Part shown: positions 1-64,000 of the stretch, piece by piece
Layout: each line of letters opens with the position of its first letter
Position numbering within the stretch: the stretch's first letter is position 1
Origin: Parcubacteria group bacterium GW2011_GWC2_48_17
GTDB taxonomy: Bacteria; Patescibacteriota; Minisyncoccia; Phycocordibacterales; UBA10002
DNA length: 64,000 nt
Reading direction: 5' to 3'
Assembly (NCBI GenBank): GCA_001003605.1
Contig: LCPL01000001.1
Coordinates: forward strand, 7,976-71,975
Made by a program: the position numbers and the translations under genes
The notes under the pieces: model-generated
Told to the model about the DNA's origin: nothing
The model's database searches: none
What the model saw: the letters and a program-made list of their open reading frames with translations, nothing else

Positions 1-355
1 AAGAGTCCTTAACTAAATGAACCTGCCTTTCCTCATCTTCGTCCAGCCATTCATCAATAGCCACCATGTCTTTGAAATTTCTAGTGAGACGGTCTACTTT
101 CTCGAGGATGATTACCTTAATATTATGTTTCTCCACATAGTCCAGCATTTCAGTGAATTTCTTCCTCTGAGACTTTCCGCTCGCCGATTCAGAAATTGAG
201 AAAACATCACTCTTGGTAATAAGGAATCGTCTCTTGGGGTCCTCCGCATACTCCTTCAGGAATCTTCCTTGCGAAGGCAGAGAATATCCAGTTTCTTCCT
301 GGTCTTTTGAACTCACCCGCGCAAGTATTACGGCTTTGATTTTATTTTCGTTCAT
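1..355 (-). CDS. Serine recombinase (resolvase/invertase family). Only the N-terminal catalytic part is present; the 3' end runs off the window start.
   Basis: Reverse-complement translation from ATG at 353-355 gives MNENKIKAVILARVSSKDQEETGYSLPSQ.... This is the resolvase catalytic-serine motif (A/Y)RVSSxxQ..G.SLxxQ. There is no stop before the window edge. Confidence 0.6.
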   Translation of the reverse strand, partial: MNENKIKAVILARVSSKDQEETGYSLPSQGRFLKEYAEDPKRRFLITKSDVFSISESASGKSQRKKFTEMLDYVEKHNIKVIILEKVDRLTRNFKDMVAIDEWLDEDEERQVHLVKDS

Positions 356-393
356 ATTTTTATTTCTTAATTATAACTCATAACATCTATCTT

Positions 394-2985
394 TCAGAAA
401 GTCTCTGGATTCCAGAAATCATCTACTCTGTCGACTCCTTTGTCTGCTTTGGAACCCAAGAGCAAGGGCATGGGAGGATCCTTCTGTTTTGGTGCTGTCC
501 CTACGCTTGGGGACGGTACAACAGAGTCAACAGAGACAGTCTTTTTCCCGCCCTTTCTGATGTAGATCCTTTTTTGTTTTTGGGCCTCCCCGCGTTTAAT
601 GTGCATCCCCGTAACCGCGAGGTTAGTTTTTAATTCGTTTATTTTCTTCCCGAGTGCATTTGCCGTCTTTGGAAAATCAGGCTCCCGCTCAGGCTTGATG
701 TGTAGACCCTCTGCTACTTCAATAAGTGCATTCCGCAATTCTGTGGGCGTTCCTTCCCAATCTTCTCTGCCATCCATAAAGGTACGGAGGAGGACCGCTG
801 TTAGATTTTCAGCTAAGACCTCATCGTTCTGACTCGCGATGTTACTTCCATAGGCACTCAGAAACTCTTCCTTGGTGTATCCGAGTGCCTCCGCAATAGC
901 AGCGCCCCATCGCGTGAAGTCAGCCATTCGAGGCAGAGACGCTAATTCAATTGCAGGCTCTATCTGCATCGCCTTTTGCAGTACAGTGAAGATGCCCCCC
1001 AGTATGCTAGGCTGGTCCTTCTCGAATTCAGCGAGCAGGGCTTTCTCAGATTTTCTGTCTTCCTCACTGATTCGCTCCAATTCAAGCAGGATGCCTCGTT
1101 CCAGAATATCAGGTCTCGTCGCCACCTGATTGATACCGTTTAGGATTAGGACACGGCGGAAAGCGTATATGATGTCGTCATCATCAGTAAAGAGTTCACG
1201 CTTCGAGAAGCCATCCCCCGTAACCGCTTTACAAAGCGCATCGGAATCTCGGCCAGAAATACGAGATATATTGTCAAATACAATGCACCAGTGGTGGTCG
1301 AATATCTGAACCAACTCATTTTGGTCTCTCGGAAATCCTATCGTTTCGACTTCGGAGGGGTCTCCAATCTTCTTTAATAATCGGCAAAAGAATGTCTTCG
1401 ATGCTCCTTGAGCTCCATAAACAATCAGAATAGGATGAGGAATATTTGGAATAAAAGACGCGACTAACCACACCAGCAACAGAAGCCGATGCTTTCTATC
1501 AGCAACATTTAGATATTTGAGTAGAAGGGTTATATCTCCATCTTGAACGGGTTGACATTGCGCCTTTTGGTGGGAATAACGTCGAAAAAGAATAGGCGGA
1601 TTTGCGACAATCTCCCAGCTCGCCTTTGTAATTTTTACTGCACGCCATTCCGTGTCGGCGAGGTCATACCATATCGCGCCCTCGTGTTCCGTCAGTCGAT
1701 TCCACAGTTTGATTAAGGGACCGTCAAAATATGCCTTTCCTTCAAGGACCGTCAAGGCAGTTTTGAGAGCTTCGGTGTTCGGTGCTTTATGTCGAAGTTG
1801 CCAAAAGCGTCGGGCCAACCACCGCCGACACATTTTTGAACGACACGACCATACTTCCCGATGCGACCCCACAGTGAGCTGAAGGAAAGGATATTTATAC
1901 TGATTGTGGAAGAGGACAACTTTAGTCTCAGGGTCTTCAAGCACCATACGCACGATTACGTCGCTTTGAGATTCATGCGGTACTGCGACCTTCGTACCTT
2001 CTTCCGACTGTTTGCTTCCATATCCCTTATTTGCCAACTCTCTCGCAGCGCTTTTGAAGTCAGCCTTATGATTCAAGATGGCATACGCCGAGAACTTGGT
2101 ATAGCTTCTATCTGGCTCAAAGGGTGTACTCGATGAAAAGACATGAAGCAGACCGTTGCCATTGTAGTTTTCGGTCGCCGATATTCCGCCTTCTATCTTG
2201 CCAGGCCGCTTCCAGTATCTTTTCTCCCCGCATTGCCGTTCAATCTTCCAGCCAAGAGGTGCCAGTATCTCTTCCCAAGTGGCCCTAGTGTTGTAGTCAT
2301 CTCCAGGCCGATTAGAGTCAGGAAGTTGCGGCTTAGGATTGAATATCTTTTGTTCCTCTACTATCTCGTTAAGTACACGGGCAGTGTCCCAGAGTGATTT
2401 TCGTTGTTCTGGAGTAATTTCAGGTATATGCTCGAGGGACCCATTCAAGTGCTCATAGCCCTCTGTAGGCGGCTCTACAATGAATCCTCCTTCACCTCTC
2501 GTTTCTATGACTGCTTTTTTCTCCCCGCTTTCATCGAGACATCTCGCTAACGGGGTATTTCTCCCAATCTCCTTACTTCGATAGAGAAGGTGATATCCGT
2601 TGTTGATAGTTTTGGATAGAGGGAGGGTTTTTAAAAGCTCTAGGGCTTCCGCTGGCAGCAGTGATTTCCACGCTTCAAAAAACCCTTTCCTGACTTTCTC
2701 GTCAAAGTCTATGACCTCAAGATTCCCACTCACTCTTCCGCAGACAATTCCCCAACGCTTCTTGTTGGTCCAACTTGAGATCTCCGACTCATTAGGTAGT
2801 CGGCTTTGGTATTGCTTCCACCCATCACCATGATGCTTTTCACCGTCTACTAGCGGGAGCAAGCAGAGCCCGCAGGAGTTGATTAACTTCCGAACATACT
2901 GAATTATTTTAGGTTGTTCATCCATGACTTTCTCTATATTTAATTTTCGCGAGTAAGTCGAAGTACCTGACGAGTGTATTCGCAA
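394..2985 (-). CDS. Phage/plasmid primase-helicase. It has a Prim-Pol-like N-terminal region and a D5/P4-type P-loop NTPase C-terminal domain. An alternative start lies at Met21 (~2925).
   Basis: 863-aa ORF. Walker A motif GAQGASKT. Overall architecture matches P4-alpha/D5-type replicative primase-helicases. It sits next to a serine recombinase. Confidence 0.6.
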   Translation of the reverse strand: MRIHSSGTSTYSRKLNIEKVMDEQPKIIQYVRKLINSCGLCLLPLVDGEKHHGDGWKQYQSRLPNESEISSWTNKKRWGIVCGRVSGNLEVIDFDEKVRKGFFEAWKSLLPAEALELLKTLPLSKTINNGYHLLYRSKEIGRNTPLARCLDESGEKKAVIETRGEGGFIVEPPTEGYEHLNGSLEHIPEITPEQRKSLWDTARVLNEIVEEQKIFNPKPQLPDSNRPGDDYNTRATWEEILAPLGWKIERQCGEKRYWKRPGKIEGGISATENYNGNGLLHVFSSSTPFEPDRSYTKFSAYAILNHKADFKSAARELANKGYGSKQSEEGTKVAVPHESQSDVIVRMVLEDPETKVVLFHNQYKYPFLQLTVGSHREVWSCRSKMCRRWLARRFWQLRHKAPNTEALKTALTVLEGKAYFDGPLIKLWNRLTEHEGAIWYDLADTEWRAVKITKASWEIVANPPILFRRYSHQKAQCQPVQDGDITLLLKYLNVADRKHRLLLLVWLVASFIPNIPHPILIVYGAQGASKTFFCRLLKKIGDPSEVETIGFPRDQNELVQIFDHHWCIVFDNISRISGRDSDALCKAVTGDGFSKRELFTDDDDIIYAFRRVLILNGINQVATRPDILERGILLELERISEEDRKSEKALLAEFEKDQPSILGGIFTVLQKAMQIEPAIELASLPRMADFTRWGAAIAEALGYTKEEFLSAYGSNIASQNDEVLAENLTAVLLRTFMDGREDWEGTPTELRNALIEVAEGLHIKPEREPDFPKTANALGKKINELKTNLAVTGMHIKRGEAQKQKRIYIRKGGKKTVSVDSVVPSPSVGTAPKQKDPPMPLLLGSKADKGVDRVDDFWNPETF

Positions 2986-3323
2986 TCTCGGCGGCTTGGT
3001 CGTACGTCAGTTCACGCCCATAGTCCGTGGCGATAATCTGTCGTAGCTCTTCGATTTTCGTCGCGCTTAACATAAATACTTCCGTGCGCGTTACTCCTTA
3101 TTTTTCTAAGCGACTGCTCGACTGCAGCCGTGGAGTTCATTTGGCTTCAACAAATTTTGGAAATCAATACCCCATAGAAAATAACAGAACGGCCATGTTG
3201 AGCCGTTCTGTCTCTACCTTCTTATGAAGTTCGATTTACAATTCTGGAAAAGAAATACAGATACCTATATTTAGAGCCATCAAAGAAATCCAGAATTGAG
3301 AGATTCTGGAAAATTTGACTATC

Positions 3324-4010
3324 CTACATTTTCATTCTGTAACCCCTTCCTCGAATGCTCTCGATTATTTCAGGGTGATTTGCTGGCCCCATAGCTATCT
3401 CCAGTTTCTTCCGCACTTCGTTCACAGCTGATCTAACGGCATCCTTTTGAGTTTCAGTAATGGTTCTATGTTCTCCATGGTGCAATATCGCTGTTCGTCC
3501 GAGGCGGTGTATGTTCTCTATGGAAGCGTGAAGTTCTTCGAAAGATACGACCTCCCCCCACTCTCTTAAAAGCCGACGAAGTATAGCCAGTTCGTTTCCT
3601 CCAGCAGGAGTAGCGGTGTTTTTTTCGCAGTAGGTTAGGACAGTGCTGTTGTTCTCGCCTCGTCCTTCACCGAATAGACTTCTTGGTCCGCCGAGATATT
3701 CTACAAAATACTTTCTAAGTAACGCTGTTGTATATCCACGGATCTCAACATGGCCGTCATTTGTCTCCCATGTCAGTTCTGTGGGTGGTATATCATTGCC
3801 CCCAACTAATGTCCCTCTTATTTCCCTAAGCATGCGAATAGCATGCTGTTCAGGGGTTTGATGCGCATCAAAAGTCGGGTTTGTATTGGCCGTGATAATA
3901 GATAAGTCAAAGTCTATAGGAGCATGATATCCGTCAATCTCACGAACTCTCTTCTCGATAAGTTTTCGAGTGAACCACTTTAATTGTTCTTGGAGTATTT
4001 CGCTTACCAT
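3324..4010 (-). CDS. DNA-binding protein with a C-terminal OmpR/PhoB-type winged-helix domain
   Basis: C-terminal ...VSFEELHASI...VRSAVNEVRKKLE...IESIRGRGYRM matches the trans_reg_C pattern (RxLRxKLE...I.TVRGVGYRL). N-terminal domain not recognised. Confidence 0.4.
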   Translation of the reverse strand: MVSEILQEQLKWFTRKLIEKRVREIDGYHAPIDFDLSIITANTNPTFDAHQTPEQHAIRMLREIRGTLVGGNDIPPTELTWETNDGHVEIRGYTTALLRKYFVEYLGGPRSLFGEGRGENNSTVLTYCEKNTATPAGGNELAILRRLLREWGEVVSFEELHASIENIHRLGRTAILHHGEHRTITETQKDAVRSAVNEVRKKLEIAMGPANHPEIIESIRGRGYRMKM

Positions 4011-4042
4011 GCTTCATTCATTTAAGGTGCCGCGTTCTAATA

Positions 4043-6073
4043 CTAAGAACTAGAGATAATCTGCATCAGCCACTCTATAGATGCCTCTCCCTGCTTTTTC
4101 TCGACACGGTTCATCTCTCGGCCGTGCACGAGGGCGTTTCGATATTCCTTTATGTTAAGGAAATGTTTTTGCACCTCGCCTGTAGAGCCGAAGTCCTCCT
4201 CGAATATCTCCCAGTTCTTTCCGATGATGCCGTTGTAGTCCATGATGTCACAGAAGCCGAGCCGATCAATATTCGTTAATACGCTCTCTTTCTCGTATGG
4301 ATGTCGCTTCATTCTCTCCTCTATTTTTTTCGCGACTCGATCTTGAATGTCTGAAGGTACATGTGTCCAGTAATCTGGACCGAAATCCAACGCTAGCTTG
4401 TCGTTGAGATACATACGAGTCAGTTTTTCGAGCTCGTCCACCACTTTCGTTGGTGCATCTTGCATCTTTGTTTCTAAAGCCGCATGGTCTCCTATGACAC
4501 GTTCAATATGACTGAAAATCAAATTGGCACGGTCTTGAATAAAACGATCATAATCATCGGTCCAGATTGCCGCGTCCTCCTCTGAGGGAATAAGGTGCGA
4601 CTGCATAATTTCCTGAAATACAGGGTTGCCTGCTCTATACTCACTCAAATAGTCCGAGGGACCGCGCTTGCTTATCTCCCGATTCAATTCTCCAGGTATG
4701 AACGCGAAATTCATCAGCAAGTGCCGATGCTTGACCTCCTTGCTTCGTAAAAACGCTTTCGGAAATATGTGATGCTTTTCACTATGGTTGTAGTCGGAGC
4801 ACAATTGATCATCTAAGGTGATGGGTGTACCTGTCCTAAAATGACGTGGCTGTTGCAACGAGAGCAAACACAAAATCGCGCTCTTAACCGCCGAACGTGT
4901 ATAGTTCATCAAACGGGCAATATCTGTCGCCTGTATGTTAATAGGAAAGTTCATTTGGGGAGGGCTACTGTGCATTGCTGGGGTAAAATAATCCACCGCA
5001 TCAAGACCCATCACAGTCGGAGTGGAAGCACCATATCGTTCCGAAAAAGCGGAGCGCCAAAACCAATCTTGAATGAATTTCGCCTGTGTTACATTTAAAG
5101 ACCGAGAAGGTACTTTAGCGTACATATAAGCCACCAGAGCGATCATGGAAGGGTACGGAATGAAGTCATAGATGCGAACCCCGAGGTGGCTCCGCAGAAA
5201 ATCAATCGCAGCGCGGATAGCATCACTCACCTCCTGCCAGTGCTGTTTTATTTCCTGATTAGTCAGTTGTATTTGGTACGACTTGGTGCAACCGTTTTTT
5301 ACTACCAATGCCAAAGCTTGTGCCACTACTTCTTCGGCAATCCTGCCGAAGCCCGATTCCTCCAGAGTGGAATTGAGTTCCTTTGTCTTTTCTTTCAGGT
5401 CGAAGTCCTCACTCCACGTATTTGCGACTACTAAATCAAACAGGCCGAGCCGCTTCCCTCCTTGATTGATTCGTTCAAAAATCGTAATCGCATCGTCCAA
5501 GTGCTTGCCCTTTACCTCAACGATGGACATCGGATAGTTATTAAGCGCAGTCTTGCACTTCTTAAACACCCGCCGTTTCTCGGGAGTCAGCGAGTCATAT
5601 ATCTCATCTTCGCCTTCTTGGGCGAAAAAGCGCCAGAGCGAAATTGTCTTCTGTTTGTCCTCCTTTCGCTTCACGCTCTCGAATTTTTCAGTTTCCAAAT
5701 CGAAGCAGATCTTACGGTAGTCTTTGTCCCTTCCATTTTTTGAAGGTAGGGAAAGTCCCTTTGCGGTTACATAAAGAGAGGTGATTCTCTGTTGCCCATC
5801 CAGTATCATTTTTATCTGGTCATAGTTCTCGGGAGTGGGTAATTTCAGTTCTGGTATATCGCGGTAGTGGTCCCGATATTCCTGCGGGGTAATCCAGTAG
5901 AAGAAGCTTCCTATAGGGAACCCTTTATAGATGCTGTCGAAGAGCTTGGCAACCCGCGTCGCCTCCCAAACATAATCACGCTGAAAACGCGGGATTCGCA
6001 ATACGCCTCGTCCCATTTCTGACATAACATCATTTAATGTGCGCGGACGCACCTCTATGGGAGACTCATCCAT
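4043..6073 (-). CDS. GmrSD-like DUF262/DUF1524 nuclease, a putative type IV (modification-dependent) restriction enzyme. It carries an extra ~170-aa C-terminal region.
   Basis: N-terminal IPRFQRDYVWE and DGQQRITSL are the DUF262 (ParB-like) signatures. The middle HSEKHHIFPKAFL is a DUF1524 His-Me-finger-like motif. The C-terminal tail contains RNALVHG, an Rx4HG-like motif. Confidence 0.65.
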   Translation of the reverse strand: MDESPIEVRPRTLNDVMSEMGRGVLRIPRFQRDYVWEATRVAKLFDSIYKGFPIGSFFYWITPQEYRDHYRDIPELKLPTPENYDQIKMILDGQQRITSLYVTAKGLSLPSKNGRDKDYRKICFDLETEKFESVKRKEDKQKTISLWRFFAQEGEDEIYDSLTPEKRRVFKKCKTALNNYPMSIVEVKGKHLDDAITIFERINQGGKRLGLFDLVVANTWSEDFDLKEKTKELNSTLEESGFGRIAEEVVAQALALVVKNGCTKSYQIQLTNQEIKQHWQEVSDAIRAAIDFLRSHLGVRIYDFIPYPSMIALVAYMYAKVPSRSLNVTQAKFIQDWFWRSAFSERYGASTPTVMGLDAVDYFTPAMHSSPPQMNFPINIQATDIARLMNYTRSAVKSAILCLLSLQQPRHFRTGTPITLDDQLCSDYNHSEKHHIFPKAFLRSKEVKHRHLLMNFAFIPGELNREISKRGPSDYLSEYRAGNPVFQEIMQSHLIPSEEDAAIWTDDYDRFIQDRANLIFSHIERVIGDHAALETKMQDAPTKVVDELEKLTRMYLNDKLALDFGPDYWTHVPSDIQDRVAKKIEERMKRHPYEKESVLTNIDRLGFCDIMDYNGIIGKNWEIFEEDFGSTGEVQKHFLNIKEYRNALVHGREMNRVEKKQGEASIEWLMQIISSS

Positions 6074-6182
6074 ACACGAAATTTAAGCATAAAGCAGCAA
6101 CTTCTCCAACACCGACGAGCGGGACAACAAAAACGGCAGGGACCACATTGGATCCCCGCCGTTTTGTGCTGCCGATATTCAG

Positions 6183-6911
6183 TTATCGTCCTACCATCGC
6201 GAGCATTCCCTTAATCGCCTCGCTACAGTCACTCCTACTCAAGGACTCAATATTTGCCATGTACTGCTCCTTCTCTGCACCCTCGTCCAAGTTCTGCATG
6301 GCGAGGTCACGGAGGTATGAGATTTGCCTCTCGGAAGCAGGTACTGGTTCCATCTCTGCGCCCTCCTCTGATTCTTCGTTCCCCGAGCGTTCATAGGGGT
6401 AATGAGGGTCATCAGCAACGCTTGCTTCCTCGATTGCTGTATGCGACTGAATTGCGAATTCTGGCATAGATTCGAGGTCTTGAGTGAAGATGTCTGAAAG
6501 CCCCGTGGTGCGTATCACTGCATCAATGAATGAGGACTTTTGGGCCATCTTGATTGTCTTATTGATGTCCCCGCCATTTGATTTGGCGACTGCCGCTCCT
6601 CGCCCTTGTCCAACAATATTGTCTCCGCGTTTCAAGGTGCAGACATAGGCAACGACACCTTCTGTCTTCCCGAATGACTCCAAAGTCTCAGAATCCTTGT
6701 GGAAAATTGCCGTAAGTCCATAGACTGACAATAACTTTTCCGCACCGCCTTTCGAGAGGGAGCGTCTTCCTTTGATAACATAGAAGTCGGCGTTTACGGC
6801 CAGTATTGGCAGAACTCTTGAGATGAAGTAACTGCGGCGGTTGATAAGATCATCAACACCCGCTCGGAATTCTGTTATGCCGCCTGTGGCGGTTGCGATT
6901 TCGGTTGTCAT
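6183..6911 (-). CDS. Putative Rad52/Sak-family single-strand annealing protein (tentative)
   Basis: Segment ...GQGRGAAVAKSNGGDINKTIKMAQKSSFIDAVIRTTGL resembles the conserved Rad52-family core (..G.G....A.KsAeTdAlKRa...GlG). It sits in a block of mobile-element genes. Weak, motif-level only. Confidence 0.3.
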   Translation of the reverse strand: MTTEIATATGGITEFRAGVDDLINRRSYFISRVLPILAVNADFYVIKGRRSLSKGGAEKLLSVYGLTAIFHKDSETLESFGKTEGVVAYVCTLKRGDNIVGQGRGAAVAKSNGGDINKTIKMAQKSSFIDAVIRTTGLSDIFTQDLESMPEFAIQSHTAIEEASVADDPHYPYERSGNEESEEGAEMEPVPASERQISYLRDLAMQNLDEGAEKEQYMANIESLSRSDCSEAIKGMLAMVGR

Positions 6912-6933
6912 GATTAAGATATTAATTTGATAA

Positions 6934-7239
6934 TTACCTTCGGATTGTTTGACAAATTTGGTAAAGGTAAACCACTCTCGGCTTGCGTTTGGTCGTCTTC
7001 CTTCCGTTCTCCACTACGGGGACGAGCGTAACCCCCCGAAGAGCTTGTTCACCCAGAATAATTTTGCGGTTATGCAGGAACCACCATTGCAGGGTGTTCT
7101 TTACATCCGTTTCGGGATTAAACTCACGGGCGGTATCTTTACCGAAGCGCCAACGCACTTGCGCCCGTAGAAACCAAACAGCCGCCCTGTGTTGCGTGTA
7201 CGCTGACGCTGGAGGACCCAGCCATTTCGAGATGCTCAT
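6934..7239 (-). CDS. ArdC-N-like (DUF1738) ssDNA-binding domain protein, paralog 1
   Basis: Shares with its neighbour the pattern W...G..I.xGEqALR.VT........ + PR.VYL(Y/F)...Q. This is reminiscent of the ArdC N-terminal domain (W..lG..VkKGEkg..v...VFnvsQ). It is the tandem paralog of 7317..7640. Confidence 0.35.
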   Translation of the reverse strand: MSISKWLGPPASAYTQHRAAVWFLRAQVRWRFGKDTAREFNPETDVKNTLQWWFLHNRKIILGEQALRGVTLVPVVENGRKTTKRKPRVVYLYQICQTIRR

Positions 7240-7316
7240 GGGTTAATGACTTACGAATAATCACGACGCCGTTTTGATATCGGTAGCGTAAGACACTGTC
7301 ATCATTCTGATTTTTG

Positions 7317-7640
7317 TCATGGCTGGACGAACCTCGGACCATTGACTTGGAGGAAGTAAAAAAGATACACAGTTCTCGGTATCTTTTTAATCACTTCTCC
7401 TTTCTCATCTTTCATCTCGATATAAGTGACAGAGCGAAGAGCTTTTTCACCTGGCTTTATCCGATAGCCCATTGAACTCCACTTTGCAAAGGTGAAGCAG
7501 TTGGTATAAGGGTCATACTCCATTGCCGCTTTCTTTCCGAATCGCTCCACGATTTGCGCTCTGACGGACTCCCGTGTCGTAGGCGAGCCTGTGTAGGCCG
7601 ACACTGAAGCATCATTGATTACTTGGCTTATGCTGTTCAT
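7317..7640 (-). CDS. ArdC-N-like (DUF1738) ssDNA-binding domain protein, paralog 2
   Basis: FTFAKWSSMGYRIKPGEKALRSVTYIEMKDEKGEVIKKIPRTVYLFYFLQV matches the ArdC-N pattern. Paralogous to 6934..7239. Confidence 0.4.
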   Translation of the reverse strand: MNSISQVINDASVSAYTGSPTTRESVRAQIVERFGKKAAMEYDPYTNCFTFAKWSSMGYRIKPGEKALRSVTYIEMKDEKGEVIKKIPRTVYLFYFLQVNGPRFVQP

Positions 7641-8379
7641 AAATGTAAGGCATGTTTAATAACCGCGTCCGACTAAGTGCGGAAGAAGTTTGTTTTATTA
7701 AATTACTTCCTCACTAATTTAGTTTTATTTTAGGAGTGGGTATGGGAGTTGTCTTTCAAAAAGTACCGACTTGGATTGGGGTGGTGGGTATGGGGAGTGC
7801 GTACGGTTTTTCTTCGGTTTCAAAGATGAACCGCTCACAAAAAATTTCTAAAAAATCTAGAACTTCTTGCGTACTTCCCAAAATCAGAACAGAGGTATAT
7901 TATTCACTTGATAACTGAATATTCCGCCCGCAAGGGCATAGCCTAAACCGCTCGATTCATTTCAAAGCGGCACGGCTCCTAATCCCATGGAAGATTCTGA
8001 ACCCCACGTTCAGCGCTCTTCCATGGGTATATCTCCGAAAGGAGGTATGGAGCCGCAAGGCTCTGCTGGCGTGGGGCTCAGTGTTTATCCCTCTCCACGC
8101 CAGCCGTTATCGGCTGTTTTTTGTTTGAGTAGTTCATTGACGGCAGCAGGTTTCGAGAAGTAACGCAATGTTTCTGCAGGAATTTGCGTCCCACTCTCGT
8201 TGTGCGGAAGTGCTTCAAAAACACTTTTTATATGGTCGCCGTTTGCTGAGAAATCGGCAAAATCATCATAGGCACAAACAAAAAAACAAACACAGGTAGC
8301 CACTTTCTGGCTTCTACTTTTTAAAGGGGCGAATGCCCGCCTGCTGCCGTCAGTGAATTATTAAATTATTAAAAGATTT

Positions 8380-9198
8380 ATGAAAAACATAAATTGGAGA
8401 ATGATTTCAGTGCTTATCATCGGCATTTTTGTAGGCGCTCTTGTTACAGGCATGGTGCCCGTAAGTAGTGCGAGTTCAGGAGAAATAACTGTGTGCGTGA
8501 GAAAAGATGGGGCAATGCACATGATTGGAGAAAACTTCGCGCGCTCCAGCTGCAGGAAAGGCGAACAGTTAATCTCGTTTAATGCGCAGGGCCAGGTCGG
8601 CCAGCAAGGACCGCAAGGTGTCGCTGGTAAAGACGGCGCAACAATTCCTTGTGTTCACACAGAGGGCAATGATGTGTATTTTGATGGGTGCAACGTTCAT
8701 GTTCGTGATGGCAGTGGCGATACATTTGGTGCGACAAATGGACTCGGCAATCTCATTATCGGTTACAACGAAGATACAGGCGGTCCTCACGACCGAACAG
8801 GCTCTCATAACTTAGTCATTGGTCCTTATCACACTTTTAGCTCCTTTGGAGGAATTGTTGCTGGCCAATTCAATACCATAAGCGCAGGTAGTGCTTCTGT
8901 TTTAGGGGGAGTAGGCAATGTGGCGAACGGAGTCCAATCAGTCATTTCTGGAGGGAGCGGCAACATTTCTAAAGGAAATAGTTCATCTGTGAGTGGGGGT
9001 ACTTTCAACACTGCGAGCGGAGATAATTCATCCGTCAGCGGCGGCAAATACAATGAAACAAGCGGCAATGCTTCTTCAATAAGCGGCGGAGATCATAACA
9101 CCGCTACGGCCAACCAATCTTCGGTGAGCGGCGGGCGTGAGAGAACCGCAACGGGGTTTTTTAACTGGGCAGCTGGCGCGCTATTCCAGGCAAACTAA
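8380..9198 (+). CDS. Secreted or membrane-anchored glycine-rich repeat protein. It has a short collagen-like segment and about eight tandem ~11-aa repeats.
   Basis: N-terminal TM/signal ISVLIIGIFVGALVTGMVPVSSA. Collagen-like GQQGPQGVAGKDG. Repeats of the form S.VSGG..N.ASG.(N/S)SS(V/I)SGG run to the C-terminus, resembling a phage-fibre or beta-helix-type repeat. Confidence 0.5.
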   Translation: MKNINWRMISVLIIGIFVGALVTGMVPVSSASSGEITVCVRKDGAMHMIGENFARSSCRKGEQLISFNAQGQVGQQGPQGVAGKDGATIPCVHTEGNDVYFDGCNVHVRDGSGDTFGATNGLGNLIIGYNEDTGGPHDRTGSHNLVIGPYHTFSSFGGIVAGQFNTISAGSASVLGGVGNVANGVQSVISGGSGNISKGNSSSVSGGTFNTASGDNSSVSGGKYNETSGNASSISGGDHNTATANQSSVSGGRERTATGFFNWAAGALFQAN

Positions 9199-9247
9199 TT
9201 CACGATGCAACTATGAAAATGGTGCTTTACTCGTAGCGGCTTTTTGT

Positions 9248-10213
9248 ATGGAAACACTTTTATCTTTGTACGGCGTCGTAGGTTTGGTATACGGCATATA
9301 TAAAGTGACGCAGTGGGGGCACGGAATAAGTCCAGACCTTGGAGAGAATTCATCGCGAGTACTTTCTTGGTTCATGTTATTAGTATGGGTGCTTCCTCTT
9401 GCGATTATTCTCTGGCCTTTGATTCCTTTGTGGGAGCGTTGGGAGAGAGAGGAACCAGTAAGAATCTTGAAGGGCAAGATAATAGACGAATGGGTACAAA
9501 AAAGAACAGACGAACAGATTGGCGAATATCGGCAAAAGAAACAGAAGGAACAGCAAGGGATTGACGCTGAAGTAGAGAGGCGTTTCCGTGAATTTCGAGA
9601 TATGTTAACGAGCTTTGGAACTAGAGAAAGTAGAGGGAATCTCATGCGAGCAATAAGGGAAGACTCAACTGGATGGACCACTCGAAATAAAGAAAGAATA
9701 AGAAACGAAATTGAAGAAGAAAAGCTACACCTTCCAGGTTGGCAGAAACCAGACGAGCATATCGAGAACCTTGACCATCTTTTGATGCCAGCTTCACCGC
9801 AGGAACAAAAAAGAATTGACGCTGAAAAAAGGGTTGATACTTTGATTGACGCTTCCGAAAAGAAGGGTACTGGAAATAAGAAGACTGCGTTATTGCTACT
9901 CAACAATAATAGAGCTGCAGTTAATGAATATATTGAAGAAACGATTTTAAGTATAACAGGGCTAGGTACGGTAAACGGCAGTATGCTTAATGATAAATTT
10001 TTTAAATCTAAGGAAGCAATTGGTACGCTGCACGGCAGCATACTTGCCCGTGAATGTTTTAAAATTATAATCAAAAAGGAAAAAATAGAACTGGGAAATA
10101 ACATTGATGATCCACGAAATTATCCACCAGAGTACAGGGAGCTTTTGGATATAGTTAGGAGTTATGTTGCTATGTTTCTGAATATCTTGGAAATGAAAAA
10201 TAGAATAAAATAA
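9248..10213 (+). CDS. Hypothetical membrane protein with a charged coiled-coil-like C-terminal region
   Basis: The ORF-track start at 9137 overlaps the upstream gene, so Met at 9248 (METLLSLYGVV...) is preferred. Two TM segments are followed by a K/E/R-rich region. Confidence 0.4.
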   Translation: METLLSLYGVVGLVYGIYKVTQWGHGISPDLGENSSRVLSWFMLLVWVLPLAIILWPLIPLWERWEREEPVRILKGKIIDEWVQKRTDEQIGEYRQKKQKEQQGIDAEVERRFREFRDMLTSFGTRESRGNLMRAIREDSTGWTTRNKERIRNEIEEEKLHLPGWQKPDEHIENLDHLLMPASPQEQKRIDAEKRVDTLIDASEKKGTGNKKTALLLLNNNRAAVNEYIEETILSITGLGTVNGSMLNDKFFKSKEAIGTLHGSILARECFKIIIKKEKIELGNNIDDPRNYPPEYRELLDIVRSYVAMFLNILEMKNRIK

Positions 10214-10223
10214 TGCTAAAGAT

Positions 10224-10685
10224 ATGGAAAACATAAATATCGCGGACAAAAAACAATGGAACGGGGACCTAATATATTCGTTCGCCTTTATCGTACTCGC
10301 GTGGGTAATAACACTGTATGGAGTTTCTGCTTCATCCCTCTTTGACCCAACTGTTCACCCGTTCATAGTGAGGCCGTATATCAGCCTTCTGTACTTCTTG
10401 TCGGGTCTCGGTTTCCAGGCCGACCCGATATACTTTGCCTCTGCATATGGATTGCCAGCCCTCTTTTCAGTCATTGTTATCTGTCTGTCAGTTCGTGCGG
10501 GGAGGGAAACGCCTACGATAGAAGGAGAAGGAGAGAGAAAGTTCTTCGGGTTTCTCACCAACAACTGGCAAGGGGTTATTCCTCTGCTTCTCATCATCGG
10601 AGCAGTATTAAATATTCTCTTTCTGTGGCATGTTTTTGCCGCGGTGTCTCTCTTTGAGCCGAGCATCTTCCCTGAATTGAATTAG
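10224..10685 (+). CDS. Hypothetical integral membrane protein (about 4 TM)
   Basis: 153-aa ORF with four hydrophobic helices. No recognisable motif. Confidence 0.4.
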   Translation: MENINIADKKQWNGDLIYSFAFIVLAWVITLYGVSASSLFDPTVHPFIVRPYISLLYFLSGLGFQADPIYFASAYGLPALFSVIVICLSVRAGRETPTIEGEGERKFFGFLTNNWQGVIPLLLIIGAVLNILFLWHVFAAVSLFEPSIFPELN

Positions 10686-10728
10686 GCAAGCGAACGGGTA
10701 AGCAGTGGGACTTTAGTATAGTTAGACA

Positions 10729-11256
10729 ATGGAATATGTTGAGGACTGTTACCATATCACGCCGTGTGTCATTGTGAAGGGAATGGATGAGAAACGGGCG
10801 GATATAAGTTTTTGGACAGAACGCGAGAATGGCGGGTTATTCCTATTCGCTGCTGCGCCCAATTGTGAGGCACAAAGGATCGAATTAGAGGAATTCTTCT
10901 CGCCAATCATAGACAGGACCTACTTCCGATGCGAATGCGGCCGACGCGCCTTTAAGCTCTATTTGCCTCCTCATAAGACCTTGTTCAAGTGTCGCACCTG
11001 TTACAAGCTCCGATATATCCTCACGACATTCAACCCGAATACAGAGCATGGACGGGCTCGATATCAGTTCATACGAATGGAAAAATTATCACAGCAGAGA
11101 ATGGAGATAAGTAAACCGATGTATAAAGGTCGCTATACGACACGTTTCCTACGATTTCTCCGCCTCTGTGGGCGTGCGGGGCTGAGCGATGTAGTGGACG
11201 ATGCCAGAAAACTCATGGAAACTATCCACGCACCCGTGCCAACCTCAACCATTTAG
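10729..11256 (+). CDS. Hypothetical protein with a CxxC...CxxC zinc-ribbon-like motif
   Basis: FRCECGRR...FKCRTCYKL gives two CxxC pairs. Confidence 0.35.
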   Translation: MEYVEDCYHITPCVIVKGMDEKRADISFWTERENGGLFLFAAAPNCEAQRIELEEFFSPIIDRTYFRCECGRRAFKLYLPPHKTLFKCRTCYKLRYILTTFNPNTEHGRARYQFIRMEKLSQQRMEISKPMYKGRYTTRFLRFLRLCGRAGLSDVVDDARKLMETIHAPVPTSTI

Positions 11257-11377
11257 ACAAGTTCAGGATATTTTGACGCACAGATACTTCTTCGAATTCA
11301 TGATCCTCCCGATTTATCGAGTGGAAGCTCAGAACTTCAGCGCGGTTTCTTCCCTGAGACTATCCACAGAATCTGTT

Positions 11378-11406
11378 TTGTTGACATTCTGAAAAGGTGA
11401 TATAAT
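11378..11406 (+). promoter_or_regulatory. Sigma70-like promoter with TTGACA and an extended -10 (TGATATAAT)
   Basis: ttgacattctgaaaaggtgatataat: a TTGACA hexamer and TGnTATAAT. It lies in a 750-nt intergenic region, upstream of a structured sequence. Confidence 0.4.
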
Positions 11407-12009
11407 TTCTTGCAGAATAATAAAGTTTCCTTATTGGAGATGGGGAAACAGGCAACCCGTCAGTGTTCCGATACTGATAAATACCCTAGGGGGGCATGTG
11501 GAACTCATCAGAGTTCCATCATCTCCAAAAATGTGGGACCTGAACTTATAATTCAGAGTTCACATGCGCCCTTAGGGTATTTTGTTTGGTCGGATTGTCT
11601 CTGTGAGTTTCTTTAAAGGAATTTACAGGGGCAATCAGCCCTTAGGCGGAATCCTAGTTACCCGTCGCATCGTCATTATCAGGATTCTTGTAATTAAATT
11701 TCGCCTATGACAATACGAATCGGAAGAAGCGCACGAACTGGTAAATTCACCAGCGTAGCACGGGCAATAGCTCGTCCAAATACGCATGTAGTGGAAACAG
11801 TGTACATTCCTCCTAAACGCAAAAAGCACTGCTAACATAGCAATGCTTTAGCGTTAAAAAGAAAAACAGAGAGCCGCCTTATACTAGGTTGGTGGTTTTC
11901 TGTTGCTAGGATTATACCTCTTTAACAAGGAGGCCGCATTATATTACTTGTGGATAATTGAGAGTTAGGTTAGCCCAAGAGGCTGAAATATGGTAGATTC
12001 TTTAGCACT

Positions 12010-13485
12010 ATGGCGACACTACAATTTAAGGGGAAGTCGGCGGTATGGAATCACCATCTCTCGGTGCCGTATCACACGCTTGAGGAGAATAAGAAGCAGT
12101 CCCTTAAAGGCAAGGACAGCGACGAGAACTTAATCATTGAAGGCGATAATCTTCTCGCGCTCAAAGCACTCCTGCCGAAATATCAGGGGCGGGTGAAGTG
12201 TATCTATATTGACCCGCCGTACAACACGGGTAACGAGAACTGGGTCTATAACGATAATGTGAACAGCCCGACGATGCAGGAGTGGGTAGGCAAAGCCGTT
12301 GCCAAAGACGATCTCACACGGCACGACAAGTGGCTGTGCATGATGACTCCTCGCTTGAAACTCCTGAAGGAACTACTTCGGGAGGATGGGGGGATTTTTA
12401 TTAGCATCGATTACAACGAGGAGTCGCGGTTACGATTGCTGATGGACGAGATTTTCGATGAGGGGAACTATCGAAATACATTTGTCGTGTCGCGTGTAAA
12501 GAAGAACATCCAAGAGACAGAAAAAGTAAAAGCTGTAAACTTCGGGTACAACTCCGTTGTTTTCTATGCACGGACAGATTCTTGCCTTATCAATCCGCCA
12601 AAGCGGCCACATAGAAAAGAAGAGCGGTGGCATGCCTTTGATGCACCTGGCATACGCTCAACGATGGAATTTGAGATTTTCGGTGCAAAGCCTCCTCAAG
12701 GGAGACACTGGATGTATTCGAAGGATCTCGTAGATAAAATGATTAAGGAAGGAACGGTGAGGAAAAACCCAAAGACGGGAAGTATTCAGTATTTACTTGC
12801 CGCTTCTGATTTCACCCTACTTGATACAAACTGGACCGACATCCAGGAATCAGATTCCCAGTGGGACTTCCTGAACGGAGAGAAAAATGTAGAACTCATT
12901 AAGCGAATTATTAAGATGCTTGACGAACCAGGCGCTATAATTCTCGACTCATTTGCTGGCTCAGGCACTACCGCTCATGCCGTTCTTGATCTTAATCGGG
13001 GAGGCGGTGACAGAAAGTTTATTCTCGTAGAAATGGAAAGTTACGCCAATGAAAAAACGGCGGGACGGGTCAGAAAAGTAATAAAGGATAGTGCCGACAA
13101 ATCTGGCTTCACCTACTACACCCTCGGTCCAGCGATAGACGCGGAGAATCTTTTGAGCGGTAAGCTCCCGACTTACAAGGAATTCGCCAAGTATGTCTAC
13201 TACCTCGCCACGGGCAAGAATCACCCGAACGAAGCGAAGATAAAGGAGAGCGACTCACTCGTAGGAAAGGCAGAGCACGAATCAATCTATCTTCTCTACG
13301 AGAAAGACAAGAAGAAGCTCAAGACGCTCGCTATAACCCTTGATTGGGCGCAGAAAGTCCACGAAAAGAACTCGGGCAGGAAGATTGTCTATGCTCCTGC
13401 CTGTTACCTCGACGACGAGGCATTGGAGCAGTACAACATCAAGTTTGTCAGTATTCCCTATAATCTCTTTGAGCGAAATGTGTAA
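12010..13485 (+). CDS. mod: Type III restriction-modification system methyltransferase (Mod), beta-class N6-adenine/N4-cytosine MTase
   Basis: DPPYN (motif IV) precedes DSFAGSGTT (motif I). LIIEGDNLLALKAL is the typical Mod N-terminus. A Res gene follows 5 nt downstream. Confidence 0.8.
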   Translation: MATLQFKGKSAVWNHHLSVPYHTLEENKKQSLKGKDSDENLIIEGDNLLALKALLPKYQGRVKCIYIDPPYNTGNENWVYNDNVNSPTMQEWVGKAVAKDDLTRHDKWLCMMTPRLKLLKELLREDGGIFISIDYNEESRLRLLMDEIFDEGNYRNTFVVSRVKKNIQETEKVKAVNFGYNSVVFYARTDSCLINPPKRPHRKEERWHAFDAPGIRSTMEFEIFGAKPPQGRHWMYSKDLVDKMIKEGTVRKNPKTGSIQYLLAASDFTLLDTNWTDIQESDSQWDFLNGEKNVELIKRIIKMLDEPGAIILDSFAGSGTTAHAVLDLNRGGGDRKFILVEMESYANEKTAGRVRKVIKDSADKSGFTYYTLGPAIDAENLLSGKLPTYKEFAKYVYYLATGKNHPNEAKIKESDSLVGKAEHESIYLLYEKDKKKLKTLAITLDWAQKVHEKNSGRKIVYAPACYLDDEALEQYNIKFVSIPYNLFERNV

Positions 13486-13490
13486 CCTCT

Positions 13491-15989
13491 ATGCTGAAGG
13501 ACTATCAAAAAAAGGTGGTGAAGGAGATAGAACGCTTCTTTAACCACTTGGACAGCGCACGACAGAAGTTTGAGGTTATGGGGGCCGATATGCAGTCAAC
13601 TGTCCAGTCGCTTGGCGGCTTTCTCGCACTCACTAACGAATACAAGGGGTATGTTGACCGCCCCCAGACAGGCATCGGCGCTTCCTATCCTCGCGTCTGC
13701 ATCAAGATGCCAACAGGTGGCGGAAAAACCCTAATTGCAATTGAGACCATTCGCGCGTATCAAAACCTCTTCGCCAAGAGCAAGACGGGGCTGGTAGTAT
13801 GGATAACACACCGCGACCAGATATATCGGCAGACCATAGAGAATCTACAGAATAAAGGGCATGTCTATCGGCAGTTGCTGGACCAAGCAAGCGGCAATCG
13901 GACGCTTATCATCGAAAAGGGCCAGGCGCTACGCAAACAGGATGTGGACGAGAACCTCGTCGTGCTTATGCTGATGATTCAGTCCGCGAGAAAGGACACC
14001 AACAAGATATTTGAGGACAGTGGCGGCTATACCGATTTCTTTCCGCCCGAAAACCGCTATGACCTCCACAAAGAGTTGCTTGGTGTCATTCCGAATCTTG
14101 ATAGGACAGTTGATACTGATACGCTCTATGAGCGTGCGCAGATTAAGACCAGTTTGGGAAATGTGATTCGTTCGTTGAACCCGCTCGTTATCATGGATGA
14201 GCTCCACACGATGTTCACCGATACGGCCAAAGAGACACTCGATGGGCTGAATCCCTCGGTGGTTATCGGACTATCGGCCACTCCACGGCAAGGTATGAAT
14301 ATTCTCTCTGAAGTGTCGGGACGGGATCTCAAGGTAGCGGACATGATTAAACTTGATATGCATCTCATTCCGCCTGTACAGAAAGATGACTGGCGTTCTA
14401 TGCTCATAGCCGTCAAGGCAAAGCGCGATGCGCTTGAGAACAGCGCGACTAAACTTGAGCGCAATAAAGGCGTATATATTCGCCCCATCGCGCTGATACA
14501 GGTTGAACGGACGGGTAAGGACCAGCGCGGACAGAAACATTTCGTACATAGTGAAGATGTTCGAGAGTTTCTCACTGCGTCTGGTGTCCCTAAACATACC
14601 ATCGCAGTGAAATCCAGTTCTCTTGATGAGATTAAACAGCAGAAACTTCTTTCCAAGGAGAGCGAGATTCGATATATCATCACGAAAGAGGCACTCAAGG
14701 AGGGGTGGGACTGTTCATTCGCGTATATCCTCGGAGTGATACCGAATGCAAAGAGCGACTCTTCAATGACTCAACTTGTGGGGCGCGTTCTGCGACAGCC
14801 CTATGCGAAAAAGACGGGAGTAGCCGAGCTTGACGAGAGCTATGTATTTTTCAGGAGCGGTAATGTAAAAGAGGTACTTGAAAAGATACAGGCGGGGTTT
14901 GATGATGAAGGACTCGGCGATCTGAAACTGGGTATAGCGGTACGCGACCACAGTGGTAAGACGCTTAACCCGACGCGAAATGTTGGCATCAGGAAAGAGA
15001 TTAAAGAGCAGTACCCCGAATCGCTCTTTCTTCCTATGTGGCTTGTGAAGCAGGGCAAGGGACTGTACCGCAAGTTTTCGTATGATACAGATATACGCCC
15101 ACGCCTTTCGTGGGATGTTCAGAAGGAGACAAAGCAGTGGCTCAAGGAGCTTATCCCGACGATTGGAAAGCCGCGGAGGGGACCGAAGGAGAGAATAATC
15201 ACTCTGAATAAAGAGGCGAGAATAGGGGGATCGGTTAAGGACAGAGGGTCCGTGAAGTTTGATGAACTCTATATCACTCGGCGATTCTCGGAAACCATTG
15301 AAAATGCGTTTATAGCTCATGAGATAGCCGAGGGTATTGTCTCCAAGCTCAGTGTCCAATTTTCAGCAGAGGTGCTCGATACGGATTCGGGATATATTGC
15401 TCGGGAGATTGAGCGGCACTTATTGGAGTTTAGGAAGAAACAGGAGCAAGGCATTTTTGAGAACCTCGTAAAGAGCGATTCGCTTGAACTCGTTGTCTCT
15501 GATGATGCCGAATCAGGATTCTCTATGCCCGACAAAGATAGCGTTGCAGGGAATATCCCTCCTGTCTATACGCTTAATCTGTACGAAGCGATTGAGCCCG
15601 ATTCTATGAATACGCTTGAGCAGGAAGTGGCGGACATCATTGAGGAGAGCCATAATGTGGTCTGGTGGGCTCGGAATAAGCCACAGAAGGGGTGGTATGC
15701 GGTCCAGGGGTGGCAGAGGGACAAGATACGGCCTGACTTTGTTATAGCCCGTAAGAACGATAAAGGAGAGCTTGAATTTGTTTATGTGGTAGAGAGTAAG
15801 GGTGAGCACCTTGCGGGAAATGAGGATACGAAATACAAGACTGCCGTATTCGAGAAGATGAACACGATGCGCAGGAGTGTGCAGAAAACACAGGTGCGGA
15901 CGACGACCGTAAAGCTCAATGACCAGTTTAAGTTTGAGGTGATTCCCGAAGGAAAGGAGGAAATTCAGTTAAAGAAGGAACTCAATTAG
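13491..15989 (+). CDS. res: Type III restriction enzyme Res subunit (SF2 helicase plus C-terminal PD-(D/E)xK nuclease)
   Basis: Walker A MPTGGGKT, motif II VIMDELH, motif III GLSATP. C-terminal PDFVIARK...VVESKGEH is the nuclease motif. Confidence 0.8.
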   Translation: MLKDYQKKVVKEIERFFNHLDSARQKFEVMGADMQSTVQSLGGFLALTNEYKGYVDRPQTGIGASYPRVCIKMPTGGGKTLIAIETIRAYQNLFAKSKTGLVVWITHRDQIYRQTIENLQNKGHVYRQLLDQASGNRTLIIEKGQALRKQDVDENLVVLMLMIQSARKDTNKIFEDSGGYTDFFPPENRYDLHKELLGVIPNLDRTVDTDTLYERAQIKTSLGNVIRSLNPLVIMDELHTMFTDTAKETLDGLNPSVVIGLSATPRQGMNILSEVSGRDLKVADMIKLDMHLIPPVQKDDWRSMLIAVKAKRDALENSATKLERNKGVYIRPIALIQVERTGKDQRGQKHFVHSEDVREFLTASGVPKHTIAVKSSSLDEIKQQKLLSKESEIRYIITKEALKEGWDCSFAYILGVIPNAKSDSSMTQLVGRVLRQPYAKKTGVAELDESYVFFRSGNVKEVLEKIQAGFDDEGLGDLKLGIAVRDHSGKTLNPTRNVGIRKEIKEQYPESLFLPMWLVKQGKGLYRKFSYDTDIRPRLSWDVQKETKQWLKELIPTIGKPRRGPKERIITLNKEARIGGSVKDRGSVKFDELYITRRFSETIENAFIAHEIAEGIVSKLSVQFSAEVLDTDSGYIAREIERHLLEFRKKQEQGIFENLVKSDSLELVVSDDAESGFSMPDKDSVAGNIPPVYTLNLYEAIEPDSMNTLEQEVADIIEESHNVVWWARNKPQKGWYAVQGWQRDKIRPDFVIARKNDKGELEFVYVVESKGEHLAGNEDTKYKTAVFEKMNTMRRSVQKTQVRTTTVKLNDQFKFEVIPEGKEEIQLKKELN

Positions 15990-16004
15990 CATATCGTCGG
16001 GCCA

Positions 16005-16850
16005 ATGAACAAATGTAAAGATTTAATAGTCAGACTGGGGAAAGCATTCTCCAGAGTTCCTATTGTCTACCACAACTGGAGATGCAGACACCACAGATGT
16101 GTTCGATGTAACCTCCCCTTTTTAGTAAAGGGAGGGGACCACTATCGCATTGATGCGGGCTACTTTTTTCTTGGGAAAAACTTCGAAAGGAACTGCGAGC
16201 GTGCTCAGCTAATAAATCGTAGAGACAGTTCTGTAGATATGTGCGAATTGAGTGATGCTCACACCCTTCTTGTTGGTATTATCGGGAGCATGCTTGAGGA
16301 ACATAACGGGAGGCGGGTACCTGTCGAAGATGAAAATATAAGGCGTAAGTTTGTTCTGACGGCTGCCTTTGTTCAGGGAATATTTCTGTGCGAACAAAGC
16401 ATTTTGCGGAGCATGTATCTTCAGGCAGGAGCCTTAATAAGACAGGAATTTGAAACCCTAGTTTTGCTGAATGAGATTAAGGCGGGCAGGCGAAAGGATG
16501 GGAAGGTAGGAAACGCAAAGCATGCGCCATGGAAGAGCAGCCGTCACTATGGAGAACTCAGTGCGTTTGCGCATCTGTCTAATCACCAAATTCTTGATTC
16601 GATAATCGGATACAACACTACATGGGGAGACTTTGCGGCGACAACTCCTCGATATCAAAAGGAGAATGCTAAAAGAATTTACTGTTGGCACATTTCCCTA
16701 GTTCTAGGAATTGTGGAAGAGCTTGCTGCTCTATATGTTGAAATGTACGCCTATAAACCTAGTGAGCGAGAAACAGATGCTAAGAATATTGCATTCAGCA
16801 TCTTGGTAAAATACAAGGTCTTCAAAGAGCCACGTGATAAGAGTAGATGA
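16005..16850 (+). CDS. Hypothetical protein. Start uncertain; a possible alternative start is at 16239.
   Basis: 281-aa ORF immediately downstream of res. No motif recognised. Confidence 0.3.
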   Translation: MNKCKDLIVRLGKAFSRVPIVYHNWRCRHHRCVRCNLPFLVKGGDHYRIDAGYFFLGKNFERNCERAQLINRRDSSVDMCELSDAHTLLVGIIGSMLEEHNGRRVPVEDENIRRKFVLTAAFVQGIFLCEQSILRSMYLQAGALIRQEFETLVLLNEIKAGRRKDGKVGNAKHAPWKSSRHYGELSAFAHLSNHQILDSIIGYNTTWGDFAATTPRYQKENAKRIYCWHISLVLGIVEELAALYVEMYAYKPSERETDAKNIAFSILVKYKVFKEPRDKSR

Positions 16851-16894
16851 AGTAGATCACTGTATCTGGGTTTTCTTGGTATACTTGGCAGACT

Positions 16895-17815
16895 ATGCCA
16901 CCGAGTCTAAACAAGAATTCACCACTGATGCGTTTGATTGAGGGAATTATCTCCTCTTTCAGCCGCCTCCTTCGGTCAAGAAGTAAGGCGCAAACTGTAA
17001 TTGCGCCCTCAAGAGGTCCCTTACCTCATTTGGAGAAGCCGACAGTAGAACCCTCTCCCATTGGACCCGTTATTCAAGAGACTGTAATGGCGCCTGTAGT
17101 GCAGGAGATTCCTAAGGTGGAATCGTCTTCAGCAGGTTTTTTGCGGTGTCCGATAAAGATTGAAGGTCAGGCACTGACACCCTTTACAGTTCGCATCAGT
17201 GCTATCCTTGATCACTCGGGTACAGCCATTGACCCGACCAGCGATAAGAAGTGGGGAAGAAGCGCGAAGGATCAAAAGGTGAAAGCTTTCAATGGAGAAG
17301 TTGGAGAGGGTCCACAATGCCCTCAAGAGCCGTGTGGTTACTCGATGAGGGATTCCGATGAATTTTTCAAGAACAGGGAGATTAATTATGTAGGAGTTTT
17401 ATCCGATGGCGGGAAGTGTACTCTCCAATATGACGGGCATGCGGGTTATGATTTTCCATATCCTGTCCTCACTGCAGTTGTTGCGCCTGCCAGTGGCGAG
17501 CTGTACAAAGCCGCTCAAGGAACCGATTCAATTTACAGCGCACACTGGGGTAAGGACCATTCTTTCTACATAAAGCACGATAACGGTTTCGTAACATGGT
17601 TTCGACACTGTGAGAAGCTGATAGATAGTATAGAAGCAATCATCGGCTCGGACTTTACGAAGTCCTATCGCGTAGAAGGTGGAGCCTCTGTTGCCTACAG
17701 TGGCAATTTTGAGAATGGAAAATCAGGAGGAACCCCCGCGCATCTGCATTTTGAAGTGCGGGATAAGGATTGGAAAATCGTGGACCCTTACCAGACCAAA
17801 TTGTGGAGGGATTAA
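16895..17815 (+). CDS. M23 family (LytM-type) metallopeptidase
   Basis: C-terminal GHAGYDF...(HxxxD) and GGTPAHLHFEV (HxH) are M23 zinc-ligand motifs. Confidence 0.6.
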   Translation: MPPSLNKNSPLMRLIEGIISSFSRLLRSRSKAQTVIAPSRGPLPHLEKPTVEPSPIGPVIQETVMAPVVQEIPKVESSSAGFLRCPIKIEGQALTPFTVRISAILDHSGTAIDPTSDKKWGRSAKDQKVKAFNGEVGEGPQCPQEPCGYSMRDSDEFFKNREINYVGVLSDGGKCTLQYDGHAGYDFPYPVLTAVVAPASGELYKAAQGTDSIYSAHWGKDHSFYIKHDNGFVTWFRHCEKLIDSIEAIIGSDFTKSYRVEGGASVAYSGNFENGKSGGTPAHLHFEVRDKDWKIVDPYQTKLWRD

Positions 17816-17825
17816 GGAGAACACC

Positions 17826-18638
17826 ATGTCCAGCATTTCTGCATCTTATAGCGGCCCTCGAGAAATCAAGTACCTATTTGTTGACGGTGGCTGTTTTCGC
17901 CAGACGCTTGAAACATTGTCGAAACGATATTTCGGCGTTCCAATAGATATTGATTACCAAAAACTTGCGGGAGAGTTCACGAAGGTTTTTTACTATGATG
18001 CACTTCCTGTGAAGGAGGAGGAAGAAGTAGACGCCGCATACGAATTACGAATCAGGACACAAGATGGGCTACTGAATCATATTCGCTCTTTCGATAAATA
18101 TCATGTCTATGAGGGCGATGCTCGCCGCCGTCCCAAGCGGGGTCTGGAGCAAAAAAAGGTGGATGTGATGATTGCGGTGGATATGCTGACGCACTCCGTG
18201 CGTCGCAACATGCACAAAGCGACTCTGCTCACGGGAGATCTTGATTTTAAGCCGCTTATTGACGCATTAGTTCAGGAGGGTATGTTTGTCACTCTCTGGT
18301 ATCCCAAGGAGGCGACGAATCCAGAACTAATAACCGCGGCGGATGGCCGTAGGGTATTTGACATCCGCTCAGCATACGAAAATGCAACTGATGACTTTCG
18401 AAACCGATTTCGTCTCCCGTTTGCTTCATCTGGTCCTAAAGGTGTAGGGAAAGCAAAATTGGAACAAACATGGTGGGACAAGACGAGAGGCCCCATTGAA
18501 CTCTATCGAGATGATGATGGTTATCTTGTGGTCTTTGTTGAGGGGGTAAACCCAGGGTATTATCTTCATTTTCGGCATCACGGTATGGATTTACTCAAGA
18601 TGTATATGCGTGAATACTACGACATCTCGATGCCCTAA
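17826..18638 (+). CDS. NYN-domain (PIN-like) putative ribonuclease with an extra C-terminal domain
   Basis: KYLFVDGGCF...KKVDVMIAVDML...ATLLTGDLDFKPLI matches the NYN/LabA-like pattern (VDG.N......GVDV.iA.D.......v.lvSGDsDF.Plv). The start was moved to Met 17826 to avoid overlap. Confidence 0.5.
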   Translation: MSSISASYSGPREIKYLFVDGGCFRQTLETLSKRYFGVPIDIDYQKLAGEFTKVFYYDALPVKEEEEVDAAYELRIRTQDGLLNHIRSFDKYHVYEGDARRRPKRGLEQKKVDVMIAVDMLTHSVRRNMHKATLLTGDLDFKPLIDALVQEGMFVTLWYPKEATNPELITAADGRRVFDIRSAYENATDDFRNRFRLPFASSGPKGVGKAKLEQTWWDKTRGPIELYRDDDGYLVVFVEGVNPGYYLHFRHHGMDLLKMYMREYYDISMP

Positions 18639-18971
18639 ATATGAAAAGGAGGTCTCAGAAAATCAAGATGATTTTCATTGATCCTCCTCCGCCGAAAACG
18701 GAAGACGAAAGAAGGGACAGAGAGCGGAGGATTGAGCAGGCTTTTGACATCTTATTTAATGTTGTACTTAGGAGATATCCCAAATCTCAGAGTCGCTTCG
18801 GTAAATCCTCAGACTAGGGCTAGAAGCTGTCGTACATGAGTAAGGACCATCGCAGGATCTGCTACTGCCTTCTTCCAGTCATAGGTTCGGAACGCGTCCC
18901 GCCAAGCGAGCCAGTTAGTATGAAGCCCAAAATTTGAAAATCCGGTTTTCATGATACAATTGAATTTCATT

Positions 18972-19112
18972 TAGGACTTACGCACTTTATCATCTTTCGG
19001 TGTCATTCCACTGAAAAAGGGAATCCATGTTATGCAGTATAGCTCTGGATTCCCGCCTCTGCGGGAATGATGAGGAGAAAATGCGAGAGCAAGCTAAAGT
19101 GCGTAAGTCCTA
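18972..19112. mobile_element. MITE-like element, copy A, with perfect 18-nt terminal inverted repeats TAGGACTTACGCACTTTA
   Basis: taggacttacgcacttta at 18972-18989 and its exact reverse complement at 19095-19112. The interior carries the widespread gtcattcc...gcgggaat palindromic-repeat core. Confidence 0.55.
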
Positions 19113-19139
19113 TCATTATTACTTACATATTAAAGAACT

Positions 19140-19325
19140 ATGAAAACTCTTAAATGCGACCTGTGCGAAATAACGGCGGAAGGTGAGACATTTGAAGCAT
19201 GGATGAAAGCCCTTCATCCTCATTACAATGAGGTTCATGTTGAAGTAATGAAAAACTCTAGTCATACAAAGGAAGACATGGAGAAGTGGATGGCTGAAAA
19301 TAAGGCAAGGTTTGATGCTGCCTAA
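19140..19325 (+). CDS. Small DUF1059-like protein (tentative)
   Basis: MKTLKCDLCEITAEGETFEAWMKALHPHYNEVH resembles the ~60-aa DUF1059 pattern (MK.F.C.D.G..C.....ETEEE....EH....HG). Confidence 0.3.
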   Translation: MKTLKCDLCEITAEGETFEAWMKALHPHYNEVHVEVMKNSSHTKEDMEKWMAENKARFDAA

Positions 19326-19501
19326 AACATACGCAAAAAACATTCGTAAAAAAAGCCAGCTATGTGTGCTTTTTTACAAATCCTAATTCCCAACTTTTTT
19401 CCTATTCTAGTCCAGTTCAAAGTCCTGAACCTGTCCCACAAGTTGGAGCAAAGCAATCATGAAAAAGCCCCCATTGTTGGGGCTTTTCTGTTGCGCAAGA
19501 G

Positions 19502-20503
19502 TTAATTGGCCAGTGTCATCGCCTGAAACTGACCTGTCCTTCTCACATTACCTGACGCGTCCCTCGACTCAATAATAAGGTAATAGGTGGTACTCGTTCC
19601 TAGGCCACTAAGGTCCAGTCTGTGGTCTTTTTCCAAAGTCAATTTTTCCGTGAAAGGCGTTGTAGAGGCGTTTGCATCTAGTGGGGTTGATGTGCCAAAC
19701 AGCAGTTTGCTTGTGGAAAATTCATTGGTATGCCAACCGACACTGATGGTGGTCGTACCGACTAGTGTACTTACGCTACTTATAATTGGGGCAAGAGCGT
19801 CCGTCAGAATGCTCTTTGTCGTAAAGGAGAATTCGGAAGAAGTGGCAGTGTTTCCCGATGCATCCACAGTGCTAATGAGCGCGTAATAAGTCGTGGAGGC
19901 AGTCAGGCCGAAGATGTCAGTATGATGATTCCGAGAAAAACCAGAACCGGACAAGACCTGTATTGACCCAGCCGTGATGTTTATAGGCGTGGTGGTGCTG
20001 TAATATAGAGTGCCTCTGGTTTTTTCATTCGTCTCCCATTTTACTTCCGCTCTGACTATCTTTGGATTGGTGGAGATGTTGCTTATGGCTGGCGCCACGG
20101 TATCAATCTGTGGAGGGGTGGTTGTAGCTCTATTATCGGGGAACTTCTTCCAGATGCCAAATGGCCAGAAGCACACTCTGTCCGCCAGTTCTTGAAGTCG
20201 TTCCTTGTTGCCAGTGCGGCTCATGCGAATTAGAAGACCAAATGACCTAAAACACTCCTTCTCCATTCGGCCATTCCTTCGAATGAGCGTCTGCTCTTTA
20301 GCTTTTTCCCTTTTCTCGTGTTCCTCCTCATTGTCCCACGCATCATCCATGAGTTTCCGCTGTTGTTCCACTGCCTCTTTCTGCTGTACACTTTTTCCGT
20401 TATTCCCCTTGTCCTGCTTTGCGTATGTAAGCGTAGGGGAAAGCGTGAAGGTCGCAACAAGCATCGAGGCGGCAACGACTCTGCTCAATCTTTTTGTTTT
20501 CAT
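19502..20503 (-). CDS. Secreted protein with two fibronectin type III-like domains
   Basis: Signal peptide MKTKRLSRVVAASMLVATFTLSPTLTYA. Two repeats follow with the pattern W.TNE.T.G.L.Y......L.GL...TTYY..I.S.DASGN. Confidence 0.5.
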   Translation of the reverse strand: MKTKRLSRVVAASMLVATFTLSPTLTYAKQDKGNNGKSVQQKEAVEQQRKLMDDAWDNEEEHEKREKAKEQTLIRRNGRMEKECFRSFGLLIRMSRTGNKERLQELADRVCFWPFGIWKKFPDNRATTTPPQIDTVAPAISNISTNPKIVRAEVKWETNEKTRGTLYYSTTTPINITAGSIQVLSGSGFSRNHHTDIFGLTASTTYYALISTVDASGNTATSSEFSFTTKSILTDALAPIISSVSTLVGTTTISVGWHTNEFSTSKLLFGTSTPLDANASTTPFTEKLTLEKDHRLDLSGLGTSTTYYLIIESRDASGNVRRTGQFQAMTLAN

Positions 20504-20721
20504 AAAAGTATGTTTGGTGATAATTAGTAATGCTTACACCAATCGGGAAGCGATGCTCTCCTTCGCATGGGTCCCATGCTTCAAAAAGACGCTTCGGTAC
20601 AGCATCTCTTACACCACGAATCAATCAGACAATAAGATTTCATTTCTGCAATGGACGCTGCAGGTAAGAGAAGACGAGTTTGTGATACCCTGTAAGAATT
20701 GAGGCACGCACTCGTCTCTCT

Positions 20722-21243
20722 ATGAAGGAACGAAACGAACACGCACAATTCGAGAGAATTTATCAGGATACTGCCGACATGCTGTTTCGGTTTTGTTTTG
20801 TAAAGGTCTCTGACAGGGAGGTCGCGTTGGACCTCACGCAAGAGGCCTTTACGCGATTGTATGAGACGATGCAGATTGGCAAAGTGATAGACCACCCTAG
20901 AGCCTGGCTTTTTAAAATCTCTAGGAATCTAGTTATTGACTGGTATAGGAAGAAAAAGCCGATTTCCCTTGAGCAGATGATGGAGCAAGGCGGAGAAGCG
21001 ATTGAGCCAGCAGATAAAGATGGTCGAGAGCATATAGAACTTTCCTCCGAAGCAAAGTTGGTCATCAAAGCATTTGAAAAGCTTGGCGAGGAGTTTCGGG
21101 AGGTTTTGTACTTACGATACGTGGAAGATTTGGAACCGAAAGAGATAGCTCGTATGCTAGGCCTTACGGCGAATCTCGTTTCGGTAAGAATCAGCAGAGG
21201 TATGGAGGAACTTCGAAAGATAATGAGAAGCAGCGATAACTAA
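20722..21243 (+). CDS. ECF-subfamily RNA polymerase sigma factor (sigma-70 regions 2 and 4)
   Basis: Region 2: DLTQEAFTRLYE...AWLFKISRNLVIDWYRKK. Region 4: EVLYLRYVEDLEPKEIARMLGLTANLVSVRISRGMEELRK. Confidence 0.8.
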   Translation: MKERNEHAQFERIYQDTADMLFRFCFVKVSDREVALDLTQEAFTRLYETMQIGKVIDHPRAWLFKISRNLVIDWYRKKKPISLEQMMEQGGEAIEPADKDGREHIELSSEAKLVIKAFEKLGEEFREVLYLRYVEDLEPKEIARMLGLTANLVSVRISRGMEELRKIMRSSDN

Positions 21244-21258
21244 TAAAAATCTGTCACC

Positions 21259-22314
21259 ATGGACAATGATATCTTTAAAAAAGCTCTCGACGAAATAAAA
21301 GGCATCCGTCTCTCAAGAGACGAGAAATCTTTTATCTTGGAAAGAGTTCTCCACGAAGGAATAAAGAGCCCATACTGGAGCCCATATTCAATCATTATGC
21401 GGGTGCGGGAGAACAAACTGTACGCTCTCTCCTTTGCAATTATTCTCCTTGTGTCGGGAGGAGGATCGGTGGTCTTGGCGGCCGAGCGTTCCGTTCCCGG
21501 TGATATTCTGTACCCGATAAAGGTGAAGATTACCGAGCCCGCTCTCGACAAGCTCTATGTTACCGCCGAAGAAAATGCTAGGTGGCAGGGCGAAAAGACT
21601 GCACGGCGACTTCGAGAGGCCGAGACGTTGGCCATTCAAGGCAAACTCGATGAGGAAAAATCTAGGGTAATCGAAGAAAAGATAAAGGAACATACCGAGG
21701 AATTTCGCGCGGTGATACAGGACATTTCAACCACGACCGAATCCGAGACGAGAGAGAGCGTTGAGGTGGAATATGAGTCGAAGGTCAAAGCTCACTCGAT
21801 GATTTTAAGCAAGATCAAGGAGAATAATGAAGAAGAAGCAAAACCGACCATTCAACATGTTGAGAACACCTTGAGCACCGAACTTCAAAGGAATGAGACG
21901 AGGAAAGAAGAGCGAGTGCGGGAGAAGAAAGAAAAGGAAAGGGAGGAGACGCCCGAGGAAGTGACGAAAGTGGACCTGGACCAAAGACTTCTGGATGCCG
22001 AAAAGTCGATTGAGGCCACCGTCGAGAATATTAAAAAAGGAGAAATGAATCTTCGCGACTTCCATGAGGACTTGAGCAAGATGATACTCGAGGAGTCTGA
22101 CAAAATTATGCAGGAAACTCGGAGTAGGATTCGTGAGGCGCGAGAAACCAGAGACAAGGGAAATGCCGACGAGGCAAAAACCATCTCCGATATTGAAGAC
22201 TCAAATCAAAAAGTATTTGAAACGAACACGATGCTCCATGAGATGAAAAAGATAGACAGACCTGCAAGGAAAGAAAAAGCCTCAAAGGAAAAAAGAGAAG
22301 AGAGGAGGCCGTGA
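21259..22314 (+). CDS. Putative anti-sigma factor / DUF5667-like membrane protein with a long E/K-rich coiled-coil tail
   Basis: Immediately downstream of the ECF sigma gene. One TM (YALSFAIILLVSGGGSVVLAA) is followed by PGDILYPIKVKITE. Confidence 0.45.
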   Translation: MDNDIFKKALDEIKGIRLSRDEKSFILERVLHEGIKSPYWSPYSIIMRVRENKLYALSFAIILLVSGGGSVVLAAERSVPGDILYPIKVKITEPALDKLYVTAEENARWQGEKTARRLREAETLAIQGKLDEEKSRVIEEKIKEHTEEFRAVIQDISTTTESETRESVEVEYESKVKAHSMILSKIKENNEEEAKPTIQHVENTLSTELQRNETRKEERVREKKEKEREETPEEVTKVDLDQRLLDAEKSIEATVENIKKGEMNLRDFHEDLSKMILEESDKIMQETRSRIREARETRDKGNADEAKTISDIEDSNQKVFETNTMLHEMKKIDRPARKEKASKEKREERRP

Positions 22315-22351
22315 GAAAGAACCGTCAGAACCGCCCCGTAGCGGGGCAAGA

Positions 22352-22385
22352 TCCCCATCAGCCCATTATTTAGCATTTGCTCACG
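22352..22385. repeat. Perfect 16+16 palindrome TAGCATTTGCTCACGG|CCGTGAGCAAATGCTA (family copy 1). Likely a bidirectional terminator or REP-like element between convergent genes.
   Basis: Exact inverted repeat in the sequence. The same TAGCA..CTCACGGCCGTGAG..TGCTA architecture recurs at ~42827, ~49172 and ~49812. Confidence 0.5.
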
Positions 22386-22407
22386 GCCGTGAGCAAATGC
22401 TAAATCT

Positions 22408-22767
22408 TCACTGGGAAACATACTCCCATTTGCCGTCAAGATAATTAGCAACACACTCGCCACTATAGGGCACACCTTCGGCATCATATCTAATCTTGTG
22501 AATAGAGGCAGAGAATTGCGCGCCGGGAGGGAGTGCCTTATTTCTGTAATCATAAGTGGCTTTTTGGTAGTTGTATTCCAGTTTTTCTCCGTTTTCCAAA
22601 AGAACTTCGATTTCATACAGAGAAACTTCCGTCTCGTTGCTCACTATCCGCAACTCCCGATAGTTCTGACCTTGCAGAATAGTCTCAAAGACACGCGTTA
22701 TCTCCTCCTTCGAGGGAAATTGTTCGGAGGTTTCGCAGGGTCTCAAAAATTTATCTTCTAGACTCAT
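22408..22767 (-). CDS. Hypothetical protein
   Basis: 119-aa ORF with plausible composition. Preferred over the overlapping low-complexity ORF 22206..22616. Confidence 0.35.
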   Translation of the reverse strand: MSLEDKFLRPCETSEQFPSKEEITRVFETILQGQNYRELRIVSNETEVSLYEIEVLLENGEKLEYNYQKATYDYRNKALPPGAQFSASIHKIRYDAEGVPYSGECVANYLDGKWEYVSQ

Positions 22768-22839
22768 ACGGACAATTATACCAGAAGATTCTCTTCAACC
22801 ATTTCGAGAGGATCGAATGGTGATGCTATACTGAAGCGA

Positions 22840-23922
22840 ATGCTGAAACGGGCCAAATCATTTATCGAGCGAAATGAGCGTCGGCTCTCTATACTCGCGT
22901 TTTCACTCGGCTTTCTTTGGGACAGCCTCACCTTAACTTCCGTTGACGGCCTGTTCGACAACATCGTTCTACTGTCCTATATTGTCGTCGCCTTCGCGAG
23001 CATAATGCTCTTAAACGCGCCCGGCGCGCGAAATTTCCAAAGCTCGCTCGCGAGGCGCGGAGTAAATCTCGCGGAGTTCCTTCTGCCGTTCTCGTTTGGA
23101 GGGCTCTTCAGCGGGTTCCTAATTTTTTATTCAAGGAGCGGCCCCTTACTTTCAAGCGCGCCGTTTTTGCTTTTTATTCTGCTTCTATTCTTGGGTAATG
23201 AATTCTTTAGACGGCATTATGAGCGGTTCATTTTTCAGATGAGCGTATTTTTTGTGGCACTCTTCTCGTATGTAGCTCTCATCATACCCGTTCTCCTAGG
23301 ACGCATGGGGGATATGATATTTCTCCTCAGCGGGGTGGTAACGCTGTTTCTCTTTTGGTGCGCTCTTAAGATTCTCTCGCTCATCTCGCGCGAGGAAATA
23401 CGCAAAAGTAAGTTCTCACTTTTGGCGATTGTGATAAGTATCTTCGTTACATTCAACTTTCTGTATTGGAGCAACATGATTCCGCCCATTCCGCTTTCCC
23501 TAAAGGAAATTGGAATCTATCATAACGTGGAGCGGACGCGAAGCGGCGAGTACCGCTTAACTTTCGAAAAAGCGCCATGGTATGCGTTTGGACAAAAAAC
23601 AAGCGCGGTCTTTCATAGACAAGGTAGCATGCCGATATACGCCTTTAGCTCGGTGTTCGCGCCAACGCGGCTTCTCACGGAGGTCGCGCATCGTTGGGCC
23701 TATTTCGATGATCAAAAAGACAGATGGATTGACTCGACCGTGGTCGGCTTTCCAATCTCCGGAGGGCGCGAGAACGGTTTTCGAGGATACTCGAAGAAGG
23801 AGACAATTTCCCCCGGGAAGTGGCGCGTAGATGTTGAAACGCTCCGCGGACAGACCATCGGTCGGTTTGTCTTTGAGGTTATAGGGGTATCTCCTCCGCC
23901 GCTTAAGGAAGAAACTCGATAA
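22840..23922 (+). CDS. Hypothetical polytopic membrane protein with a C-terminal soluble domain
   Basis: About 7 hydrophobic helices, then a ~130-aa hydrophilic C-terminal domain. Confidence 0.45.
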   Translation: MLKRAKSFIERNERRLSILAFSLGFLWDSLTLTSVDGLFDNIVLLSYIVVAFASIMLLNAPGARNFQSSLARRGVNLAEFLLPFSFGGLFSGFLIFYSRSGPLLSSAPFLLFILLLFLGNEFFRRHYERFIFQMSVFFVALFSYVALIIPVLLGRMGDMIFLLSGVVTLFLFWCALKILSLISREEIRKSKFSLLAIVISIFVTFNFLYWSNMIPPIPLSLKEIGIYHNVERTRSGEYRLTFEKAPWYAFGQKTSAVFHRQGSMPIYAFSSVFAPTRLLTEVAHRWAYFDDQKDRWIDSTVVGFPISGGRENGFRGYSKKETISPGKWRVDVETLRGQTIGRFVFEVIGVSPPPLKEETR

Positions 23923-24497
23923 CCCGTGACTCTTGCGTTCCTTATATTTTTTAGGTATACTTTTTACCGGTTCGTCAAATCGTCAATCCAGCCAAACCCA
24001 CAAGAAAAAAAATGATAAGCAATAACGGCGTTTGTCCCAACTGCCAAAGAAGGCCCCTCAACGGCCTCAAGTGCGTGTACTGCAAGTATCAATCGAACGC
24101 TTCGCCTGTAATGAGCGTCATAGCCCATCGGTTTCAACAAGAACTGCAGGAACATAGGCGTCGGGCGGCGCGCGCCAAAATGCTTCCCTGGAACTAATCA
24201 GGAGAATCCTCATTGTACTTTGTAAGGCGTCGCGAGTGATGCGACGCCTTCTATTTTAGTGTATACTCTTATTTATTATAAAGCTTTAGGTGTCATCTTA
24301 TGAATAAGAAAGAAAAACAAGCCCGCAAAAAACAGCGTAAAAAACACGGCAAGAAGATATCGGTGCGTCATCGCTAAATCAGCTTGTTAGCTTTTTAGCA
24401 GGTTAGCTTGTTAGTTCTTTTATTCAGTTTGCTGTCGCATTACCTGTCGCTTTTTCCTTCTACTTTTTCTACTAACTACCTTCTACTTACTGTTTTC

Positions 24498-25157
24498 ATG
24501 ATTATTACCCATTTTGGCGGAGAATTTATCAAAGTGCAATTTGGCGACGTGGTGTTCGCGTTCAATCCGCCTTCCCGCGACTCGAAACTAAAAACCGCGC
24601 GTTTTGGAGCCGATATCGCACTCATAAGCGCGAACCACCCGGATTTTAACGGGGTAGACATCGTGACTCACGGCGACCATAGACCGTTTGTCATTTCCGG
24701 TCCCGGAGAGTATGAAATAAGAGGCATCGTTGTTCGAGGTTTTGCCACCGAGTCCGATTACGGAACGGATGGGAAGAGTAAGCGCATAAACACCGTCTAC
24801 ACGGTAGCGCTTGAGGGAATGAAGCTCTGTTTCCTCGGAGCGCTTTCCTCCGGCGAACTTCCCGACGTCTTGAAGGAAGAGCTGGATGAGATAGATATTT
24901 TGTTCATCCCAATCGGCTCTATCGGCGTTCTATCTCCTTCTTCGGCAAACAAGCTCGCGGTTGCCCTCGAGCCGCGTCTTGTCATTCCAATCCATTTTGC
25001 TGGCATTGGGGATAAGAACGCACTCAAACAGTTTTTAAAAGAATCCGGTGAGGAGAATTCGTCATCTTCCGGACGAGCGTTGGACAAGCTGACGCTCAAG
25101 AAGAAGGACCTTGAAGGGAAAGAAGGCGAAGTCGTAGTACTAGCTGCTAGCTTCTAG
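24498..25157 (+). CDS. MBL-fold metallo-hydrolase (UPF0173-like)
   Basis: MIITHFGGEFIKVQFGDVVFAFNPP...DIALISANHPDF...IPIH resembles small MBL-fold hydrolases. The start was moved to Met 24498 because the upstream part of the ORF is repeat-derived. Confidence 0.45.
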   Translation: MIITHFGGEFIKVQFGDVVFAFNPPSRDSKLKTARFGADIALISANHPDFNGVDIVTHGDHRPFVISGPGEYEIRGIVVRGFATESDYGTDGKSKRINTVYTVALEGMKLCFLGALSSGELPDVLKEELDEIDILFIPIGSIGVLSPSSANKLAVALEPRLVIPIHFAGIGDKNALKQFLKESGEENSSSSGRALDKLTLKKKDLEGKEGEVVVLAASF

Positions 25158-25228
25158 CTGTCAGGTTCTAGTATGGCGGATGAGGTCCTTCCTAGAAGCT
25201 AAAACCTAAAACCTAAAACCTAGAACCT

Positions 25229-25549
25229 ATGCTGTTTCTTATCTCCAAATTACAGCGGAAGCCGGAACGCGTTCGCAAAAAAATCGCGTTCGTCGCATCT
25301 GCGATTATAACAGGCATCATAGTAATTATCTGGCTCACTTCTTTAAGTGTCGCTACTCCCGAAACCTCTTCCAAATCCGCTTTGAGCGGAGATGACGTCG
25401 GTCCATTTCAGGCACTTACCGAAAACTTAAGCGTGTTCTTTTTAGACGCGTCCGAAACAATCCAAACGGCGGTAAGCGCCTTTTCCGGGGCCTCAGACAA
25501 AGCTGCGCCGCCTCAAGAAAAAGAGGTTGCCCCGCCTGTCACGCAGTAA
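25229..25549 (+). CDS. Small hypothetical membrane protein (1 TM)
   Basis: 106-aa ORF with one TM (ASAIITGIIVIIWLTSLSV). Preceded by an (AAAACCT)x3 repeat. Confidence 0.35.
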   Translation: MLFLISKLQRKPERVRKKIAFVASAIITGIIVIIWLTSLSVATPETSSKSALSGDDVGPFQALTENLSVFFLDASETIQTAVSAFSGASDKAAPPQEKEVAPPVTQ

Positions 25550-25555
25550 CAAATC

Positions 25556-25598
25556 CCGAGCATCTGATTCTCGTAATTTACGAGAATCAGATGCTCGG
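25556..25598 (+). other. Perfect 21-bp-arm stem-loop directly upstream of gyrA
   Basis: ccgagcatctgattctcgtaa t ttacgagaatcagatgctcgg. No T-run follows it; GGAGGAGGTG follows instead. Confidence 0.5.
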
Positions 25599-25676
25599 AG
25601 GAGGTGGCGCAAGCTCAAAATATATAGTAATATAATTCAATAATATGACGGGAGATTAAAGCCTGTTTCTAACGGG

Positions 25677-28127
25677 ATGCCAAACACTGAACCAAAAACA
25701 CCTCGATTGACTGGAATTATAGCCAGGAGCATTACGACCGAGATGAAAGAATCGTACCTTGACTACGCGATGTCGGTTATTACTGCGCGCGCCCTTCCTG
25801 ACGCAAGGGACGGACTGAAACCGGTGCATCGCCGCATACTTTTCTCCATGCATGAAATGGGTCTTACCGCTTCCGCGAAGACCAGAAAATCCGCCACCGT
25901 GGTCGGTGACGTACTGGGGAAGTATCACCCACACGGCGATATCTCGGTATATGACGCGATGGTGAAAATGGCGCAGACATTTTCATTTCGCTATCCCCTC
26001 GTCATCGGCCAAGGCAATATGGGGAGCCTCGACGGCGACCCGCCGGCCGCGTACCGCTATACCGAAGCAAAAATGTCTCGGCTTTCCAGTGAAATGCTTC
26101 GTGACATTGAGAAAGACACGGTTGACCTTCGTCCAAATTTTGACGGCACACGCAAAGAACCGGTTGTCCTTCCAGCAGCAGTCCCGAATCTTTTGCTCAA
26201 CGGAACACTCGGCATCGCCGTCGGTATGGCGACCAACATACCACCGCACAACCTTCGCGAGGTTTTGTCGGCGACAATATACCTTATAGAAAATGAAGAC
26301 GCCACGACCGAAGACCTCCTAAAATTCGTGCATGGTCCGGATTTTCCGACTGGAGGCGTTGTGTTCGGTTCGAAAGATTTGCAGCACGCATACTCGACCG
26401 GAAAAGGAGGCGTCATGGTTCGAGGTGTCGCCGAGATAATAGAACAAAAAAGCGGCCAATTTCAAATCATCATCACTTCTATTCCATACCGTGTGAACAA
26501 GGCGGAGATGATTGTCAAAATTGCAGATCTCGTCCGAGAAAAAAAGATAGATGGCATAAAAGGCCTTCGCGACGAATCCACAAAAGACGTGCGGATAGTG
26601 ATAGACCTAAAGCAAGGAAGTTTTCCAGAGAAGGTTCTAAACTTCCTCTACAAACATACCCAGCTAGAGGAAACCTTCCATTTTAATACCGTAGCGCTCA
26701 TAAGAGGCGTTCCGCAAACGCTTTCCCTCAAGGCCTTGCTTTCCGAATTCATATTTCACAGAAAGGAGGTGGTGAAGAGAAGGAGTCTTTACGACCTTGC
26801 GCGCGCTAGGGAGCGGGAGCATATCCTTCTCGGACTTAAAAAAGCTCTTGACCATATTGATGAAATCATTAAGCTCATCAAGAAGTCAAAAGACGTTGAC
26901 GAAGCGCGCTCTTCTCTTATGAGAGCTTTCAGATTTTCCGAGCTTCAAGCGCAGGCCATTCTTGATATGCGCCTTCAGAAGCTTTCCGGACTCGAGAGAA
27001 AGAAGATTGATGACGAACTTCATGTCGTGAAGGATCTTATCGAGGAGCTAGAGTCAATTTTGGGTAGTCCGAAGAAGATTCTTTCGGTCATCAAAAAGGA
27101 GCTCGAGGAAATAAGCGAGAAATATGGAGATGAACGCAGAACGCGCGTCGTGAAGCATGGAGTCAAGGAGTTTTCCGAAGAAGACCTCATTCCGGATGAG
27201 GACGCGGTGCTCCTCCTCACCAAGGGGGGATACATCAAACGCACCGACCCTGAGGAATACCGCAAACAGCGCCGCGGAGGCGTGGGCGTCGTAGACCTCG
27301 ACACCAAAGATGAAGATTTCGTAACGCACGTAATCACGGGGACTACGCACAATGACATCCTTTTATTTACCGATAAGGGCAAGGCATTTCAGATAAAGAT
27401 GTATGAAATTCCGGAAGGGAGACGCGCTACCAAGGGAAAGTCCGTCATGAATTTTCTCCCGCTCGCCGCGGACGAAAAAGTAACCTCCATCCTTCCCATG
27501 CCGAAAGAAGTGAAATCTACCAAACTTTCTCTATTTATGATGACCAAGAACGGTGTTGGCAAGAAAACGGCAGCGGCGAGTTTCCATGATGTGCGTCGTA
27601 GCGGCCTCGTTGCCATTAAATTAAAGTTTGGTGACGAGCTTGTGTCCGCGTCATTCGTCGAAAAAGGCGATGAAGCTATACTCGTTACAGGAAAAGGCCA
27701 ATCTATAAGGTTTAAGGAAAGCGATATCCGCGAAATGGGTCGTGGTGCTTCTGGAGTAAGAGCAATGCGCCTTAGAAAAGGGGATTCAATTGTTGGTACA
27801 GGTATTATTTCCAGGAAAATGGAGCATCCAGAACTTCTGGTCATTATGAAGAACGGTTACGGCAAGAAAACCAAGCTCAAGGAATACAAAACGCAAAAAC
27901 GAGGCGGGTCAGGCGTTAAAACCGCCAAGATTACCTCAAAAACAGGCGAACTTATCGCGGCGCACATCGTAACGTCTCCTGAAGAGGAAGTCGTGGCCAT
28001 CTCAAGGAAAAGCCAGGTTATTCGAACTGGCGTGAGTGAGATTGCGAGTTTGGGAAGACAGACGCAGGGAGTACGGATTATGAAACTCCGGGAGGGGGAC
28101 AGTATTGCGTCATTGACGTGTCTTTGA
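25677..28127 (+). CDS. gyrA: DNA gyrase subunit A
   Basis: [27 protein letters not shown] active-site region. The C-terminal repeats carry the GyrA-box-like QRRGGVG. Confidence 0.9.
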
Positions 28128-28181
28128 AATTAAGGAGCAAAGCGACTATAATTTCTTAGACCCCGTTAAACCTCCTGCAAA

Positions 28182-28448
28182 TTGATGATACAATTCTACT
28201 ACACGTACGTTTTATACTCAGAGTTCGATAAGAAACTATACGTTGGTTGTACACAGAATTTGCAGGAGAGATTTAAGGCGCACTCGAAAGGTGAGGTGCC
28301 TGCTACCAGGAACCGTCGACCGCTAAAGTTACAATATTACGAAGCATGTCATGATTTGAGAGACGCTCGTCATCGTGAACAGTATCTCAAAACAACTCAC
28401 GGCCGCCGGTTTATCAGGCAGCGCCTTAAATCATATTTAACGGGGTGA
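28182..28448 (+). CDS. GIY-YIG nuclease family protein (small, stand-alone)
   Basis: YTYVLYSEFDKKLYVGCTQNLQERFKAH is the GIY...YVG motif pair. Confidence 0.7.
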   Translation: MMIQFYYTYVLYSEFDKKLYVGCTQNLQERFKAHSKGEVPATRNRRPLKLQYYEACHDLRDARHREQYLKTTHGRRFIRQRLKSYLTG

Positions 28449-28502
28449 CGATTTTGTAACATCTCACTTTCGCAGAATCAAGTTCACTTAACAAAATCAG
28501 TC

Positions 28503-29027
28503 ATGTTCTCCGACCCCTCACAATGCATTGAACAATTTGACCTCCAAAGCGGCTCGCGCGTGGCCGACCTTGGCGCGGGCACCGGCGCGTTCGCGATTGC
28601 CGCTGCAAAAGCGGTGGGCGAGGCCGGCAAGATTTACGCCGTAGAAGTACAGAAGGGCCTTTTGGAGCGGCTCAAAAGCGAGGCCCGCGCGGCGCGCGCG
28701 CATAATGTGGAGGCGCTGTGGGGAGACATTGAACGCGTGCAGGGTACACACCTCAAAGACGCCTCCATTGACGCCGCCGTTGCGTCAAATGTGCTGTTTC
28801 AGGTTGAAGATAAAAACGGTTTTGTAACGGAAACGAAACGTATATTAAAACCAGGCGGCAAAGCGCTTCTCATAGACTGGACGGATTCTTGGAATGGTAT
28901 GGGTCCGCACAAGACCCAGGTAGTCACCGAAAACGCCGCTCGCGAGCTTTTTGAAAAGGCCGGCTTTCAGTTCGTAAAGAAAATCGACGCCGGAGAGCAC
29001 CACTATGGGTTAGTATTTAGAAAGTAG
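28503..29027 (+). CDS. Class I SAM-dependent methyltransferase
   Basis: VADLGAGTGAFAI (motif I) ... KPGGKALLIDW (post-I/II). Confidence 0.6.
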   Translation: MFSDPSQCIEQFDLQSGSRVADLGAGTGAFAIAAAKAVGEAGKIYAVEVQKGLLERLKSEARAARAHNVEALWGDIERVQGTHLKDASIDAAVASNVLFQVEDKNGFVTETKRILKPGGKALLIDWTDSWNGMGPHKTQVVTENAARELFEKAGFQFVKKIDAGEHHYGLVFRK

Positions 29028-29050
29028 AGGGTAGGTGGTAGAAAAAGACA

Positions 29051-29401
29051 ATGAAGGAATGGAATTACAAGAATCTTATTGTGTGGCAGAAGGCAATTGA
29101 TGTGGCCGTAAAAGTCTATCGTCTCACTGACACTTTCCCCAAAAACGAACAATACGGACTGATGTCTCAAATTCGCAGAGTAGCGTCCTCAATTTCAGCA
29201 AATATCGCGGAAGGTAGTCGGAGAAAAGGACCGAAAGACAGAGTCCATTTTTTTGTCATGGCGTATGGTTCTGGGGCTGAATTAGAATCCCACTTGGAAT
29301 TAGCTAAGCGTCTTTCGTTAGTATCTGAAGAGTCCCTAAAAGAAATGCCGGCGCTTTTAGACGAGGTGATGAAAATGTTAAACCGTCTCACCAGTGTATA
29401 A
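29051..29401 (+). CDS. Four-helix-bundle protein (23S rRNA intervening-sequence protein family, the same family as DGR Avd), copy 1
   Basis: KNLIVWQKAIDVAVKVYRLTDTFPKNEQYGLMSQIRRVASSISANIAEG...GSGAELESHLELAKRL is the canonical family signature. Confidence 0.75.
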   Translation: MKEWNYKNLIVWQKAIDVAVKVYRLTDTFPKNEQYGLMSQIRRVASSISANIAEGSRRKGPKDRVHFFVMAYGSGAELESHLELAKRLSLVSEESLKEMPALLDEVMKMLNRLTSV

Positions 29402-29476
29402 TTTTTAACCTGCTTGGGTTATACTTGAGTCGTTTCTCTTGCTACCTTCTACCCTCTACTTTCTACCTTCTAAACC

Positions 29477-30736
29477 ATGAATTCCTTCCAAATCATCGTC
29501 CTCGGTATCTTCGCCTTCTTCATTGTCGCCGGACTCGCGGCAATATCCCTCGTCAAGCAAAACGCCGGAGCGGAAGTCATATCGCTCACGATGTGGGGAA
29601 GCGTTGATAAAGACTTGGTTGAGAGTATCATCGGTAGCACCGTAAACAGCGAAACGCTCAAGGTTTCCTACAGGGAGATTCCGGAATGGTCGCTTGATAA
29701 AGAGATTGTAGAGGCGCTTGCGGTGCGTCGCGGTCCCGATATGCTTCTCCTGCCGCTTCCGCTTCTCACTCGCTACAAAGACAAACTGTTAGTAATCCCA
29801 TACAGCACTTATCCGGAACGCACATTCAAGGACACATTTATGCAGGAAGGAGACCTTTTCTTATCAAAGAATGGCATAATCGCTTTCCCTTTTTTACTTG
29901 ACCCGATGGTCATGTATTTCAATCGGGATTTGCTTGATGAAGTGAAAAAGCCCCAGGCGCCGAGATTTTGGGATGAATTTATCTCGCTCGCAAGGGACCT
30001 TACTTTGCGCGATGAGTATGGCAATATCTCGCGCAGCGCCGTCGCACTGGGCGAATATCGGAATATAAACCACGCGCGCGAGATTCTGGCGACGCTTTTT
30101 ATGCAGAGCGGAAACCCCATCGTCGCCAAAGGAGATTCCGTAAATAAGGTTACGCTGGACAAAAGTGGCACCTCTCCAGTGCTAGATTTTTACACTGAAT
30201 TCGCGAATCCGCAGAAACCCGTATATTCTTGGAATCGCTCGCTTCCGAGCGCGAGAAGCGCGTTTCTAGCCGCGAACCTAGCAATATACTTCGGTTTTGG
30301 GAGCGAATATGATGGACTGCGCAAAGGGAATCCCAATCTTGATTTTGATATCGCGCCATTTCCGAGGCCCCGAGACGCGAGTATCGCCATCACCTATGGC
30401 AAGCTCACTGGAGTGTCAATTCTCCGTACGGCTTCCAATACTGGAGTGGCCCTTCAAGTCGCTCTAACGCTCGTTAGTCCGAGGGCTCTAAACATACTTC
30501 GCTCCAAAACCGGGTTCCCGCCAGTTCATAGAGGTCTTCTTACTGCAAAGCCGACGGATGCTTTTGGAGCCGTTATGTACGATTCCGCTTTCATGGCGCG
30601 CGGATTTATTGACCCAAACCCGGCAGTATCCGCGGGAATATTCAGGAACATGATAGAATCGGTTACAAGCGGCAGAGCGCGGAGCAAAGAGGCGCTCCAA
30701 AAGGCGAATACGGAAATGAAAGAAGCGTTCCGGTAG
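29477..30736 (+). CDS. Membrane-anchored extracellular solute-binding protein (ABC-transporter substrate-binding family, tentative)
   Basis: N-terminal TM anchor. MalE-like substrate-binding-protein features (LTMWGS..., DMLLL, ...). Confidence 0.4.
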   Translation: MNSFQIIVLGIFAFFIVAGLAAISLVKQNAGAEVISLTMWGSVDKDLVESIIGSTVNSETLKVSYREIPEWSLDKEIVEALAVRRGPDMLLLPLPLLTRYKDKLLVIPYSTYPERTFKDTFMQEGDLFLSKNGIIAFPFLLDPMVMYFNRDLLDEVKKPQAPRFWDEFISLARDLTLRDEYGNISRSAVALGEYRNINHAREILATLFMQSGNPIVAKGDSVNKVTLDKSGTSPVLDFYTEFANPQKPVYSWNRSLPSARSAFLAANLAIYFGFGSEYDGLRKGNPNLDFDIAPFPRPRDASIAITYGKLTGVSILRTASNTGVALQVALTLVSPRALNILRSKTGFPPVHRGLLTAKPTDAFGAVMYDSAFMARGFIDPNPAVSAGIFRNMIESVTSGRARSKEALQKANTEMKEAFR

Positions 30737-30842
30737 AGACAAATACCAATCTGCAAATGTATACCAATTTTCCAATACCTGCGAATAAGAGTTAAGAATC
30801 CGAATTGGTAGGTATTTGTAGATTGGAATGGATTAGTTATCA

Positions 30843-31415
30843 TTGGTATCTGTCATGTCTCGTTTTTTCCCAATCTCAATACTTTCCACTCTTGTTCTAC
30901 TTGGAACGGTCATCCCGTTCGCTCATGTCGCGAACGCGCAACAACAAACGAACCCGCCAGGCGAAACCAAATACGACGATGCGTATGTCCCGTGCGGGTA
31001 CGCTGATACAAAAGACAAACAAGGGAAACCGGCAGAACAAACAATCACCTTACCCGATGGCACTACAAAAACTATCCCCGGAGACGGCGTCGTAGACAAC
31101 CCCTGCAAATTCACGCACATCATTGAGCTTGCAAAAAAGCTCATCATGGGTTGGATTATCGCCGGTGTTATAATTGCGACTATGGGTTTCGCGTACGCAG
31201 GGCTTCTCTACATTACCGCCATGGGCTCATCGGAGAAAGTGAGCCACGCGCACTCAATTTTCATAAAAACCTTCTGGGGATTCGTGTTCATGCTTTCCGC
31301 GTGGCTTATAGCGTATACTATGGAGAGCATTTTCCTTTCCAAGGAGGCAAAGTGCAATTCGTTTTTGACCACTCCCGAAGATAGAGTAAAATTGGGGTGT
31401 CCAACGACCCCATAA
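30843..31415 (+). CDS. Secreted two-TM pilin-like protein, paralog 1 (TrbC/VirB2-like architecture)
   Basis: Signal peptide. Two hydrophobic helices are separated by a short charged loop (..AMGSSEKVSHAHS..). Shares the core with six downstream paralogs. Confidence 0.45.
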   Translation: MVSVMSRFFPISILSTLVLLGTVIPFAHVANAQQQTNPPGETKYDDAYVPCGYADTKDKQGKPAEQTITLPDGTTKTIPGDGVVDNPCKFTHIIELAKKLIMGWIIAGVIIATMGFAYAGLLYITAMGSSEKVSHAHSIFIKTFWGFVFMLSAWLIAYTMESIFLSKEAKCNSFLTTPEDRVKLGCPTTP

Positions 31416-31420
31416 GAAAT

Positions 31421-31562
31421 CGGGGAGAACATGACACCCAAAGCACAGTGTCCAAAAACCCAAACAAAGCACAGTGTGTCAAAAAAACAAACAAGTCCGG
31501 TTTGTGTTTTGAAAGTTTGTGCAGTTTGTTTGGGCTTTGTGTACTGTGCTTTGGTAAGTTTA
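31421..31562. repeat. Long imperfect palindrome, CA-rich arm / TG-rich arm (~60-nt arms). Second copy at 54775-54915.
   Basis: The left arm cccaaagcacagtgtccaaaaacccaaacaaagcacagtg... is almost G-free. The right arm ...cagtttgtttgggctttgtgtactgtgctttgg is its approximate reverse complement. Copy 2 shares caaagcacagtacacaaag...ccggtttg.... Confidence 0.5.
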
Positions 31563-31584
31563 AAACAGGTAATTAAGCCAACTT

Positions 31585-32007
31585 ATGTCTTTCATTGAAA
31601 AAGTGTGCCATTCGTTTAGCAAAGTACCACAAATGGCAGTGCATCTGGGCTGGGGCGCTTTTCTCATGCTCTTTCTCACGCCGCAATCAGCCTTTGCGAC
31701 ACCATGTCCCGAAGGAAGACTCTGCAATCCCATCAACTTTCCCAATCTTACCGCGTTCCTGCTTGAAATTGTAAATATAGCAATCCAGTACGGCGCGCTC
31801 CTTATCGTATTTTTCATCGTCTTCGCCGGTTTTAAATTCGTTACGGCGCAAGGGAACAGCGAGAAGGTGAGTGAGGCGAGAAAAATGTTTACGTGGATTG
31901 TTGTCGGCGCCTTCGTGCTTCTTGGCGTCTATGTGATTAAGGCCGCCATCTGCGGCTCCATAGAACAGCTTGGGGTCACGAACGCGTGCGGATTGACTTC
32001 GCAATGA
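31585..32007 (+). CDS. Secreted two-TM pilin-like protein, paralog 2
   Basis: ...ALLIVFFIVFAGFKFVTAQGNSEKVSEARKMFTWIVVGAFVLLGVYVI... is the same helix / charged-loop / helix core. Confidence 0.45.
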   Translation: MSFIEKVCHSFSKVPQMAVHLGWGAFLMLFLTPQSAFATPCPEGRLCNPINFPNLTAFLLEIVNIAIQYGALLIVFFIVFAGFKFVTAQGNSEKVSEARKMFTWIVVGAFVLLGVYVIKAAICGSIEQLGVTNACGLTSQ

Positions 32008-32026
32008 AAGCAGTACTTAGTAGTTA

Positions 32027-32182
32027 GTAGTAGAGGACTTACGCGGTTGACTGAATTCTCCCTTAATAAAGGGAGCACTGCCGCCTTCGGCAGGAGGGAT
32101 GTTACAACCCCCGCCTCGCCGACTCGGCACCCCCTTTACTAAGGGGGACACACTTCGACCGGATTCCAAACGCGTAAGTCCT
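32027..32182. mobile_element. MITE-like element, copy B (TIR AGGACTTACGCG), with a hairpin-rich interior
   Basis: aggacttacgcg at 32027 and cgcgtaagtcct at 32171-32182. The interior has ctcccttaataaagggag and cccccctttactaaggggg stem-loops, and is related to 37640-37870. Confidence 0.5.
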
Positions 32183-32209
32183 AAGTAGTAGATTAATAGA
32201 CAAAGCAAA

Positions 32210-32593
32210 TTGATGAAAACTATAAGCCACAAAACAAATAGATTTTCTTTGCTACCCTCTACCTTCTACCTTCTACCATCTGCTTTCTTCTACCTTCTAC
32301 CTTCTGTTTCCCTTGCCAACGACTCCATCAAAATCTTTGATACTCCCAATAAGCTCACGTTCACAGACCTCGCGGGGCGGCTTGCAGGCGTTGGGAATAC
32401 AATCATAACCTTTCTCGTCGGCGTTGCTCTCGTTCTTTTGATTTGGGGCGCTTTCAAGTACATCCGTGCCGCCGGCGACTCGGAAAAGCTTGCCGAGGGA
32501 CGTCGAGTGGCCGTCTATGGCATCATTGCCTTGTTTCTAATGCTTTCTTTCTGGGGATTTGTTATGATTATCAAGAAGAGCTTGTTCGGGTAA
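32210..32593 (+). CDS. Secreted two-TM pilin-like protein, paralog 3. Its N-terminal hydrophobic region is encoded by CTACCTTC repeats.
   Basis: ...TFLVGVALVLLIWGAFKYIRAAGDSEKLAEGRRVAVYGIIALFLMLSFWGFVMII. There is no in-frame alternative start downstream of the repeat region. Confidence 0.45.
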   Translation: MMKTISHKTNRFSLLPSTFYLLPSAFFYLLPSVSLANDSIKIFDTPNKLTFTDLAGRLAGVGNTIITFLVGVALVLLIWGAFKYIRAAGDSEKLAEGRRVAVYGIIALFLMLSFWGFVMIIKKSLFG

Positions 32594-32659
32594 TACCAAT
32601 CTGCGAATGTGAACCAATCTACGAATACCTGCTAATAAAACCTACTAATAAACACGCCA

Positions 32660-33130
32660 ATGGCTAGACAAATTTTCTCAATGCTCCTCATAACGCTGAT
32701 GTTGCTGTCTGGAATGATGATGTTTGCGACTCCCACGTTCGCGATATTGTGCGCCTACACGGACGGCGGCACGGTTGAGGTACCTGGGACAGTGTGTCCT
32801 GATGGAAGCACACCTGTTGGCGATCCATCTGGTGACGGCGGCAGTCAAATAACCACCTTCGCTGGTTTGCTAAAACACATCAACGCACTTCTCAACCTCG
32901 TTGTTCCGTTCCTCGTGGGTCTGGCTGTTTTTGTTATAATCTACGGAGTCTTCAAGTACGTTTTCCACGCGGCAGATGAGGAGAAGCGGACGGAAGCAAG
33001 ACTCTTCATCGTCTGGGGAGTAATCGGCGTCTTCTTCATGCTCTCCATTTGGGGGCTCGTGAATATCCTTGTCAACACCGTTCCTCTGCAAAAAAAGCCG
33101 CCGAAGGTGGAGTCGGTGTTTCCTAAGTAA
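32660..33130 (+). CDS. Secreted two-TM pilin-like protein, paralog 4
   Basis: Signal peptide and a Cys-containing N-domain. Core: ITTFAGLL...VPFLVGLAVFVIIYGVFKYVFHAADEEKRTEARLFIVWGVIGVFFMLSIWGLVNIL. Confidence 0.5.
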   Translation: MARQIFSMLLITLMLLSGMMMFATPTFAILCAYTDGGTVEVPGTVCPDGSTPVGDPSGDGGSQITTFAGLLKHINALLNLVVPFLVGLAVFVIIYGVFKYVFHAADEEKRTEARLFIVWGVIGVFFMLSIWGLVNILVNTVPLQKKPPKVESVFPK

Positions 33131-33178
33131 ATACCAATATACGAATGGGAACCAATCTACGAATACCTGCGAATAAGA

Positions 33179-33312
33179 TAGGACTTACGCATTTCGTCAT
33201 TTTCTGTCATTCCCGCGCAGGCGGGAATCCATGCCTTGAAATAACACTCTGGATTCCCGTTCCCCGCCTTCGCGAGGACAAGCTTCACGGGAATGACACC
33301 AAATACGACTTT
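33179..33312. mobile_element. MITE-like element, copy C (left TIR TAGGACTTACGC, degenerate right end)
   Basis: taggacttacgcattt at 33179. The interior has gtcattcccgcgcaggcgggaatcc and ctggattcccg cores homologous to copy A. The ORF-track ORF 33145..33339 is the translation of this repeat. Confidence 0.45.
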
Positions 33313-33335
33313 TTAGAAGCTAATTTCTTAACCTC

Positions 33336-33905
33336 ATGAAGAAAACATACGCGTTTGCGGCAATCTTTGTGTTACTTTTCGTTCTGTCCGCTTCTTTACT
33401 GCCCGGTATTACATTTGCGAACCATGTGTGTATCGGCGATCCTAATTGGGACGAGGACAATGATTTTGCCGAAGGCCATGCTTGTGTCCCGGCCAGCAAT
33501 AGCGGCGGTGGCGGCAAAATAACCACCTTTGAAGGTTTGCTCGGCAAACTAAGTTCGGCCGTCAACTCGCTCGTGCCGTTCATAATAGGACTCGCGGTTT
33601 TTGTCATTATCTGGGGGATTTTTAACTACATCGTGCGTGCCGCAGATGAGGAGAAACGGGCGGATGCGAAAAAGTACATTATCTGGGGAATCGTTGGGTT
33701 GTTTTTTATGCTCTCCATCTGGGGCTTCGTGAACATCCTCTTAAACAGCATCAACCTTGATAGGACCATCAAGACAAGCGATATTCCAAGAGTTCCAAGC
33801 ATTGGCGGGATAGACGGGACAGATGGCGGCACCCCCAGCGGACGGGACAATGGAAGAGATGGCACAGATGACTGTGATCCATCTATTAAGGATTGTCAGC
33901 AATAA
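33336..33905 (+). CDS. Secreted two-TM pilin-like protein, paralog 5, with a G/D-rich C-terminal tail
   Basis: KITTFEGLLGKLSSAVNSLVPFIIGLAVFVIIWGIFNYIVRAADEEKRADAKKYIIWGIVGLFFMLSIWGFVNILLNSINL, then GGIDGTDGGTPSGRDNGRDGTDDCDPS. Confidence 0.5.
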   Translation: MKKTYAFAAIFVLLFVLSASLLPGITFANHVCIGDPNWDEDNDFAEGHACVPASNSGGGGKITTFEGLLGKLSSAVNSLVPFIIGLAVFVIIWGIFNYIVRAADEEKRADAKKYIIWGIVGLFFMLSIWGFVNILLNSINLDRTIKTSDIPRVPSIGGIDGTDGGTPSGRDNGRDGTDDCDPSIKDCQQ

Positions 33906-33924
33906 TTATGAGTGTACCGCCACT

Positions 33925-34281
33925 ATGTTGTTTAGCATAGGAAAGAAAAACACAGCTCTCATTTGGTACGGCCTTCTTTATTTTTTTCTCGCGCCACTCA
34001 CTTTGTTCGCGCAGTCTACTGACCTGCCGAAAGACGCAACCGAGCTCCTCAACCGCATAAGCACATTCATCATAAACCCCATCATCTATCTCCTTTTCGC
34101 CGCCGCGTTTGTAATTTTCGTTTGGGGACTCGTGCAATTCGTGGCGCATCTTGACAACGAAGAGGCGAGAAGCACGGGGGGTAAGCACATGATTTGGGGC
34201 ATCATCGGCATGGTCATCATGGTCAGCGTCAACGGAATAATCTACATAATCCAAAACACCATTCTTCAGCTGGGAAGCTGA
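33925..34281 (+). CDS. Two-TM pilin-like protein, paralog 6 (divergent)
   Basis: Start moved to Met 33925 (the 33823 start overlaps paralog 5). ...IIYLLFAAAFVIFVWGLVQFVAHLDNEEARSTGGKHMIWGIIGMVIMVSVNGIIYII. Confidence 0.4.
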   Translation: MLFSIGKKNTALIWYGLLYFFLAPLTLFAQSTDLPKDATELLNRISTFIINPIIYLLFAAAFVIFVWGLVQFVAHLDNEEARSTGGKHMIWGIIGMVIMVSVNGIIYIIQNTILQLGS

Positions 34282-34338
34282 AGAATAGCTGCTAGCTGTT
34301 AGGTGCTAGGTTCTAGGAAGGAAAAAGAAAAGAAATAG

Positions 34339-34638
34339 ATGCATGAAAGCCGAAAACTAACCGCTTCTGCCCTGCCTTTGACCGATAACGCCACTAATGC
34401 TAGCATAAGAACCATGAATACAATCGTTTTGAAAACAGCTGAATATCAAGAACTAAAGACCCGCGCTGATGCATACGATAGGTTGGTATTTGCCGTGCGT
34501 GAAGAGATTTTTTCGCCACCTCCGACCCGAAACCGCGCCAAGATTATTTCTGAATTAAAAAAGACAAAACGCTATAACAATAAATTTCTTGAGAGTCTCG
34601 CTCGCGGTTTGAAGCGTTCGTCGTATTTCACCTCATAG
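34339..34638 (+). CDS. Putative antitoxin partner of the RelE/ParE toxin (assigned by position only)
   Basis: 99-aa ORF ending 8 nt before the RelE-like toxin gene. No motif recognised. Confidence 0.35.
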   Translation: MHESRKLTASALPLTDNATNASIRTMNTIVLKTAEYQELKTRADAYDRLVFAVREEIFSPPPTRNRAKIISELKKTKRYNNKFLESLARGLKRSSYFTS

Positions 34639-34645
34639 ATTTTCC

Positions 34646-34894
34646 ATGAAAATACTCCCGCTTCATTCGGAAATCGTCCGGTATATTAAAGCGCGAGGTT
34701 TGCTAAAACGGTTTGAAAAGCAGTCAAGACTTTTCGTCGCTAATTTAAATCATCCGAGTCTTGAAATGGGATTGCTTGAACCAAGGCATTTGCGCATTTT
34801 TAGTTTTCGCCTCAACCGGAAGTACCGAGCGATTTTCATTTTTCAAGACAGGGAGACGATTGAGGTGATTGATATCAATAATCACTACCAATAA
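34646..34894 (+). CDS. RelE/ParE-family type II toxin
   Basis: ...HPSLEMGLLEPRHLRIFSFRLNRKYRAIFIFQDRETIEVIDINNHY matches the RelE/ParE C-terminal pattern (HP.L....L.....s.R+...YR.i....+..i.v..I..H). Confidence 0.6.
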   Translation: MKILPLHSEIVRYIKARGLLKRFEKQSRLFVANLNHPSLEMGLLEPRHLRIFSFRLNRKYRAIFIFQDRETIEVIDINNHYQ

Positions 34895-35025
34895 GAAGAA
34901 TAGCTGCTGGCTGTCCGGCGCTAGGTTCTAGCCGGATAAAGGAGAGGAAGATAGCTTCTAGCTGCTAGGTTCTAGCTTTTAGGAAAGAAATCGAAAAACA
35001 ACTTCTAGATAAGCGCCACACATGT

Positions 35026-35394
35026 ATGACTATCACAAAATCCTACAAAGACCTGATTGTGTGGCAAAAAGGAGTTGAACTTTCCGTGCTTGTATATGAA
35101 CTGACTGAAAAGTTTCCCAATGAAGAGAGATATGCGCTTACTTCACAAATGAGACGAGCTGCCGTTTCCATTCCATCAAATATAGCCGAAGGGCGTTGTA
35201 GAAGTACAAAAAAGGATTTTTGCCAGTTTCTGCATATTGCCCTCGGTTCTGCGGCAGAGCTTGAAACACAAATAGAAATTGCAAAGCGAATATCAAAGAC
35301 CTCCAATATCTCATATACAACCATAGAAGCCCTGCTTACCGAAGTTATGAAAATGCTCAATGCTCTTATCTCCAAACTAGAAGCCAATGCCTGA
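35026..35394 (+). CDS. Four-helix-bundle protein (IVS/Avd family), copy 2
   Basis: KDLIVWQKGVELSVLVYELTEKFPNEERYALTSQMRRAAVSIPSNIAEG...LGSAAELETQIEIAKRI. Confidence 0.75.
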   Translation: MTITKSYKDLIVWQKGVELSVLVYELTEKFPNEERYALTSQMRRAAVSIPSNIAEGRCRSTKKDFCQFLHIALGSAAELETQIEIAKRISKTSNISYTTIEALLTEVMKMLNALISKLEANA

Positions 35395-35563
35395 CAGCGC
35401 CAGCACCTTCTCTCGATTCTGCTTCTTCTAGAACCTAGCAGCTAACACCTATCCCTTGCTATCCACACCCCCCCCTTGCGCGTGCGGGAATATAGGATAG
35501 AATAGTGCGTATTAATAGGATTTTCCAAATAGGTCGTATTACTAATTATTTTATAAGTGCTTT

Positions 35564-35989
35564 ATGACTACATTGAAGAAAATTGTCCTTGCGGTCTCTG
35601 CGTATGCTTTGCCGCTGGCCGCGTTTGCACAGGCAGAGGTAGGTAATCTTACTGACCTGTTTATCACAATAAACGGGATTATCAACACCATTATTCCGTT
35701 TCTCGTCGGAATCGCCGTCTTTATCATCATCTGGGGCGTCTTCACCTACATTGCCGGCGCGGGAGACGAGGAGAAGCGGGCGCAGGCGAAGTCGTTCATC
35801 GTCTGGGGTGTTGTCGGCGTGTTTATCATGCTCTCCATCTGGGGGCTCGTGAACATCCTCGCCAACAGCATAAATCTCAAAAAAGACCCGCTTTCACAAG
35901 ATGACCTTCCGACATTTGACTTTGATTTCGGGCAGGACGTTGGCCCTGGCCCTGGCCCTGGTCCCGGCCCTGGCGATGAACAACAGTAA
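35564..35989 (+). CDS. Secreted two-TM pilin-like protein, paralog 7, ending in a (GP)n tail
   Basis: Signal peptide. IIPFLVGIAVFIIIWGVFTYIAGAGDEEKRAQAKSFIVWGVVGVFIMLSIWGLVNILANSINL. C-terminal GPGPGPGPGPG. Confidence 0.5.
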   Translation: MTTLKKIVLAVSAYALPLAAFAQAEVGNLTDLFITINGIINTIIPFLVGIAVFIIIWGVFTYIAGAGDEEKRAQAKSFIVWGVVGVFIMLSIWGLVNILANSINLKKDPLSQDDLPTFDFDFGQDVGPGPGPGPGPGDEQQ

Positions 35990-36084
35990 TTAGTGTGTTT
36001 CGTGATGGTTCTCTGATTAAAAAGAAACGCCAAGGACCTCTGTCCTTGGCGTTTTGCGTTGTTTCCCCATCCATGGGAGATTTT

Positions 36085-36804
36085 TCACTGTCTCCGATTG
36101 ACGGCGAGGCCGGAGCGACCTTGGACTTCACCTGCCACAACGGCGGTGAAGCTCTGGGTCTTAACTACCGTTCCCCGTAAGTGTCCATGCCGAGGAAGCG
36201 GGGAGCCGATGGAGGCGGCATGTCGGCGTCCTTTTTTCAGGAAGTTCGGGGTGGACACGTCCACATGTCCCCTCACATGAGCGGACGCCGTAATCCTTGC
36301 CCTACTCCCGCCGTAAACGGTGGGGGGGAGGAAGCTCCGAGTCCCTCCACCGAAGTTGGAGTGCGTTGACCCCCATTGCCGACTTGGAGCAAGCATCAAT
36401 GCTCCATTCGAGCGGCGCACTAACACCGCCTTTCCGCGAGGAGCTGGGTAGTTCCCTTGCCGTACTTCCTGCGGCGCAATGTTGCCAGTAACCCCCGTAA
36501 CCCCCGGATTGGGGAAGGGGGGAATGACCGTCGGTGAGGTCGCGCCCGGAGGCCTCTGCCCGAGAACCCTCTCCCTCCATGTTCGCTCTTCAACCGGCGG
36601 TGTTGACACCACCGTGAAGTTTGTCTGGGCGTACACGACTTGGGGTTGATTCCCCACCTGCTGTGATATCACTGTCCCAGAGATGTTGGTCGTAAGGACC
36701 GGCGGGACATACCGATGCCCCACACTCCCAGTCCGCGGGCCGACGCATCCTACCGCCGTCATGGCGATTATGATTCCAAAGAACAAACCGATTTTTGCTT
36801 TCAT
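36085..36804 (-). CDS. Putative lipoprotein (GC-rich island)
   Basis: Lipobox-like N-terminus MKAKIGLFFGIIIAMTAVGC. P/G/T-rich mature region. Confidence 0.45.
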   Translation of the reverse strand: MKAKIGLFFGIIIAMTAVGCVGPRTGSVGHRYVPPVLTTNISGTVISQQVGNQPQVVYAQTNFTVVSTPPVEERTWRERVLGQRPPGATSPTVIPPFPNPGVTGVTGNIAPQEVRQGNYPAPRGKAVLVRRSNGALMLAPSRQWGSTHSNFGGGTRSFLPPTVYGGSRARITASAHVRGHVDVSTPNFLKKGRRHAASIGSPLPRHGHLRGTVVKTQSFTAVVAGEVQGRSGLAVNRRQ

Positions 36805-36950
36805 TTCTGCCTTTCGGTGTTGTATCCGCGACTTTGCCGCGGATGGGTTTCTGAAATGCTGCGAGCATTATATCATGCATACCAATATGTCGTCAAGTTT
36901 TGAATCAAGGTTCAACTTTTCTCCGATTTTAAGGTTGAACCTTGGTATCA

Positions 36951-36985
36951 GAAAAAAAAACGCCAGACGCGGGGTGCGTCTGGCG
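36951..36985 (-). terminator. Intrinsic terminator for 37011..37535 (-)
   Basis: On the + strand: A9 then cgccagacgc-gggg-tgcgtctggcg. This reads as hairpin + T9 on the minus strand. Confidence 0.6.
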
Positions 36986-37010
36986 CTGTGCAGGAAGGTC
37001 TCCTCGGATA

Positions 37011-37535
37011 CTATCGCCGGCCATAGCTGGGAAGGAGCACCAACGCTCCGTCAGAGCGATAACCAAATCGCGCCCTCCCAGTGGAATAGCGGTACGGCCG
37101 ATAGTGTCGGCCATATCCTCCATACCCGCTAGTGCGGTAGTACCCGCGCCTGTAGTGGGAGTAGGAGTACGGGTGATAGTGGCGAACACTTTCAGCGCCG
37201 GGCATGAAGTATTGGTATTGGACGGGGTACGCGCCCCCTCCAGCCTGGACGAGAAGAACAAATTGATGTCCGCCTCCTCCTTGGGGAGCGGTTGAAGCAG
37301 GCGCTGATATCGGCTCCGTCGGCACGAAGACTGGCGTCCCATCTTTTGCAAAGAGCCACTGTCCCTGAAGCTCCACCAGTTTCCCATCCCGCAGAATTGT
37401 CGGGTTTTTGAGCACGACGGGTGGGTTGATGGAAGCCGCCAATGGCGGTGTTGCGGGGTCGGAAGCGGCTTGCCCAAAGGCAAGCGGGCCGATGCCAAGT
37501 GCGATGGCAAAGAACAGACTTTTCTTGTTTTTCAT
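37011..37535 (-). CDS. Secreted protein with a Y/G/R-rich low-complexity C-terminus
   Basis: Signal peptide MKNKKSLFFAIALGIGPLAFGQAA. C-terminal HYHPYSYSHYRRGYYRTSGYGGYGRHYRPYRYS. Confidence 0.45.
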   Translation of the reverse strand: MKNKKSLFFAIALGIGPLAFGQAASDPATPPLAASINPPVVLKNPTILRDGKLVELQGQWLFAKDGTPVFVPTEPISAPASTAPQGGGGHQFVLLVQAGGGAYPVQYQYFMPGAESVRHYHPYSYSHYRRGYYRTSGYGGYGRHYRPYRYSTGRARFGYRSDGALVLLPSYGRR

Positions 37536-37893
37536 GCAGTCGAATAGGTTTTGAGTGTTTCGATTGGCTGGTTTTTACCAGCAGAGGACTTTTCTCTGTT
37601 TCGACTCTACCACGGCATCACAATCGCGTCCAACATTAAAGGGTAATCACCGATACTCCCATCTTCTTCCGGAATTCTCCCTTACCAAAGGGAGTACCGA
37701 ATTCTGATTCGGGGAGGGTTGTTGCGGGTAAGCTATTTGTTAAGGGGGAAACAACCCCCGCTCCGAAGACGGAGCATCCCTTCACTAAGGGAAAGACAAC
37801 CCCCACCTCGCAGACTCGGCACCCCCTTTGTTTCCGCCAAAGGACGGATCCGCCTCTGGAGGAAAGGGGGATTGGAGAGTGTGAGAATTGACT

Positions 37894-37935
37894 AAAAACA
37901 CCGACTCCAGAAGCTCCTGGAGTCGGTGTTTTTTA
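37894..37935. terminator. Bidirectional intrinsic terminator (A5 - 12-bp stem - T6)
   Basis: aaaaa caccgactccag aagc tcctggagtcggtg tttttt. Lies 60 nt downstream of the stop of 37993..39237 (-). Confidence 0.65.
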
Positions 37936-37992
37936 TTTGTATTTTGGAATTTGTGATTTGTTTAGAGTTTAGAGTTTCGAATTTAGAGTTTC

Positions 37993-39237
37993 TTACACTA
38001 CGTGGTCTCTCTCTTCTTCCTCCGTATCTTCCTTGGAGCGTTTTCTAAGCGCCATGAAGATGCCGAAGATGATGAGCAGAATCGCACCGATGCCCCATCC
38101 TATAGGACCGCTCACTCGCGAGAAGATTGTTCCGGCTGAAAGCCCATTTTTTTGCTTTGTGATTTCTACCGGATAACACGCCACGGTTTTCGCTTTGTCT
38201 CCCGACACTACCGTTACGGAGGCACGCTTCCCGCCGGTTTTTTCGTACGCCTTTGATGTGGTCGCGCCTTCCCCGGAAAGCGCCTCATCGCCAAACCACG
38301 AAAATCTATATTCTCCCATACCCCCTATGGCAACCGCGTGCCAGACCATCGCGCTCCCTTGCTCCGCTTTCGCTGAAGAGGGAATACACAAGGCCTGAAC
38401 CGGCAGGGCCGCTGTCTTTTCTTTTCCATTAGGAGAAGAGACTGGCGGAGGTACTGCGGGCTTTGAAGGAGTTGTCGGGGTTTGGGCGCCGACGGTTACG
38501 AAGTTTGTGCACGAAACCGCTATGCGATTCTTTCCATCCGCAACCGTAAGCACCGCGAATTTACTCCCGGCGCTCGTGTATGATTTAGAAACAATCGGCC
38601 GCTCGCCTGTGAGTCCTTCCGCGCCATCCCACGAGTAGGTGGTGGATGCAGTAGTGCCCGAAACTATGGAAAGCCACGTTACGCTTTCTCCGAGAACTGC
38701 TTTTTCAGGTGTTGCGTAACAAGAAGCGCCGAGCCCTCCCGCCTGTCCATAATGGAATTGGCCGCCACCGGAATCTGCTCCAATGAGCGTTCCGCCGCAA
38801 GAAACCGTTATCTGTTTAGTGCCCGACGTAACTGTAAGAATGCCAAATTTTTCTCCCATGGTCGCGTATGTCTTAGATACGGCGCTTGTGTTGCCAGACA
38901 AGCCGTCGGTTCCGCTCCACGAGTAAAGATATGTTCCTTGGCCGCCGGAAACGGAAGAGAACCATGTAATTGTCTGCCCGACACCGCTTCTCAAGGTTGA
39001 TGGAGCGCAAGAAACAGAAAGTCCGCCGGCAGTACCCGGTCTGCCTCCAGAAGAAGAGTCGTATTCCGAAAACGACAGGGTGGGCATGAGGTACAGTGCC
39101 CCCGTCCGGGCATTTCTTTCAAATCGAGGGCTGTCACTTTGCGCGTTAATCGCTGAAATGGGCAAGAAGAGTCCTATAGCTAGGGAAATGACAAAAATCG
39201 GTTGTATTAGTGTGTTGATTGTCGTTTTATTTTTCAT
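37993..39237 (-). CDS. Cell-surface protein with three ~90-aa Ig/PKD-like repeats and a C-terminal TM anchor
   Basis: Signal peptide. Repeats share SC.P....G...TW...VSGG.G.Y.YSW.G.DGLSG.....SK.Y...G.K.....V.SG.K...VSC. C-terminal TM GIGAILLIIFGIFMAL + RKRSK. Confidence 0.5.
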   Translation of the reverse strand: MKNKTTINTLIQPIFVISLAIGLFLPISAINAQSDSPRFERNARTGALYLMPTLSFSEYDSSSGGRPGTAGGLSVSCAPSTLRSGVGQTITWFSSVSGGQGTYLYSWSGTDGLSGNTSAVSKTYATMGEKFGILTVTSGTKQITVSCGGTLIGADSGGGQFHYGQAGGLGASCYATPEKAVLGESVTWLSIVSGTTASTTYSWDGAEGLTGERPIVSKSYTSAGSKFAVLTVADGKNRIAVSCTNFVTVGAQTPTTPSKPAVPPPVSSPNGKEKTAALPVQALCIPSSAKAEQGSAMVWHAVAIGGMGEYRFSWFGDEALSGEGATTSKAYEKTGGKRASVTVVSGDKAKTVACYPVEITKQKNGLSAGTIFSRVSGPIGWGIGAILLIIFGIFMALRKRSKEDTEEEERDHVV

Positions 39238-39366
39238 ACGCCGAAATTATAGCATACCCATCCGATTTGTCAACCTGTTGATAACCTATGGTGGCAAGTA
39301 TCATAGCGTCTGGTATACTACAACAAATAGTTTTTTAGAGGTCGTGTTTGGTCATTATTCGCGTTT

Positions 39367-40218
39367 TTGTTAAATCTTTTTATGTACAAGAAATTGATTC
39401 AAGGTGGTATGCTCATTGCGGTGGTGTTGCTTTTTATTGTGCCATTGGCGATGCAAGCGGCAGAAGGTTCCCCCTTTTCCACTTCTTTTCCGCTCCTCAA
39501 GAGGGGCTTCTTCCAGAATAATATTTTGGTAAAGGTTGGAGAGGAGACCGTTAGTCCTATAGGCACGAACCGTGATTTTTGGGTCATCCGAGATGTCCCG
39601 TTTACCTTGAGTTGGGACGCAAAAGCGCCACTCGCTTCGGATGATACTCAAATAAGCTCCGCGGGCATGTTTTGCAGTAAAAGCTGGGAAGACTCATTTC
39701 GCGTTAAGGGTGAATCAACAGGATACCTTTCAGGCGCTCGAACTTTCTTCATGACTTGTAGCGGGTTGGGAGGGGGGATAATTGCCCAGCGCTCTGTGAA
39801 AGTCGGCGATATTGACCTCATCATTGGTTCTTTTGAGGCTAATATCTCCCCGAATGGGAACACAACAGACGAAACAGACTATCTAGCGAATTCGCCGTGG
39901 ACTGTTACAGCGTCCGTTAAAAACGCGGGAAATGTTAATCTTTCATCCCCCCGCTTCAATGTCACGTTTTATTACGGCCTAACTAACATACCAAGCTCCT
40001 TTATGAGTCAGAAGACTGTGAATACTCTTAAAGGTGGCGACAGCATAACAGTTACACATCAACAGCCGGCAGGTAATGAACCCGGAACTACATTATGGTT
40101 CAAGGTATGCGCTGATGTGGATAATGTTGTTCCGGAGAGAAAGAGTGACGGAAGTGATGGTGGTAGCAACAACTGCAGCGCAGTCAAAGGTCCCTACAGA
40201 TTTGTCAGACCGCAATAA
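39367..40218 (+). CDS. Secreted hypothetical protein (possible CARDB-like beta-sandwich)
   Basis: N-terminal TM/signal. ...VKNAGNVNLSSPRFNVTFYYG... is reminiscent of CARDB domains. Confidence 0.35.
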   Translation: MLNLFMYKKLIQGGMLIAVVLLFIVPLAMQAAEGSPFSTSFPLLKRGFFQNNILVKVGEETVSPIGTNRDFWVIRDVPFTLSWDAKAPLASDDTQISSAGMFCSKSWEDSFRVKGESTGYLSGARTFFMTCSGLGGGIIAQRSVKVGDIDLIIGSFEANISPNGNTTDETDYLANSPWTVTASVKNAGNVNLSSPRFNVTFYYGLTNIPSSFMSQKTVNTLKGGDSITVTHQQPAGNEPGTTLWFKVCADVDNVVPERKSDGSDGGSNNCSAVKGPYRFVRPQ

Positions 40219-40228
40219 CTTATTAATT

Positions 40229-40270
40229 AAAAACGCCCTCTTTTGTGTTTGAGTGTAAGAGGGCGTTTTT
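40229..40270. terminator. Bidirectional intrinsic terminator between convergent genes
   Basis: aaaaacgccctctt ttgtgtttgagtgt aagagggcgttttt. Confidence 0.65.
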
Positions 40271-40353
40271 CGTGCATCTTTGAAGCATAAAAAGAGCGGA
40301 GAGGTGGGGAACATACTTGTTCCTTAACTCTCCGCTCGTGACGTCGCTAAACT

Positions 40354-41769
40354 TCACTTTACCTCTCTTCCGACTCCCACCACGACGTTGGTAGGTGTTG
40401 GATTCGTCCAGCGGTACTGGACATAGGTCGTACCAATAGGGATTCCAGTTGAAACCCCAGGAGTCTTCGGGAGTAGAACTCCGTTCGCCCACAGCTCGTA
40501 CGGGAGTCCCGATGGCTCCATACGAGTTGAGAATCCCGCCGGCCGTGGTATTCGCTCGCTGATAGTGGTACTCAGCGTAATCGGATATTTTTGGGGGTTA
40601 ACGAGTCCGTGCCAGATTTCCTCCGTCGGCGCTGGCCTCGTTGCCACTGCCGCCGTTTGCTGCAGTGCGGCAAGTTTCCGTGCCGCCGCCTCTGTGGCGC
40701 GCGAGGTGGCGCGCATTGTCTCGTACGTCCGTTTTTCTTCCATCTGCGAAGCAATCCGGCCGTTGTGTTCCTCATGAGCGCCCCTCACGTGTTTGTACGC
40801 CCACGTGAGGCAGAGAATTATGACGGCCGCCATGGTCGCCATTCCCACAAAGCTACCTCCTTTGCCGCTTCCTCCCGTTGCCGTTGCCGCCACTCCCGCC
40901 GGTGCTTTTGCCTGTTTCAGCAATTTCACCACGAGGTAGGCAATGAGGAACACAACAGCAACCGCGATGACAGCGCCAATCCAGTGCTCCATAGTCCATG
41001 TCGAAACCGTTTTTATGGCTCCCACCACATGCTTTGTCTCAACTTCCTCCAAACCTTTGGGGCTACCTTCCGTTGGAATGTTGCCTCCCTTGTAGAGGAA
41101 AGCAAAGAAGTTGAGCTTGGGCAAGAAGAAGCAGATAAGCAACAGACCAACCGCCGCAAAGCCGGAGAACCGTACAAACGGTTTCATCCATTTGCCAGTG
41201 GCCGTACCCCACTCGTATGAGGAGAAGATAAGGAGGCCGACAATGAGCAGAAACATCGGCACTCCTCTCCAATAGTTCTGAATCGGGACGAAGTTGAGCG
41301 TAATAAACGCCGCTGCCTCGTAAATCAGAACCTGCCGCGCGAAGCTAATGTAAGTCTTCAGTCTTCGCGCAAGCCATCCTCGCTCTGCATCCGCTCCTGT
41401 CGGCTCCCCGGATTTTTTCTTTCCCGCCAGGAGATCAATGAGAAGCGCCAGCGGCACCGCGTAGTGCGCAAGCACCATGGTCCATATGAAGCACCAAACT
41501 CCCATCCACCCAACGAGCGTACGCCACCCCAGAAGGAGCGCGATGACGCTGACGAGGAGAGGAGGGAGGAAGGTGAGTGTCGCAAGCCGACGCAGTCCCC
41601 GAAAGTAATGCGCCGCAGGGTCGCTTACGCGCTTGACAGCCCAATCTACTCCATGGATGACCATGTCTGCCACCAACTTGATTGCTGGCACCAGATTTCT
41701 GATGCCGACCGCGATGATAACCACGGCGGCTCCTAGTCCCCATGCCAGACCTTTCAGTGTTTTTTTCAT
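40354..41769 (-). CDS. Hypothetical polytopic membrane protein (GC-rich island)
   Basis: 471 aa with about 9 hydrophobic helices. No recognised motif. Confidence 0.4.
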   Translation of the reverse strand: MKKTLKGLAWGLGAAVVIIAVGIRNLVPAIKLVADMVIHGVDWAVKRVSDPAAHYFRGLRRLATLTFLPPLLVSVIALLLGWRTLVGWMGVWCFIWTMVLAHYAVPLALLIDLLAGKKKSGEPTGADAERGWLARRLKTYISFARQVLIYEAAAFITLNFVPIQNYWRGVPMFLLIVGLLIFSSYEWGTATGKWMKPFVRFSGFAAVGLLLICFFLPKLNFFAFLYKGGNIPTEGSPKGLEEVETKHVVGAIKTVSTWTMEHWIGAVIAVAVVFLIAYLVVKLLKQAKAPAGVAATATGGSGKGGSFVGMATMAAVIILCLTWAYKHVRGAHEEHNGRIASQMEEKRTYETMRATSRATEAAARKLAALQQTAAVATRPAPTEEIWHGLVNPQKYPITLSTTISERIPRPAGFSTRMEPSGLPYELWANGVLLPKTPGVSTGIPIGTTYVQYRWTNPTPTNVVVGVGREVK

Positions 41770-41806
41770 TTTCAGTTCAGTTTTTGGTTTTGGGTTCAGA
41801 GTCGCA

Positions 41807-42607
41807 TCATGCCCAGAGTTTCGCCATCAGTTTCCATGGCGCGTCCAGTATCTTTCCGATAACGCTCTCGCTTGAGCGTTTTGCTTTCGCCTCTCGCTCT
41901 TTGCAGAGCCGTTCGGCGTCCTTCTTGAGCCAATTAACGGCTGGCGTGAGTTCTGCGTTGAAGTCACCAAGTCCTTTGTCTGCCGCCTTTACGGCGGTGT
42001 TGAAGCCGCTCCTCAACCGCTCGCCAAGTGGCACGCCCGGCTCCGATTCTTTCGGCCTTCCGTGGGCAAGCGCATCCTTGACGTCCACTAACCCATAAGC
42101 TTCCGCCTTGAGCTGGTTGACGACAATTTCCATGTCGGTGGCATGCGTCGAAGCGATGAGCTCCAACGCACGCGCCCAAAATGCATCCTGAATCTTTGAG
42201 AAACTCTCCTTGGTTTTCTCGCTCACCTCCGGCCCGTGTTCGAGAGCGTCCCTCCCGAAGAGTTCACCACGGTAACTATCGAGGAAGTCCGATACTTTCC
42301 TCATAAGGGTCTTCAACGGCTCGGGCTGGTTATCAGCCGCCTTGTCGATTCTACCGGACAGCATTCCGAGTCCGTAGTTCATCAGTGGGTGTAGAAGAGG
42401 ATTTCCTGGCTTTAGCCATTTCTTCGTTGCCACCGCCGCACTCTTCGCAAGTTTGTCGATTCCCGGGTCAGTGAGTCCTGCGAAAGTACCCAGGTCGAGT
42501 TCGACCTTGAACAGATCCTTGAGAACCTTTACCCCCTGATCCAGCAACGGGTCGCCCAAACTTGTCGTGCTAGGAGTTCCTCCCGCGGGTGGTGTAGGTG
42601 TTGCCAT
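41807..42607 (-). CDS. Hypothetical soluble protein (GC-rich island). Probably co-transcribed with 40354..41769.
   Basis: 266-aa ORF on the same strand, 37 nt upstream of the membrane-protein gene. Confidence 0.35.
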   Translation of the reverse strand: MATPTPPAGGTPSTTSLGDPLLDQGVKVLKDLFKVELDLGTFAGLTDPGIDKLAKSAAVATKKWLKPGNPLLHPLMNYGLGMLSGRIDKAADNQPEPLKTLMRKVSDFLDSYRGELFGRDALEHGPEVSEKTKESFSKIQDAFWARALELIASTHATDMEIVVNQLKAEAYGLVDVKDALAHGRPKESEPGVPLGERLRSGFNTAVKAADKGLGDFNAELTPAVNWLKKDAERLCKEREAKAKRSSESVIGKILDAPWKLMAKLWA

Positions 42608-43069
42608 AGTATGCCTTTCCAGACCCCAGCGTTTTAGGCCGAGTCTTGTTGTTGATTGCCTGCCCCGTGGTCATCCGCTTTTGAGCGGATTACTTTACGG
42701 GGCTTAGTTGTCAAAGGGCGGAAACCGCCTTTTTGTACAACGGTTTAACTGGCCGCAATGCTAGCACATTTCCTCCTGCCTGTCAACTTTCTCGGCAGCT
42801 AGTTCAACAATGAAATGCAACGCTCATTTAGCACGATAGCCACGGCCGTGACTCTCATGCTAAACAGGACCTCACCGGTTCAAATTCCATATTTACCCAG
42901 CACCTTGAACGCCCTGCGGTCAAGGTGCTGGGTTTATTGTGTCATCCCACACTTTTCAGAAAAAGTGTGGGATTGCGGCACTACGAACGCCGCTCATGCG
43001 AATACCCTGCGCTCCTGCGCAGGGTACGTTCTGTGCGACCCACAGGGTTAATGCCCTGTGGTGTCGCTC

Positions 43070-43495
43070 TTAAACTTTATTTTTTAGATAGGTGTCAATC
43101 TGGATGAGGTACATTTTGAAATCAGAGAAATTACACTTAAGATTATTCAAGAACAAATCCTTGTCCAGTTTTTCGTATCGGTGGACAAGCATATTTCGTA
43201 CGCCGACAATCGGCGCAATCTTGCCCGCGAAATCTTTTTCCAATACGCCGAAATCTCCGAGCATCCTAAAAGTGCCTTGTAAATCATCAACCGTTCCGAA
43301 ATCGCTCGCTGTGATAAGGTGAGTGTTAATGTCAACCATGGTGTCTACCGCCTTCTGAAAGTAGCGTTCCAGCGCAGGAAGTCTCATGTCATCGTTTTTA
43401 ATGACCTCAATGGGAGTTTCCATGAGCTTTTCAATTTTGCCCACGCTCTCCGAGAGCATATCCATTTTCTTTTGTATGAAGACTTTATCCAACAT
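43070..43495 (-). CDS. HepT-like (DUF86/HEPN) toxin of a HepT/MntA toxin-antitoxin pair
   Basis: Rx4HxY motif (GVRNMLVHRY). About 140 aa. It overlaps the 3' end of the upstream nucleotidyltransferase gene by 11 nt. Confidence 0.55.
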   Translation of the reverse strand: MLDKVFIQKKMDMLSESVGKIEKLMETPIEVIKNDDMRLPALERYFQKAVDTMVDINTHLITASDFGTVDDLQGTFRMLGDFGVLEKDFAGKIAPIVGVRNMLVHRYEKLDKDLFLNNLKCNFSDFKMYLIQIDTYLKNKV

Positions 43496-43937
43496 ATTTG
43501 TATTCGCTTATTCTTCGCTTCAGGTATTCCTCCCTAAGCCTGAACAGCGGTTCCGCCTCTTCATATGTCCTTAAGGCATACAAGAGCATATCGTCAAACA
43601 GGTGCGGGGTTTTTTCGTATAACACTTTTGCGTTTTGAACAATTTGCTTCAGAAGCAACGGCGGGGCTTTTCTGAAATTAACCGTGGAGACCTTGTCGTT
43701 TTTAAACACTTCAGTCAAATCAGTGTTTAACGACACCTCATCCTCAAACGACATCTTGTTTTCTGACAAAAACGCCACATCAACATCACTTTCTTTGTGC
43801 GTAAATCCGGTTGCCTGCGAGCCGAATAGCACCACAAGGGAGAAGTGATAGCGTACGGCGATTTCCGCAATTCTATTTTTGTCTATCTTTATCATGCGCT
43901 TACTATACCATAAAAATGTTCGACAGGCGATTATCAC
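43485..43937 (-). CDS. MntA-like minimal nucleotidyltransferase (antitoxin partner of HepT)
   Basis: LFGSQATGFTHKESDVDVAFL is the GSx9-13DxD nucleotidyltransferase motif. Confidence 0.55.
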   Translation of the reverse strand: MIIACRTFLWYSKRMIKIDKNRIAEIAVRYHFSLVVLFGSQATGFTHKESDVDVAFLSENKMSFEDEVSLNTDLTEVFKNDKVSTVNFRKAPPLLLKQIVQNAKVLYEKTPHLFDDMLLYALRTYEEAEPLFRLREEYLKRRISEYKYVG

Positions 43938-44076
43938 TTCTCAATTCATACTTCATAATTCATTCTGCTATGCTATAGTGCTAGAATGTTGAGTTGCTAG
44001 GTGTCAGCTGTCAGGTTCTAGTCGGAATCTTTTCTTTTTTACTAAACGCTATACGCTAACCGCTAACCGCTTCCCT

Positions 44077-45090
44077 ATGTCTTTCTTTACCCCCAAACTA
44101 GGCATTGACCTCGGCACCGCCAACACACTTGTGTATGTGCCGAAAAAGGGCATCGTGCTGAACGAGCCGTCGGTCGTCGCGGTTTCCGAACAGGACAACA
44201 AAATACTCGCGGTCGGGAACGATGCCAAAAATATGCTAGGGAAAACTCCCGAATCTATTGTCGCTTACCGTCCCATGAAAGACGGAGTCATCGCCGATTA
44301 CCGCGTCACAGAAGCGATGCTACGGTATTTCATCACGAAAGCTCTCGGAAAGTGGAATATCTGGAAGCCCGAAGTGCTTGTCTCTGTTCCCGCGGGCGTT
44401 ACCTCAACCGAACGACGCGCCGTTATTGAAGCCGCCATTAAGGCGGGGGCAAAGAATGCCTATGTCGTGAAAGAGCCAATTCTCGCCGCTATCGGCGCTG
44501 GCATCCCCATTCATGAGCCGGTTGGACACATGATAATAGACATTGGCGGCGGCACGACCGACGTAGCGGTAATATCGCTCGGAGGCATCGTGGCCTCCAC
44601 ATCCGTGAAATGCGCCGGCAACCGCATTGACGAGGCTATCGCGGACTATATCAAAAAGACATTCAATCTCGCGATAGGGGACAAGATGGCGGAGAGTATC
44701 AAAATCGAAATAGGTTCCGCCGTGCCGCTCGAAGAAGAACTTTCTATTGTCATTAAAGGACGCGATTTTGTCACAGGCCTTCCGCGCGCCGCCGAAGTGA
44801 AGACAAACGAGATTGTGCGCGCCATCGGAAGGGAACTCCGGGAAATCATCAAATCTCTGAAGGATGTGCTTCAGGAAACGCCCCCGGAGCTTGCCGCAGA
44901 CATCATTGACCGCGGCATTATCATGACTGGAGGGACATCACAGCTGCGTAATTTCCCGGAACTCGTGTTCCGTCGCACCGGCGTCAAGGCGGTACTCGCG
45001 AAAGACCCGCTCTTTTGCGTGGCAAACGGAACCGGCATCGCCCTCGAACATTTGGATACGTATAAGAAGACAATTATAGCGAAGAGGTAA
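44077..45090 (+). CDS. mreB: Rod-shape-determining protein MreB (actin-like ATPase), copy 1
   Basis: LGIDLGTANTLVYV...NEPSVVAV (phosphate-1), DIGGGTTDVAVISLGGIV, IIMTGGTSQL. Confidence 0.8.
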   Translation: MSFFTPKLGIDLGTANTLVYVPKKGIVLNEPSVVAVSEQDNKILAVGNDAKNMLGKTPESIVAYRPMKDGVIADYRVTEAMLRYFITKALGKWNIWKPEVLVSVPAGVTSTERRAVIEAAIKAGAKNAYVVKEPILAAIGAGIPIHEPVGHMIIDIGGGTTDVAVISLGGIVASTSVKCAGNRIDEAIADYIKKTFNLAIGDKMAESIKIEIGSAVPLEEELSIVIKGRDFVTGLPRAAEVKTNEIVRAIGRELREIIKSLKDVLQETPPELAADIIDRGIIMTGGTSQLRNFPELVFRRTGVKAVLAKDPLFCVANGTGIALEHLDTYKKTIIAKR

Positions 45091-45199
45091 AATAGCAGGT
45101 AGATGATAGAAAGTAGAAGGTCAAAATAGATTGTAGAAGGTAGATGGTAGAAGGTAAGAAGAAACAGTCTACTAGCTACTTTCTACCAACTAATTTTTT

Positions 45200-45865
45200 A
45201 TGTTTGACTCACTTACGCATCACGCATATGGAATTGCCGGACAACCGGAAACAATCATTCCCAAACTTATAAAGTCACTTCTGAAGATTGGATACCGGAC
45301 AAAAGGCAATCCAGATTTCCGAGTTGAATCCCATGATGTAATGGGTGTTGATGAATCGCGGGTGCTCAAAGAAGCGGCGGGGAGAAAAGCAATTTCTGGC
45401 AGTAAGAAAGTCTTTATCATTTCCGCGCGAGGCATCACCAAAGAGGCTCAAAACGCCCTGCTCAAAGTGTTCGAGGAGCCGCCTCTCGGTACGCATTTCT
45501 TTCTGATTGTTCCCTCGCTCGAGATTTTACTCGGAACGCTTCGTTCGCGTCTTTTTGCGGTAGATGCTTTTCGAATGAACGATAACAAAACATCATCTCG
45601 AGCTGAAACATTCCTCGATGCCGCAGTCCCGTTTCGGCTAAAGATAATCCAAGGACTTCTCAAAGGCGCGGATGAGGAAACTGGAAAGAAAGAATTGCTC
45701 GCATTTATGGACGAGATTGAGCAAAGTCTAGCCGCAGGCGAGCGACGCTCCGTCGCAGACGCCCTCGAAGAGGTACTCAAGGTGAAGAAATACAGCCGCG
45801 ATAGAGCCCCATCATTTAAGCTATTGCTAGAACATCTCGCGCTGGTGTTGCCTAAAGTGGAATAA
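45200..45865 (+). CDS. holB: DNA polymerase III delta-prime subunit (short form)
   Basis: HAYGIAG...NALLKVFEEPP..THFFLIV....SR is the clamp-loader delta-prime motif set. Confidence 0.55.
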   Translation: MFDSLTHHAYGIAGQPETIIPKLIKSLLKIGYRTKGNPDFRVESHDVMGVDESRVLKEAAGRKAISGSKKVFIISARGITKEAQNALLKVFEEPPLGTHFFLIVPSLEILLGTLRSRLFAVDAFRMNDNKTSSRAETFLDAAVPFRLKIIQGLLKGADEETGKKELLAFMDEIEQSLAAGERRSVADALEEVLKVKKYSRDRAPSFKLLLEHLALVLPKVE

Positions 45866-46038
45866 ACAAGGCGGTATGGTATTATATTGTGAAATATCGG
45901 ATACCAATGCAAAATAAATCTCGAATACCAAATATCGAATATCTAAAAATACCAAATACCAAATGTTAAAACAGAGGAAATCTCAAATTGTGGTTTCTTG
46001 TTTCGGTATTCGGTATTCGGGATTAGATATTTAATCGT

Positions 46039-46590
46039 ATGTCATATAGCTTCTCAAAACTGAACGAGCGTTATAAAGAAGTCCATGACTGGCTCGCTAA
46101 GGAGCTTGCGAGCCTGCGCAGCGGCCGCGCCGCGCCGTCCGTACTTGACGGCGTACTCGTAGAGAGTTATGGCTCCAAAATGCCGATAAAACATCTCGCC
46201 ACCATCGCCCTGGAGGACGCGCGAACGCTTCGTGTGAGTCCATTTGACGCGGCGGTTTCAAAGGATATTGAAAAGGCGATAGCCTTGACCAATTTGGGTC
46301 TCTCCGTGTCCTTAGACGATAACGGCATAAGGGTTCATTTTCCAGACCTTACATCGGAGCGGAGAACGGCGCTTATGAAAGTAGCAAAGGAAAAGCTCGA
46401 AGCCGCCCGCATCAATGTGCGCAAGGCGCGAGATGAGACCCTGAAAGATATTGAAGAGAAGGTAAAACAGGGTGGTATTGGCGAGGACGAAAGATTTCGG
46501 CTAAAGAAAGAGTTGGAAAAAATGGTGGAAAGCGAAAATAAGAAACTGCAGGAGGCGTTTGAGCGAAAAGAAAAAGAAATCTCAAGTTAA
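46039..46590 (+). CDS. frr: Ribosome recycling factor
   Basis: 183 aa. ...LASLRSGRAAPSVLDGVLVESYGSKMPIKHLATI...RTALMKVAKEKLEAARINVRKARDE is typical of Frr. Confidence 0.8.
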   Translation: MSYSFSKLNERYKEVHDWLAKELASLRSGRAAPSVLDGVLVESYGSKMPIKHLATIALEDARTLRVSPFDAAVSKDIEKAIALTNLGLSVSLDDNGIRVHFPDLTSERRTALMKVAKEKLEAARINVRKARDETLKDIEEKVKQGGIGEDERFRLKKELEKMVESENKKLQEAFERKEKEISS

Positions 46591-46694
46591 GAAACTTGAA
46601 ATTTCTACCATTGACCTTTGACCATTAACAATTGACAGACTTCTTTTTAACGTCACATGTCACATGTCAATTGTCACCTGTTAATTGTTGATTT

Positions 46695-47810
46695 ATGACT
46701 CTAGTTTTATTTCTCATCATTCTCGGTGCGCTCATCTTCGTGCATGAGCTCGGACACTTTATCTCCGCGAAAAAAGCCGGAATTCGCGTTGATGAATTCG
46801 CGCTTGGATTTCCGCCGAGGGTACTTGGAAAGAAAATAGGAGAGACAGAGTACAACCTCAATCTCATTCCATTTGGAGGATATGTGAAAATCTTTGGCGA
46901 AGACGGCGACGAAGACGCAGATAAACGCGGATTAGGAACGCAGATAAGCGCGGATAAAGAAAGACGCTTCACCTCAAAACCTCGGTGGGTGCAGGGAATA
47001 GTCCTTGCTTCCGGCGTCCTCGGCAATATAGTTTTCGCGTGGCTACTTGTGTCGATAGGCTTCATGTCGGGTGTTCCATCGGCAATCAACGGGCGATACG
47101 CCGCTGACGTGCGAAATCTCGAGCTTATGGTCACTTCAGTACTCCCGGACTCTCCGGCTTATACAGCAGGGCTTCATTCCGGCGATGTAATCACAGCAAT
47201 CGAGGAAAACGGTAATCGATTTGAAGGCACCGATGCGACAGTGGCAGGAAACTTTATCGGCGCCAGTACGGATAAGCTATCCGTCTTTTACAAACGCGGA
47301 AAAGAAGCTGGAAGCGTAGTCGTACTGCCGAAAGATGGAATTGTGGAGGGGAAACACGCCATAGGGGTTGGCCTAGACACTATAGGTGAAGTGCGCTTCG
47401 GCTTTTTCCGAGCTTTTTTTGAAGGAGCTCTAATGACATGGGACATTACTCGCGAAGTCACTGTGGGCCTAGTCGGATTTTTGAAACAAGCCGTCACTTT
47501 GCAAGCGGACTTAAATTCCATTACCGGCCCCTTGGGTATTGCGGGACTCGTTGGGGAGGCGCGCGTTTTAGGAGTCATCTATCTTCTGTCTTTCACCGCA
47601 TTTATCTCCATTAACCTCGCTGTCATCAATCTTCTGCCAATTCCGGCGCTAGACGGAGGTCGTCTTCTCTTTTTAGCGATTGAAGGCATCACCCGAAGAT
47701 CAATCCCCGCAAAGTTAACTCGAACAGTAAATACGGCCGGCTTCATACTCCTCATTCTCTTTATGGTTTTTATTACATATCGGGATATTGTGAAATTAGT
47801 TAGTAGCTAG
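46695..47810 (+). CDS. rseP: RIP site-2 zinc metalloprotease RseP-like (M50 with PDZ)
   Basis: VHELGHF (HExxH). C-terminal NLLPIPALDGG. Confidence 0.75.
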   Translation: MTLVLFLIILGALIFVHELGHFISAKKAGIRVDEFALGFPPRVLGKKIGETEYNLNLIPFGGYVKIFGEDGDEDADKRGLGTQISADKERRFTSKPRWVQGIVLASGVLGNIVFAWLLVSIGFMSGVPSAINGRYAADVRNLELMVTSVLPDSPAYTAGLHSGDVITAIEENGNRFEGTDATVAGNFIGASTDKLSVFYKRGKEAGSVVVLPKDGIVEGKHAIGVGLDTIGEVRFGFFRAFFEGALMTWDITREVTVGLVGFLKQAVTLQADLNSITGPLGIAGLVGEARVLGVIYLLSFTAFISINLAVINLLPIPALDGGRLLFLAIEGITRRSIPAKLTRTVNTAGFILLILFMVFITYRDIVKLVSS

Positions 47811-47895
47811 TAGCAAGTAGAAAGTAGAAAGTAGCGTGCTACTATTTTCTTATCCGTAATTCGTATATCGGTACTTATTTGTACTCCGTAAACCT

Positions 47896-49146
47896 ATGAG
47901 ACAATCACAGCTTTTTACAAAGACGAGAAAAGAAGTTCCATCCGATGAAATTGCAAAAAACGCCAAGCTTTTGATTCAAGCTGGCTATGTCCACAAAGAA
48001 ATGGCGGGCGTTTATTCCTTTTTGCCACTCGGATTGCGCGTAATGAATAAAATTATCGGCATCATACGAGAGGAGATGAACGCAGTTGGCGGGCAAGAGC
48101 TTCACTTAACGGCGCTCCAAGACCCGAATGTATGGCAGAAGTCTGGGCGTTGGAGCGACGAAGCAGTTGATAATTGGTTCAAGACCAAGGTGAAAGTAGG
48201 AGGGGAAGTCGGACTTGCCTTCACGCACGAGGAACCGCTCACCCGCATTATGAAAGACCATATTCGTTCCTATAAGGACCTTCCATTTTCCGCGTATCAG
48301 TTTCAGACGAAATTCAGAAACGAAACGCGCGCGAAGAGCGGCATTCTGCGAGGCAGGGAGTTTCTTATGAAGGATATGTACTCATTTTCGCGCCATGAGA
48401 AAGAGCACGAGGTATTTTACAAGAAGGCGATAGACGCATACAAAAAAATCTTCACGCGTTCTGGAATAGGTGAAGAAACCTATCTCACCTTTTCCTCCGG
48501 CGGAAGCTTTAGCAAATACTCGCACGAGTTTCAGACGCTAACTTTAGCCGGCGAGGACACGATCCATCTCTGCGAGAAGTGCTCGGTCGCAGTGAATGAG
48601 GAAATCATCAAAGACCAAAGCGCCTGTCCAGAATGCGGCAACAAAAAACTCGCGAAAAAGACAAGCGTGGAAATCGGGAATATCTTTACGCTCGGGACGC
48701 GATTCTCGGAGGTACTCGACCTCGCGTATCTTGATGAAAAAGGCGAAAAACAATTTGTATTTATGGGTAGCTATGGTATCGGTCCGGGGCGGATTATGGG
48801 TACGATTGTGGAGCTTCTTTCCGATGAAAAGGGGATTGTCTGGCCAGCCGCAATCGCGCCGTTTCAGGTACATCTTATCTCGATTATCGGCGCAAACGGA
48901 GAAGATGTACGAAAAGAAGGCGATGGCTTATACGAAAGGCTTATGAAGAAGGGAATTGACGTACTCTATGATGACCGCGATATCCGCCCCGGAGAAAAAT
49001 TCGCAGACTCCGACCTTATCGGCATCCCGACACGAGTGGTCATAAGCGAAAAGGCCATAAAAAGCGGAAGACTTGAGGTAAAAGGCCGCAAAACAGACAC
49101 TGTTCAAATGCTCTCCGAACCCGACTTTCTTAAAACACTCTCTTAA
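47896..49146 (+). CDS. proS: Prolyl-tRNA synthetase (short form lacking the insertion editing domain)
   Basis: N-terminal MRQSQLF.T.KE.P..........L..AGYV.K..AGVYSFLPLGLRV is ProRS-like. Class II motifs are present. The C-terminal anticodon-binding region is at YDDRDIRPGEKFADSDLIGIP. Confidence 0.7.
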   Translation: MRQSQLFTKTRKEVPSDEIAKNAKLLIQAGYVHKEMAGVYSFLPLGLRVMNKIIGIIREEMNAVGGQELHLTALQDPNVWQKSGRWSDEAVDNWFKTKVKVGGEVGLAFTHEEPLTRIMKDHIRSYKDLPFSAYQFQTKFRNETRAKSGILRGREFLMKDMYSFSRHEKEHEVFYKKAIDAYKKIFTRSGIGEETYLTFSSGGSFSKYSHEFQTLTLAGEDTIHLCEKCSVAVNEEIIKDQSACPECGNKKLAKKTSVEIGNIFTLGTRFSEVLDLAYLDEKGEKQFVFMGSYGIGPGRIMGTIVELLSDEKGIVWPAAIAPFQVHLISIIGANGEDVRKEGDGLYERLMKKGIDVLYDDRDIRPGEKFADSDLIGIPTRVVISEKAIKSGRLEVKGRKTDTVQMLSEPDFLKTLS

Positions 49147-49199
49147 CATTCAAAATCCTTCTTCTGTTTTTAGCAAACACTCACGGCCGTGAGTGTTTG

Positions 49200-49823
49200 C
49201 TAAAATTGGTCCAGTTTAAAGATATACTTCCAGTGCTCCTCATTATCGATATGTTCCGCAATGATGAGCCGCACATACTTCCTGATATCAAGCGCTTCAA
49301 CGATAAAATCAATTTCATTCCCGCATTCAAATGGATAGATTCCCGCGGAGTGTTGAAGTTTGCGGAATCCGAGCCTTTTCAGGTGATCTCGGAAAGCATC
49401 CCGAACCACACGCTCGTCCTCCGGGATGTCATACAAAACAATCCACCATTTTTTGCTCCAGATACCTGAATGTTTGATCTTCATATGGTACATTCGGTAG
49501 GTGAGGGAGCGTTTTTTTCCGTTTTCACTGAGTACAAGCGTGTGAGTCCCATCAGCATTCTCTTTTGCCTCGACTAGCCGAGACTCATAGAGTGCATCAA
49601 TAGCACGTTCCGCCGCCTGCCGCTTGATATCGTGCCAGTCCCCATACATATCTTTGATAATCTTCCACTGCTGTCCCGGCGAACGCGAACAGCTAAGAGC
49701 TACTCCTCCGGCGAGCAGCAGTAAGATCTTTCGCTGTACTCCTCCGAGACCCCTTTTTTGCTTTCGCAACCGTATTTTCCGATTTCTTTCCGTGGTATCC
49801 ATGCAGTCAATTTTAGCAAACAC
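49200..49823 (-). CDS. Hypothetical protein. C-terminal segment WWIVLYDIPEDERVVRDAFRDHLKRLGFRKLQHSAGIYP is Cas2/VapD-like (tentative). Flanked on both sides by TAGCA..CACGGCCGTGAG..TGCTA palindromes.
   Basis: The pattern (V.YD.......R.+....L...G.R.Q.S...) resembles Cas2-type small nucleases. The N-terminal half is not recognised. Confidence 0.3.
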   Translation of the reverse strand: MFAKIDCMDTTERNRKIRLRKQKRGLGGVQRKILLLLAGGVALSCSRSPGQQWKIIKDMYGDWHDIKRQAAERAIDALYESRLVEAKENADGTHTLVLSENGKKRSLTYRMYHMKIKHSGIWSKKWWIVLYDIPEDERVVRDAFRDHLKRLGFRKLQHSAGIYPFECGNEIDFIVEALDIRKYVRLIIAEHIDNEEHWKYIFKLDQF

Positions 49824-49939
49824 TCACTGCCGTGAGCAAATGCTAAAAAAGTGAAAGATAGTTCTTGAATACGAACATACTACTTACATTCAGAGTAGCT
49901 TTGCGTTTGGCTGTATTCGTATATAATGCGTAAACCAAC

Positions 49940-51004
49940 ATGCTCAAAAAATATTGGGAAAAAATTAGTGGATATCTTTCCAACGACATCGGCATTGACC
50001 TTGGCACCGCTAATACCCTTGTGTATATGCGCGGGCAAGGCATCGTCATCAATGAGCCGTCGGTGGTCGCGGTAAACCAGAAGACAGGACAGGTTGTAGC
50101 TGTTGGTTCGCAGGCAAGAGAAATGCTTGGTCGCACCCCGGCTCATATCGTAGCGGTGAAGCCCCTCGTTGGCGGAGTCATTTCTGATTTTGAGGTAACG
50201 GAAGAAATGCTCGCGTACCTTATAAGGCGCGCGGAGACTAACTCGCGAAAAATACTAGGCCCGCGCGTTGTCGTCGGAGTTCCATCGGGTGTCACGAATG
50301 TGGAAACGCGCGCCGTCCGCGACGCGACCAAGAACAATGGAGCCAGCCAAGTTTTCATCGTTGAAGAGCCAATGGCCGCCGCCATTGGCATACGGCTCCC
50401 GGTGAATGACCCCATAGGGAATATGATAGTGGACATAGGGGGCGGAACGTCCGATATAGCAGTTATCTCTCTTGGAGGAATTGTTCGCTCAAAAAGCCTC
50501 AAAATTGCCGGCGACAAATTCAACCAGGACATCATTTCGTTCATCCGAAGCGAATTTAAAATGCTAATCGGAGAAAAGACCTCGGAAAACCTGAAGATAG
50601 CTATCGGTTCCGCATTGCCGCTTCCTGCGCCGCTTGAAGCAGCCATCAGAGGACGCGACCTTATAACCGGTCTTCCGCGCGAAATCGTAATAACAGATAC
50701 GGACGTGCGCGAAGCAATCGCGCCTTCAATCGACCATCTCATTGAAGCGGTAAAAGAAGTCCTTGAAACAACTCCCCCAGAGATAGTATCCGATGTTATT
50801 GGAAGGGGACTTTATCTTGTGGGGGGAGGAGGCCTAATAAAGGGACTTGCAGAACTTCTCGCGGAAAATCTTAAAATCCCGGTACACTGCGCCGATGATC
50901 CCATGACCGCGGTAGCGCGCGGCGCCGGCATTATTCTTGAAGACTTTGAGCGTTACAAGGACGTACTTATTGAAAGCGAAGATGAATTACCGCTTCATTC
51001 GTAG
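49940..51004 (+). CDS. mreB: MreB, copy 2 (followed by mreC/mreD/PBP2)
   Basis: IGIDLGTANTLVYMRGQGIVINEPSVVAV, DIGGGTSDIAVISLGGIV, LYLVGGGGLIKGL. Confidence 0.8.
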   Translation: MLKKYWEKISGYLSNDIGIDLGTANTLVYMRGQGIVINEPSVVAVNQKTGQVVAVGSQAREMLGRTPAHIVAVKPLVGGVISDFEVTEEMLAYLIRRAETNSRKILGPRVVVGVPSGVTNVETRAVRDATKNNGASQVFIVEEPMAAAIGIRLPVNDPIGNMIVDIGGGTSDIAVISLGGIVRSKSLKIAGDKFNQDIISFIRSEFKMLIGEKTSENLKIAIGSALPLPAPLEAAIRGRDLITGLPREIVITDTDVREAIAPSIDHLIEAVKEVLETTPPEIVSDVIGRGLYLVGGGGLIKGLAELLAENLKIPVHCADDPMTAVARGAGIILEDFERYKDVLIESEDELPLHS

Positions 51005-51794
51005 CATCAAAACAAAAGGACTGTCGTCGGAGTTTTGGCTCCCACTTTGTTTTTTCGTGGCGATAATTCTTTTTCATTTCGCTTACCCGACGGCGCTTGG
51101 AAACCTTGCGTCGCGCGCAGCGTCGCCTATCTGGAGCGGAAAGCAATTTTTGAGCGATAAGCTCAATGAGCTATTTTTCTTTTTTTCTTCAAAGAAAGAA
51201 TTGACAGACGATGTGAATCGGCTTTCGTCGGAGTTAGAGCGCGCAAAGACCCTTCTTCTTGATAGGGAACTATTACTTTCGGAAAACAGAATCATTAAAG
51301 AACAGTTCGGACGAGCTAAAGAGCAAAAAGGACGTCTAATCGGAGCGATTTTGAAGACGCCTCCGAAATCACTTTATGACACTGCTGTTATAGACATAGG
51401 ATTGGAAGATGGCGTGCGAATTGGCGACCTCGCTCTTTCAGGGTCCGTGGTTTTAGGCGTTGTCGGCAAAGTATTCGCGCACACATCACTGGTCGAATTC
51501 TTTTCAACTTCAGGGAAGAAAACCGCAGTAGTGATACTCCACGATGATAAAGCTATTCCCGTAGAGGCAGAGGGAAGAGGCGGCGGGGAGTTTCGCGCGA
51601 CTCTGCCCAAAGAAGTCTCTATCATAGTCGGCGATAGTGTTGTGATGCCAGGTTTGAGTTTGCTCCTGTTCGCCACTATTGAAGCTATCGATGGGAGTGA
51701 TACAGACTCTTTTCAGACGGTTCGCTTCAAGAATCCAGTTTCGATAGAGCTGCTACGAATTTTGGAAATCCAAAACACAACGCCCCAAGAGTGA
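50982..51794 (+). CDS. mreC: Rod-shape-determining protein MreC
   Basis: N-terminal TM, coiled-coil (LSSELERAKTLLLDRELLLSENRIIKEQ), then a beta-rich domain (AVIDIGLEDGVRIGDLALSG.VLGVVGKV). Sits between mreB and the mreD/PBP2 genes. Confidence 0.65.
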   Translation: MNYRFIRSIKTKGLSSEFWLPLCFFVAIILFHFAYPTALGNLASRAASPIWSGKQFLSDKLNELFFFFSSKKELTDDVNRLSSELERAKTLLLDRELLLSENRIIKEQFGRAKEQKGRLIGAILKTPPKSLYDTAVIDIGLEDGVRIGDLALSGSVVLGVVGKVFAHTSLVEFFSTSGKKTAVVILHDDKAIPVEAEGRGGGEFRATLPKEVSIIVGDSVVMPGLSLLLFATIEAIDGSDTDSFQTVRFKNPVSIELLRILEIQNTTPQE

Positions 51795-51995
51795 TTTTAG
51801 AACTCATCCCAAAACCTACCATGGTGTTATTGATTGAAGCCATTTCGCATCGTCGTTTCGCAAAATCCGGTAAAAAACGGCTTATCCTCGGTCGCCTGCC
51901 TGCCGGTCAGGCAGGGAGTACCTCGGTACACCTCCCTCGTCTGCTCCGTTTTTTCCTCGGATTTTGCGAAACTTTGGATTGCGATAGGTTTTTGG

Positions 51996-52283
51996 ATGAG
52001 TTCTATGAGAATTAAAACTAAACTGATAATTTTGAGGGCCATTGCTGATTTTCTGCTTATCACCGCGGCGTTTCTTCTTCCTTGGTGGGTTGTTCTTTTG
52101 TGCGCAGCCGCGCTTTTCTTTGTGTTTGAACGTTTTTTCGAGCTTTTTCTAGTTGCTTTTTTGATGGACCTTCTTTTTGCCGTCCCGCTTCCGCGTTTCG
52201 GCAGATTCGAGTTTGTGCTCTCGTTCGGATCGGTGTTCCTGTATCTAATCCTCAACGCCATCAAAAAGAAGATGCGAATATAA
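51996..52283 (+). CDS. Putative MreD-like small membrane protein (start uncertain)
   Basis: Position is between mreC and PBP2. Three hydrophobic helices (ILRAIADFLLITAAFLLPWWVVLLCAAALFFVF...). Confidence 0.35.
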   Translation: MSSMRIKTKLIILRAIADFLLITAAFLLPWWVVLLCAAALFFVFERFFELFLVAFLMDLLFAVPLPRFGRFEFVLSFGSVFLYLILNAIKKKMRI

Positions 52284-52414
52284 ACTTATCAAGTTTCAAT
52301 CAAATCTTTAATTTTTTTTAATCTTCAAATTTCTGGCATTGATTGAAAATTGCCTGCCCGCCGAAGGCTCGGCGTAGGCGGGTAAATTGATAATTGAAAA
52401 TTTAAAACATCCAT

Positions 52415-54133
52415 ATGCTACAAAGATTTCTTAAATTGTTTAGTTCACGTAGAGTCGCTCTGCATGGGAAGAAGGAAATCAATCCTGATGAGATATTTCT
52501 TGATTCTAGCAATCTGCCGCAGTTTGACAGGCACCAATTCGAGGGCCGCCTTGAGCGTCCTATAGCTCGCCGCACCATTTTCATTTTAGGTGGCGTATTT
52601 TGCTTGGCAATGCTTCTGGTTCTCTCAAAGACCTTTTCACTTCAAATAATGGAAGGAGACCGGTACGCAAATCAAAGCGCGCAAAATCGCCTGCGCCACA
52701 GCCTGATTTTTGGCTCGCGCGGCGTGTTCTATGACAGGAACGGAACATTACTCGCATGGAATGTCATTGATGACGCTAAACCTGAATTTTCGAAGCGCAA
52801 ATATCTGGAGCAAAATGGACTGTCGCACGTCGTAGGATTTATAAAATATCCTTCAAAGGATAAAGCAGGGTTCTATTATAAAGTTGATTTTGAAGGACTT
52901 GATGGAGCGGAAAAGTATTACAACGAATATGTCGCGCCGCAACATGGAATCAGAATCGTTGAAACAGACGCTCATGGGAATATTCAGTCGGAGAGCGTGT
53001 TAAAGCCGCCAAAAGATGGAGCAAACATTACTCTAACTATCGACGCGCGCCTTCAGAGTAAGCTTCACGAGTTAATGGAAGGTCTAGCGAAGGAACGCGG
53101 TTTCAACGGAGGCGCCGCAGTCATAATGGATGTTCAAAACGGCGAGCTTCTCACCATGGTGAGCTTTCCAGAGTACGATTCACAAGTTCTTACCGATGGT
53201 AGCGATGAAGACGCCATAAAAAAGACGCTTGCTGACCCAAAGACTCCATTCCTCAATCGAGCTACAAGCGGACTATACGCGCCAGGCTCTATCGTTAAGC
53301 CGTTCATAGCACTTGCTGCGTTGGAAGAGGGAATAATAACGCCAGAGAAGGAGATAGTAAGCACAGGCAAGATATCAGTTCCGAACCCATTCGACCCGAG
53401 CAAGCCGAGTGTTTTTAAAGATTGGAAAGCGCACGGCGCTGTTGATATGCGCAAAGCATTGGCAGTTTCATCCGACATATATTTCTACGAAATAGGCGGG
53501 GGGTTCGAAGAACAAAAAGGACTTGGTATCGGGAGCATCGAAAAGTATATGCGTCTATTCGGCTTCGGCGAGGAGCCAGGAGGAAACGATTTCTTTGGTG
53601 AAGCCGGAGTCATCCCAAATCCCAAGTGGAAACGCGCGAATTTTAACGGTGAAGCGTGGAATCTTGGCAATACCTACCATACGTCGATTGGGCAATATGG
53701 ATTTCAGGTAACTCCCTTGCAGGTGGCGCGCGGAGTTGCCGCGATTGCGAATGGCGGAAAGCTTTTAGAACCTCGGCTTGTAGAGGAAAAAGAAATTCCG
53801 CCGTCATATGCGGTGATTCCTATCAAAACTTCCTCTTTCGGGGTTGTGAAAGAAGGTATGCTTGGCGCCGTAACTTTAGGTGGCACGGCAAGTGGACTTT
53901 CCATTCCCAACATAAGCGTTGCCGGAAAGACTGGAACAGCGGAGCTAGGAACCTTAAAAAAACTAGTCAACTCATGGGTAGTGGGATTCTTTCCATATGA
54001 AAAACCTGCGTTTGCGTTTGCAATCATAATGGAAAAAGGCCCGCGTGATAACACCATAGGCGCGACTTTTGTGGCTAGGCAGCTATTCGAGTGGATGAGC
54101 GTGTATACGCCGGAATACCTGCGGAGTCAGTAA
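52415..54133 (+). CDS. mrdA: Penicillin-binding protein 2 (elongasome transpeptidase)
   Basis: SxxK (GSIVKPF), SxD/N (VSSDIYF), KTGTA. N-terminal TM. Lies in the mreBCD block. Confidence 0.75.
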   Translation: MLQRFLKLFSSRRVALHGKKEINPDEIFLDSSNLPQFDRHQFEGRLERPIARRTIFILGGVFCLAMLLVLSKTFSLQIMEGDRYANQSAQNRLRHSLIFGSRGVFYDRNGTLLAWNVIDDAKPEFSKRKYLEQNGLSHVVGFIKYPSKDKAGFYYKVDFEGLDGAEKYYNEYVAPQHGIRIVETDAHGNIQSESVLKPPKDGANITLTIDARLQSKLHELMEGLAKERGFNGGAAVIMDVQNGELLTMVSFPEYDSQVLTDGSDEDAIKKTLADPKTPFLNRATSGLYAPGSIVKPFIALAALEEGIITPEKEIVSTGKISVPNPFDPSKPSVFKDWKAHGAVDMRKALAVSSDIYFYEIGGGFEEQKGLGIGSIEKYMRLFGFGEEPGGNDFFGEAGVIPNPKWKRANFNGEAWNLGNTYHTSIGQYGFQVTPLQVARGVAAIANGGKLLEPRLVEEKEIPPSYAVIPIKTSSFGVVKEGMLGAVTLGGTASGLSIPNISVAGKTGTAELGTLKKLVNSWVVGFFPYEKPAFAFAIIMEKGPRDNTIGATFVARQLFEWMSVYTPEYLRSQ

Positions 54134-54281
54134 GTAGCAAGTAGAAAGTAGCAAGTAGCAAGCAGGCAGTATCGAATTTTCTTTTTCTACCTTCTACCCT
54201 CTACTGTCTACCTTCTGCTTGTGCGTTGACTTACTCTCAAAAACCCGCTACAATCTTGAGGTTTAGCAAATCTAACGAATA

Positions 54282-54755
54282 GTGAACATGCCAGATACAC
54301 ACGAATATCTTACCAAGGAGAAGTTTGAGGAGCTTGTCAACGAATTGGACTATCTCAAGACAGATGGCAGGAAAAAAGTGGCTGAAAGTCTTGAATACGC
54401 AAAATCACTTGGCGATCTTTCGGAGAACGCCGAGTATCAAGAGGCGCGTGAGACTCAGGCGAATATAGAAGACCGCATCTTGAAGCTGGAAGTGATGCTT
54501 AAATCTGCCGTAATCATGAAAATGCATCACACGGAAGCGGTTGATATAGGCTCGACAGTTTCTCTCGCGCCAGAAGGCTTAAAGGATAAAGTGACCTACA
54601 AAATCGTAGGTTCGGAGGAGGCCAATCTTGAGCAAAAAAAGCTTTCTATCAATTCACCGCTTGGACGCGCGCTTCTTGGCAAGAAGAAAGGCGATAGTCT
54701 TATGGTAAAGACGCCTGGAGGCAATGTTATGTATATGGTAGTTCATATTGAATAG
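54282..54755 (+). CDS. greA: Transcription elongation factor GreA
   Basis: YLTKEKFEELVNELDYLKT..R..VAESLEYAKSLGDLSENAEYQEARE... matches GreA end to end. 157 aa. Confidence 0.85.
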   Translation: MNMPDTHEYLTKEKFEELVNELDYLKTDGRKKVAESLEYAKSLGDLSENAEYQEARETQANIEDRILKLEVMLKSAVIMKMHHTEAVDIGSTVSLAPEGLKDKVTYKIVGSEEANLEQKKLSINSPLGRALLGKKKGDSLMVKTPGGNVMYMVVHIE

Positions 54756-54774
54756 CACCAACTTCCGATTACTT

Positions 54775-54915
54775 ATCTTAAACTTCACAAAGCACAGTAC
54801 ACAAAGTCCAAACAGACTACACAAATCTCCAAAACACAAACTGAGCCGGTTTGATTTTTTGAAACACTGTGTTTTGTTTGGGTTTTTGGACATTGTGCCT
54901 TGGGTTTTGTCAGAA
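54775..54915. repeat. Second copy of the long CA-rich/TG-rich palindromic element (see 31421-31562)
   Basis: cacaaagcacagtacacaaagtccaaacag...ccggtttgattttttgaaacactgtgttttgtttggg.... The copy-1 arms match the copy-2 arms. Confidence 0.5.
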
Positions 54916-54993
54916 AGTAAGTGAACTACCTGCCCGTCGAGACGAGTTCATCGCAGGAAGGGAAATTAGACAATTAGATGAATTGAATTCCTC

Positions 54994-56463
54994 ATGTCAT
55001 CACTCCAAGAAATCAGAGAAAATCGCCTTAAGAAGCTGAAATTGCTTCAAGACAAAGGAATAAATCCTTATCCTGTTTCGACGCGCCTAGACGCCACGCT
55101 TAAAGCGGCAACCAAAGACTTTGCGAAGCTCTCAAAGAAAAAGGAGATTTCAATTGCTGGTCGCGTCATGGCGCTTCGAGGGCAGGGCGGTCTCGTGTTT
55201 GCGGACCTTTTTGATGGTACAAGTAAATTTCAGGTGTTGCTAAAGAGAGATGAATTATCCAGCGATTTATTCAACCTTTGGAGCGATACTGTAGACATAG
55301 GAGATGTTGTGGAACTTTGCGGCAAGCTCTTTCTCACGAAACGCAGTGAGAAAACTCTTCAGGTCAAGAATTGGCGTATGCTCGCAAAGTCTCTACGCTC
55401 ACTGCCTGAAAAATGGCATGGCCTTACCGATACCGAGGAACGATTCCGCAAACGCTATCTTGATCTTTTGATGAATGAGGAAGTGCGGAATCGATTCGAG
55501 CTTCGTTCGCGCATTGTAAGCGCCCTGCGCAGGATTCTTGATGCGGAGGGGTTTCTGGAAGTTGAGACGTCAATCCTGCAGGAACTTGCGGGAGGCGCGA
55601 ACGCCGAGCCGTTTAAGACACACCACAACGCGCTTGATATTGATTTATACCTCCGTATCGCGCCGGAGCTTGACCTCAAAAAGCTTCTTATCGGCGGTTT
55701 TCCGAAGGTGTACGAGATAGGGCGCAGCTTCCGGAATGAGGGAATTGACGTAACGCACAATCCGGAATTTACGACCGTGGAATGGTACGAAGCATACAGC
55801 GATAGCGCGAAACAACAAATCTTTGTGGAACAAGTGCTTAAGAGCATTGTAGAGAACGTGCACGGCAAGACGCCTGTTCTCTTTGACGCGCACGAGCTTG
55901 ATTTCGGAAAGTCGTTTGCCAAAGCGACGTACTTTGAACTCCTGCAGCGTTACGCCCTCATTCCGCATCCAGAGAAAGCGACGCGAGAAAAACTGGCGCT
56001 TCACGCCGCCCAGCTTGGGGTAAAGGTTGACTCGGGCGACACCTCGGAAAAAATCATGGATAGCATTTACAAAAAGGCAATTCGGCCCAAACTTATTCAG
56101 CCAACAATCATCACGGAATATCCGAAAAATTATATTCCGCTCGCCAAGAAGAAAGAGGGAAGCGAGACAATGGTAGACGCATTCCAGGTTGTTGTCGGCG
56201 GATATGAAATTGTTAAGGCGTTTTCAGAACTCAATGACCCGATTGACCAGCGCGAGAGATTCGGCGTTCAAGAAAAAAATAAAAATGCAGGCGATAGAGA
56301 AGCCCAACCAAGCGATGAAGCATTTCTTGAAGCATTGGAGTACGGTATGCCGCCGGCAGGAGGACTCGCGATATCAATAGACCGCCTGACGATGCTTCTC
56401 TCAAACACAAAAAACATCCGTGAGGTCATATTCTTTCCGACGCTCCGGCCGAGGAATGAATAA
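54994..56463 (+). CDS. lysS: Lysyl-tRNA synthetase, class II
   Basis: OB-fold N-domain. Motif 2 FRNEGIDVTHNPEFTTVEWYEAY. Motif 3 region GGLAISIDRLTMLL. Confidence 0.85.
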   Translation: MSSLQEIRENRLKKLKLLQDKGINPYPVSTRLDATLKAATKDFAKLSKKKEISIAGRVMALRGQGGLVFADLFDGTSKFQVLLKRDELSSDLFNLWSDTVDIGDVVELCGKLFLTKRSEKTLQVKNWRMLAKSLRSLPEKWHGLTDTEERFRKRYLDLLMNEEVRNRFELRSRIVSALRRILDAEGFLEVETSILQELAGGANAEPFKTHHNALDIDLYLRIAPELDLKKLLIGGFPKVYEIGRSFRNEGIDVTHNPEFTTVEWYEAYSDSAKQQIFVEQVLKSIVENVHGKTPVLFDAHELDFGKSFAKATYFELLQRYALIPHPEKATREKLALHAAQLGVKVDSGDTSEKIMDSIYKKAIRPKLIQPTIITEYPKNYIPLAKKKEGSETMVDAFQVVVGGYEIVKAFSELNDPIDQRERFGVQEKNKNAGDREAQPSDEAFLEALEYGMPPAGGLAISIDRLTMLLSNTKNIREVIFFPTLRPRNE

Positions 56464-56602
56464 GGAATAGTAAATTGAACAGCGGCACCACAGGGCGTTA
56501 GACCCTGCGGGTCGCCCCGACTTCCCTGCGCGGGAGCGCATGGTGTCCTCATTCGCATGCGCCATTCGTTAAGCGTATCTACTATGAATTAGGAATTAAG
56601 GA

Positions 56603-56636
56603 AAAACAGCGGCGCGCGCGAGCGCGCCGCTGTTTG
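56603..56636 (+). terminator. Intrinsic terminator downstream of lysS
   Basis: aaaaa cagcggcgcgc gcga gcgcgccgctg tttg. Confidence 0.55.
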
Positions 56637-56751
56637 CCCATGCGTAAAGTTGACAATTTTAACGTCATGAATAGTATTGCTTCGGGGCGCGAGAATACCG
56701 TTTCTTCGCGCATACAAATGGTACAGCGAAAACTCAATATTCGGAGCTCTA

Positions 56752-57588
56752 ATGAAATTCTCAATTCTCACGCACGTTGTTGGACCGGTTGTTTCTGTTA
56801 TCGTAGCGGCCATCTTCTGGAAGAGCATGTCGGAAAAAGAAAATGGTGACGAAAAACTCTTGTGGCTGAATCTGAACACCCTCGCATTCGCCACAGGTAT
56901 GTATGCTTGTTTCTTCTTCTTCTATCAATTCTTCGACTTTTGGCTGTTCTCTGCGAACGCCTACAACATCAAGGATGAATGGACGCTTCCAGCTTTTTTT
57001 GGCATTTTCGCAGGACTTGTCATTTGTATTATGATCTCCGCGAGTAGGTTTATCGAAGGCGGAAGCCGCGAACGGCTTTCGATTTTCGAGTTCCGAAACG
57101 GTAGATCTGTATACCCAATAACTCTCCCAGTGTTTTTCGCCTCGATGATTGCCGCCATCGGTTTCTACGCCGGGCCACTTAGCCACTTCAAGGTCAGGGA
57201 TGGCTATCTCGCTCTTCGCGGAAATAACCTGACCTATGCTGGAGAGCGTGTTCGAGCAAATCACTTTCTTGGCGACCAGAAGGTGAAAATCATTCCGATT
57301 CACAAATCAGCACGAATCGACGGGCTTCGATATCGTCTTGGAAATAGCAAAGAGCTTGCGGCGATAGCCTTTGTTGATGTTTATCTTGATGTTGTGTCGG
57401 CAAAACACCGCGGGGTGAAGTTCTTTAATCCAAGGGCAATAGATACAGAAGTTAAAGCCAAGGTAGCGCAGGCGGTATTGGAACATCCAAGTAGTCTCGC
57501 TACTGTGGCGCCACAGGAGATTTCTCTTTCTGGCTTCCCAGCGTCGTGGCGGGTGACTAAGCTTGAGATTTTCTTCAATCCCATGTAG
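56752..57588 (+). CDS. Hypothetical membrane protein
   Basis: Start moved to Met 56752 (MKFSILTHVVGPVVSVIVAAIF...). At least four hydrophobic helices. Confidence 0.4.
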   Translation: MKFSILTHVVGPVVSVIVAAIFWKSMSEKENGDEKLLWLNLNTLAFATGMYACFFFFYQFFDFWLFSANAYNIKDEWTLPAFFGIFAGLVICIMISASRFIEGGSRERLSIFEFRNGRSVYPITLPVFFASMIAAIGFYAGPLSHFKVRDGYLALRGNNLTYAGERVRANHFLGDQKVKIIPIHKSARIDGLRYRLGNSKELAAIAFVDVYLDVVSAKHRGVKFFNPRAIDTEVKAKVAQAVLEHPSSLATVAPQEISLSGFPASWRVTKLEIFFNPM

Positions 57589-57911
57589 TGGGCAGTTTGA
57601 ATTCCCGCGCACCGTGGTTTCGAACAGCGTTCTGGGTACAGGCGCTGCTTTTTGTTATGCACAGGTTATCCACACGAAAATGCTATGCAGTGGGCGGAAG
57701 TGTTATAGAATATGAAACAAGTGGGATTTGGTGGGAAACATAGGAAATCCTTAACAAAAAAGAATGAAAATTGAAAAACTAATCTACAAGGTTTTTTATA
57801 AAGGAAAAAAGTTCGCACTGCCAATAACAGTCAGCGTGAATGTGTTATTGCGTGAAAAAGTCCGTGTTCATTCTTCAAGAATCCTAAATCCTAAATCCTA
57901 AATCCTTCTCC

Positions 57912-58346
57912 ATGTTAATTGGCGAATATACCCACACCGTAGACGATAAGAATCGGCTTTCACTACCCGCCAAATTTCGGGCTGAGATGGGGAAGAAGAT
58001 AGTGCTGACGCGAGGGCTCGACAGATGCGTGGCGATTTTCACGAAAAAGGAGTGGGAAAAGATTGCGGCCAAGCTCTCGGAGTCCAGTATGCTACAAGCT
58101 GACAGTCGGAGCTTTAACCGTTTTATGTTCGGAGGGGCCGTTGAGACTGAAGTTGATTCCATCGGGCGCGTACTCATTCCGGATTTCTTGAAAGAGTGGG
58201 GAAGTCTCGGGACGAAAGTAGTCGTCATCGGAGTGCAAAACCGAGTTGAGATTTGGAACGAGAGGGCCTGGGAAGCCAATAAAGAGACGATTGAGAAGCA
58301 GGCAGATACGCTGGCGGAGAAGTTGGGCCAAGTGGGCGTACTCTAA
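57912..58346 (+). CDS. mraZ: Transcriptional regulator MraZ
   Basis: MLIGEYTHTVDDKNRLSLPAKFR......GLDRC...........SIGRVLIP are the duplicated MraZ motifs. 144 aa, at the head of the dcw cluster. Confidence 0.85.
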   Translation: MLIGEYTHTVDDKNRLSLPAKFRAEMGKKIVLTRGLDRCVAIFTKKEWEKIAAKLSESSMLQADSRSFNRFMFGGAVETEVDSIGRVLIPDFLKEWGSLGTKVVVIGVQNRVEIWNERAWEANKETIEKQADTLAEKLGQVGVL

Positions 58347-58434
58347 GAAGAGCAGAACAATTGACCATTAACATTTAACAATTGACCACAATGCAATAAA
58401 AGGTAGTTTCTTCGAGTCAAATGTTAATTGTCAC

Positions 58435-59409
58435 ATGTCAATGGCGCACATACCTGTTCTTTTACAAGAAGTCATCGAAGGTTTGCAGATAAGGAACGGC
58501 GACTTTGTTCTTGACGCCACGGTTGGGGGCGGAGGACACAGTGAGGCGTTGTGCCGTGCCATAGGCAAAGATACTCAGCGACCAAGCTCCTATCCACGAG
58601 GGTCGAGGCTCTCGAGAGCGGGGCTAACGACGTTCATTTGCCTAGACGCGGACGAAGATGCGATAAACAGAAGCCGTCAAAGACTCGAGGATTGCGTACG
58701 CCGGCAGGATTGTCAGGACTGCAACTTTCTTTTTGAGAGGACCAACTACCGCGAGCTTGATAAAGCTCTCGCGGGATTTGGTGTCAGAGGCATCAATCGA
58801 GTGCTCTTTGACCTCGGACTGTCCAGTTTCCAGCTTGAGGAGAGCGGAAGAGGATTCTCATTCATGCGCGACGAGCCGCTCGAAATGACCTTTGAGAAAA
58901 ATCCAGAAAAAAGCGCGGTTACAGCGAAGACGATTGTGAACGAATGGAGCGAGGAAACGATTGCGACGCTACTAGAAAGTTATGGAGACGAAAGACATGC
59001 GAGGAGCATTGCAAGGAAAATCGTGGAGGCGAGGGAACACACGCTCATCTCCACGACCTTCCAGCTTGCGTCGCTGGTTGCGTCGGTTGTGAGGCGGAGG
59101 GGCAGGATTCATCCCGCTACAAAAACCTTTCAGGCGCTTCGTATCGCGGTTAACGATGAATTTCAGGGGCTCAAGGACGGGATATCCAAGGCGTGGGAAG
59201 CATTGCTCCCGATGGGACGAATTGCAGTCATTTCTTTTCAAAGTTTAGAGGACCGCCTGGTCAAGAATTTTTTTAGAGAACTTAACAAAACTGGAGCTGG
59301 AAAATTGATAAACAAAAAACCGATCGTGCCGACAGAAGGTGAATTGGCAAGCAATCCTCGGTCTCGAAGCGCGAAGTTGCGGATCATAGAAAAGATAAAG
59401 AATATCTAA
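58435..59409 (+). CDS. rsmH: 16S rRNA (cytosine1402-N4)-methyltransferase RsmH, with an insertion after motif I
   Basis: HIPVLLQEVIEGL...DATVGGGGHSEAL...FDLGLSSFQLE...TFQALRIAVNDE. Confidence 0.8.
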   Translation: MSMAHIPVLLQEVIEGLQIRNGDFVLDATVGGGGHSEALCRAIGKDTQRPSSYPRGSRLSRAGLTTFICLDADEDAINRSRQRLEDCVRRQDCQDCNFLFERTNYRELDKALAGFGVRGINRVLFDLGLSSFQLEESGRGFSFMRDEPLEMTFEKNPEKSAVTAKTIVNEWSEETIATLLESYGDERHARSIARKIVEAREHTLISTTFQLASLVASVVRRRGRIHPATKTFQALRIAVNDEFQGLKDGISKAWEALLPMGRIAVISFQSLEDRLVKNFFRELNKTGAGKLINKKPIVPTEGELASNPRSRSAKLRIIEKIKNI

Positions 59410-59529
59410 TTTCGAATACCAAATATCGAAAAATATCGAATTCTTAAATATTAAACTATTCGAAATTAAGATTTTTTTCGAGATTCGAAGTTGGATATTC
59501 GAGATTAAATAGGAAATATTTTACGGAAG

Positions 59530-59856
59530 ATGAAAACGATAAAGAAAAATCTGAAGCGATTTGAAAAACACGGCAAGAAGCTTTTTTGGTCTTTGGCCTG
59601 TCTTTTGCTGTTGGCTACCTCATTCTATGTATATTTAATGAATACCGCTGCGCTCAACGGCGTGCGTTGGGAAGGAGCCGAGAAGGAAATTATGTCTATC
59701 GAAGCCACAGTGTCAGAGCTTGAATCAGAGTACCTTTCTTTAAAGCAATCGGTGACTCTTTCCACGGCATATGCCATGGGGTTTGAAGATGTGAAAGCCA
59801 TTAAATTCATTTCAGCCAAGAAGGTTGGCACTGTGGCCGCAGTAAATGAAATCTAA
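59530..59856 (+). CDS. ftsL: Cell-division protein FtsL-like (single TM plus coiled coil)
   Basis: 108 aa. TM LFWSLACLLLLATSFYVYLM, then a coiled coil. Position is between rsmH and the PBP gene. Confidence 0.55.
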   Translation: MKTIKKNLKRFEKHGKKLFWSLACLLLLATSFYVYLMNTAALNGVRWEGAEKEIMSIEATVSELESEYLSLKQSVTLSTAYAMGFEDVKAIKFISAKKVGTVAAVNEI

Positions 59857-59953
59857 GAGACTGTCTGAAAAGCTATCGCAATCCAAAGCCGCGCCAGATT
59901 CGAGGAAAAAACGGTGAAGACAAGGGAGGTGTAGACCGCTACTCCGACCGAGG

Positions 59954-61714
59954 ATGAGTCGTTTTTTACCGAATCTGGCGCGGCGACGATGCGAAATGGC
60001 TTCAACAATAATTTCCATGGTAGCTTTTCAGACAGTTTCTAACCCCAAATTCTTGTTTCGCGCGCGGCTTATAAGCGTAATGTGTGTTGCCGCCGCTTTT
60101 CTTCTGCTGGCTCAATTGTATTCAGTGCAAATTGTGAACGGGAGCGAGTACTCCGAAAAAGCAGAACGGCAATACTCGCGCCCAAATCAGGAACTCTGGA
60201 GCAGAGGCTCCATTTTCTTTTCAACGCGAAGCGGCGAACTCGTATCAGCCGCCACGCTCAAAACGGGTTTTACGCTAGTTATCCGTCAGAGTGAGATAAC
60301 CGATAGAGAGGCCGTGTGGAACGCTCTTTCAAGGTATGTTGCTCTTGATAAAGATGATTTTCTTGCAAAGATGTCAAAGCGCTCTCACGGAGGTGAGGAG
60401 AGAATAGCTCGCAAACTCGGAACTGACGTCGCTCCTTTAATTGATAAGTTAGGATTGAAGGGGGTCTACTTATACAAAGAAAGATGGCGCTTTTATCCAG
60501 GCGGACGTCTTTCGGCGAATCTCTTGGGTTTCGTCGGATTCGACGGCGACATTCTCTTAGGTCAGTATGGGTTGGAGCGTTACTACAATGACACTCTATC
60601 TCGCGACTCCGGCGGCCTATACAAGAACTTTTTTGCCGAGATTTTTTCCGGCGTCAAAAAAGCTGTCGGACCTGGCCGCTCCGAAGGGGACATAGTTACC
60701 TCGATTGAACCGAGCGTGGAAAGCTTTCTTGAAAATACTCTTGCCGAGCTTCAAGAAACCTTTACCGCGAATCGCGTAGGGGGAATAATTATGGATCCTA
60801 GCACCGGTCGCATCTATGGAATGGCGCTTTCTCCGTCTTTTGACCCAAACAGTTATGGCAAGGTGGAAAGTGTTTACGAGATGGGTTCCATCATAAAGCC
60901 AATTACGATAGCAGTCGGACTTGATGCCAAGGTCATAACCGCCACCAGCACTTACTACGATGCCGGTTTTTTGACGCTAAACAATAAAACCATCTCCAAC
61001 TTTGACGGCAAAGGCCGCGGAAGAGTTTCTATGCAGGAAGTGCTTAACCAATCGCTCAATACCGGAGCTGTTACTGTCGCGCTTAAACTTGGCAAGGATA
61101 ATTTTCGCGAGTACTTTAAAAAGTTCGGACTCGGTGAGGAAACCGGGATAGACCTTCCTGCGGAAGCGGCTGGTCTTGTGAGGAACCTGGAAAGCGGCAG
61201 GGATATTGAGCTTGCCACCGCCTCATACGGCCAGGGCATCGCCCTTACTCCCATTCAAACCGTGCGCGCCCTTTCCGCGCTCGGGAACGGCGGATATCTT
61301 GTAACGCCGCATATTGTGACGGAAATAAAATATAAAACAGGCGTGCGCCGTTCCGTCGAAAGCAGCGATAGAAAACAGATTTTAAAGCCGGAAACATCAA
61401 CGGAGATTTCACGCATGCTCGTAGAGGTTGTAGACACCGCGCTTTTGCATGGCGCGTACAAAATGGAACGCCACAGCATCGCTGCCAAGACAGGGACCGC
61501 GCTTATCGCCAATCCGGACGGAGGAGGATACTATGAAGACAGATTTCTGCACTCGTTTTTCGGGTATTTCCCGGCGTATAATCCAAGCTTCATCGTCTTT
61601 CTGTATGCAGTTGAACCTAAGGGAGTAGAGTTCGCGTCAGCTTCTCTTACAGCGCCATTCATGAACATCGCGAAATTTTTGATAAACTATTACGAAATCC
61701 CACCAGACCGGTAG
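59954..61714 (+). CDS. ftsI: Penicillin-binding protein (FtsI-type transpeptidase of the dcw cluster). An internal start is possible.
   Basis: SxxK (GSIIKPI), SxN (SLNTG), KTGTA. N-terminal TM. Follows ftsL. Confidence 0.7.
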   Translation: MSRFLPNLARRRCEMASTIISMVAFQTVSNPKFLFRARLISVMCVAAAFLLLAQLYSVQIVNGSEYSEKAERQYSRPNQELWSRGSIFFSTRSGELVSAATLKTGFTLVIRQSEITDREAVWNALSRYVALDKDDFLAKMSKRSHGGEERIARKLGTDVAPLIDKLGLKGVYLYKERWRFYPGGRLSANLLGFVGFDGDILLGQYGLERYYNDTLSRDSGGLYKNFFAEIFSGVKKAVGPGRSEGDIVTSIEPSVESFLENTLAELQETFTANRVGGIIMDPSTGRIYGMALSPSFDPNSYGKVESVYEMGSIIKPITIAVGLDAKVITATSTYYDAGFLTLNNKTISNFDGKGRGRVSMQEVLNQSLNTGAVTVALKLGKDNFREYFKKFGLGEETGIDLPAEAAGLVRNLESGRDIELATASYGQGIALTPIQTVRALSALGNGGYLVTPHIVTEIKYKTGVRRSVESSDRKQILKPETSTEISRMLVEVVDTALLHGAYKMERHSIAAKTGTALIANPDGGGYYEDRFLHSFFGYFPAYNPSFIVFLYAVEPKGVEFASASLTAPFMNIAKFLINYYEIPPDR

Positions 61715-62043
61715 GGGAAGCGTTTAGTCCGCTAGCTGGCGGATAGCGTTTAGCGTTTAGTTGAAAAGTGTCACCGAATATTCCCTAAATCTCCTTTCTC
61801 TTTCTACATTCCTGTCTACGTGGGTAGCCTACTTTCTACCTACTACTCTCTGCTCACTGTGGATAAAGGTGTGGATAAGCCTATTGACAAAACACTAAAT
61901 GGATATATGGTATAACATAGTATTTGGCTCATTGGAAAACCATTCGTTCGGCCGTTCCACAAGGTCAGCAGTATCAGCATATGATGACTTTGCGGAGCGG
62001 CCGAAAACAACAAACAACAACGGTCGCCACACAGAAAGGCACC

Positions 62044-62643
62044 ATGAAAAAGACAGTACTAGTAACAGCGGCCGCAATGGCTTTTATTGCCCTGTTGGCC
62101 AGCGGGTGCGGAAGCACACAAGTCAGCAAAGCTCCCGCCAGCAATCAACCCGGCTTAGCTGGGACAACGCATCCTTCTCCGGAGAAGGCGGTTCCGGGAC
62201 TTGTGAACATCGGCCCCAAGATGTCGCCACAGGAGGTGGCGACGAAACTCATCAAAGGGGAGACTACCCTGGCTGAGGTTAATGTCCTCCTTGGGCCTCC
62301 ACAAGATGCGGTGATGACAGGGAGTGAGAACGGACAGACCGTGGTGTACCGGTGGAGAAAGGAGCTTGCAGAGGAGCCATGGATCGATATGAAGGAGACG
62401 GTAACTTCAAGCCTCCCCGGGCCGTTTTCGCTCATATCTGCTTTCGGAGTCAAGAAAAAGGTCGCCGATCGTAAGGCGCAGATGGCGGCGGTGAAAGACT
62501 CATTCAGGAGCCTGACGCTGGAGTTTGACGATAATGGAAAGCTGAAACGATTTTTGTTCAGCCCACCAGTCGTTACGACACCGGTGTCATCTTCGGAGGC
62601 GATCTCTCCACCGTCGCTGGTTGCGACGACGCCAGCTCGCTGA
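62044..62643 (+). CDS. Putative lipoprotein
   Basis: MKKTVLVTAAAMAFIALLASGC is a lipobox. The start was moved to Met 62044 within ORF 61924..62643. Confidence 0.45.
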   Translation: MKKTVLVTAAAMAFIALLASGCGSTQVSKAPASNQPGLAGTTHPSPEKAVPGLVNIGPKMSPQEVATKLIKGETTLAEVNVLLGPPQDAVMTGSENGQTVVYRWRKELAEEPWIDMKETVTSSLPGPFSLISAFGVKKKVADRKAQMAAVKDSFRSLTLEFDDNGKLKRFLFSPPVVTTPVSSSEAISPPSLVATTPAR

Positions 62644-62668
62644 GGAAGAAATTGGTTTTTCAGGCAGA

Positions 62669-62706
62669 ACGTCCACTACCACCTTGGTAGTGGACGCTTT
62701 TTATTT
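62669..62706 (+). terminator. Intrinsic terminator
   Basis: cgtccactacca cctt ggtagtggacg ctttttattt. Confidence 0.6.
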
Positions 62707-62763
62707 GTTCGTATCCGTGTCCGTAACCATTTTCTAGCAAGCTAAAAAGCTAGTTCGCTAAGG

Positions 62764-63924
62764 TTAGATTTCCTGATAGTTAGGATTACCCTGCACTCTA
62801 ATCGCGGAGGAACACTCTGACGACTCCGAAAGCCCAACCAGAGACACTGTAGCGCTCTTCAATCCAGAAGTTCTATACACCTTAGTAATGACCTGTTCGT
62901 CTCCAGAAAGGTTGTCATCACCCGACCATTCATAAGTATAATTGCCGGCCGGATTGGGCACAGCCGTCCATGTGACAGTCTCTCCCATCCTTATAACTTG
63001 CGGACTTCCACTGCATGTAAGGGAATCAGGCGCTGGCCGAGGTATGACATTCACTGGCGTAGGCGACTGTTTTGTAACAGGCAAACAATTGGGCGCCGAA
63101 ACTGTAACCGTGGCGTCGTAACTCCCCAGGCTTTCATATGTGTGTGTTACCGTTTGCCCTGTCCCGCTCAAAGAATCGTCTCCAGTCCAAGAATAACTGA
63201 AAGGCCCGTGGCACTCTCCGAAAGGAGTCGCCGTCCAAGTTACATCCCCGCCCGGGTAGGATGGGTTGGGCGCTGGAACAACAGTCGTGTCAATCTCCGG
63301 CTCCGCTGCACATTTGGTTGCGTTGACGGTATTGGAATTATCTGAACGGCTGGAACCGGCAACGGCAACAACATAATAGGAATGCGTTCCCGCCGTTGCC
63401 GCGGAATCAGTGTAACTGAGCTGGTTAGCGGTTACCTCGGCTAAAATTATGCCATCGCGATAAATCTCGTAACCTTCAGCGCCCAACACCGCACTCCAAT
63501 CCAATTTAATATCGTCTAAACAATCACTGCCACCTTCGCCGCCCGGGCCGGGACCCTCGGTCGGCTCATCCAATACCGGCGCGTCGAGCGACGACTCGTC
63601 AACAATAATTCTTATATAACCGCTCGTCCAGTGGTGGACGTCAAAGTAGTAATTATCAACCTTGATGTCAATCCGATAAGTTCCCGGCTCCGAAGGGGCT
63701 GTAAGCGGAAAGGAGTATGACTGGGTGATAACGTTGTCTCCCTCTGGGATCTCGGATATATATGTTTTGGTCTCGCCATCCAAGACAATGGTCCATGTGG
63801 TCACGCCAATGCCGATCGCATTTGAGCAATACTGATAGGTTTGCCTTACTTCCAAATTGAAAGCAGCGTCGGGAGTAAGATGGCTCCTATCAATTGGATT
63901 GTTCACGAATACGTCGGGCTCCAA
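62764..63924 (-). CDS. Cell-surface repeat protein, paralogous to 37993..39237. It may extend past the window end.
   Basis: Repeats with FSYSWTGDDSLSG...H.Y...G and YTYEWSGDDNLSG...KVY...G. This is the same Y.WSG.D.LSG Ig/PKD-like repeat as 37993..39237. Confidence 0.45.
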   Translation of the reverse strand: MEPDVFVNNPIDRSHLTPDAAFNLEVRQTYQYCSNAIGIGVTTWTIVLDGETKTYISEIPEGDNVITQSYSFPLTAPSEPGTYRIDIKVDNYYFDVHHWTSGYIRIIVDESSLDAPVLDEPTEGPGPGGEGGSDCLDDIKLDWSAVLGAEGYEIYRDGIILAEVTANQLSYTDSAATAGTHSYYVVAVAGSSRSDNSNTVNATKCAAEPEIDTTVVPAPNPSYPGGDVTWTATPFGECHGPFSYSWTGDDSLSGTGQTVTHTYESLGSYDATVTVSAPNCLPVTKQSPTPVNVIPRPAPDSLTCSGSPQVIRMGETVTWTAVPNPAGNYTYEWSGDDNLSGDEQVITKVYRTSGLKSATVSLVGLSESSECSSAIRVQGNPNYQEI

Positions 63925-64000
63925 ATCGTACGTAGAACTACTGCATCCGGTGAACGTGCCTCCCGTGAATGTACACCTCGCTTGGGCAACTTCCGGTGCC

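Follow-up and report, generated by a model that had tools for sequence, protein, structure and literature searches.

Each of two genes for a four-helix-bundle protein in the window (the whole stretch of 64,000 nucleotides that was analysed) is, with a probability of roughly 0.7, the cargo of a discrete selfish cassette of the IVS type, about 430–510 bp long and located in mRNA operons. The layout of the cassette, an array of ~5 heptamers followed by a PF05635 ORF and an inverted array, is the architecture of ORF-bearing 23S rRNA IVSs, and the cassettes are not part of a diversity-generating retroelement (DGR).

Two S23p-type genes framed by inverted heptamer arrays

Both ORFs that the original prediction had assigned to PF05635 are present exactly as given (4HB-1 and 4HB-2, Table 1), and they match PF05635 (E = 6e-37 and 1.7e-39, respectively; 126–135 bits) as well as TIGR02436 (118–130 bits). 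The two proteins are 54% identical, and no third copy of the PF05635 type was found by tblastn in the 64-kb window. Comparison with the PDB gave a match to 2GSC (E = 4e-26); 2GSC and 2RLD, both S23p-type pentamers with 5 chains each, were the only structures with chains at E <= 0.01, hence no Avd structure was among them. The proteins of PF05635 cassettes are basic, and the four-helix-bundle protein is under strong purifying selection (dN/dS = 0.02–0.11, with dS saturated).

Table 1. Cassette genes, cassette arms and gene-less arrays in the window.
Feature	Position	Strand	Remarks
TAG array, then non-complementary CTAC array	24380..24498	+	upstream of metallo-beta-lactamase-fold gene
ORF-less CTAG-type arrays	25135..25233	+	right array CTAGAAGCTAAAACCTAAAACC...; no strong hairpin predicted
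Left arm, cassette 1	29005..29048	+	five TAG-containing heptamer units at 29011-29041
4HB-1 gene	29051..29401	+	116 aa; PF05635/TIGR02436 four-helix-bundle, '23S rRNA IVS protein', S23p type; pI 9.4
Right arm, cassette 1	29435..29478	+	CTACCTTCTACCCTCTACTTTCTACCTTCTA; reaches ATG (29477) of downstream solute-binding-protein (SBP) gene
CTAC heptamer array	32243..32305	+	82% identical to cassette 1 right arm; read as N-terminal, signal-peptide-like part of pilin ORF
Extra cassette-2-type TAG array	34280..34334	+	directly after pilin gene; direct repeat (78% identity) with 34895-34949
Second direct copy of cassette-2-type array	34895..34949	+	immediately 5' of cassette 2 left arm
Left arm, cassette 2	34946..34986	+	ATAGCTTCTAGCTGCTAGGTTCTAGCTTTTAG; five TAG units
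4HB-2 gene	35026..35394	+	122 aa; PF05635/TIGR02436; also reaches the NF008911 cut-off; nearest solved structure 2GSC
Inner right arm, cassette 2	35377..35413	+	decayed; overlaps ORF 3' end; aligns with intact arm CTAGAAGCTAGAACCTAAAAGCTAGAACCTTCTC of L025-L027
Outer right arm, cassette 2	35425..35453	+	CTTCTAGAACCTAGCAGCTAACACCTATC; pairs with 34950-34975
ORF-less TAG/CTA array hairpin	45093..45196	+	3' of mreB-like gene; fold z-score -3.1
Solitary GTAG heptamer array	47794..47838	+	3' of M50 peptidase gene
ORF-less hairpin, PBP2-greA spacer	54125..54216	+	GTAG array, ~20-nt loop, CTAC array; right arm 92% identical to cassette 1 right arm

The arms in the window are arrays with a period of 7 nt, GTAGNNN or CTAGNNN upstream of the gene and the complement downstream. 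In cassette 1, the left-arm core GTAGAGGGTAGGTGGTAG begins at the TAG stop codon (29025–29027) of the upstream methyltransferase gene, and the two arms form an inverted repeat of 44 nt with 82% complementarity (29005–29048 versus 29435–29478). Cassette 2 has one inverted repeat of 26 nt (34950–34975 versus 35428–35453, 88% complementary) and a second one of 12 nt (34920–34931 versus 35428–35439, 100% complementary). Short inverted repeats around each gene had been predicted; these are indeed present, non-random and longer than described, but their positions had been placed slightly off, the true starts being 29024, 29442, 34920/34964 and 35428 instead of 29025, 29440, 34925/34970 and 35410. 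Local alignment between the 100-nt flanks of each ORF gave inverted-repeat scores of 48 and 37 for the two genes, compared to 15.9 +/- 2.6 and 14.0 +/- 2.1 for base shuffles, ranking 1st and 3rd among the 62 ORFs of the window (median 14). The terminal stem is present in the MFE and centroid structures predicted for both cassettes (z = −2.0 and −3.1). Across four cassettes with saturated synonymous sites, the left array of cassette 2 hardly varies; its conservation extends well past the synonymous sites of its ORF.

Some ten further spacers of the window contain similar arrays without a gene; neither these nor the 7-nt periodicity of the arms had been noticed before. Several are non-complementary and fold no better than shuffles, and the ORF-less arrays are of the arm types seen in cassettes 1 and 2, with up to 92% identity. 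The right array at 25135..25233 is similar to the C-terminus-encoding right arm of cassette-2-type elements. These ORF-less copies look like deletion derivatives of the cassette; since arrays are more numerous than genes, some of them may be independent elements. As a separate observation, the direct repeats 34280–34334 and 34895–34949 enclose a putative toxin-antitoxin-like gene pair.

The same architecture in related loci

Related genes, 78 in total and chiefly from Patescibacteria, were surveyed; 64 had a TAG-heptamer array just upstream, compared to ~1.3 expected from a background of 0.098 per kb. The flank inverted-repeat score had a median of 28 versus 19 for mismatched flank pairs, and lag-7 autocorrelation was 0.40 upstream and 0.35 downstream versus about 0.27. 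TAG-to-TAG distances of 7 nt were counted 164 times, those of 8 nt 46 times and those of 9 nt 27 times; arrays most often had 5 units, and the distance from array end to start codon had a median of 13 nt. The genes are embedded in operons, being co-oriented with the upstream gene in 73/77 cases and with the downstream gene in 69/78, at median gaps of 41 and 23 nt, respectively. The upstream array in Patescibacteria usually provides the stop codon of the upstream gene, which is TAG in 59/73 loci against 70/295 other ORFs (p = 2e-19). Homologues occur between unrelated operon genes, for instance between cas6 and cas4 or cmr2 and cmr3; ten of 75 related loci lie in a T4SS-like operon, at the same syntenic position in 10 diverse genomes, and apart from the genes of this operon no partner gene recurs among the 75 loci. 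Sixteen plasmid-borne homologues all have heptamer arrays (16/16), whose sequences differ from the TAG type. One of the sixteen, from Azospirillum lipoferum AZO_p2 (L181), has inverted GGACAGA-type heptamers and lies inside a 23S rRNA gene. None of the window copies and the 78 relatives is located in an rRNA gene, so that the defining location of an IVS is absent from this set.

Gain, loss and decay as a unit

Arrays and ORF are gained or lost as a single unit at junctions between a stop and a start codon. Three copies 82–87% identical to cassette 2 (L025–L027) reside in contexts unrelated to the window, and their DNA homology with cassette 2 starts and stops at the arrays. Two Nostoc plasmids with backbones 89–92% identical provide exact pairs of filled and empty stop/start junctions (L179, L180); the empty sites have no arrays, showing that these arrive together with the gene. 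The methyltransferase–SBP junction orthologous to the site of cassette 1 is empty in three relatives, with an ATGA stop/start overlap (L136, L148, L163), and contains an ortholog at 76% in L127 and L128, a four-helix-bundle gene of another kind (56%) in L121, a GIY-YIG gene in L159, an ORF-less hairpin in three (L129, L130, L137) and a truncated gene with both arrays retained in one (L147). This truncated gene between its arrays documents the decay from cassette to hairpin; the cassette thus decays into truncated and ORF-less forms. No target-site duplication, transposase or recombinase was found, and no strain of the source population without either cassette was seen. Since the copies in unrelated contexts are old, as judged from saturated synonymous sites, and one syntenic position is common to ten relatives, many of the copies have to be regarded as long-term residents rather than recent insertions.

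Comparison with 23S rRNA IVSs and a possible mode of action

The original suggestion of IVS-type cassettes holds, in that terminal inverted heptamer repeats around a PF05635 ORF make up the same build as in the 23S-embedded locus of A. lipoferum and the IVS of Coxiella burnetii. The latter has a 28-bp terminal stem with 3–4 GACAGAT heptamers ahead of the S23p ORF and is cut by RNase III at the first repeat; S23p is a homopentamer, and the ORF in Coxiella is undergoing decay and is probably not translated (PMC4990558). Shared with the IVSs of Coxiella, Leptospira and A. lipoferum are the size of 0.4–0.5 kb, a PF05635/S23p ORF that reads in the same direction as the host transcript, inverted repeats at the ends that are able to form a long stem, tandem heptamers directly 5' of the ORF (Coxiella, GACAGAT; A. 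lipoferum, GGACAGA/GGACGGA), and a patchy distribution with decay to ORF-less forms (PMC4990558). On the other hand, the host RNA of the window elements is an mRNA operon and not helix 25 or 45 of 23S rRNA, the elements sit flush between a stop and a start codon, their heptamers carry TAG with stops in three frames, and their ORF is under strong purifying selection, whereas that of Coxiella is decaying.

A selfish cassette of this kind would be transcribed by read-through from the host operon, and a TAG every 7 nt in the upstream array closes all three reading frames. The arms may then pair as a long stem, looping the ORF out and bringing the host stop and start codons together. By analogy with rRNA, such a stem would probably be cut by RNase III; cleavage, known for the Coxiella IVS, is a prediction for the window cassettes and would leave the host RNA almost unharmed by the insertion. 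The four-helix-bundle protein might bind the array. Mismatches between the arms on the sense strand comprise 60 G.T and 48 A.C, and this lack of bias toward G.U gives RNA-level pairing no specific support over a terminal repeat at the DNA level.

Alternative explanations

Intergenic tandem 7-nt repeats are known from cyanobacteria as STRR heptamers, and the arrays in the window could likewise be an independent genome-wide repeat, hairpin- or MITE-like or serving as regulator sites, where the genes merely lie or preferentially land. The gene-less arrays of the window, several of them non-complementary, agree with this explanation, as do the CGAAT arrays and CACAAAG palindromes, other hairpin families that fill the methyltransferase–SBP junction in relatives. 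Geobacter metallireducens has gene-less pairs of inverted five-heptamer arrays spaced about 100 nt, putative regulator sites (PMC2700814) that resemble the ORF-less hairpins at 54125–54216 and 45093–45196, and TAACTGA arrays, known from Beggiatoaceae, Cyanobacteria and Bacteroidetes, precede start codons in Beggiatoaceae (PMC4679880). Such published arrays are likewise tandem 7-nt units, typically 3–6 copies, in gene spacers, frequently overlap an upstream stop or abut a start codon, and contain stop codons in all three frames; but those reports draw no connection to PF05635 genes, whereas in the window the arrays form the two ends of a gene cassette. We consider independent arrays quite improbable, given that PF05635 genes carry arrays far above background, that homology between cassettes in unrelated contexts takes in the arrays and ends there, that the Nostoc empty sites lack them, that the truncated gene is still framed by both, and that the ORF-less arrays share the arm types of the resident cassettes. 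MITEs with autonomous parents and REP/BIME elements also have terminal inverted repeats, an intergenic location and many short ORF-less copies per genome beside few ORF-bearing ones with matching termini, but the window cassettes have no transposase or RAYT and no visible target-site duplication, their termini are internally periodic (7 nt), and they are inserted exactly at stop/start junctions. Chance matches of simple sequence in AT-rich spacers have practically no probability left: the arms are periodic and imperfect (82–88% complementarity), but the shuffle and window scores and the recurrence of the architecture in 78 plus 16 independent loci refute such an origin.

The trp RNA-binding attenuation protein (TRAP) is a ring-shaped, 11-fold homo-oligomer that binds (G/U)AG repeat RNA with a period of 5 nt. 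By functional analogy, the cassette protein might be a domesticated operon regulator, a ring-shaped pentamer binding the heptamer arrays in the transcript and regulating both translation of its own ORF and the way in which the flanking host genes are processed or coupled, in which case the host retains the cassette for its function and the element is not purely selfish. The two systems would share a ring homo-oligomer and a leader with one UAG triplet per repeat at fixed spacing just 5' of a start codon, but the folds and families are unrelated, the four-helix-bundle ring is 5-fold instead of 11-fold, the period is 7 nt instead of 5, and array binding is putative here. We regard this reading as unlikely, though with a substantial minority share of the probability. 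Strong purifying selection, arrays conserved beyond synonymous sites and ending close to the start codon, basic proteins, the T4SS-like operon position retained across 10 diverse genomes, and the most frequent unit number of 5, which matches the homopentamer (PMC4990558; 2GSC and 2RLD), speak for it; in the homologous Avd, all five protomers touch a single RNA stem-loop, whose flipped bases sit in inter-protomer crevices (10.1101/2023.10.23.563531). Unit numbers from 2 to 15, patchy occupancy of orthologous junctions with frequent decay, and the probable lack of translation of Coxiella S23p (PMC4990558) speak against it.

The genes are not components of a diversity-generating retroelement

DGRs are frequent in CPR genomes, and the two genes lie within or beside a cluster of T4SS-pilin paralogs. 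Orphan Avd homologs had been named as the other possibility beside IVS-type cassettes; on such a reading the proteins would be accessory subunits of a DGR with its RT and template repeat elsewhere in the genome, and would help to diversify pilin or surface-protein genes nearby. Avd (PDB 4DWL) belongs to the wider PF05635 family and is a homologous small basic four-helix-bundle protein forming a pentameric barrel, and weak matches to the Avd models PF22296 and NF033474 were obtained; these are, however, below both cut-offs (25–34 bits versus 40 and 80), and the PDB matches are confined to 2GSC and 2RLD. The absence of an RT from the window, as originally stated, is borne out by the called genes across 3.5–64 kb, among which there is no RVT family; ORF 394..2985 is a Prim-Pol. 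The proposed search for near-identical repeat pairs differing at adenines was run within the window and yielded no TR/VR pair with A-specific mismatches, and the pilin paralogs (63–74% identical) differ without bias. No RT-like partner recurs in the 75 related loci. Unlike Avd genes, the two genes lack an RT, a TR/VR pair and a target gene next to them; heptamer arrays mark their borders, and they are inserted between unrelated genes. On the sub-cut-off Avd scores and a window without RT or TR/VR, identity as DGR components was rejected, and orphan Avd subunits are highly improbable. The pilin-adjacent placement, once taken as suggestive of a DGR, recurs in 10/75 loci and looks like an insertion site, not a DGR target.

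Two PF05635 genes framed by inverted heptamer arrays

Knowledge of IVS elements and of their S23p/PF05635 ORFs goes back to about 1990; PF05635 itself is an orphan family with very many members. The original prediction that the window holds two genes of this family at the positions of 4HB-1 and 4HB-2 was borne out, as both ORFs scored above the curated cut-offs of PF05635 (33.8 bits) and TIGR02436 (24 bits). Their products were 54% identical to each other, and no third copy of the four-helix-bundle gene was found in the window. The only solved structures matched by sequence were two S23p-type pentamers, 2GSC (E = 4e-26) and 2RLD, both of which have five chains in the deposited entry; no other PDB chain was matched at E ≤ 0.01. 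A PF05635-family protein has been described as a homopentameric ring (PMC4990558), and a homopentameric four-helix-bundle ring is predicted for 4HB-1 and 4HB-2 from their similarity to 2GSC and 2RLD. The window sequence was also found on contig DOPE01000037.1 of the groundwater MAG GCA_003514705.1 and recurred in Rifle and other aquifer metagenomes, its closest relatives being Parcubacteria/Patescibacteria MAGs.

Inverted repeats had also been predicted around both genes; their existence was confirmed and they proved longer than noted, while their coordinates had been off by 1 to 18 nt. Local alignment of the 100-nt flanks scored 48 for copy 1 and 37 for copy 2, compared with 15.9 ± 2.6 and 14.0 ± 2.1 for shuffles, and the two genes ranked first and third among all 62 window ORFs, whose median was 14. 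The second rank was taken by a PaaX-like gene because two TTTTAGCAAACACTCACGGCCGTGAGTGTTTGCTAAAA palindromes flank it. The arms of both cassettes were arrays with a 7-nt period (copy 1: GTAGAGG GTAGGTG GTAG upstream, CTACCTT CTACCCT CTACTTT CTACCTT downstream; copy 2: TAGCTTC TAGCTGC TAGGTTC TAGCTTT TAG upstream and its complement downstream), and this period places TAG in all three frames, on the sense strand upstream and on the antisense strand downstream. In copy 1 the left arm began at the TAG with which the methyltransferase gene upstream terminates, and the right arm ran to the ATG of the downstream solute-binding-protein (SBP) gene. In copy 2 the inner right arm had decayed, and an outer arm now pairs with the left arm.

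About 10 more arrays of the same kinds were present in other window spacers with no gene between them, and each resident cassette had ORF-less arrays of its own type elsewhere in the window. When six of these were folded, two gave good hairpins and four folded no better than shuffles, and the idea that all ORF-less arrays are hairpins was rejected. Searching arrays and cassettes against Rfam at gathering and permissive thresholds gave nothing but chance-level miRNA matches. The N-terminal hydrophobic segment (LLPSTFYLLPSAFFYLLPSVSLA) of one T4SS-pilin paralog was encoded by a CTAC heptamer array, which may have been co-opted as a signal peptide; considering ATG starts only, no other in-frame ATG was seen between this array and residue ~109.

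Coordinates of cassettes, arrays and other features in the window, and contents of junctions at related loci (L-numbers)
Feature	Position or locus	Description
4HB-1	29051..29401	116 aa; PF05635 E 6e-37, 126.5 bits; TIGR02436 117.8 bits
Inverted repeat, copy 1	29005-29048, 29435-29478	44 nt, 82% complementary
4HB-2	35026..35394	122 aa; PF05635 E 1.7e-39, 134.7 bits; TIGR02436 130.5 bits
Inverted repeat, copy 2	34950-34975, 35428-35453	26 nt, 88% complementary
Outer right arm, copy 2	35425-35453	
ORF-less array	54125-54216	right arm 92% identical to copy 1 right arm
Further ORF-less arrays	45093-45196, 25135-25233, 24380-24498, 47794-47838, others	gene-free
CTAC heptamer array in pilin ORF	32243-32305	82% identical to cassette 1 right arm
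T4SS-pilin paralog ORF	32210-32593	
Palindrome TTTTAGCAAACACTCACGGCCGTGAGTGTTTGCTAAAA	22368-22405, 49168-49205, 49811-49848	38 nt, perfect stem
PaaX-like gene	49200-49823	
CACAAAG/CTTTGTG-like elements	31436-31573, 54768-54905, 11479-11582, 59888-59984	long, self-complementary; two copies 85% identical
Repeat AATACCAATCTGCGAATG...CGAATACCTGCGAATAAG	30742-30799, 32592-32649, 33130-33187	58 nt; 3' of the SBP gene and two pilin paralogs (pilin-paralog cluster)
GIY-YIG gene	28182-28448	between gyrA and methyltransferase
Inverted repeat CCCCGTTAAA / TTTAACGGGG of GIY-YIG gene	28156-28165, 28436-28445	10 nt
Two small ORFs	34339-34894	second with weak sub-threshold HigB/RelE-like match
Direct repeat of cassette-2-type TAG array	34280-34334, 34895-34949	55 nt, 78% identity
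LOOT RNA (RF03000)	7940-8064	80 bits; gathering score 46
Mobile-element or defence-type gene cluster	394-16000	
Prim-Pol	394..2985	in cluster
GmrSD-like	4043-6073	in cluster
N6/N4 DNA methylase and ResIII helicase	12010-15989	in cluster
HepT/MNT toxin-antitoxin pair	43070-43937	
Methyltransferase/SBP junction	L136, L148, L163	empty, overlapping ATGA stop/start
Methyltransferase/SBP junction	L145, L150, L151, L153, L158	<30 nt
Methyltransferase/SBP junction	L129, L130, L137	TAG/CTA hairpin without ORF
Methyltransferase/SBP junction	L147	both arrays and gene lacking first ~69 codons
Methyltransferase/SBP junction	L127, L128	copy 1 ortholog, 76% identity
Methyltransferase/SBP junction	L121	different four-helix-bundle gene, 56% identity
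Methyltransferase/SBP junction	L159 (2142-2387)	GIY-YIG gene
cas6/cas4 junction	L171, L176	cassette, cyanobacterial plasmid
cmr2/cmr3 junction	L172	cassette, cyanobacterial plasmid
Between two ribonucleotide reductase subunit genes	L166	cassette, cyanobacterial plasmid

The same architecture in Patescibacteria relatives

Relatives were collected with one genome per species, giving 80 loci at 56-87% identity, mostly from Patescibacteria, with 85 genes, 78 of them with complete flanks. The flank inverted-repeat score of these 78 loci had a median of 28, compared with 19 when flanks of different loci were paired, and was at least 30 in 33/78 loci versus 3/78 mismatched pairings. When three or more TAGs spaced 6-9 nt apart in the 160 nt before the gene were counted as an array, a sense-strand TAG array was present at 64/78 loci (~1.3 expected from background density), and the complementary array occupied the same upstream zone at only 3/78; the polarity of the ORF was fixed relative to the arms. 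The array rule (at least 3 motifs, 6-9 nt) found downstream arrays at 25/78 loci, a number that is an undercount, the inverted-repeat and lag-7 analyses being better measures; autocorrelation peaked at lag-7 and lag-14 in both flanks. TAG spacing was predominantly 7 nt (n = 164; 8 nt, n = 46; 9 nt, n = 27), and TAG fell in all three frames at 57/78 loci versus 4/78 on the opposite strand. Arrays most commonly had 5 units (30/78), followed by 4 (19/78), and the median distance from the end of the array to the start codon was 13 nt.

The genes were co-oriented with the upstream neighbour in 73/77 cases and with the downstream neighbour in 69/78 (adjacent-ORF baseline, 82.5%), across median gaps of 41 and 23 nt, respectively. 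Among upstream neighbours 59/73 ended with a TAG stop, compared with 70/295 other ORFs (p = 2e-19), and in 42/73 this TAG was the first array unit, indicating that the array usually supplies the stop codon of the host gene. At 10/75 related loci (L029, L032, L043, L046, L051, L058, L062, L069, L098 and L102) the cassette lay directly upstream of a PrgI-like gene in a T4SS-like operon, usually in the order VirB6-like, c2, 4HB, PrgI-like, c4, VirB4-like, and L032 carried three cassettes at successive junctions of this operon; such placement echoes the pilin-cluster location in the window.

Cassettes on plasmids and in 23S rRNA

A tblastn search of plasmids gave 39 records, mostly cyanobacterial, sixteen of which were inspected. 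Heptamer arrays were present on at least one side of all 16 loci, and 11/16 had clear inverted arrays (IR scores 29-63). The heptamer varied by locus (GTAGGGA, GGGAAAA, GGGAACA, GGTGACA, GTCAGGA, GGAGATA, CTGCCCT), and at another locus AAAAGCT was repeated about 15 times. A three-frame stop was rejected as a universal property, the cyanobacterial and Azospirillum heptamers (GGGAAAA, GGGAACA, GGACAGA and others) being purine-rich and many of them stop-free. Because heptamers differ between loci, the 7-nt period is the family-wide feature and TAG a speciality of Patescibacteria. "23S rRNA IVP" has been listed among CRISPR-linked genes (PMC10910872), which is probably accounted for by cassettes wedged in cas operons. 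The homologue on Azospirillum lipoferum AZO_p2 (L181) was located inside a 23S rRNA gene and was flanked by inverted GGACAGA/GGACGGA heptamers (IR score 47).

Gain and loss of the cassette as one unit

Three MAGs (L025-L027), one from Taylorbacteria and another being Parcubacteria GW2011_GWA2_49_9, carried homologues of copy 2 at 82-87% identity, all with flanks that had no similarity to anything in the window. In the DNA alignment of these copy-2-type cassettes, homology started at the left array and stopped at the right array. Their genes showed saturated dS and dN/dS of 0.02-0.11, and the left array was almost invariant, indicating constraint on the protein as well as on the left array of cassette 2.

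The site of cassette 1 was traced by a metagenome scan with the downstream SBP, in which the gyrA - methyltransferase - SBP - pilin neighbourhood was conserved in 47 loci with the junction contents listed in the table. The SBP of L121, which adjoins a different four-helix-bundle gene, was closer to the window SBP than that of L127, which adjoins the copy 1 ortholog. Other junctions held hairpins of unrelated repeat families: the CACAAAG/CTTTGTG element family filled the junction in L122, L125 and L146, and periodic CGAAT/ATTCG hairpins, related to the 58-nt repeat of the window, that of L123, L124, L126, L131 and L152. At strain level, exact matches to either 4HB protein, the SBP or the downstream pilin all lay on contigs with the arrangement of the window; the only empty sites were those of more distant orthologs. 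Two Nostoc plasmids (L179 and L180) with backbones 89-92% identical each carried a cassette of its own, at different junctions of one three-gene operon; the two cassette proteins were 43% identical, and the arrays were of GTCAGGA in one and GGGAAAA in the other. The empty counterpart of a filled junction consisted of TAG-GTT-ATG or TAA-TTT-ATG only. These exact filled/empty pairs show that arrays and ORF come or go together, precisely between stop and start. The element is a bounded cassette inserted at stop-start junctions, and it decays to truncated and ORF-less forms.

Other small modules were observed in the same spacers. The GIY-YIG gene of the window was missing from L004, a contig of a close strain, which had a periodic CTAATTT-type hairpin in its place (5870-6050); together with the GIY-YIG gene at the 4HB-1 site of L159, this shows that small selfish genes of two families use the same spacers. 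The direct repeat of the TAG array bracketed the two small ORFs near copy 2, an arrangement that would fit a second module having inserted into the array or duplicated it.

Retroelement, transposon or IVS-type cassette

The original prediction had offered two readings, IVS-type cassettes or orphan Avd homologs of a diversity-generating retroelement (DGR). When both proteins were compared with the Avd and IVS families, the Avd models stayed below their cut-offs (NF033474: 25.5 and 34.4 bits versus 80; PF22296: 25.1 and 28.5 bits versus 40) and the best structures were of S23p type. No reverse transcriptase had been seen in the window, and this held: no RVT family was present in the precomputed Pfam annotation of called genes at 3.5-64 kb, and within the first 3 kb the large ORF encoded Prim-Pol. 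No RT-like neighbour recurred among 75 related loci. The reported lack of a TR/VR pair in the window likewise stood, as no repeat pair had adenine-specific mismatches. In the window self-comparison the share of mismatches that fell on A or T of a single copy did not exceed 53% in any pair longer than 58 nt; one pair alone went above this value, an array copy of 55 nt in which the share was 0.67 of 12 mismatches, and the pilin paralogs, at 63-74% identity, differed without bias. On the evidence of the window and the 75 related loci the DGR reading is not supported, and PF05635 genes of such cassettes should not be taken as signs of a DGR. A MITE or DNA transposon would resemble the cassettes in its terminal inverted repeats, which were present here (those of L179 are ATCAGGAG...CTCCTGAT-like); no convincing target-site duplication was found at the two Nostoc filled/empty junctions or the L025-L027 boundaries, and no transposase or recombinase was seen in or beside the cassettes. 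A transposition enzyme acting in trans is possible.

The IVS-type reading was supported and could be extended. As in 23S rRNA IVS, terminal arms are predicted to form a stem around the element, with the PF05635 ORF in the loop and tandem heptamers before it, an arrangement shared by L181; the Coxiella IVS is described with a terminal stem of 28 bp, its S23p ORF is preceded by GACAGAT heptamers in three to four copies, and RNase III cuts at the first repeat (PMC4990558). In contrast to IVS, both window copies lay between protein-coding genes, and the window was free of rRNA by Rfam. Flanks lacking ORFs on both sides occurred in none of the 78 relatives, and no LSU rRNA was matched at the 8 loci that had a single large gap. 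Because it is not located in 23S rRNA, the element is kept apart from true IVS.

Possible mechanism and wider meaning

The cassette would be transcribed by read-through from the host operon, because it is co-oriented and the spacers are too short for more than the array. Its arms would then pair into a stem with the ORF looped out; a terminal stem was present in the MFE and centroid folds of both full cassettes (z = -2.0 and -3.1). By analogy with rRNA IVS, RNase III may cut this stem. The stem itself would bring the host stop and start codons adjacent again, just as an rRNA helix is simply lengthened by the stem of its IVS. In place of an RNA stem, a terminal repeat acting at the DNA level or a pair of arrays with protein-binding sites would fit equally well; G.U pairs were not in excess over A.C among arm mismatches (60 versus 48), and this count is uninformative on RNA-level pairing versus DNA-level repeat. 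That the cassette consistently sits flush between stop and start may be a sign of targeting, or of selection only.

We put at roughly one in four the chance that PF05635 proteins and inverted heptamer arrays are one co-evolving unit, in which the pentamer recognises its own array and ORF-less hairpins are derivatives. A single RNA stem-loop in the DGR complex is touched by each of the five Avd protomers, and flipped bases lie in the crevices between protomers (10.1101/2023.10.23.563531). Together with the pentamer, the five-unit mode, the pre-start position, the lineage-varying heptamers and the ORF-less arrays of own type, these contacts suggest pentamer-array recognition, at unit numbers that range from 2 to 15. 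If so, about one heptamer would be bound per protomer, heptamers would be lineage-specific, and the cassette would be an RNP that recognises itself and either targets stop-start junctions and rRNA hairpin loops or is tolerated nowhere else, 23S rRNA IVS being only its rRNA-resident subset. ORF-less heptamer hairpins would be non-autonomous derivatives serviced in trans; candidates are the paired heptamer "regulator sites" in Geobacter (PMC2700814), the TAG arrays of the window and possibly TAACTGA (PMC4679880) and STRR arrays. Within an incomplete coverage of the literature, nothing linking PF05635 genes with flanking heptamer arrays was found beyond the Coxiella IVS. Our results suggest that the cassettes are of a type far more widespread than rRNA IVS, with rRNA as one of its habitats, and recognisable by inverted arrays of about 5 heptamers around an ORF, flush between stop and start, which ties together several separately reported, unexplained heptamer-repeat phenomena.

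Other features of the window

LOOT RNA was the sole Rfam family in the window. The window also has a cluster of mobile-element or defence-type genes, in which an NYN-domain gene was found beyond the N6/N4 DNA methylase and ResIII helicase, and a HepT/MNT toxin-antitoxin pair was present elsewhere in the window.

Follow-up and report, generated by a model that had tools for sequence, protein, structure and literature searches.

Heptamers are the over-represented class of simple sequence repeats (SSRs) in bacteria (PMC4679880, PMC4692102), as in the long SSRs of Mrazek et al. 2007 and the repeats of Calothrix PCC 7601, both as recounted in those two papers. Several better-defined heptamer systems have been described. 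In marine Beggiatoaceae, some Cyanobacteria and Bacteroidetes, direct repeats of TAACTGA have been proposed to act through translation factors or S1 on leaders that lack a Shine-Dalgarno (SD) sequence (MacGregor 2015, PMC4679880). Xanthomonas and Nostoc carry GGGAATC and GGGGA(T/C)T repeats, which contain G-tracts and are proposed to form G-quadruplexes (Rehm et al. 2015, PMC4692102). In Coxiella burnetii's 23S rRNA intervening sequence (IVS), GACAGAT repeats of strain-variable copy number precede the S23p ORF, with an RNase III site lying at the first of them (PMC4990558). Finally, the HutP sites of the Bacillus subtilis hut leader each consist of three UAG triplets set four arbitrary nucleotides apart, and thus have a period of 7 (PMC2425495).

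Here we show that the CTAC/GTAG runs of the window (the whole 64,000-nucleotide stretch analysed) are one flavour of genome-wide 7-base microsatellites in the spacers of a groundwater Paceibacteria (CPR) bacterium, and that these arrays belong to a repeat class already known from cyanobacteria (STRR), Xanthomonas and Beggiatoaceae. As far as the STRR and long SSRs are described in the papers cited above, they share with our arrays a strict 7-nt unit repeated head-to-tail in about 3-10 copies, several units per genome, a strong intergenic bias, a sporadic phylogeny and length variation between close strains. What differs is the host, an ultra-small CPR (Paceibacteria) bacterium, a group for which we found no literature report of heptamer arrays, and the arrangement, in that the arrays fill most of the very short housekeeping-operon spacers, mostly as spacer-wide inverted pairs. 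The TAACTGA system is similar in having 2-6 direct repeats that end a few nucleotides before the starts of genes without SD sequences, the downstream genes showing no functional pattern and including essential ones. There, however, a single unit prevails, with few related heptamers, whereas the window has many units, TAACTGA not among them, and places complementary arrays at the other end of the spacer. Unlike the Xanthomonas and Nostoc repeats, the arrays have no G-tracts.

Census and placement of period-7 arrays

The runs of GTAGAAGG/CTACCTTC listed by an earlier, sequence-only reading were all present, among them one at 29442-29472 within the first CTACCTT array of Table 1, and a shuffle check showed them to be non-random: the 8-mer CTACCTTC/GAAGGTAG occurs 15 times in the window against 1.42 expected (100 dinucleotide shuffles of the window; shuffle maximum, 5). 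That they are mostly intergenic also held, since 11 of the 15 exact 8-mers lie outside genes in a window that is 84% coding; four of these 11 fall in a pilin signal-peptide region later judged to be coding. The unit had been given as 7-8 nt, of which 7 stands and 8 does not, TRF returning a strict period of 7. These runs account for 7 of the window's 27 period-7 arrays, a wider set that had been missed (Table 1).

The 27 strict 7-nt tandem arrays compare with 1.5 in shuffles, and a period scan found 1-8 arrays at periods 3-13 against the 27 at period 7; only 7 and its multiple 14 were enriched. At least 12 different unit sequences are represented, and 23 of the 27 arrays lie in non-coding DNA, which makes up 15.8% of the window. 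Across 1.23 Mb (the window plus 80 relatives), 106 period-7 arrays were counted, 89 of them non-coding, against 10-35 arrays at periods 5, 6 and 8-11.

We consider it probable that the GTAGAAG/CTACCTT runs are heptanucleotide microsatellites that change by slippage, and that the stems they form are RNA processing or insulating elements. Slipped-strand mispairing would create the arrays and lengthen or shorten them 7 nt at a time, and a variant unit would spread inside its own array, so that each spacer would acquire its own unit and units would differ between species while the period stays 7. They would persist almost only where coding constraint is absent.

Table 1. Arrays and associated genes in the window
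Feature	Position	Strand	Remarks
Degenerate CTAC-core array	24456..24492	+	Just 5' of metallo-beta-lactamase-fold gene; beyond the range of the sequence-only reading
CTAGCTG array + CCTAAAA array	25137..25231	+	Stop 25155-25157 inside the first; second reaches ATG at 25229
GTAGAGG/GTAGGTG/GTAGAA array	29022..29043	+	5' arm of stem around PF05635 (IVP) gene 1; a methyltransferase gene has its stop codon in the first TAG (29025-29027)
PF05635 gene 1 (23S rRNA intervening-sequence protein / four-helix-bundle)	29051..29401	+	Pfam E=6e-37; loop between inverted arrays
CTACCTT array, 4.4 copies	29436..29476	+	3' arm around gene 1; 4 nt before solute-binding-protein ATG
AGTAGTT array	32010..32033	+	After stop of pilin gene 31585-32007
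CTACCTT array, 7.3 copies, 3-nt interruption	32250..32309	+	Signal-peptide hydrophobic core, T4SS-pilin ORF 32213-32593
TAGCTGC/TAGGTGC array	34285..34318	+	
TAGCTTC/TAGCTGC/TAGGTTC array	34952..34978	+	5' arm around PF05635 (IVP) gene 2
PF05635 gene 2	35026..35394	+	Loop between inverted arrays
CTAGAACCTAGCAGCTA	35428..35444	+	3' arm around gene 2
GTTTAGA array	37941..37987	+	Adjoins 3' end of minus-strand gene 37993-39237
AATTCAT array (43942-43966) + CTAAACG/CTAACCG array (44042-44076)	43942..44076	+	Divergent spacer; second ends at mreB ATG
GTAGAAG/GTAGATG array	45099..45161	+	5' arm, after mreB stop
CTACTAG/CTACTTT/CTACC complement	45167..45187	+	3' arm; then T-run, holB-like ATG at 45200
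AATACCA/AATATCG array	45922..45970	+	5' arm, holB-frr spacer hairpin
TTCGGTA array	45999..46027	+	3' arm, holB-frr spacer; one unit missing in strain L002
ACCATTG/TTGACC array + GTCACAT array	46606..46677	+	Imperfect inverted pair 5' of RseP-like gene
AGTAGCA/AGTAGAA array	47799..47843	+	Provides TAG stop of RseP-like gene (47808-47810)
AAATTGA array	52382..52408	+	Ends 7 nt before PBP2 ATG; same unit and place in relative L015
AAGTAGC array	54131..54169	+	5' arm, begins at PBP2 TAA stop
TTCTACC array	54185..54221	+	3' arm, just 5' of greA promoter-like site (TTGACT-17-TACAAT, 54226-54254)
AATCCTA array, 3.9 perfect copies	57875..57909	+	Ends 3 nt before mraZ ATG; kept in relative L014
TTGACCA/TTAACA array + complement GTCAAATGTTAATTGTCAC	58360..58434	+	5' of rsmH
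GAATACC/AAATATC array + complement TTCGAGA array	59410..59506	+	5' of ftsL-like gene
TAGCGTT array	61737..61761	+	After ftsI stop; unit common to relative L011
Degenerate CTAC-core run	61800..61852	+	Small internal hairpin

Arrays are placed at either the stop of the upstream gene or the start of the downstream one. A sense-strand stop triplet is present in 78% of units, and an abutting array often supplies the gene's own stop codon (those at 25155, 29025, 47808 and 54131 lie inside arrays); through its TAG/TAA triplets, a gene-end array of three units would place a stop in each reading frame. About nine arrays stop 1-20 nt short of a start codon, and inspection showed an SD sequence at almost none of the window's genes, a situation like that in Beggiatoaceae (PMC4679880). 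Together with the UAG-N4-UAG-N4-UAG pattern of many 5' arms, which is the HutP recognition motif (PMC2425495), this favours a binding array for an oligomeric nucleic-acid-binding protein, either a HutP/TRAP-like UAG reader or a translation factor or S1 on SD-less leaders; patchiness at the genome level would also fit a trans-acting factor gained and lost. We nevertheless regard such an array as quite improbable. Start-adjacent arrays mostly read CUA rather than UAG on the sense strand (TAG in 1/30, CTA in 10/30), because of hairpin geometry, many units contain neither triplet, and the unit varies from spacer to spacer. Furthermore, HutP has two same-strand sites ~20 nt apart at a single operon, whereas the second array here is the complement (CUA), and neither a HutP homologue nor a TRAP domain occurs among the window's called genes.

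Spacer hairpins and the terminator question

In the usual co-directional layout, a TAG-bearing array follows the stop and its imperfect complement precedes the next start; therefore, the whole spacer can fold into a long imperfect stem. The inverted pairs reported earlier are real, though imperfect: 54128-54230 has a predicted energy of -25 kcal/mol, and the best predicted helix of 45126-45190 has 11+7 pairs. Predicted stability is modest (z about -1 to -4), with roughly one mismatch per unit in the arms, and sense and antisense RNAs showed no consistent difference in folding energy. Several arrays are single and unpaired, among them those upstream of mraZ, PBP2 and mreB. Over the 100 nt upstream of orthologous genes, the mean folding z was -1.38 against -0.41 in random windows, and z fell below -2 in 33% of these regions against 11% of random windows. 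In a polycistronic RNA, such a stem could be a double-stranded processing or insulating element of the RNase III type.

REP/BIME elements are built on one ~35-nt consensus per family rather than on tandem heptamers, and they go with RAYT transposases; like our arrays, they are short, imperfect intergenic palindromes present in many copies per genome. The sequence-only reading had suggested that the runs, by their place at gene ends, are either the genome's intrinsic terminators or a REP-like family dispersed over it. Their intergenic position at gene ends, often as inverted pairs, speaks for this, as do the few arrays followed by a T-run (e.g., 45188-45199), but we find it extremely improbable. 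What is conserved is the 7-nt period and not a sequence, the orthologous spacers of relatives carrying other units, and no Y1/RAYT transposase was found among the called genes of the window. As for termination, all five convergent spacers have classic hairpins with a GC-stem and T-run (z -3.9 to -5.2) and none has an array, while the divergent spacer 43896-44076, which contains 5' regions only, does; arrays also abut start codons, leaving no room for a promoter. A consensus terminator scan performed at chance level and did not list the array hairpins. Separately, the window contains a REP-like palindrome, TTTAGCA..CACGGCCGTG..TGCTAAA, unrelated to the arrays.

PF05635 genes nested in inverted-array hairpins

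The one surprise is that heptamer hairpins enclose small "23S rRNA intervening-sequence protein" genes. Both PF05635 genes of the window are nested in this way, as are most of 18 further homologues from CPR and cyanobacteria. The stem around gene 1 has 32 pairs (predicted -44 kcal/mol; duplex region 29006-29049 on the 5' side), and at gene 2 the pairing of 34959-34975 with 35428-35444 is perfect. In flank-to-flank complementarity the two rank 2nd and 3rd among 65 genes. A perfect inverted flank match of >=10 nt was present at 10/20 PF05635 genes compared with 5.6% of 232 control genes (Mann-Whitney p = 5.6e-5). Typically, a purine-rich or TAG-type array stands upstream and its complement downstream; cases come from CPR and from cyanobacterial plasmids, and include genes inserted within cas operons and between infB and rbfA.

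The 23S IVS with S23p (PF05635) shares the terminal inverted repeats, the 20-30 bp stem and the ORF in the loop (PMC4990558), as well as tandem heptamers of strain-variable copy number immediately upstream of the ORF. Both cassettes of the window, like the 18 others, differ in lying between protein-coding genes in operons and not at 23S rRNA helix 25/45, and RNase III excision is putative here. Because PF05635 genes share the architecture of an inverted-array stem with an ORF in the loop, which resembles the RNase III-excised intervening sequences of 23S rRNA, we infer an RNase III-type role for the array stems.

A closer bond would make hairpins and PF05635 genes one system: a mobile IVS-like cassette could use the hairpins as landing pads or have them as its ORF-less relatives, or else the arrays could be what the four-helix-bundle protein acts on. 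Almost every one of the 20 inspected PF05635 genes does have tandem arrays on its flanks, tblastn matches in 72,556 plasmids were nearly all cyanobacterial, the classic heptamer-repeat lineage, and the Coxiella IVS has heptamers before S23p. We hold it to be unlikely, however, in view of arm sequences that differ at every site, and hence are not the fixed ends of one element, and of loops of ORF-less hairpins in which no PF05635 remnants were found. Moreover, no PF05635 gene was found in the 10-20 kb sampled at the array-rich loci L011, L030 and L042, and on plasmids one case has direct instead of inverted arrays and two lack complementarity.

Turnover of units and the signal-peptide array

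Over ~21.6 kb, 12 substitutions and one indel separate the near-identical strain L002 from the window; the indel removes precisely one TTCGGTA unit (46002-46008) from L002 and is the only length polymorphism among the few strains compared. Heptamer arrays whose units differ from species to species lie upstream of mreB, frr, rseP, greA, aspS, mraZ and rsmH, and most relatives have none at all. The runs had been called genome-specific. This holds within the group, tandem CTACYYT dimers numbering 9 in the window and 0 over 1.17 Mb of 80 further Paceibacteria species, but fails beyond it, where at least 120 unrelated metagenome contigs (28-67% G+C) have the tandem unit.

Such turnover, patchiness and sharing of a unit by unrelated organisms would also be expected of a neutral by-product, debris of a 7-nt slippage bias with inverted pairs from quasi-palindrome template switching and nothing selected. 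The periodic arm mismatches, as expected if arms homogenise separately, agree with this, as does the sense-strand excess of G.U over A.C in 18 array hairpins, which was not significant (48 vs 36, p = 0.23). Also, array density across all relatives is 0.47/kb in convergent spacers, not much below the 0.82/kb in co-directional ones, and therefore most arrays could be functionless. We judge this account possible but rather doubtful, given that AATCCTA before mraZ and AAATTGA before PBP2 persist across species only 73-74% identical in PBP2, that the rseP spacer is predicted to be structured in 5/5 species with unrelated arm sequences, and that complementary arrays specifically enclose PF05635 genes.

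One run is translated, as had been noted: the array at 32250-32309 lies within the signal peptide of ORF 32213-32593, which begins MKTISHKTNRFSLLPSTFYLLPSAFFYLLPSVSLA|ND and matches the signal peptides of five paralogues in charge, hydrophobic stretch and SLA layout; no alternative start was found 3' of the array. A 7-nt change here would throw a surface pilin out of frame, strains differ by one unit at the TTCGGTA array, and SSRs in 5' regions cause phase variation in Haemophilus (PMC12721329). It is nonetheless very improbable that the arrays are contingency loci, slippage switches for neighbouring genes such as this pilin. The array in the pilin gene has an interruption, runs to no more than three consecutive perfect units and is identical across all assemblies seen, and most arrays flank housekeeping genes such as mreB, frr, aspS, PBP2 and mraZ. 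In the spacer just upstream of this ORF, an element of 149 nt whose terminal inverted repeats read AGGACTTACGC separates the array at 32010-32033 from its continuation at 32183-32199.

Period-7 arrays in the window and its relatives

A self-match scan of the window at periods 3 to 14 revealed 27 regions at period 7 and 25 at its multiple 14, against one to eight at each other period; at a stricter setting, 13 regions were left at period 7 versus none or one at the others. Shuffled sequence gave 1.5 period-7 arrays, as against the 27 observed. Non-coding DNA, which makes up 15.8% of the window, holds 23 of these 27 tandem runs. We were able to distinguish at least 12 units, CTAGCTG, CCTAAAA, CTACCTT, AGTAGTT, TAGGTGC and GTTTAGA, together with CTAACCG, AATATCG/TTCGGTA, ACCATTG/GTCACAT, AAATTGA, AATCCTA and TAGCGTT. 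The GTAG/CTAC runs described in the sequence-only reading as a genome-specific family of a 7- to 8-nt unit are a subset of this larger set, their core being found in only seven of the 27 arrays. All of the runs listed there are present at their places, and tandem repeat analysis (TRF) assigned period 7 to every one of them, leaving no 8-nt unit. Furthermore, the exact 8-mer CTACCTTC/GAAGGTAG occurs 15 times versus 1.42 expected (maximum 5 in 100 dinucleotide-preserving shuffles), and the predicted intergenic location was confirmed, with 11 of the 15 copies outside genes in a window that is 84% coding on the gene map used.

The best explanation is that the arrays are slippage-driven heptanucleotide microsatellites which build imperfect hairpins as wide as the gene spacers. 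All features of heptanucleotide simple sequence repeats (SSRs), including STRR, the heptanucleotide class of cyanobacteria, were found: a 7-nt unit, excess over expectation, intergenic location, several units, and copy-number change between strains. The change in copy number comes from the near-identical strain L002, whose differences from the window over ~21.6 kb amount to 12 substitutions and a single indel; this indel removes precisely one TTCGGTA unit from the array upstream of frr. The evidence for slippage is this single event; no array change was seen in another ten strain contigs, which cover 25-32 kb, and therefore the slippage rate is not extreme. The arrays lie nearly all within 24-62 kb: positions 1-24000, with ~3.5 kb of spacer, have one weak period-7 array, and positions 24001-64000, with 6.6 kb of spacer, have 22. 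The first 24 kb is rich in defence-type genes (GmrSD-like, N6/N4 methyltransferase, ResIII helicase, NYN, M23 peptidase), and this array-poor part could be recently acquired DNA.

Relatives were sampled through the neighbourhood of PBP2 in other Paceibacteria species (80 loci, 1.17 Mb), the nearest at the species level being labelled Taylorbacteria, Nomurabacteria or Paceibacterota. Window and relatives together (1.23 Mb, 86% coding) contain 106 period-7 arrays, 89 of them non-coding, with 10-35 at periods 5, 6 and 8-11. The distribution is patchy: period-7 arrays are frequent in about 12 loci (L011, L030, L042, L035, L040, L070 and others), most loci have none, and the Paceibacterota locus L025 has period-9 arrays, AAAGTTNNT, in their place. 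In orthologous spacers, upstream of mreB, rseP, greA, aspS, mraZ and rsmH, arrays are present and the units differ by species. Upstream of frr, the unit is TTCGGTA in the window, GTTTTAT in L011, TTAGAAT in L012, TTATTTG in L030 and CTAAACC in L070. Some arrays are retained: AATCCTA before mraZ is common to the window and L014, and AAATTGA before PBP2 to the window and L015, at PBP2 identities to the window of only 73-74%. Across species, then, it is the period that persists and not the sequence, which places a constraint on explanations of the 7-nt preference in bacteria.

The claim of genome specificity held in part. Tandem CTACYYT dimers number nine in the window and zero in the 80 relatives; an exact CTACCTTCTACCTTCTACC scan of public metagenomes returned at least 120 contigs with the CTACCTT unit in tandem, of 28-67% G+C. 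Within the clade as sampled, the unit is therefore private, but it is not unique. Among the listed contigs none overlaps the window, which rejects them as representatives of its organism; they carry almost exclusively period-7 arrays, often with several units per contig. The heptamer-array phenomenon is cross-phylum.

Heptamers are described as the over-represented class of long SSRs in many bacteria, and one proposal connects them with the footprint of DNA polymerase (Mrazek 2007, as summarized in PMC4679880 and PMC4692102). A close described case is that of the tandem heptanucleotides of Calothrix and Nostoc. In the Beggiatoaceae, TAACTGA repeats end a few nucleotides 5' of the start codon in genes that lack a ribosome-binding site (PMC4679880). 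The window arrays are alike in ending just before ATGs with no visible Shine-Dalgarno (SD) motif; they differ in that related heptamers are rare in the Beggiatoaceae and the window has many unrelated units and no TAACTGA array. The repeat family itself is one of ordinary, if striking, bacterial heptanucleotide microsatellites. A literature search of incomplete coverage found no account of heptamer arrays from CPR bacteria. Our findings extend the heptamer-SSR phenomenon to the CPR/Paceibacteria, where arrays fill a large share of a tiny intergenic space.

Array hairpins at stops and starts

Arrays in co-directional spacers take one of two places, at the stop of the preceding gene or at the start of the following one (see table). 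Stop-side arrays contain TAG or TAA, which is often the stop codon itself. A sense-strand stop triplet is present in 78% of all units and an antisense one in 71%; a stretch of three units therefore closes every reading frame. Start-side arrays read mostly CTA/TTA and end shortly before an ATG. No SD motif is visible in the leaders of the nine ATGs preceded in this way, and by inspection almost no gene of the window has one. Several genes have a TATAAT-like box 10-20 nt 5' of the ATG, which suggests very short leaders.

As the sequence-only reading had proposed, inverted pairing is real: the two arrays of a spacer in most cases complement each other imperfectly, as a rule with a single mismatch in each unit, and fold the spacer into a single long stem. 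One run is also translated, as claimed. The T4SS_pilin ORF containing it begins MKTISHKTNRFSLLPSTFYLLPSAFFYLLPSVSLA, followed by ND, and has no start codon 3' of the array; its N-terminus has the charge, hydrophobic stretch and A-x-A-type layout seen in the signal peptides of its paralogues.

The position of arrays at gene ends had been read as pointing to terminators or a REP-like family. Terminators of the intrinsic type are found elsewhere: the five convergent spacers of the window are free of arrays, and the hairpins there have short GC-rich stems and T-runs (z -3.9 to -5.2). The array hairpins are long, AT-rich and mismatched, unlike a GC-rich stem with a U-tract, and they do not appear in consensus scans for promoters and terminators over 43.8-62.8 kb, which gave chance-level counts. 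For a REP/BIME family, a conserved palindromic consensus of ~35 nt is lacking among the copies, which have only the period in common, with units and arm sequences varying by spacer; also, no RAYT (Y1 transposase) is among the called genes of the window. To read the runs as one genome-specific family of REP-like elements or terminators is not supported. Telomere-like repeats, footprints of transposon target-site duplication and phased -10 elements were entertained as further readings and given up. The bias of arrays to 5' regions is clear in the window and weak over the 80 relatives, with array densities there of 0.82/kb in co-directional, 0.53/kb in divergent and 0.47/kb in convergent spacers, on crude ORF-based gene calls.

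Several results bear on whether selection acts on the hairpins. For ten orthologous genes, folding of the 100 nt 5' of the gene gave a mean z of -1.38, better than the -0.41 of random windows, and the five species compared all have a structured rseP spacer, with unrelated arm sequences. Over all 137 spacer hairpins, G.U mismatches on the sense strand outnumber A.C mismatches (247 vs 183, p = 0.002). For the 18 array hairpins, the counts of 48 and 36 are not significantly different (p = 0.23), and fold energies of sense and antisense spacers have no consistent asymmetry. An Rfam scan of the whole window matched only LOOT RNA, with nothing at the arrays. Of the two same-strand UAG-N4-UAG-N4-UAG sites of the HutP type, 5' arms such as those in the table would fit one, and the partner array has CUA in place of UAG; no HutP homologue is among the called genes of the window. 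We infer an RNA-level role for the array hairpins rather than regard it as demonstrated, because sense and antisense do not differ consistently, the G.U excess in arrays is not significant and array density is similar between spacer types.

Table. Positions of arrays, enclosed genes and other elements (window coordinates unless a relative or strain contig is named)
Feature	Position	Detail
Stop-side arrays	25155, 29025, 47808, 54131 (stop codons within arrays)	
ATGs preceded by an array	25229, 29477, 34339, 44077, 45200, 46039, 46695, 52415, 57912	array end 1-21 nt upstream
Inverted array pairs	45130-45161 with 45167-45187; 54131-54169 with 54185-54221	
5' arms (examples) fitting one HutP-type site	54131-54169, 47799-47838, 45099-45161	
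T4SS_pilin ORF	32213-32593	array translated
TTCGGTA unit lost in L002	46002-46008	
PF05635 gene 1	29051-29401	Pfam 23S_rRNA_IVP, E = 6e-37
Array runs at gene 1	29022-29043, 29442-29472	
Stem of gene 1	29006-29049 with 29436-29476	32 pairs including 18-bp helix, -44 kcal/mol
PF05635 gene 2	35026-35394	
Stem of gene 2	34959-34975 with 35428-35444	TAGCTGCTAGGTTCTAG and perfect 17-nt complement
PF05635 genes between complementary arrays, other contigs	L025 4933-5280; L091 8741-9130; L165 1908-2267; L221-L228; L231-L237	L025, period 9
Period-9 arrays, L025	2895-2917, 4902-4924, 5285-5316, 18986-19011	
TATAAT-like boxes (examples)	49920-49939, 22825-22839	
33-nt difference	60863	ftsI-like gene
Difference from NCBI contig	10837-10841	3-nt gap beside two N in that record
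GIY-YIG gene	28185-28448	between gyrA and methyltransferase gene
Segment replaced in L212	28124-28502; L212 2860-3000	379 nt; 141 nt
LOOT RNA (RF03000)	7940-8064 (+)	80 bits, gathering score 46
TTTAGCA palindromes	22370-22407, 42830-42870, 49170-49199, 49810-49850	
PaaX-like gene	49200-49802	
MITE-like elements	18973-19111, 32034-32182	lone end at 33180; related internal sequence 37650-37870
CA/GT spacer hairpins	31416-31584, 54756-54900	TRF period 26
DnaA-box-like pairs	57655-57674; 61858-61878	upstream of mraZ; upstream of gene 61981-62643
Duplicated ~36-nt segment	34282-34318, 34895-34950	brackets genes 34339-34894

PF05635 genes between complementary arrays

Two genes of the window belong to PF05635, the 23S rRNA intervening-sequence protein/four-helix-bundle (Avd-like) family, and each is enclosed by complementary flanks; the two runs beside gene 1, both among those listed in the sequence-only reading, are the arms of one stem around it. 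When the 65 genes of the window were ranked by flank-to-flank complementarity, the PF05635 genes came second and third, at -43.6 and -41.0 kcal/mol (median -22.1, sd 8.5). The array-stem layout recurs around PF05635 genes in three relatives, including L025, where two period-9 arrays form the stem, and in six further CPR contigs. It is also seen in most of eight copies on cyanobacterial plasmids, several of which are inserted in cas operons, at the cas6/cas4 or the cas10/cmr3 junction. The CPR sites are between T2SSF and pilin, infB and rbfA, TraC and TraG, or T2SSE and T2SSF genes, and downstream of secY. Genes placed in this manner are co-oriented within operons. A perfect inverted flank match of at least 10 nt was found for 10 of 20 PF05635 genes versus 5.6% of 232 control genes (Mann-Whitney p = 5.6e-5), and the arm sequences differ at every site.

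PF05635 with inverted arrays has the architecture of a 23S rRNA intervening sequence (IVS), here between protein-coding genes. In Coxiella, a terminal stem of 28 bp, which RNase III cuts, has in its loop the ORF for S23p, the IVS-encoded PF05635 protein; before that ORF come three GACAGAT heptamers, whose number varies by strain (PMC4990558). The window shares the terminal inverted-repeat stem and the PF05635 ORF in its loop, and differs in location: neither gene is at the 23S helix 25/45 site, both lie between protein-coding genes, and no rRNA was found in the window by Rfam scan or in gene lists. Array hairpins and PF05635 might together form one widespread CPR/cyanobacterial system of IVS-like cassettes in the loops of intergenic stems, cut from polycistronic RNA, a reading we consider rather unlikely. 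A tblastn search (E up to 10) detected no PF05635 remnants in the loops of ORF-less hairpins. Arrays in two plasmids surveyed are not confined to PF05635 flanks (two of six arrays are at the gene in Geminocystis), and the flanks in Picosynechococcus are inverted repeats that fail a strict period-7 test. If the reading were true, PF05635 elements would have the cyanobacterial STRR-type repeats as their stems or as an ORF-less form, or the protein would act on these repeats as its substrate.

A role in RNA processing and the PF05635 link are to be taken as leads that merit testing, not as conclusions. The consistent nesting of PF05635 genes between complementary arrays, seen in two distant phyla and even in cas operons, offers a testable handle on both the role of STRRs and this family of IVS proteins, and the same arrangement occurs in cultivable cyanobacteria, so experiments are feasible. 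The arrays probably break metagenome assemblies, and many PF05635 homologues are on contigs of less than 2 kb. No description of PF05635 genes nested in heptamer arrays outside rRNA was found in the literature, again with incomplete coverage.

Gene content, strain differences and other elements

The window has genes typical of Paceibacteria/Parcubacteria (mreB, mreC, PBP2, a mraZ-rsmH-ftsL-ftsI cluster and gyrA) along with a T4SS-type pilin cluster and the two PF05635 genes. It matches a metagenome-assembled genome from groundwater (GCA_003514705.1, contig DOPE01000037.1), and near-identical contigs come from other aquifer samples. The window lacks 33 nt of an ftsI-like gene (11 codons, in frame) found in all other assemblies of the population, and also differs at 10837; it is therefore not identical to DOPE01000037.1. 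The small GIY-YIG gene is absent from strain contig L212, a presence/absence polymorphism of a homing-endonuclease-like gene.

The LOOT RNA lies in a 739-nt divergent spacer at the cumulative GC skew minimum (~8 kb). A separate REP-like palindrome, TTTAGCA-N7-CACGGCCGTG-N7-TGCTAAA, occurs at four places, with a similar palindrome in relative L016, and two of its copies in the window flank a PaaX-like gene with the strongest flank complementarity in the window. GC-rich, structured, MITE-like elements of ~140-150 nt have AGGACTTACGC/GCGTAAGTCCT terminal inverted repeats; the copy at 32034 sits inside an AGTAG heptamer array. Two long spacer hairpins pair a CA-rich 5' arm (CAAAGCACAGTG...) with a GT-rich 3' arm and are not heptamer-periodic; a similar CA-rich spacer is present in L018. 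Additionally, a pair of DnaA-box-like 9-mers, TTATGCACA/TTATCCACA, precedes mraZ, and another such sequence, TGTGGATAA, is present twice upstream of a second gene, this pair and a promoter-like site being conserved in L014. Finally, two spacers share a segment (AGAATAGCTGCT.GCTGT...GCTAGGTTCTAG) as a direct duplication.

Follow-up and report, generated by a model that had tools for sequence, protein, structure and literature searches.

What are the seven small genes that stand in tandem on the + strand between positions 30843 and 35989 of this contig from Parcubacteria group bacterium GW2011_GWC2_48_17, and does their array serve to generate surface diversity? A first-pass annotation of the window, i.e. 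of the whole 64-kb stretch of DNA that was analysed, had described a duplication-and-diversification locus for TrbC/VirB2-type pilins within a mosaic of accessory genes. All seven open reading frames are indeed present, and the proposed architecture of signal peptide, variable N-domain, helix, charged loop and second helix agrees with three kinds of evidence: a 19-residue Kyte-Doolittle scan revealed two strong hydrophobic segments in each protein, the alignment a helix/charged loop/helix core common to all seven, and the AF2 model of paralog 7 (helices 3-22, 29-64 and 69-107; pLDDT 76.8) a hairpin. Signal-like segments at the N-termini terminate in sites of the A-x-A type (FAN, FAQ, FAT, ANA); paralogs 1, 4, 5 and 6 show them clearly, paralogs 2, 3 and 7 less so. 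The loop A(A/G)D(E/S)EK and the ending FFMLSIWG..VNIL, which had been ascribed to the whole set, are found in paralogs 3, 4, 5 and 7, but not in 1, 2 and 6.

The family assignment is supported. Six of the seven proteins reach the Pfam cut-off of PF18895 (T4SS_pilin; 26.6 bits), and all 44 homologs scanned match this family. The curated cut-off of PF04956, the canonical TrbC/VirB2 family, is reached by none of the seven, but 12 of the 44 homologs match it at E<0.01 (best 9.4e-6). These matches support placing the seven proteins in the VirB2/TrbC-like pilin superfamily, and as judged by the profiles, the relatedness of the array to PF18895 is not due to chance. Could the proteins nevertheless be unrelated small membrane proteins, e.g. 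holin-like, bacteriocin/immunity-type or generic two-TM proteins that resemble pilins by hydrophobic composition only? Weak sub-threshold matches to two-TM families (Saf_2TM, DUF3054, a holin family) would fit such a view, and so would the fold search, which returned generic helical hairpins only; the hairpin is so simple that this search is uninformative. We regard this explanation as highly improbable: the proteins match PF18895 consistently and with scores over its cut-off, the TrbC matches are statistically significant, conservation of the charged-loop and WG motifs goes beyond hydrophobicity, and in Saccharimonadia the PF18895 family is genetically tied to T4SS genes. A sequence search against solved pilins gave no match, and pairwise similarity was absent among the 72,556 plasmids searched.

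The individual genes are clearly distinct, with protein identities of 24-57% between paralogs and DNA identities of 63-75% over 223 nt among paralogs 4, 5 and 7. The most divergent are paralogs 1 and 2 (15-47 bits against the other paralogs) and not paralog 6, the core of which had been called divergent. Paralog 1 (30843..31415; orthogroup 1, 190 aa), which starts with TTG or with an ATG at 30855, has a signal peptide, an N-domain of 70 aa in which a Cys pair is conserved (YVPCG...DNPC), and a divergent hairpin core; it scores 20.4 bits with PF18895, below the cut-off, and 160-220 bits with its orthologs in four species as compared to at most 42 bits with other paralogs. Paralog 2 (31585..32007; orthogroup 2, 140 aa) lies exactly at the PF18895 cut-off (26.6 bits). 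Its internal Met17 is likely the true start, and the alignment with its orthologs (64-83% identity, 154-169 bits) reveals conserved Cys residues in C..LCNP and at the C-terminus. In paralog 3 (32210..32593; orthogroup 3, 127 aa, TTG start; PF18895 30.8 bits, orthologs 104-134 bits), a CTACC-type periodic repeat encodes the signal-peptide region, and repeat D2 at 32252-32305 matches 29442-29471. Paralog 4 (32660..33130; orthogroup 4, 156 aa; PF18895 35.6 bits, orthologs 124-158 bits) combines a signal peptide with a C-tail ending in ..VESVFPK that is kept in the orthologs; its supposedly Cys-rich N-domain contains a single Cys pair, and one such pair is also present in paralogs 1, 2 and 5. Paralog 5 (33336..33905; 189 aa; PF18895 40.3 bits) is chimeric: its core and IP(K/R)VP tail are those of orthogroup 5, whose members in the four other species lack a leader, and the signal peptide and Cys N-domain are closest to the position-4 protein of locus L009. 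A split BLAST gave B4 as the best match of the N-part (E 1.9e-10), and C5, A5, D5 and B5 for the C-part. Paralog 6 (33925..34281; orthogroup 6, 118 aa, loop HLDNEEARS; PF18895 35.8 bits, orthologs 133-153 bits) is the best canonical TrbC/VirB2 match of the array (PF04956 22.5 bits, E 1.3e-4, cut-off 27.9); its mechanical ORF begins at 33823, and the ATG at 33925 yields a proper signal peptide and no overlap with paralog 5. Finally, paralog 7 (35564..35989; orthogroup 7, 141 aa; PF18895 37.8 bits) is the paralog whose core is best conserved and carries, as annotated, a (GP)5 tail; nearly all of its 105 homologs carry PF18895, and some are named 'pilin' by NCBI.

Is the array, then, a site of fast duplication and diversification, similar to antigenic variation and to the virB2 paralogs of Bartonella or Anaplasma? 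The low identity between the paralogs would fit this idea, as would the indel-rich N-domains and tails that differ strongly in length and sequence in the ortholog alignments, the swapped N-domain of paralog 5, eight clustered SNPs in paralog 7 of one strain variant, and the mobile-looking insertions between the genes. However, one-to-one positional orthologs of all seven genes are present in unchanged order in four other species, and positional orthology was one-to-one in 138 of the 140 best-hit comparisons among the five genomes: identical synteny in relatives is precisely what the first-pass annotation itself had set against a diversification locus. The cluster of gyrA, methyltransferase, MalE-like binding protein and pilin array recurs class-wide: 61 of the 65 species-level loci have it, with gyrA itself present in 57 of them all, and nearly all of 80 species-level loci have arrays of three to seven genes. 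Paralog number does not vary between near-identical strains, the contigs of which are 99-100% identical. Purifying selection acts on all seven genes about as it does on their neighbours: where dS is unsaturated, dN/dS does not exceed 0.25, in the array as in the adjacent genes, and pN (0.19-0.34) and pS (0.58-0.85, saturated) are similar to those of the flanking binding-protein and methyltransferase genes. Moreover, every copy has its own start and signal, and silent cassettes are absent. The ORFs scanned in the window included no reverse transcriptase, its repeat analysis gave no template/variable repeat pair, and the clustered SNPs in paralog 7 were not copied from paralog 4 or 5. The diversification reading is thus largely refuted by synteny, and we consider it quite unlikely. 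As far as the alignments reveal, free change is limited to the presumably exposed N-domains and C-tails (indels, and the one N-domain swap in paralog 5), and the array is an old, stable operon, a core-genome feature beside gyrA rather than part of an accessory-gene mosaic.

Several further elements lie between the genes. The motif of about 45 nt that had been reported after three paralogs does occur in three copies, but it is 58 nt long and comes after the binding-protein gene and two paralogs, 3 and 4. Copy 1 with its inverted partner (30742..30827, +; repeat family D3), in the spacer between the binding-protein gene and paralog 1, forms a long hairpin (RNA fold -28.6 kcal/mol, z -5.0); an Rfam search of this segment returned no family, only a chance miRNA match (27.5 bits vs a gathering score of 90). 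Copy 2 (32592..32649, +) at the junction of paralogs 3 and 4 is unstructured, and the core of the motif is also present at this junction in loci L015 and L016. Copy 3 (33130..33187, +) directly follows paralog 4, and a palindromic GTCATTCCCGCGCAGGCGGGAATCC-type element (33190-33310) comes after it. The hairpin-rich MITE-like insertion between paralogs was confirmed (32040..32190; inverted ends GGACTTACGCG and CGCGTAAGTCC; repeat families D5 and D7), with a partial second copy at 37672-37829. Two small genes (34339..34894, +; 99 and 82 aa), annotated as a RelE toxin-antitoxin pair, may possibly be such a pair: the HigB-like toxin match is weak (22.3 bits, cut-off 27) and the upstream gene matches no family. 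In L007, L010 and L016, the orthologous arrays lack the pair. One of two presumed Avd-family genes is located in the array (35026-35394, +), in a cassette (34950..35453) bracketed by the 26-nt inverted repeats I2; the other (29051-29401) lies outside, upstream of the binding-protein gene. Both encode four-helix-bundle proteins of the 23S rRNA IVS protein family (PF05635/TIGR02436; 134.7 and 130.5 bits for the gene in the array), and their identification as DGR Avd was rejected since both score below the DGR-Avd cut-offs (34 bits vs 80 for the gene in the array). The position of the four-helix-bundle gene differs between species. Like the toxin-like pair and the small repeats, this gene is an insertion specific to the lineage; all of them would have entered widened intergenic spacers later. 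A strong, bidirectional terminator-like hairpin (36024..36055; 14-bp stem followed by a T run; -23 kcal/mol, z -5.7) closes the array.

If the array is an old operon, what might its products do? The conserved first gene of the cluster (29477..30736, +) encodes a membrane-anchored MalE-like solute-binding protein of 419 aa (PF01547 SBP_bac_1, 33 bits) with an N-terminal TM helix at residues 1-29. Its family profile matches 4r9f MBP1 in the PDB over the full length (E 3.8e-16), and Foldseek links its AF2 model (pLDDT 90.2) to MalE/MBP (E~1e-21, TM~0.7). No ABC permease or ATPase gene is found beside it. As had been noted for the T4SS ATPase and VirB6, Pfam matches to VirB4, VirD4 and VirB6 are absent from every substantial ORF of the window, and VirB3 was likewise not found there. 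Up to 10 kb from the array, T4SS genes are likewise missing from the five orthologous loci for which precomputed Pfam calls exist and from two distant loci that were sampled.

We favour, with some reserve, the idea that the array is the form taken in Taylorbacteria by an operon conserved in Paceibacteria, whose PF18895 proteins are assembled by a distant T4SS into a mixed pilus or stalk. Following the anchored binding protein, the operon encodes seven ancient, non-redundant PF18895 paralogs, distant relatives of VirB2/TrbC. Upon Sec export and cleavage of the signal peptide, the hairpins would reside in the membrane, the acidic-basic loop facing the cytoplasm and the two ends lying outside. 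A monoderm-type Patescibacteria T4SS encoded elsewhere in the genome may then extract and assemble them, as proposed for the array of Southlakia epibionticum, and the exposed ends of the resulting pilus or stalk might touch the host cell. The seven conserved types would suggest a division of labour, with major, minor or tip subunits, and not antigenic variation. Against the pilus model, as we read the literature (PMC12857230; PMC10633639), a pilus has so far not been seen in any Patescibacteria T4SS.

Alternatively, the binding protein and the seven two-helix proteins might form a membrane or surface complex of their own, independent of a T4SS and serving e.g. host contact or nutrient capture, so that 'pilin' would describe only their ancestry. 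We know of no precedent for such a complex; but to our knowledge, a tight link to a binding protein is a feature of no T4SS either. Here, a binding-protein homolog is located directly upstream of the array in 61 of the 65 species-level loci, and in most of these 61 its gene adjoins or overlaps the first gene of the array, although this adjacency near gyrA could in part reflect a frozen gene order. Tandem-fused double hairpins in relatives fit a membrane-anchor role, as does a giant TIG-domain protein of 2030 aa with a PF18895 hairpin at its C-terminal end, which is consistent with hairpins that anchor or display extracellular parts. Six of the ten array-bearing assemblies, including the Ca. 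Taylorbacteria MAG GCA_003514705.1 (Paceibacteria), are VirB4-negative as compared to about 20% overall, and so is a seventh relative with an ortholog of the binding protein; all seven genes are nevertheless under selection, and T4SS genes are missing near the array in the loci examined. However, the VirB4-negative genomes are incomplete MAGs, and the four VirB4-positive array-bearing assemblies (Table S1, PMC12102498) indicate that a T4SS can coexist with the array at a distance. Moreover, PF18895 genes of Saccharimonadia sit in the T4SS cluster and are essential together with it. We therefore regard a T4SS-independent device as possible but rather unlikely, and retain assembly by a distant T4SS as our working explanation.

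How does the array compare with known systems? The closest are the VirB2-like pilin arrays of Patescibacteria (reviewed in PMC12857230): 441 arrays of 2-11 divergent genes with a mean identity of 25% have been found in 383 assemblies (PMC12102498), and in S. epibionticum six PF18895 genes (SEML1_0014-0019) beside PrgI- and VirB6-like genes are essential (PMC10633639). Shared features are the tandem of five to seven small diverged paralogs (about 25-55% identity), signal peptide and helical hairpin, and the chromosomal location with neither conjugative element nor relaxase. Whereas the S. epibionticum array adjoins PrgI-, VirB6- and VirB4-type genes, the array studied here has gyrA, a methyltransferase gene and the MalE-like protein as neighbours. 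In the survey, pilin arrays were counted chiefly in Microgenomatia and Saccharimonadia, and the gyrA/binding-protein context goes unmentioned (PMC12102498); one-to-one orthology of seven types across species is reported in neither study (PMC12102498; PMC10633639). With canonical VirB2, TrbC and TraA (PF04956 and relatives), the proteins share the long leader, two hydrophobic helices, a short charged loop, the small mature size and, for paralog 6 and 12 of the 44 scanned homologs, profile-level similarity; they differ by their sub-threshold PF04956 scores, the lack of an adjacent virB3 or virB4, the monoderm host, and the presence of low-complexity tails and of additional N-domains, which measure 40-70 aa. 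The loop of VirB2 and TraA is mainly basic, whereas that of the array is acidic-basic (GDEEKR). The virB2 paralogs of Bartonella, Anaplasma and Rickettsia, which have been proposed to vary or broaden the host-contact surface (cited in PMC12102498), also form tandems of several diverged pilin genes, but these lie within the T4SS locus of intracellular pathogens with a diderm envelope and have been discussed in terms of immune evasion, in contrast to the conserved orthogroups under purifying selection described here. The Mbov_0395 family of Mycoplasma ICEs (NF045849) likewise consists of small proteins with two helices, from a lineage that is wall-less or monoderm, and paralogs 4, 5 and 7 score 33-40 bits over its full 80 residues, all below the cut-off of 40 (paralog 4, 39.8 bits); it is, however, a single gene in an ICE conjugation module rather than a chromosomal array. 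Type IV and Flp/Tad pilins are likewise small secreted filament subunits, often with several paralogs, but this identity was rejected: they carry a class III leader (G/FxxxE or G/xxxxEY) and only one hydrophobic helix, at the N-terminus, whereas the seven proteins all lack a leader of this kind and contain two helices. The array is thus a further and largely ordinary case of the published Patescibacteria VirB2-like pilin arrays; here, however, the array is an old, stable operon that is tied to a sugar-binding-type protein and not to a secretion machine.

The window carries, on the forward strand at 30843-35989, seven ORFs of 118-190 amino acids with a common core, and the seven-gene feature described in the first-pass annotation is thus real. 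The run of these genes (paralogs 1 to 7, starting at 30843, 31585, 32210, 32660, 33336, 33925 and 35564) is broken once, by three inserted genes. When the seven proteins are aligned, they have a common layout: a hydrophobic N-terminus with an A-x-A-like end, 10-70 variable residues, then two hydrophobic helices, the first of them long, joined by a short charged loop (AGDEEKR in the paralogs that are best conserved), and, in paralogs 1, 4, 5 and 7, a C-terminal tail. Four paralogs have clear A-x-A-like sites, and those of paralogs 2, 3 and 7 are weaker. Two hydrophobic segments are present in all seven, and the helix-short loop-helix hairpin of about 70 residues is that of the Pfam T4SS pilin family PF18895. 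For paralog 6, the ATG at 33925 chosen in the first annotation is better than the start of the longest ORF (33823), since the latter would result in an overlap with paralog 5. DNA identity among paralogs 4, 5 and 7 is 63-75% over 223 nt, and the greatest distance from the other members is seen for paralogs 1 and 2 (15-47 bits). A strong terminator-like hairpin is located 3' of paralog 7; the promoter scan gave fewer sites than shuffled sequences did. The AlphaFold model of paralog 7 (pLDDT 76.8) starts with a signal helix, after which two helices (29-64 and 69-107) form a hairpin. A fold search of the PDB with this model returned generic helical hairpins alone (chemoreceptor, ATP synthase c; all E>=1), and it is uninformative because the hairpin fold is so simple.

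Six of the seven proteins reach the PF18895 gathering threshold of 26.6 bits, with 26.6, 30.8, 35.6, 40.3, 35.8 and 37.8 bits for paralogs 2 to 7; paralog 1 (20.4 bits) stays below it and is linked to the family solely via its orthogroup and its similarity to the other paralogs. None of the seven reaches the gathering threshold of PF04956, the TrbC/VirB2 family (27.9 bits): paralog 6 scores best with 22.5 bits (E 1.3e-4), and paralog 7 has 14.1 bits. At the level of sequence profiles, the similarity to TrbC/VirB2 is significant though below the cut-off, and the VirB2-like family had been correctly recognized from the sequence. In NCBIfam, there are sub-threshold matches to NF045849, a pilin-like family of Mycoplasma ICEs. 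Paralog 7 has 105 homologs from MAGs of Parcubacteria and Taylorbacteria; nearly all of them contain PF18895, and some bear the NCBI name 'pilin'. Among 44 aligned homologs, PF18895 was found in every one and PF04956 at E<0.01 in 12. A family profile did not find a pilin among the PDB sequences, and tblastn with paralogs 6 and 7 matched nothing in 72,556 plasmids; the relationship to conjugative pilins thus shows at the profile level only. We regard it as scarcely credible that the proteins resemble pilins by chance. A reading as type IV or Flp pilins was rejected: all seven sequences lack a class III leader (G/FxxxE or G/xxxxEY), each has two helices and not a single N-terminal one, and the Pfam and NCBIfam scans of the seven paralogs gave no type IV pilin match.

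The array is old and stable, and it is not a diversification hot-spot. Four other species, represented by the loci L007, L009, L010 (Taylorbacteria RIFCSPHIGHO2_01_FULL_51_15) and L016 (Parcubacteria GW2011_GWA2_49_9), share the order Lactamase_B_3, gyrA, methyltransferase, SBP_bac_1, seven pilin-like genes, and PKD and CARDB surface proteins. In an all-vs-all BLASTP of the 35 proteins, the positional ortholog was the best match in the other genome in 138 of 140 cases (104-220 bits; 15-127 bits for non-orthologous paralogs), the sole exception being the reciprocal pair of paralog 5 and the position-4 protein of L009. Between species, pS is 0.58-0.85 (saturated) and pN 0.19-0.34, about equal to the values of the neighbouring genes for the binding protein and the methyltransferase; where dN/dS could be computed, it does not exceed 0.25. 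Other samples yielded contigs of the same population that agree over the array at 99.0-100% identity, with unchanged copy number; apparent differences in paralog 2 of the contig L006, whose first 203 nt are unmatched to the window, are an alignment artefact and were disregarded. In Paceibacteria, the seven subunits are distinct, their set is fixed and purifying selection acts on them, which argues against simple antigenic variation. The first-pass annotation had proposed a duplication-and-diversification cassette array in an accessory mosaic, and had itself named identical synteny in relatives, which is what the orthologous loci show, as an argument against this idea. The locus does have a mosaic look, but this results from insertions, and in most other species the array genes are tightly packed. 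With the conserved seven-gene order, the positional orthology, a pN like that of the neighbours and the constant copy number, the cassette model is very improbable. One strain variant (L003 5297-5324, corresponding to window 35800-35827) carries 8 SNPs, of which 7 are synonymous, in a 28-nt stretch of paralog 7, whereas its remaining 7 kb differs at only 7 sites; the SNP cluster looks like a short recombination tract. Gene conversion from paralog 4 or 5 was dismissed as its source, since the variant bases agree at only 2 and 4 of the 8 sites, respectively.

Among the inserted genes is one for a four-helix-bundle protein of the 23S rRNA IVS protein family (35026-35394; PF05635/TIGR02436; 26-nt inverted repeats), which has a twin outside the array (29051-29401; 44-nt inverted repeats). 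Periodic sequence of the CTACC / TAGCTG type forms inverted repeats on both sides of the two genes (34950-35453 and 29005-29478, respectively). Within the array, the gene has its place between genes 6 and 7 in the window and in L007, and between genes 4 and 5 in L009, while L010 and L016 lack it; the four-helix-bundle genes behave like small mobile cassettes. They had been described as two Avd-family genes between the paralogs, but one lies outside the array and both score below the Avd cut-offs for diversity-generating retroelements (DivGenRetAVD, 34 and 25 bits, cut-off 80; bAvd also below its cut-off). A reading as a diversity-generating retroelement was rejected; there was no reverse transcriptase among the scanned window ORFs and no TR/VR-like repeat in the repeat search. 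The two small genes at 34339-34894, which are absent from the other species compared, had been annotated as a RelE toxin-antitoxin pair. Both genes are present but only weakly toxin-like: the toxin match is weak (HigB-like, 22.3 bits against a cut-off of 27), and the upstream gene has no Pfam or NCBIfam match. In addition, there are a hairpin-rich element at about 32040-32190 with a partial copy at 37672-37829, a palindromic element at about 33190-33310, and three copies of a 58-nt motif that is found only here; copy 1 of the motif is half of a strong hairpin (z -5.0) and the other two are unstructured. An Rfam search of the intergenic repeats gave nothing above the gathering score.

The ortholog alignments revealed that the hairpin cores are conserved and type-specific, and that the N-domains and C-terminal tails are rich in indels; two of these tails, (GP)5 in paralog 7 and GGIDGTDGG in paralog 5, are specific to the species. 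Diversification is thus limited to the parts that are predicted to lie outside the membrane. Orthogroup 5, i. e. paralog 5 and its orthologs, is leaderless in the four other species, and within this orthogroup a signal peptide and an N-domain with a Cys pair are present only in paralog 5 of the window. The N-terminal third of this protein (window 33336-33545) is closest to the position-4 protein of L009 (6012-6533; E 1.9e-10). Paralog 5 is therefore a chimera. The signal-peptide coding region of paralog 3 (32252-32305; LLPSTFYLLPSAFFYLLPS) has the same 7-nt periodic repeat as 29442-29471 in the flank of the upstream four-helix-bundle gene. The paralog 3 orthologs of the four other species have ordinary, non-repetitive leaders, and the leader of paralog 3 therefore seems to have been replaced in part by repeat DNA. 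In sister lineages, single ORFs with two tandem PF18895 domains (L036 9800-10603, L029 8960-9895, and also in L053, L035 and L041) stand in for two array genes. A second locus of Ca. Taylorbacteria RIFCSPHIGHO2_01_FULL_51_15 (L032 4169-10261) encodes a 2030-aa IPT/TIG-domain protein with a C-terminal PF18895 hairpin (35 bits); this giant surface protein is apparently anchored or displayed via a pilin-like module.

We favour, with moderate confidence, the idea that the array encodes T4SS pilins. The seven proteins would be exported by the Sec system and their leaders cleaved, and the hairpins would then be inserted in the membrane with both termini outside and the loop inside, which is the known topology of VirB2 and TraA. 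A T4SS encoded elsewhere would then extract the subunits and assemble them into a mixed filament or stalk, and its outer surface would carry the variable ends.

The array belongs to a class-wide, operon-like arrangement. Among 80 loci, one genome per species, the array-protein profile detected 3-7 pilin-like ORFs in nearly all. Upstream sequence was sufficient at 65 of the loci; in 61 of these, a homolog of the 419-aa binding protein encoded at 29477-30736 (identity 29-64%, coverage about 99%) lies directly upstream of the first pilin-like gene, and gyrA is present in 57 of the 65. The binding-protein and first pilin-like ORFs often abut or overlap, as judged by mechanical ORF starts, and a methyltransferase gene precedes the binding-protein homolog in most of the 61 loci. 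The binding protein is MalE-like in its fold (family profile against 4r9f, E 3.8e-16; AF2 pLDDT 90.2; Foldseek MBP/MalE, E of about 1e-21) and carries a membrane helix at its N-terminus, and no ABC permease or ATPase gene accompanies its gene. Where two distant loci were sampled, the neighbours were housekeeping genes or unknowns, not T4SS genes. The surroundings in the window, which had been called an accessory mosaic, are ordinary chromosome with gyrA, two mreB genes, mreC, RRF, ProRS, LysRS, PBPs and mraW, and a defence island upstream. Around these core genes, at 394-15989 and 43070-43937, are defence or mobile-type genes for a PrimPol-domain protein (863 aa), a GmrSD-like endonuclease, a type III restriction-modification pair (methylase and Res helicase) and a HepT/MNT toxin-antitoxin pair. 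A full-length Rfam LOOT RNA (RF03000; 7940-8064, forward strand; 80.2 bits against a gathering score of 46.4) lies between a defence-gene region and a gene for a small secreted protein. The region 36000-38000 is GC-rich (0.55 against about 0.47) and has genes for a protein of 239 aa that resembles a lipoprotein and for a secreted protein of 174 aa without a family match; several relatives have a homolog of one or the other downstream of the array. The gyrA gene upstream of the orthologous array in L016 (225-3657) contains an intein (PF14890) and was split into two gene calls.

The first annotation had stated that there is no T4SS ATPase or VirB6 nearby, and in the 64-kb window no ORF has a match to VirB4, VirD4, VirB6 or another T4SS family. 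On the reverse strand, 40354-42607 encodes a protein of 471 aa (40354-41769), in which about six segments are hydrophobic, and a 266-aa partner, both without a Pfam match even at E<=1; the larger protein, which was considered as a candidate VirB6, has only 7 detectable homologs, none of them annotated. Weak homologs of one or both proteins lie downstream of the array in L017, L019, L022, L029 and L035. In a survey of 3,035 Patescibacteria assemblies, VirB4 is present in 2,417 (Table S1, PMC12102498). Ten array-bearing assemblies are also in this table. Six have VirB4 'No': the window's MAG GCA_003514705.1 (array-bearing contig DOPE01000037.1; Candidatus Taylorbacteria, class Paceibacteria, 995,636 bp, groundwater), Taylorbacteria 51_15, 50_130 and 46_13, Greene0416_79 and Greene1014_15. 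Four have 'Yes': GWA2_49_9, Taylorbacteria 46_22b, Zambryskibacteria RIFOXYC1_39_10 and CG11_39_22. The relative 49_25, with the closest named binding-protein ortholog, is 'No' too. By a rough binomial estimate, at least six negatives in ten at a background of 0.2 have a probability of about 0.007, but with incomplete MAGs and a small, non-random sample this excess is a lead and not a result. As the main alternative to T4SS pilins, it is tempting to speculate that in Paceibacteria the array is not part of a T4SS and forms, together with the binding protein, a separate VirB4-independent surface or membrane apparatus, e. g. for host contact or sugar capture. This would explain why the operon lies apart from T4SS genes and why it persists under purifying selection in assemblies in which VirB4 was not found. 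However, the four positives show that the array can occur together with a T4SS at a distance, and the negatives come from the same incomplete MAGs; we therefore consider such an apparatus rather unlikely and retain the T4SS pilins as the preferred reading.

Patescibacteria account for a large share of the bacteria that have not been cultured, and they rely on host cells. In the one species tested so far, the pilin array proved essential. The locus is not a new kind of system; it does sharpen the question of the role of the array: in Paceibacteria, the array goes with a sugar-binding-type protein and stands apart from the secretion machine, and this bears on the need for VirB4 and on a shared apparatus with the binding protein. 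Pilin arrays as such have already been published and are hence not new. The survey of the 3,035 genomes with PF18895 and PF04956 counted 441 arrays, each with 2-11 pilin genes, in 383 assemblies, and had a pilin gene at a distance of at most 20 genes from virB4 in no more than 1,135 of 1,948 assemblies, so that proximity to virB4 is not obligatory (PMC12102498). A recent review highlighted such arrays as a possible pilus in a monoderm (2025, PMC12857230). Neither gyrA nor a solute-binding protein is mentioned in PMC12102498, and a literature search for the combination of the array with both gave nothing relevant; new here are the conserved structure of seven orthogroups and the class-wide coupling to the binding protein away from T4SS genes. 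In Southlakia epibionticum, a pilin series within the T4SS cluster is essential (Wang et al. 2023, PMC10633639). Unlike the array in the window, which has no VirB4 and no T4SS gene around it in 64 kb, the six PF18895 genes of S. epibionticum (SEML1_0014-0019), all of them essential, lie beside PrgI- and VirB6-like genes (tables of PMC10633639).
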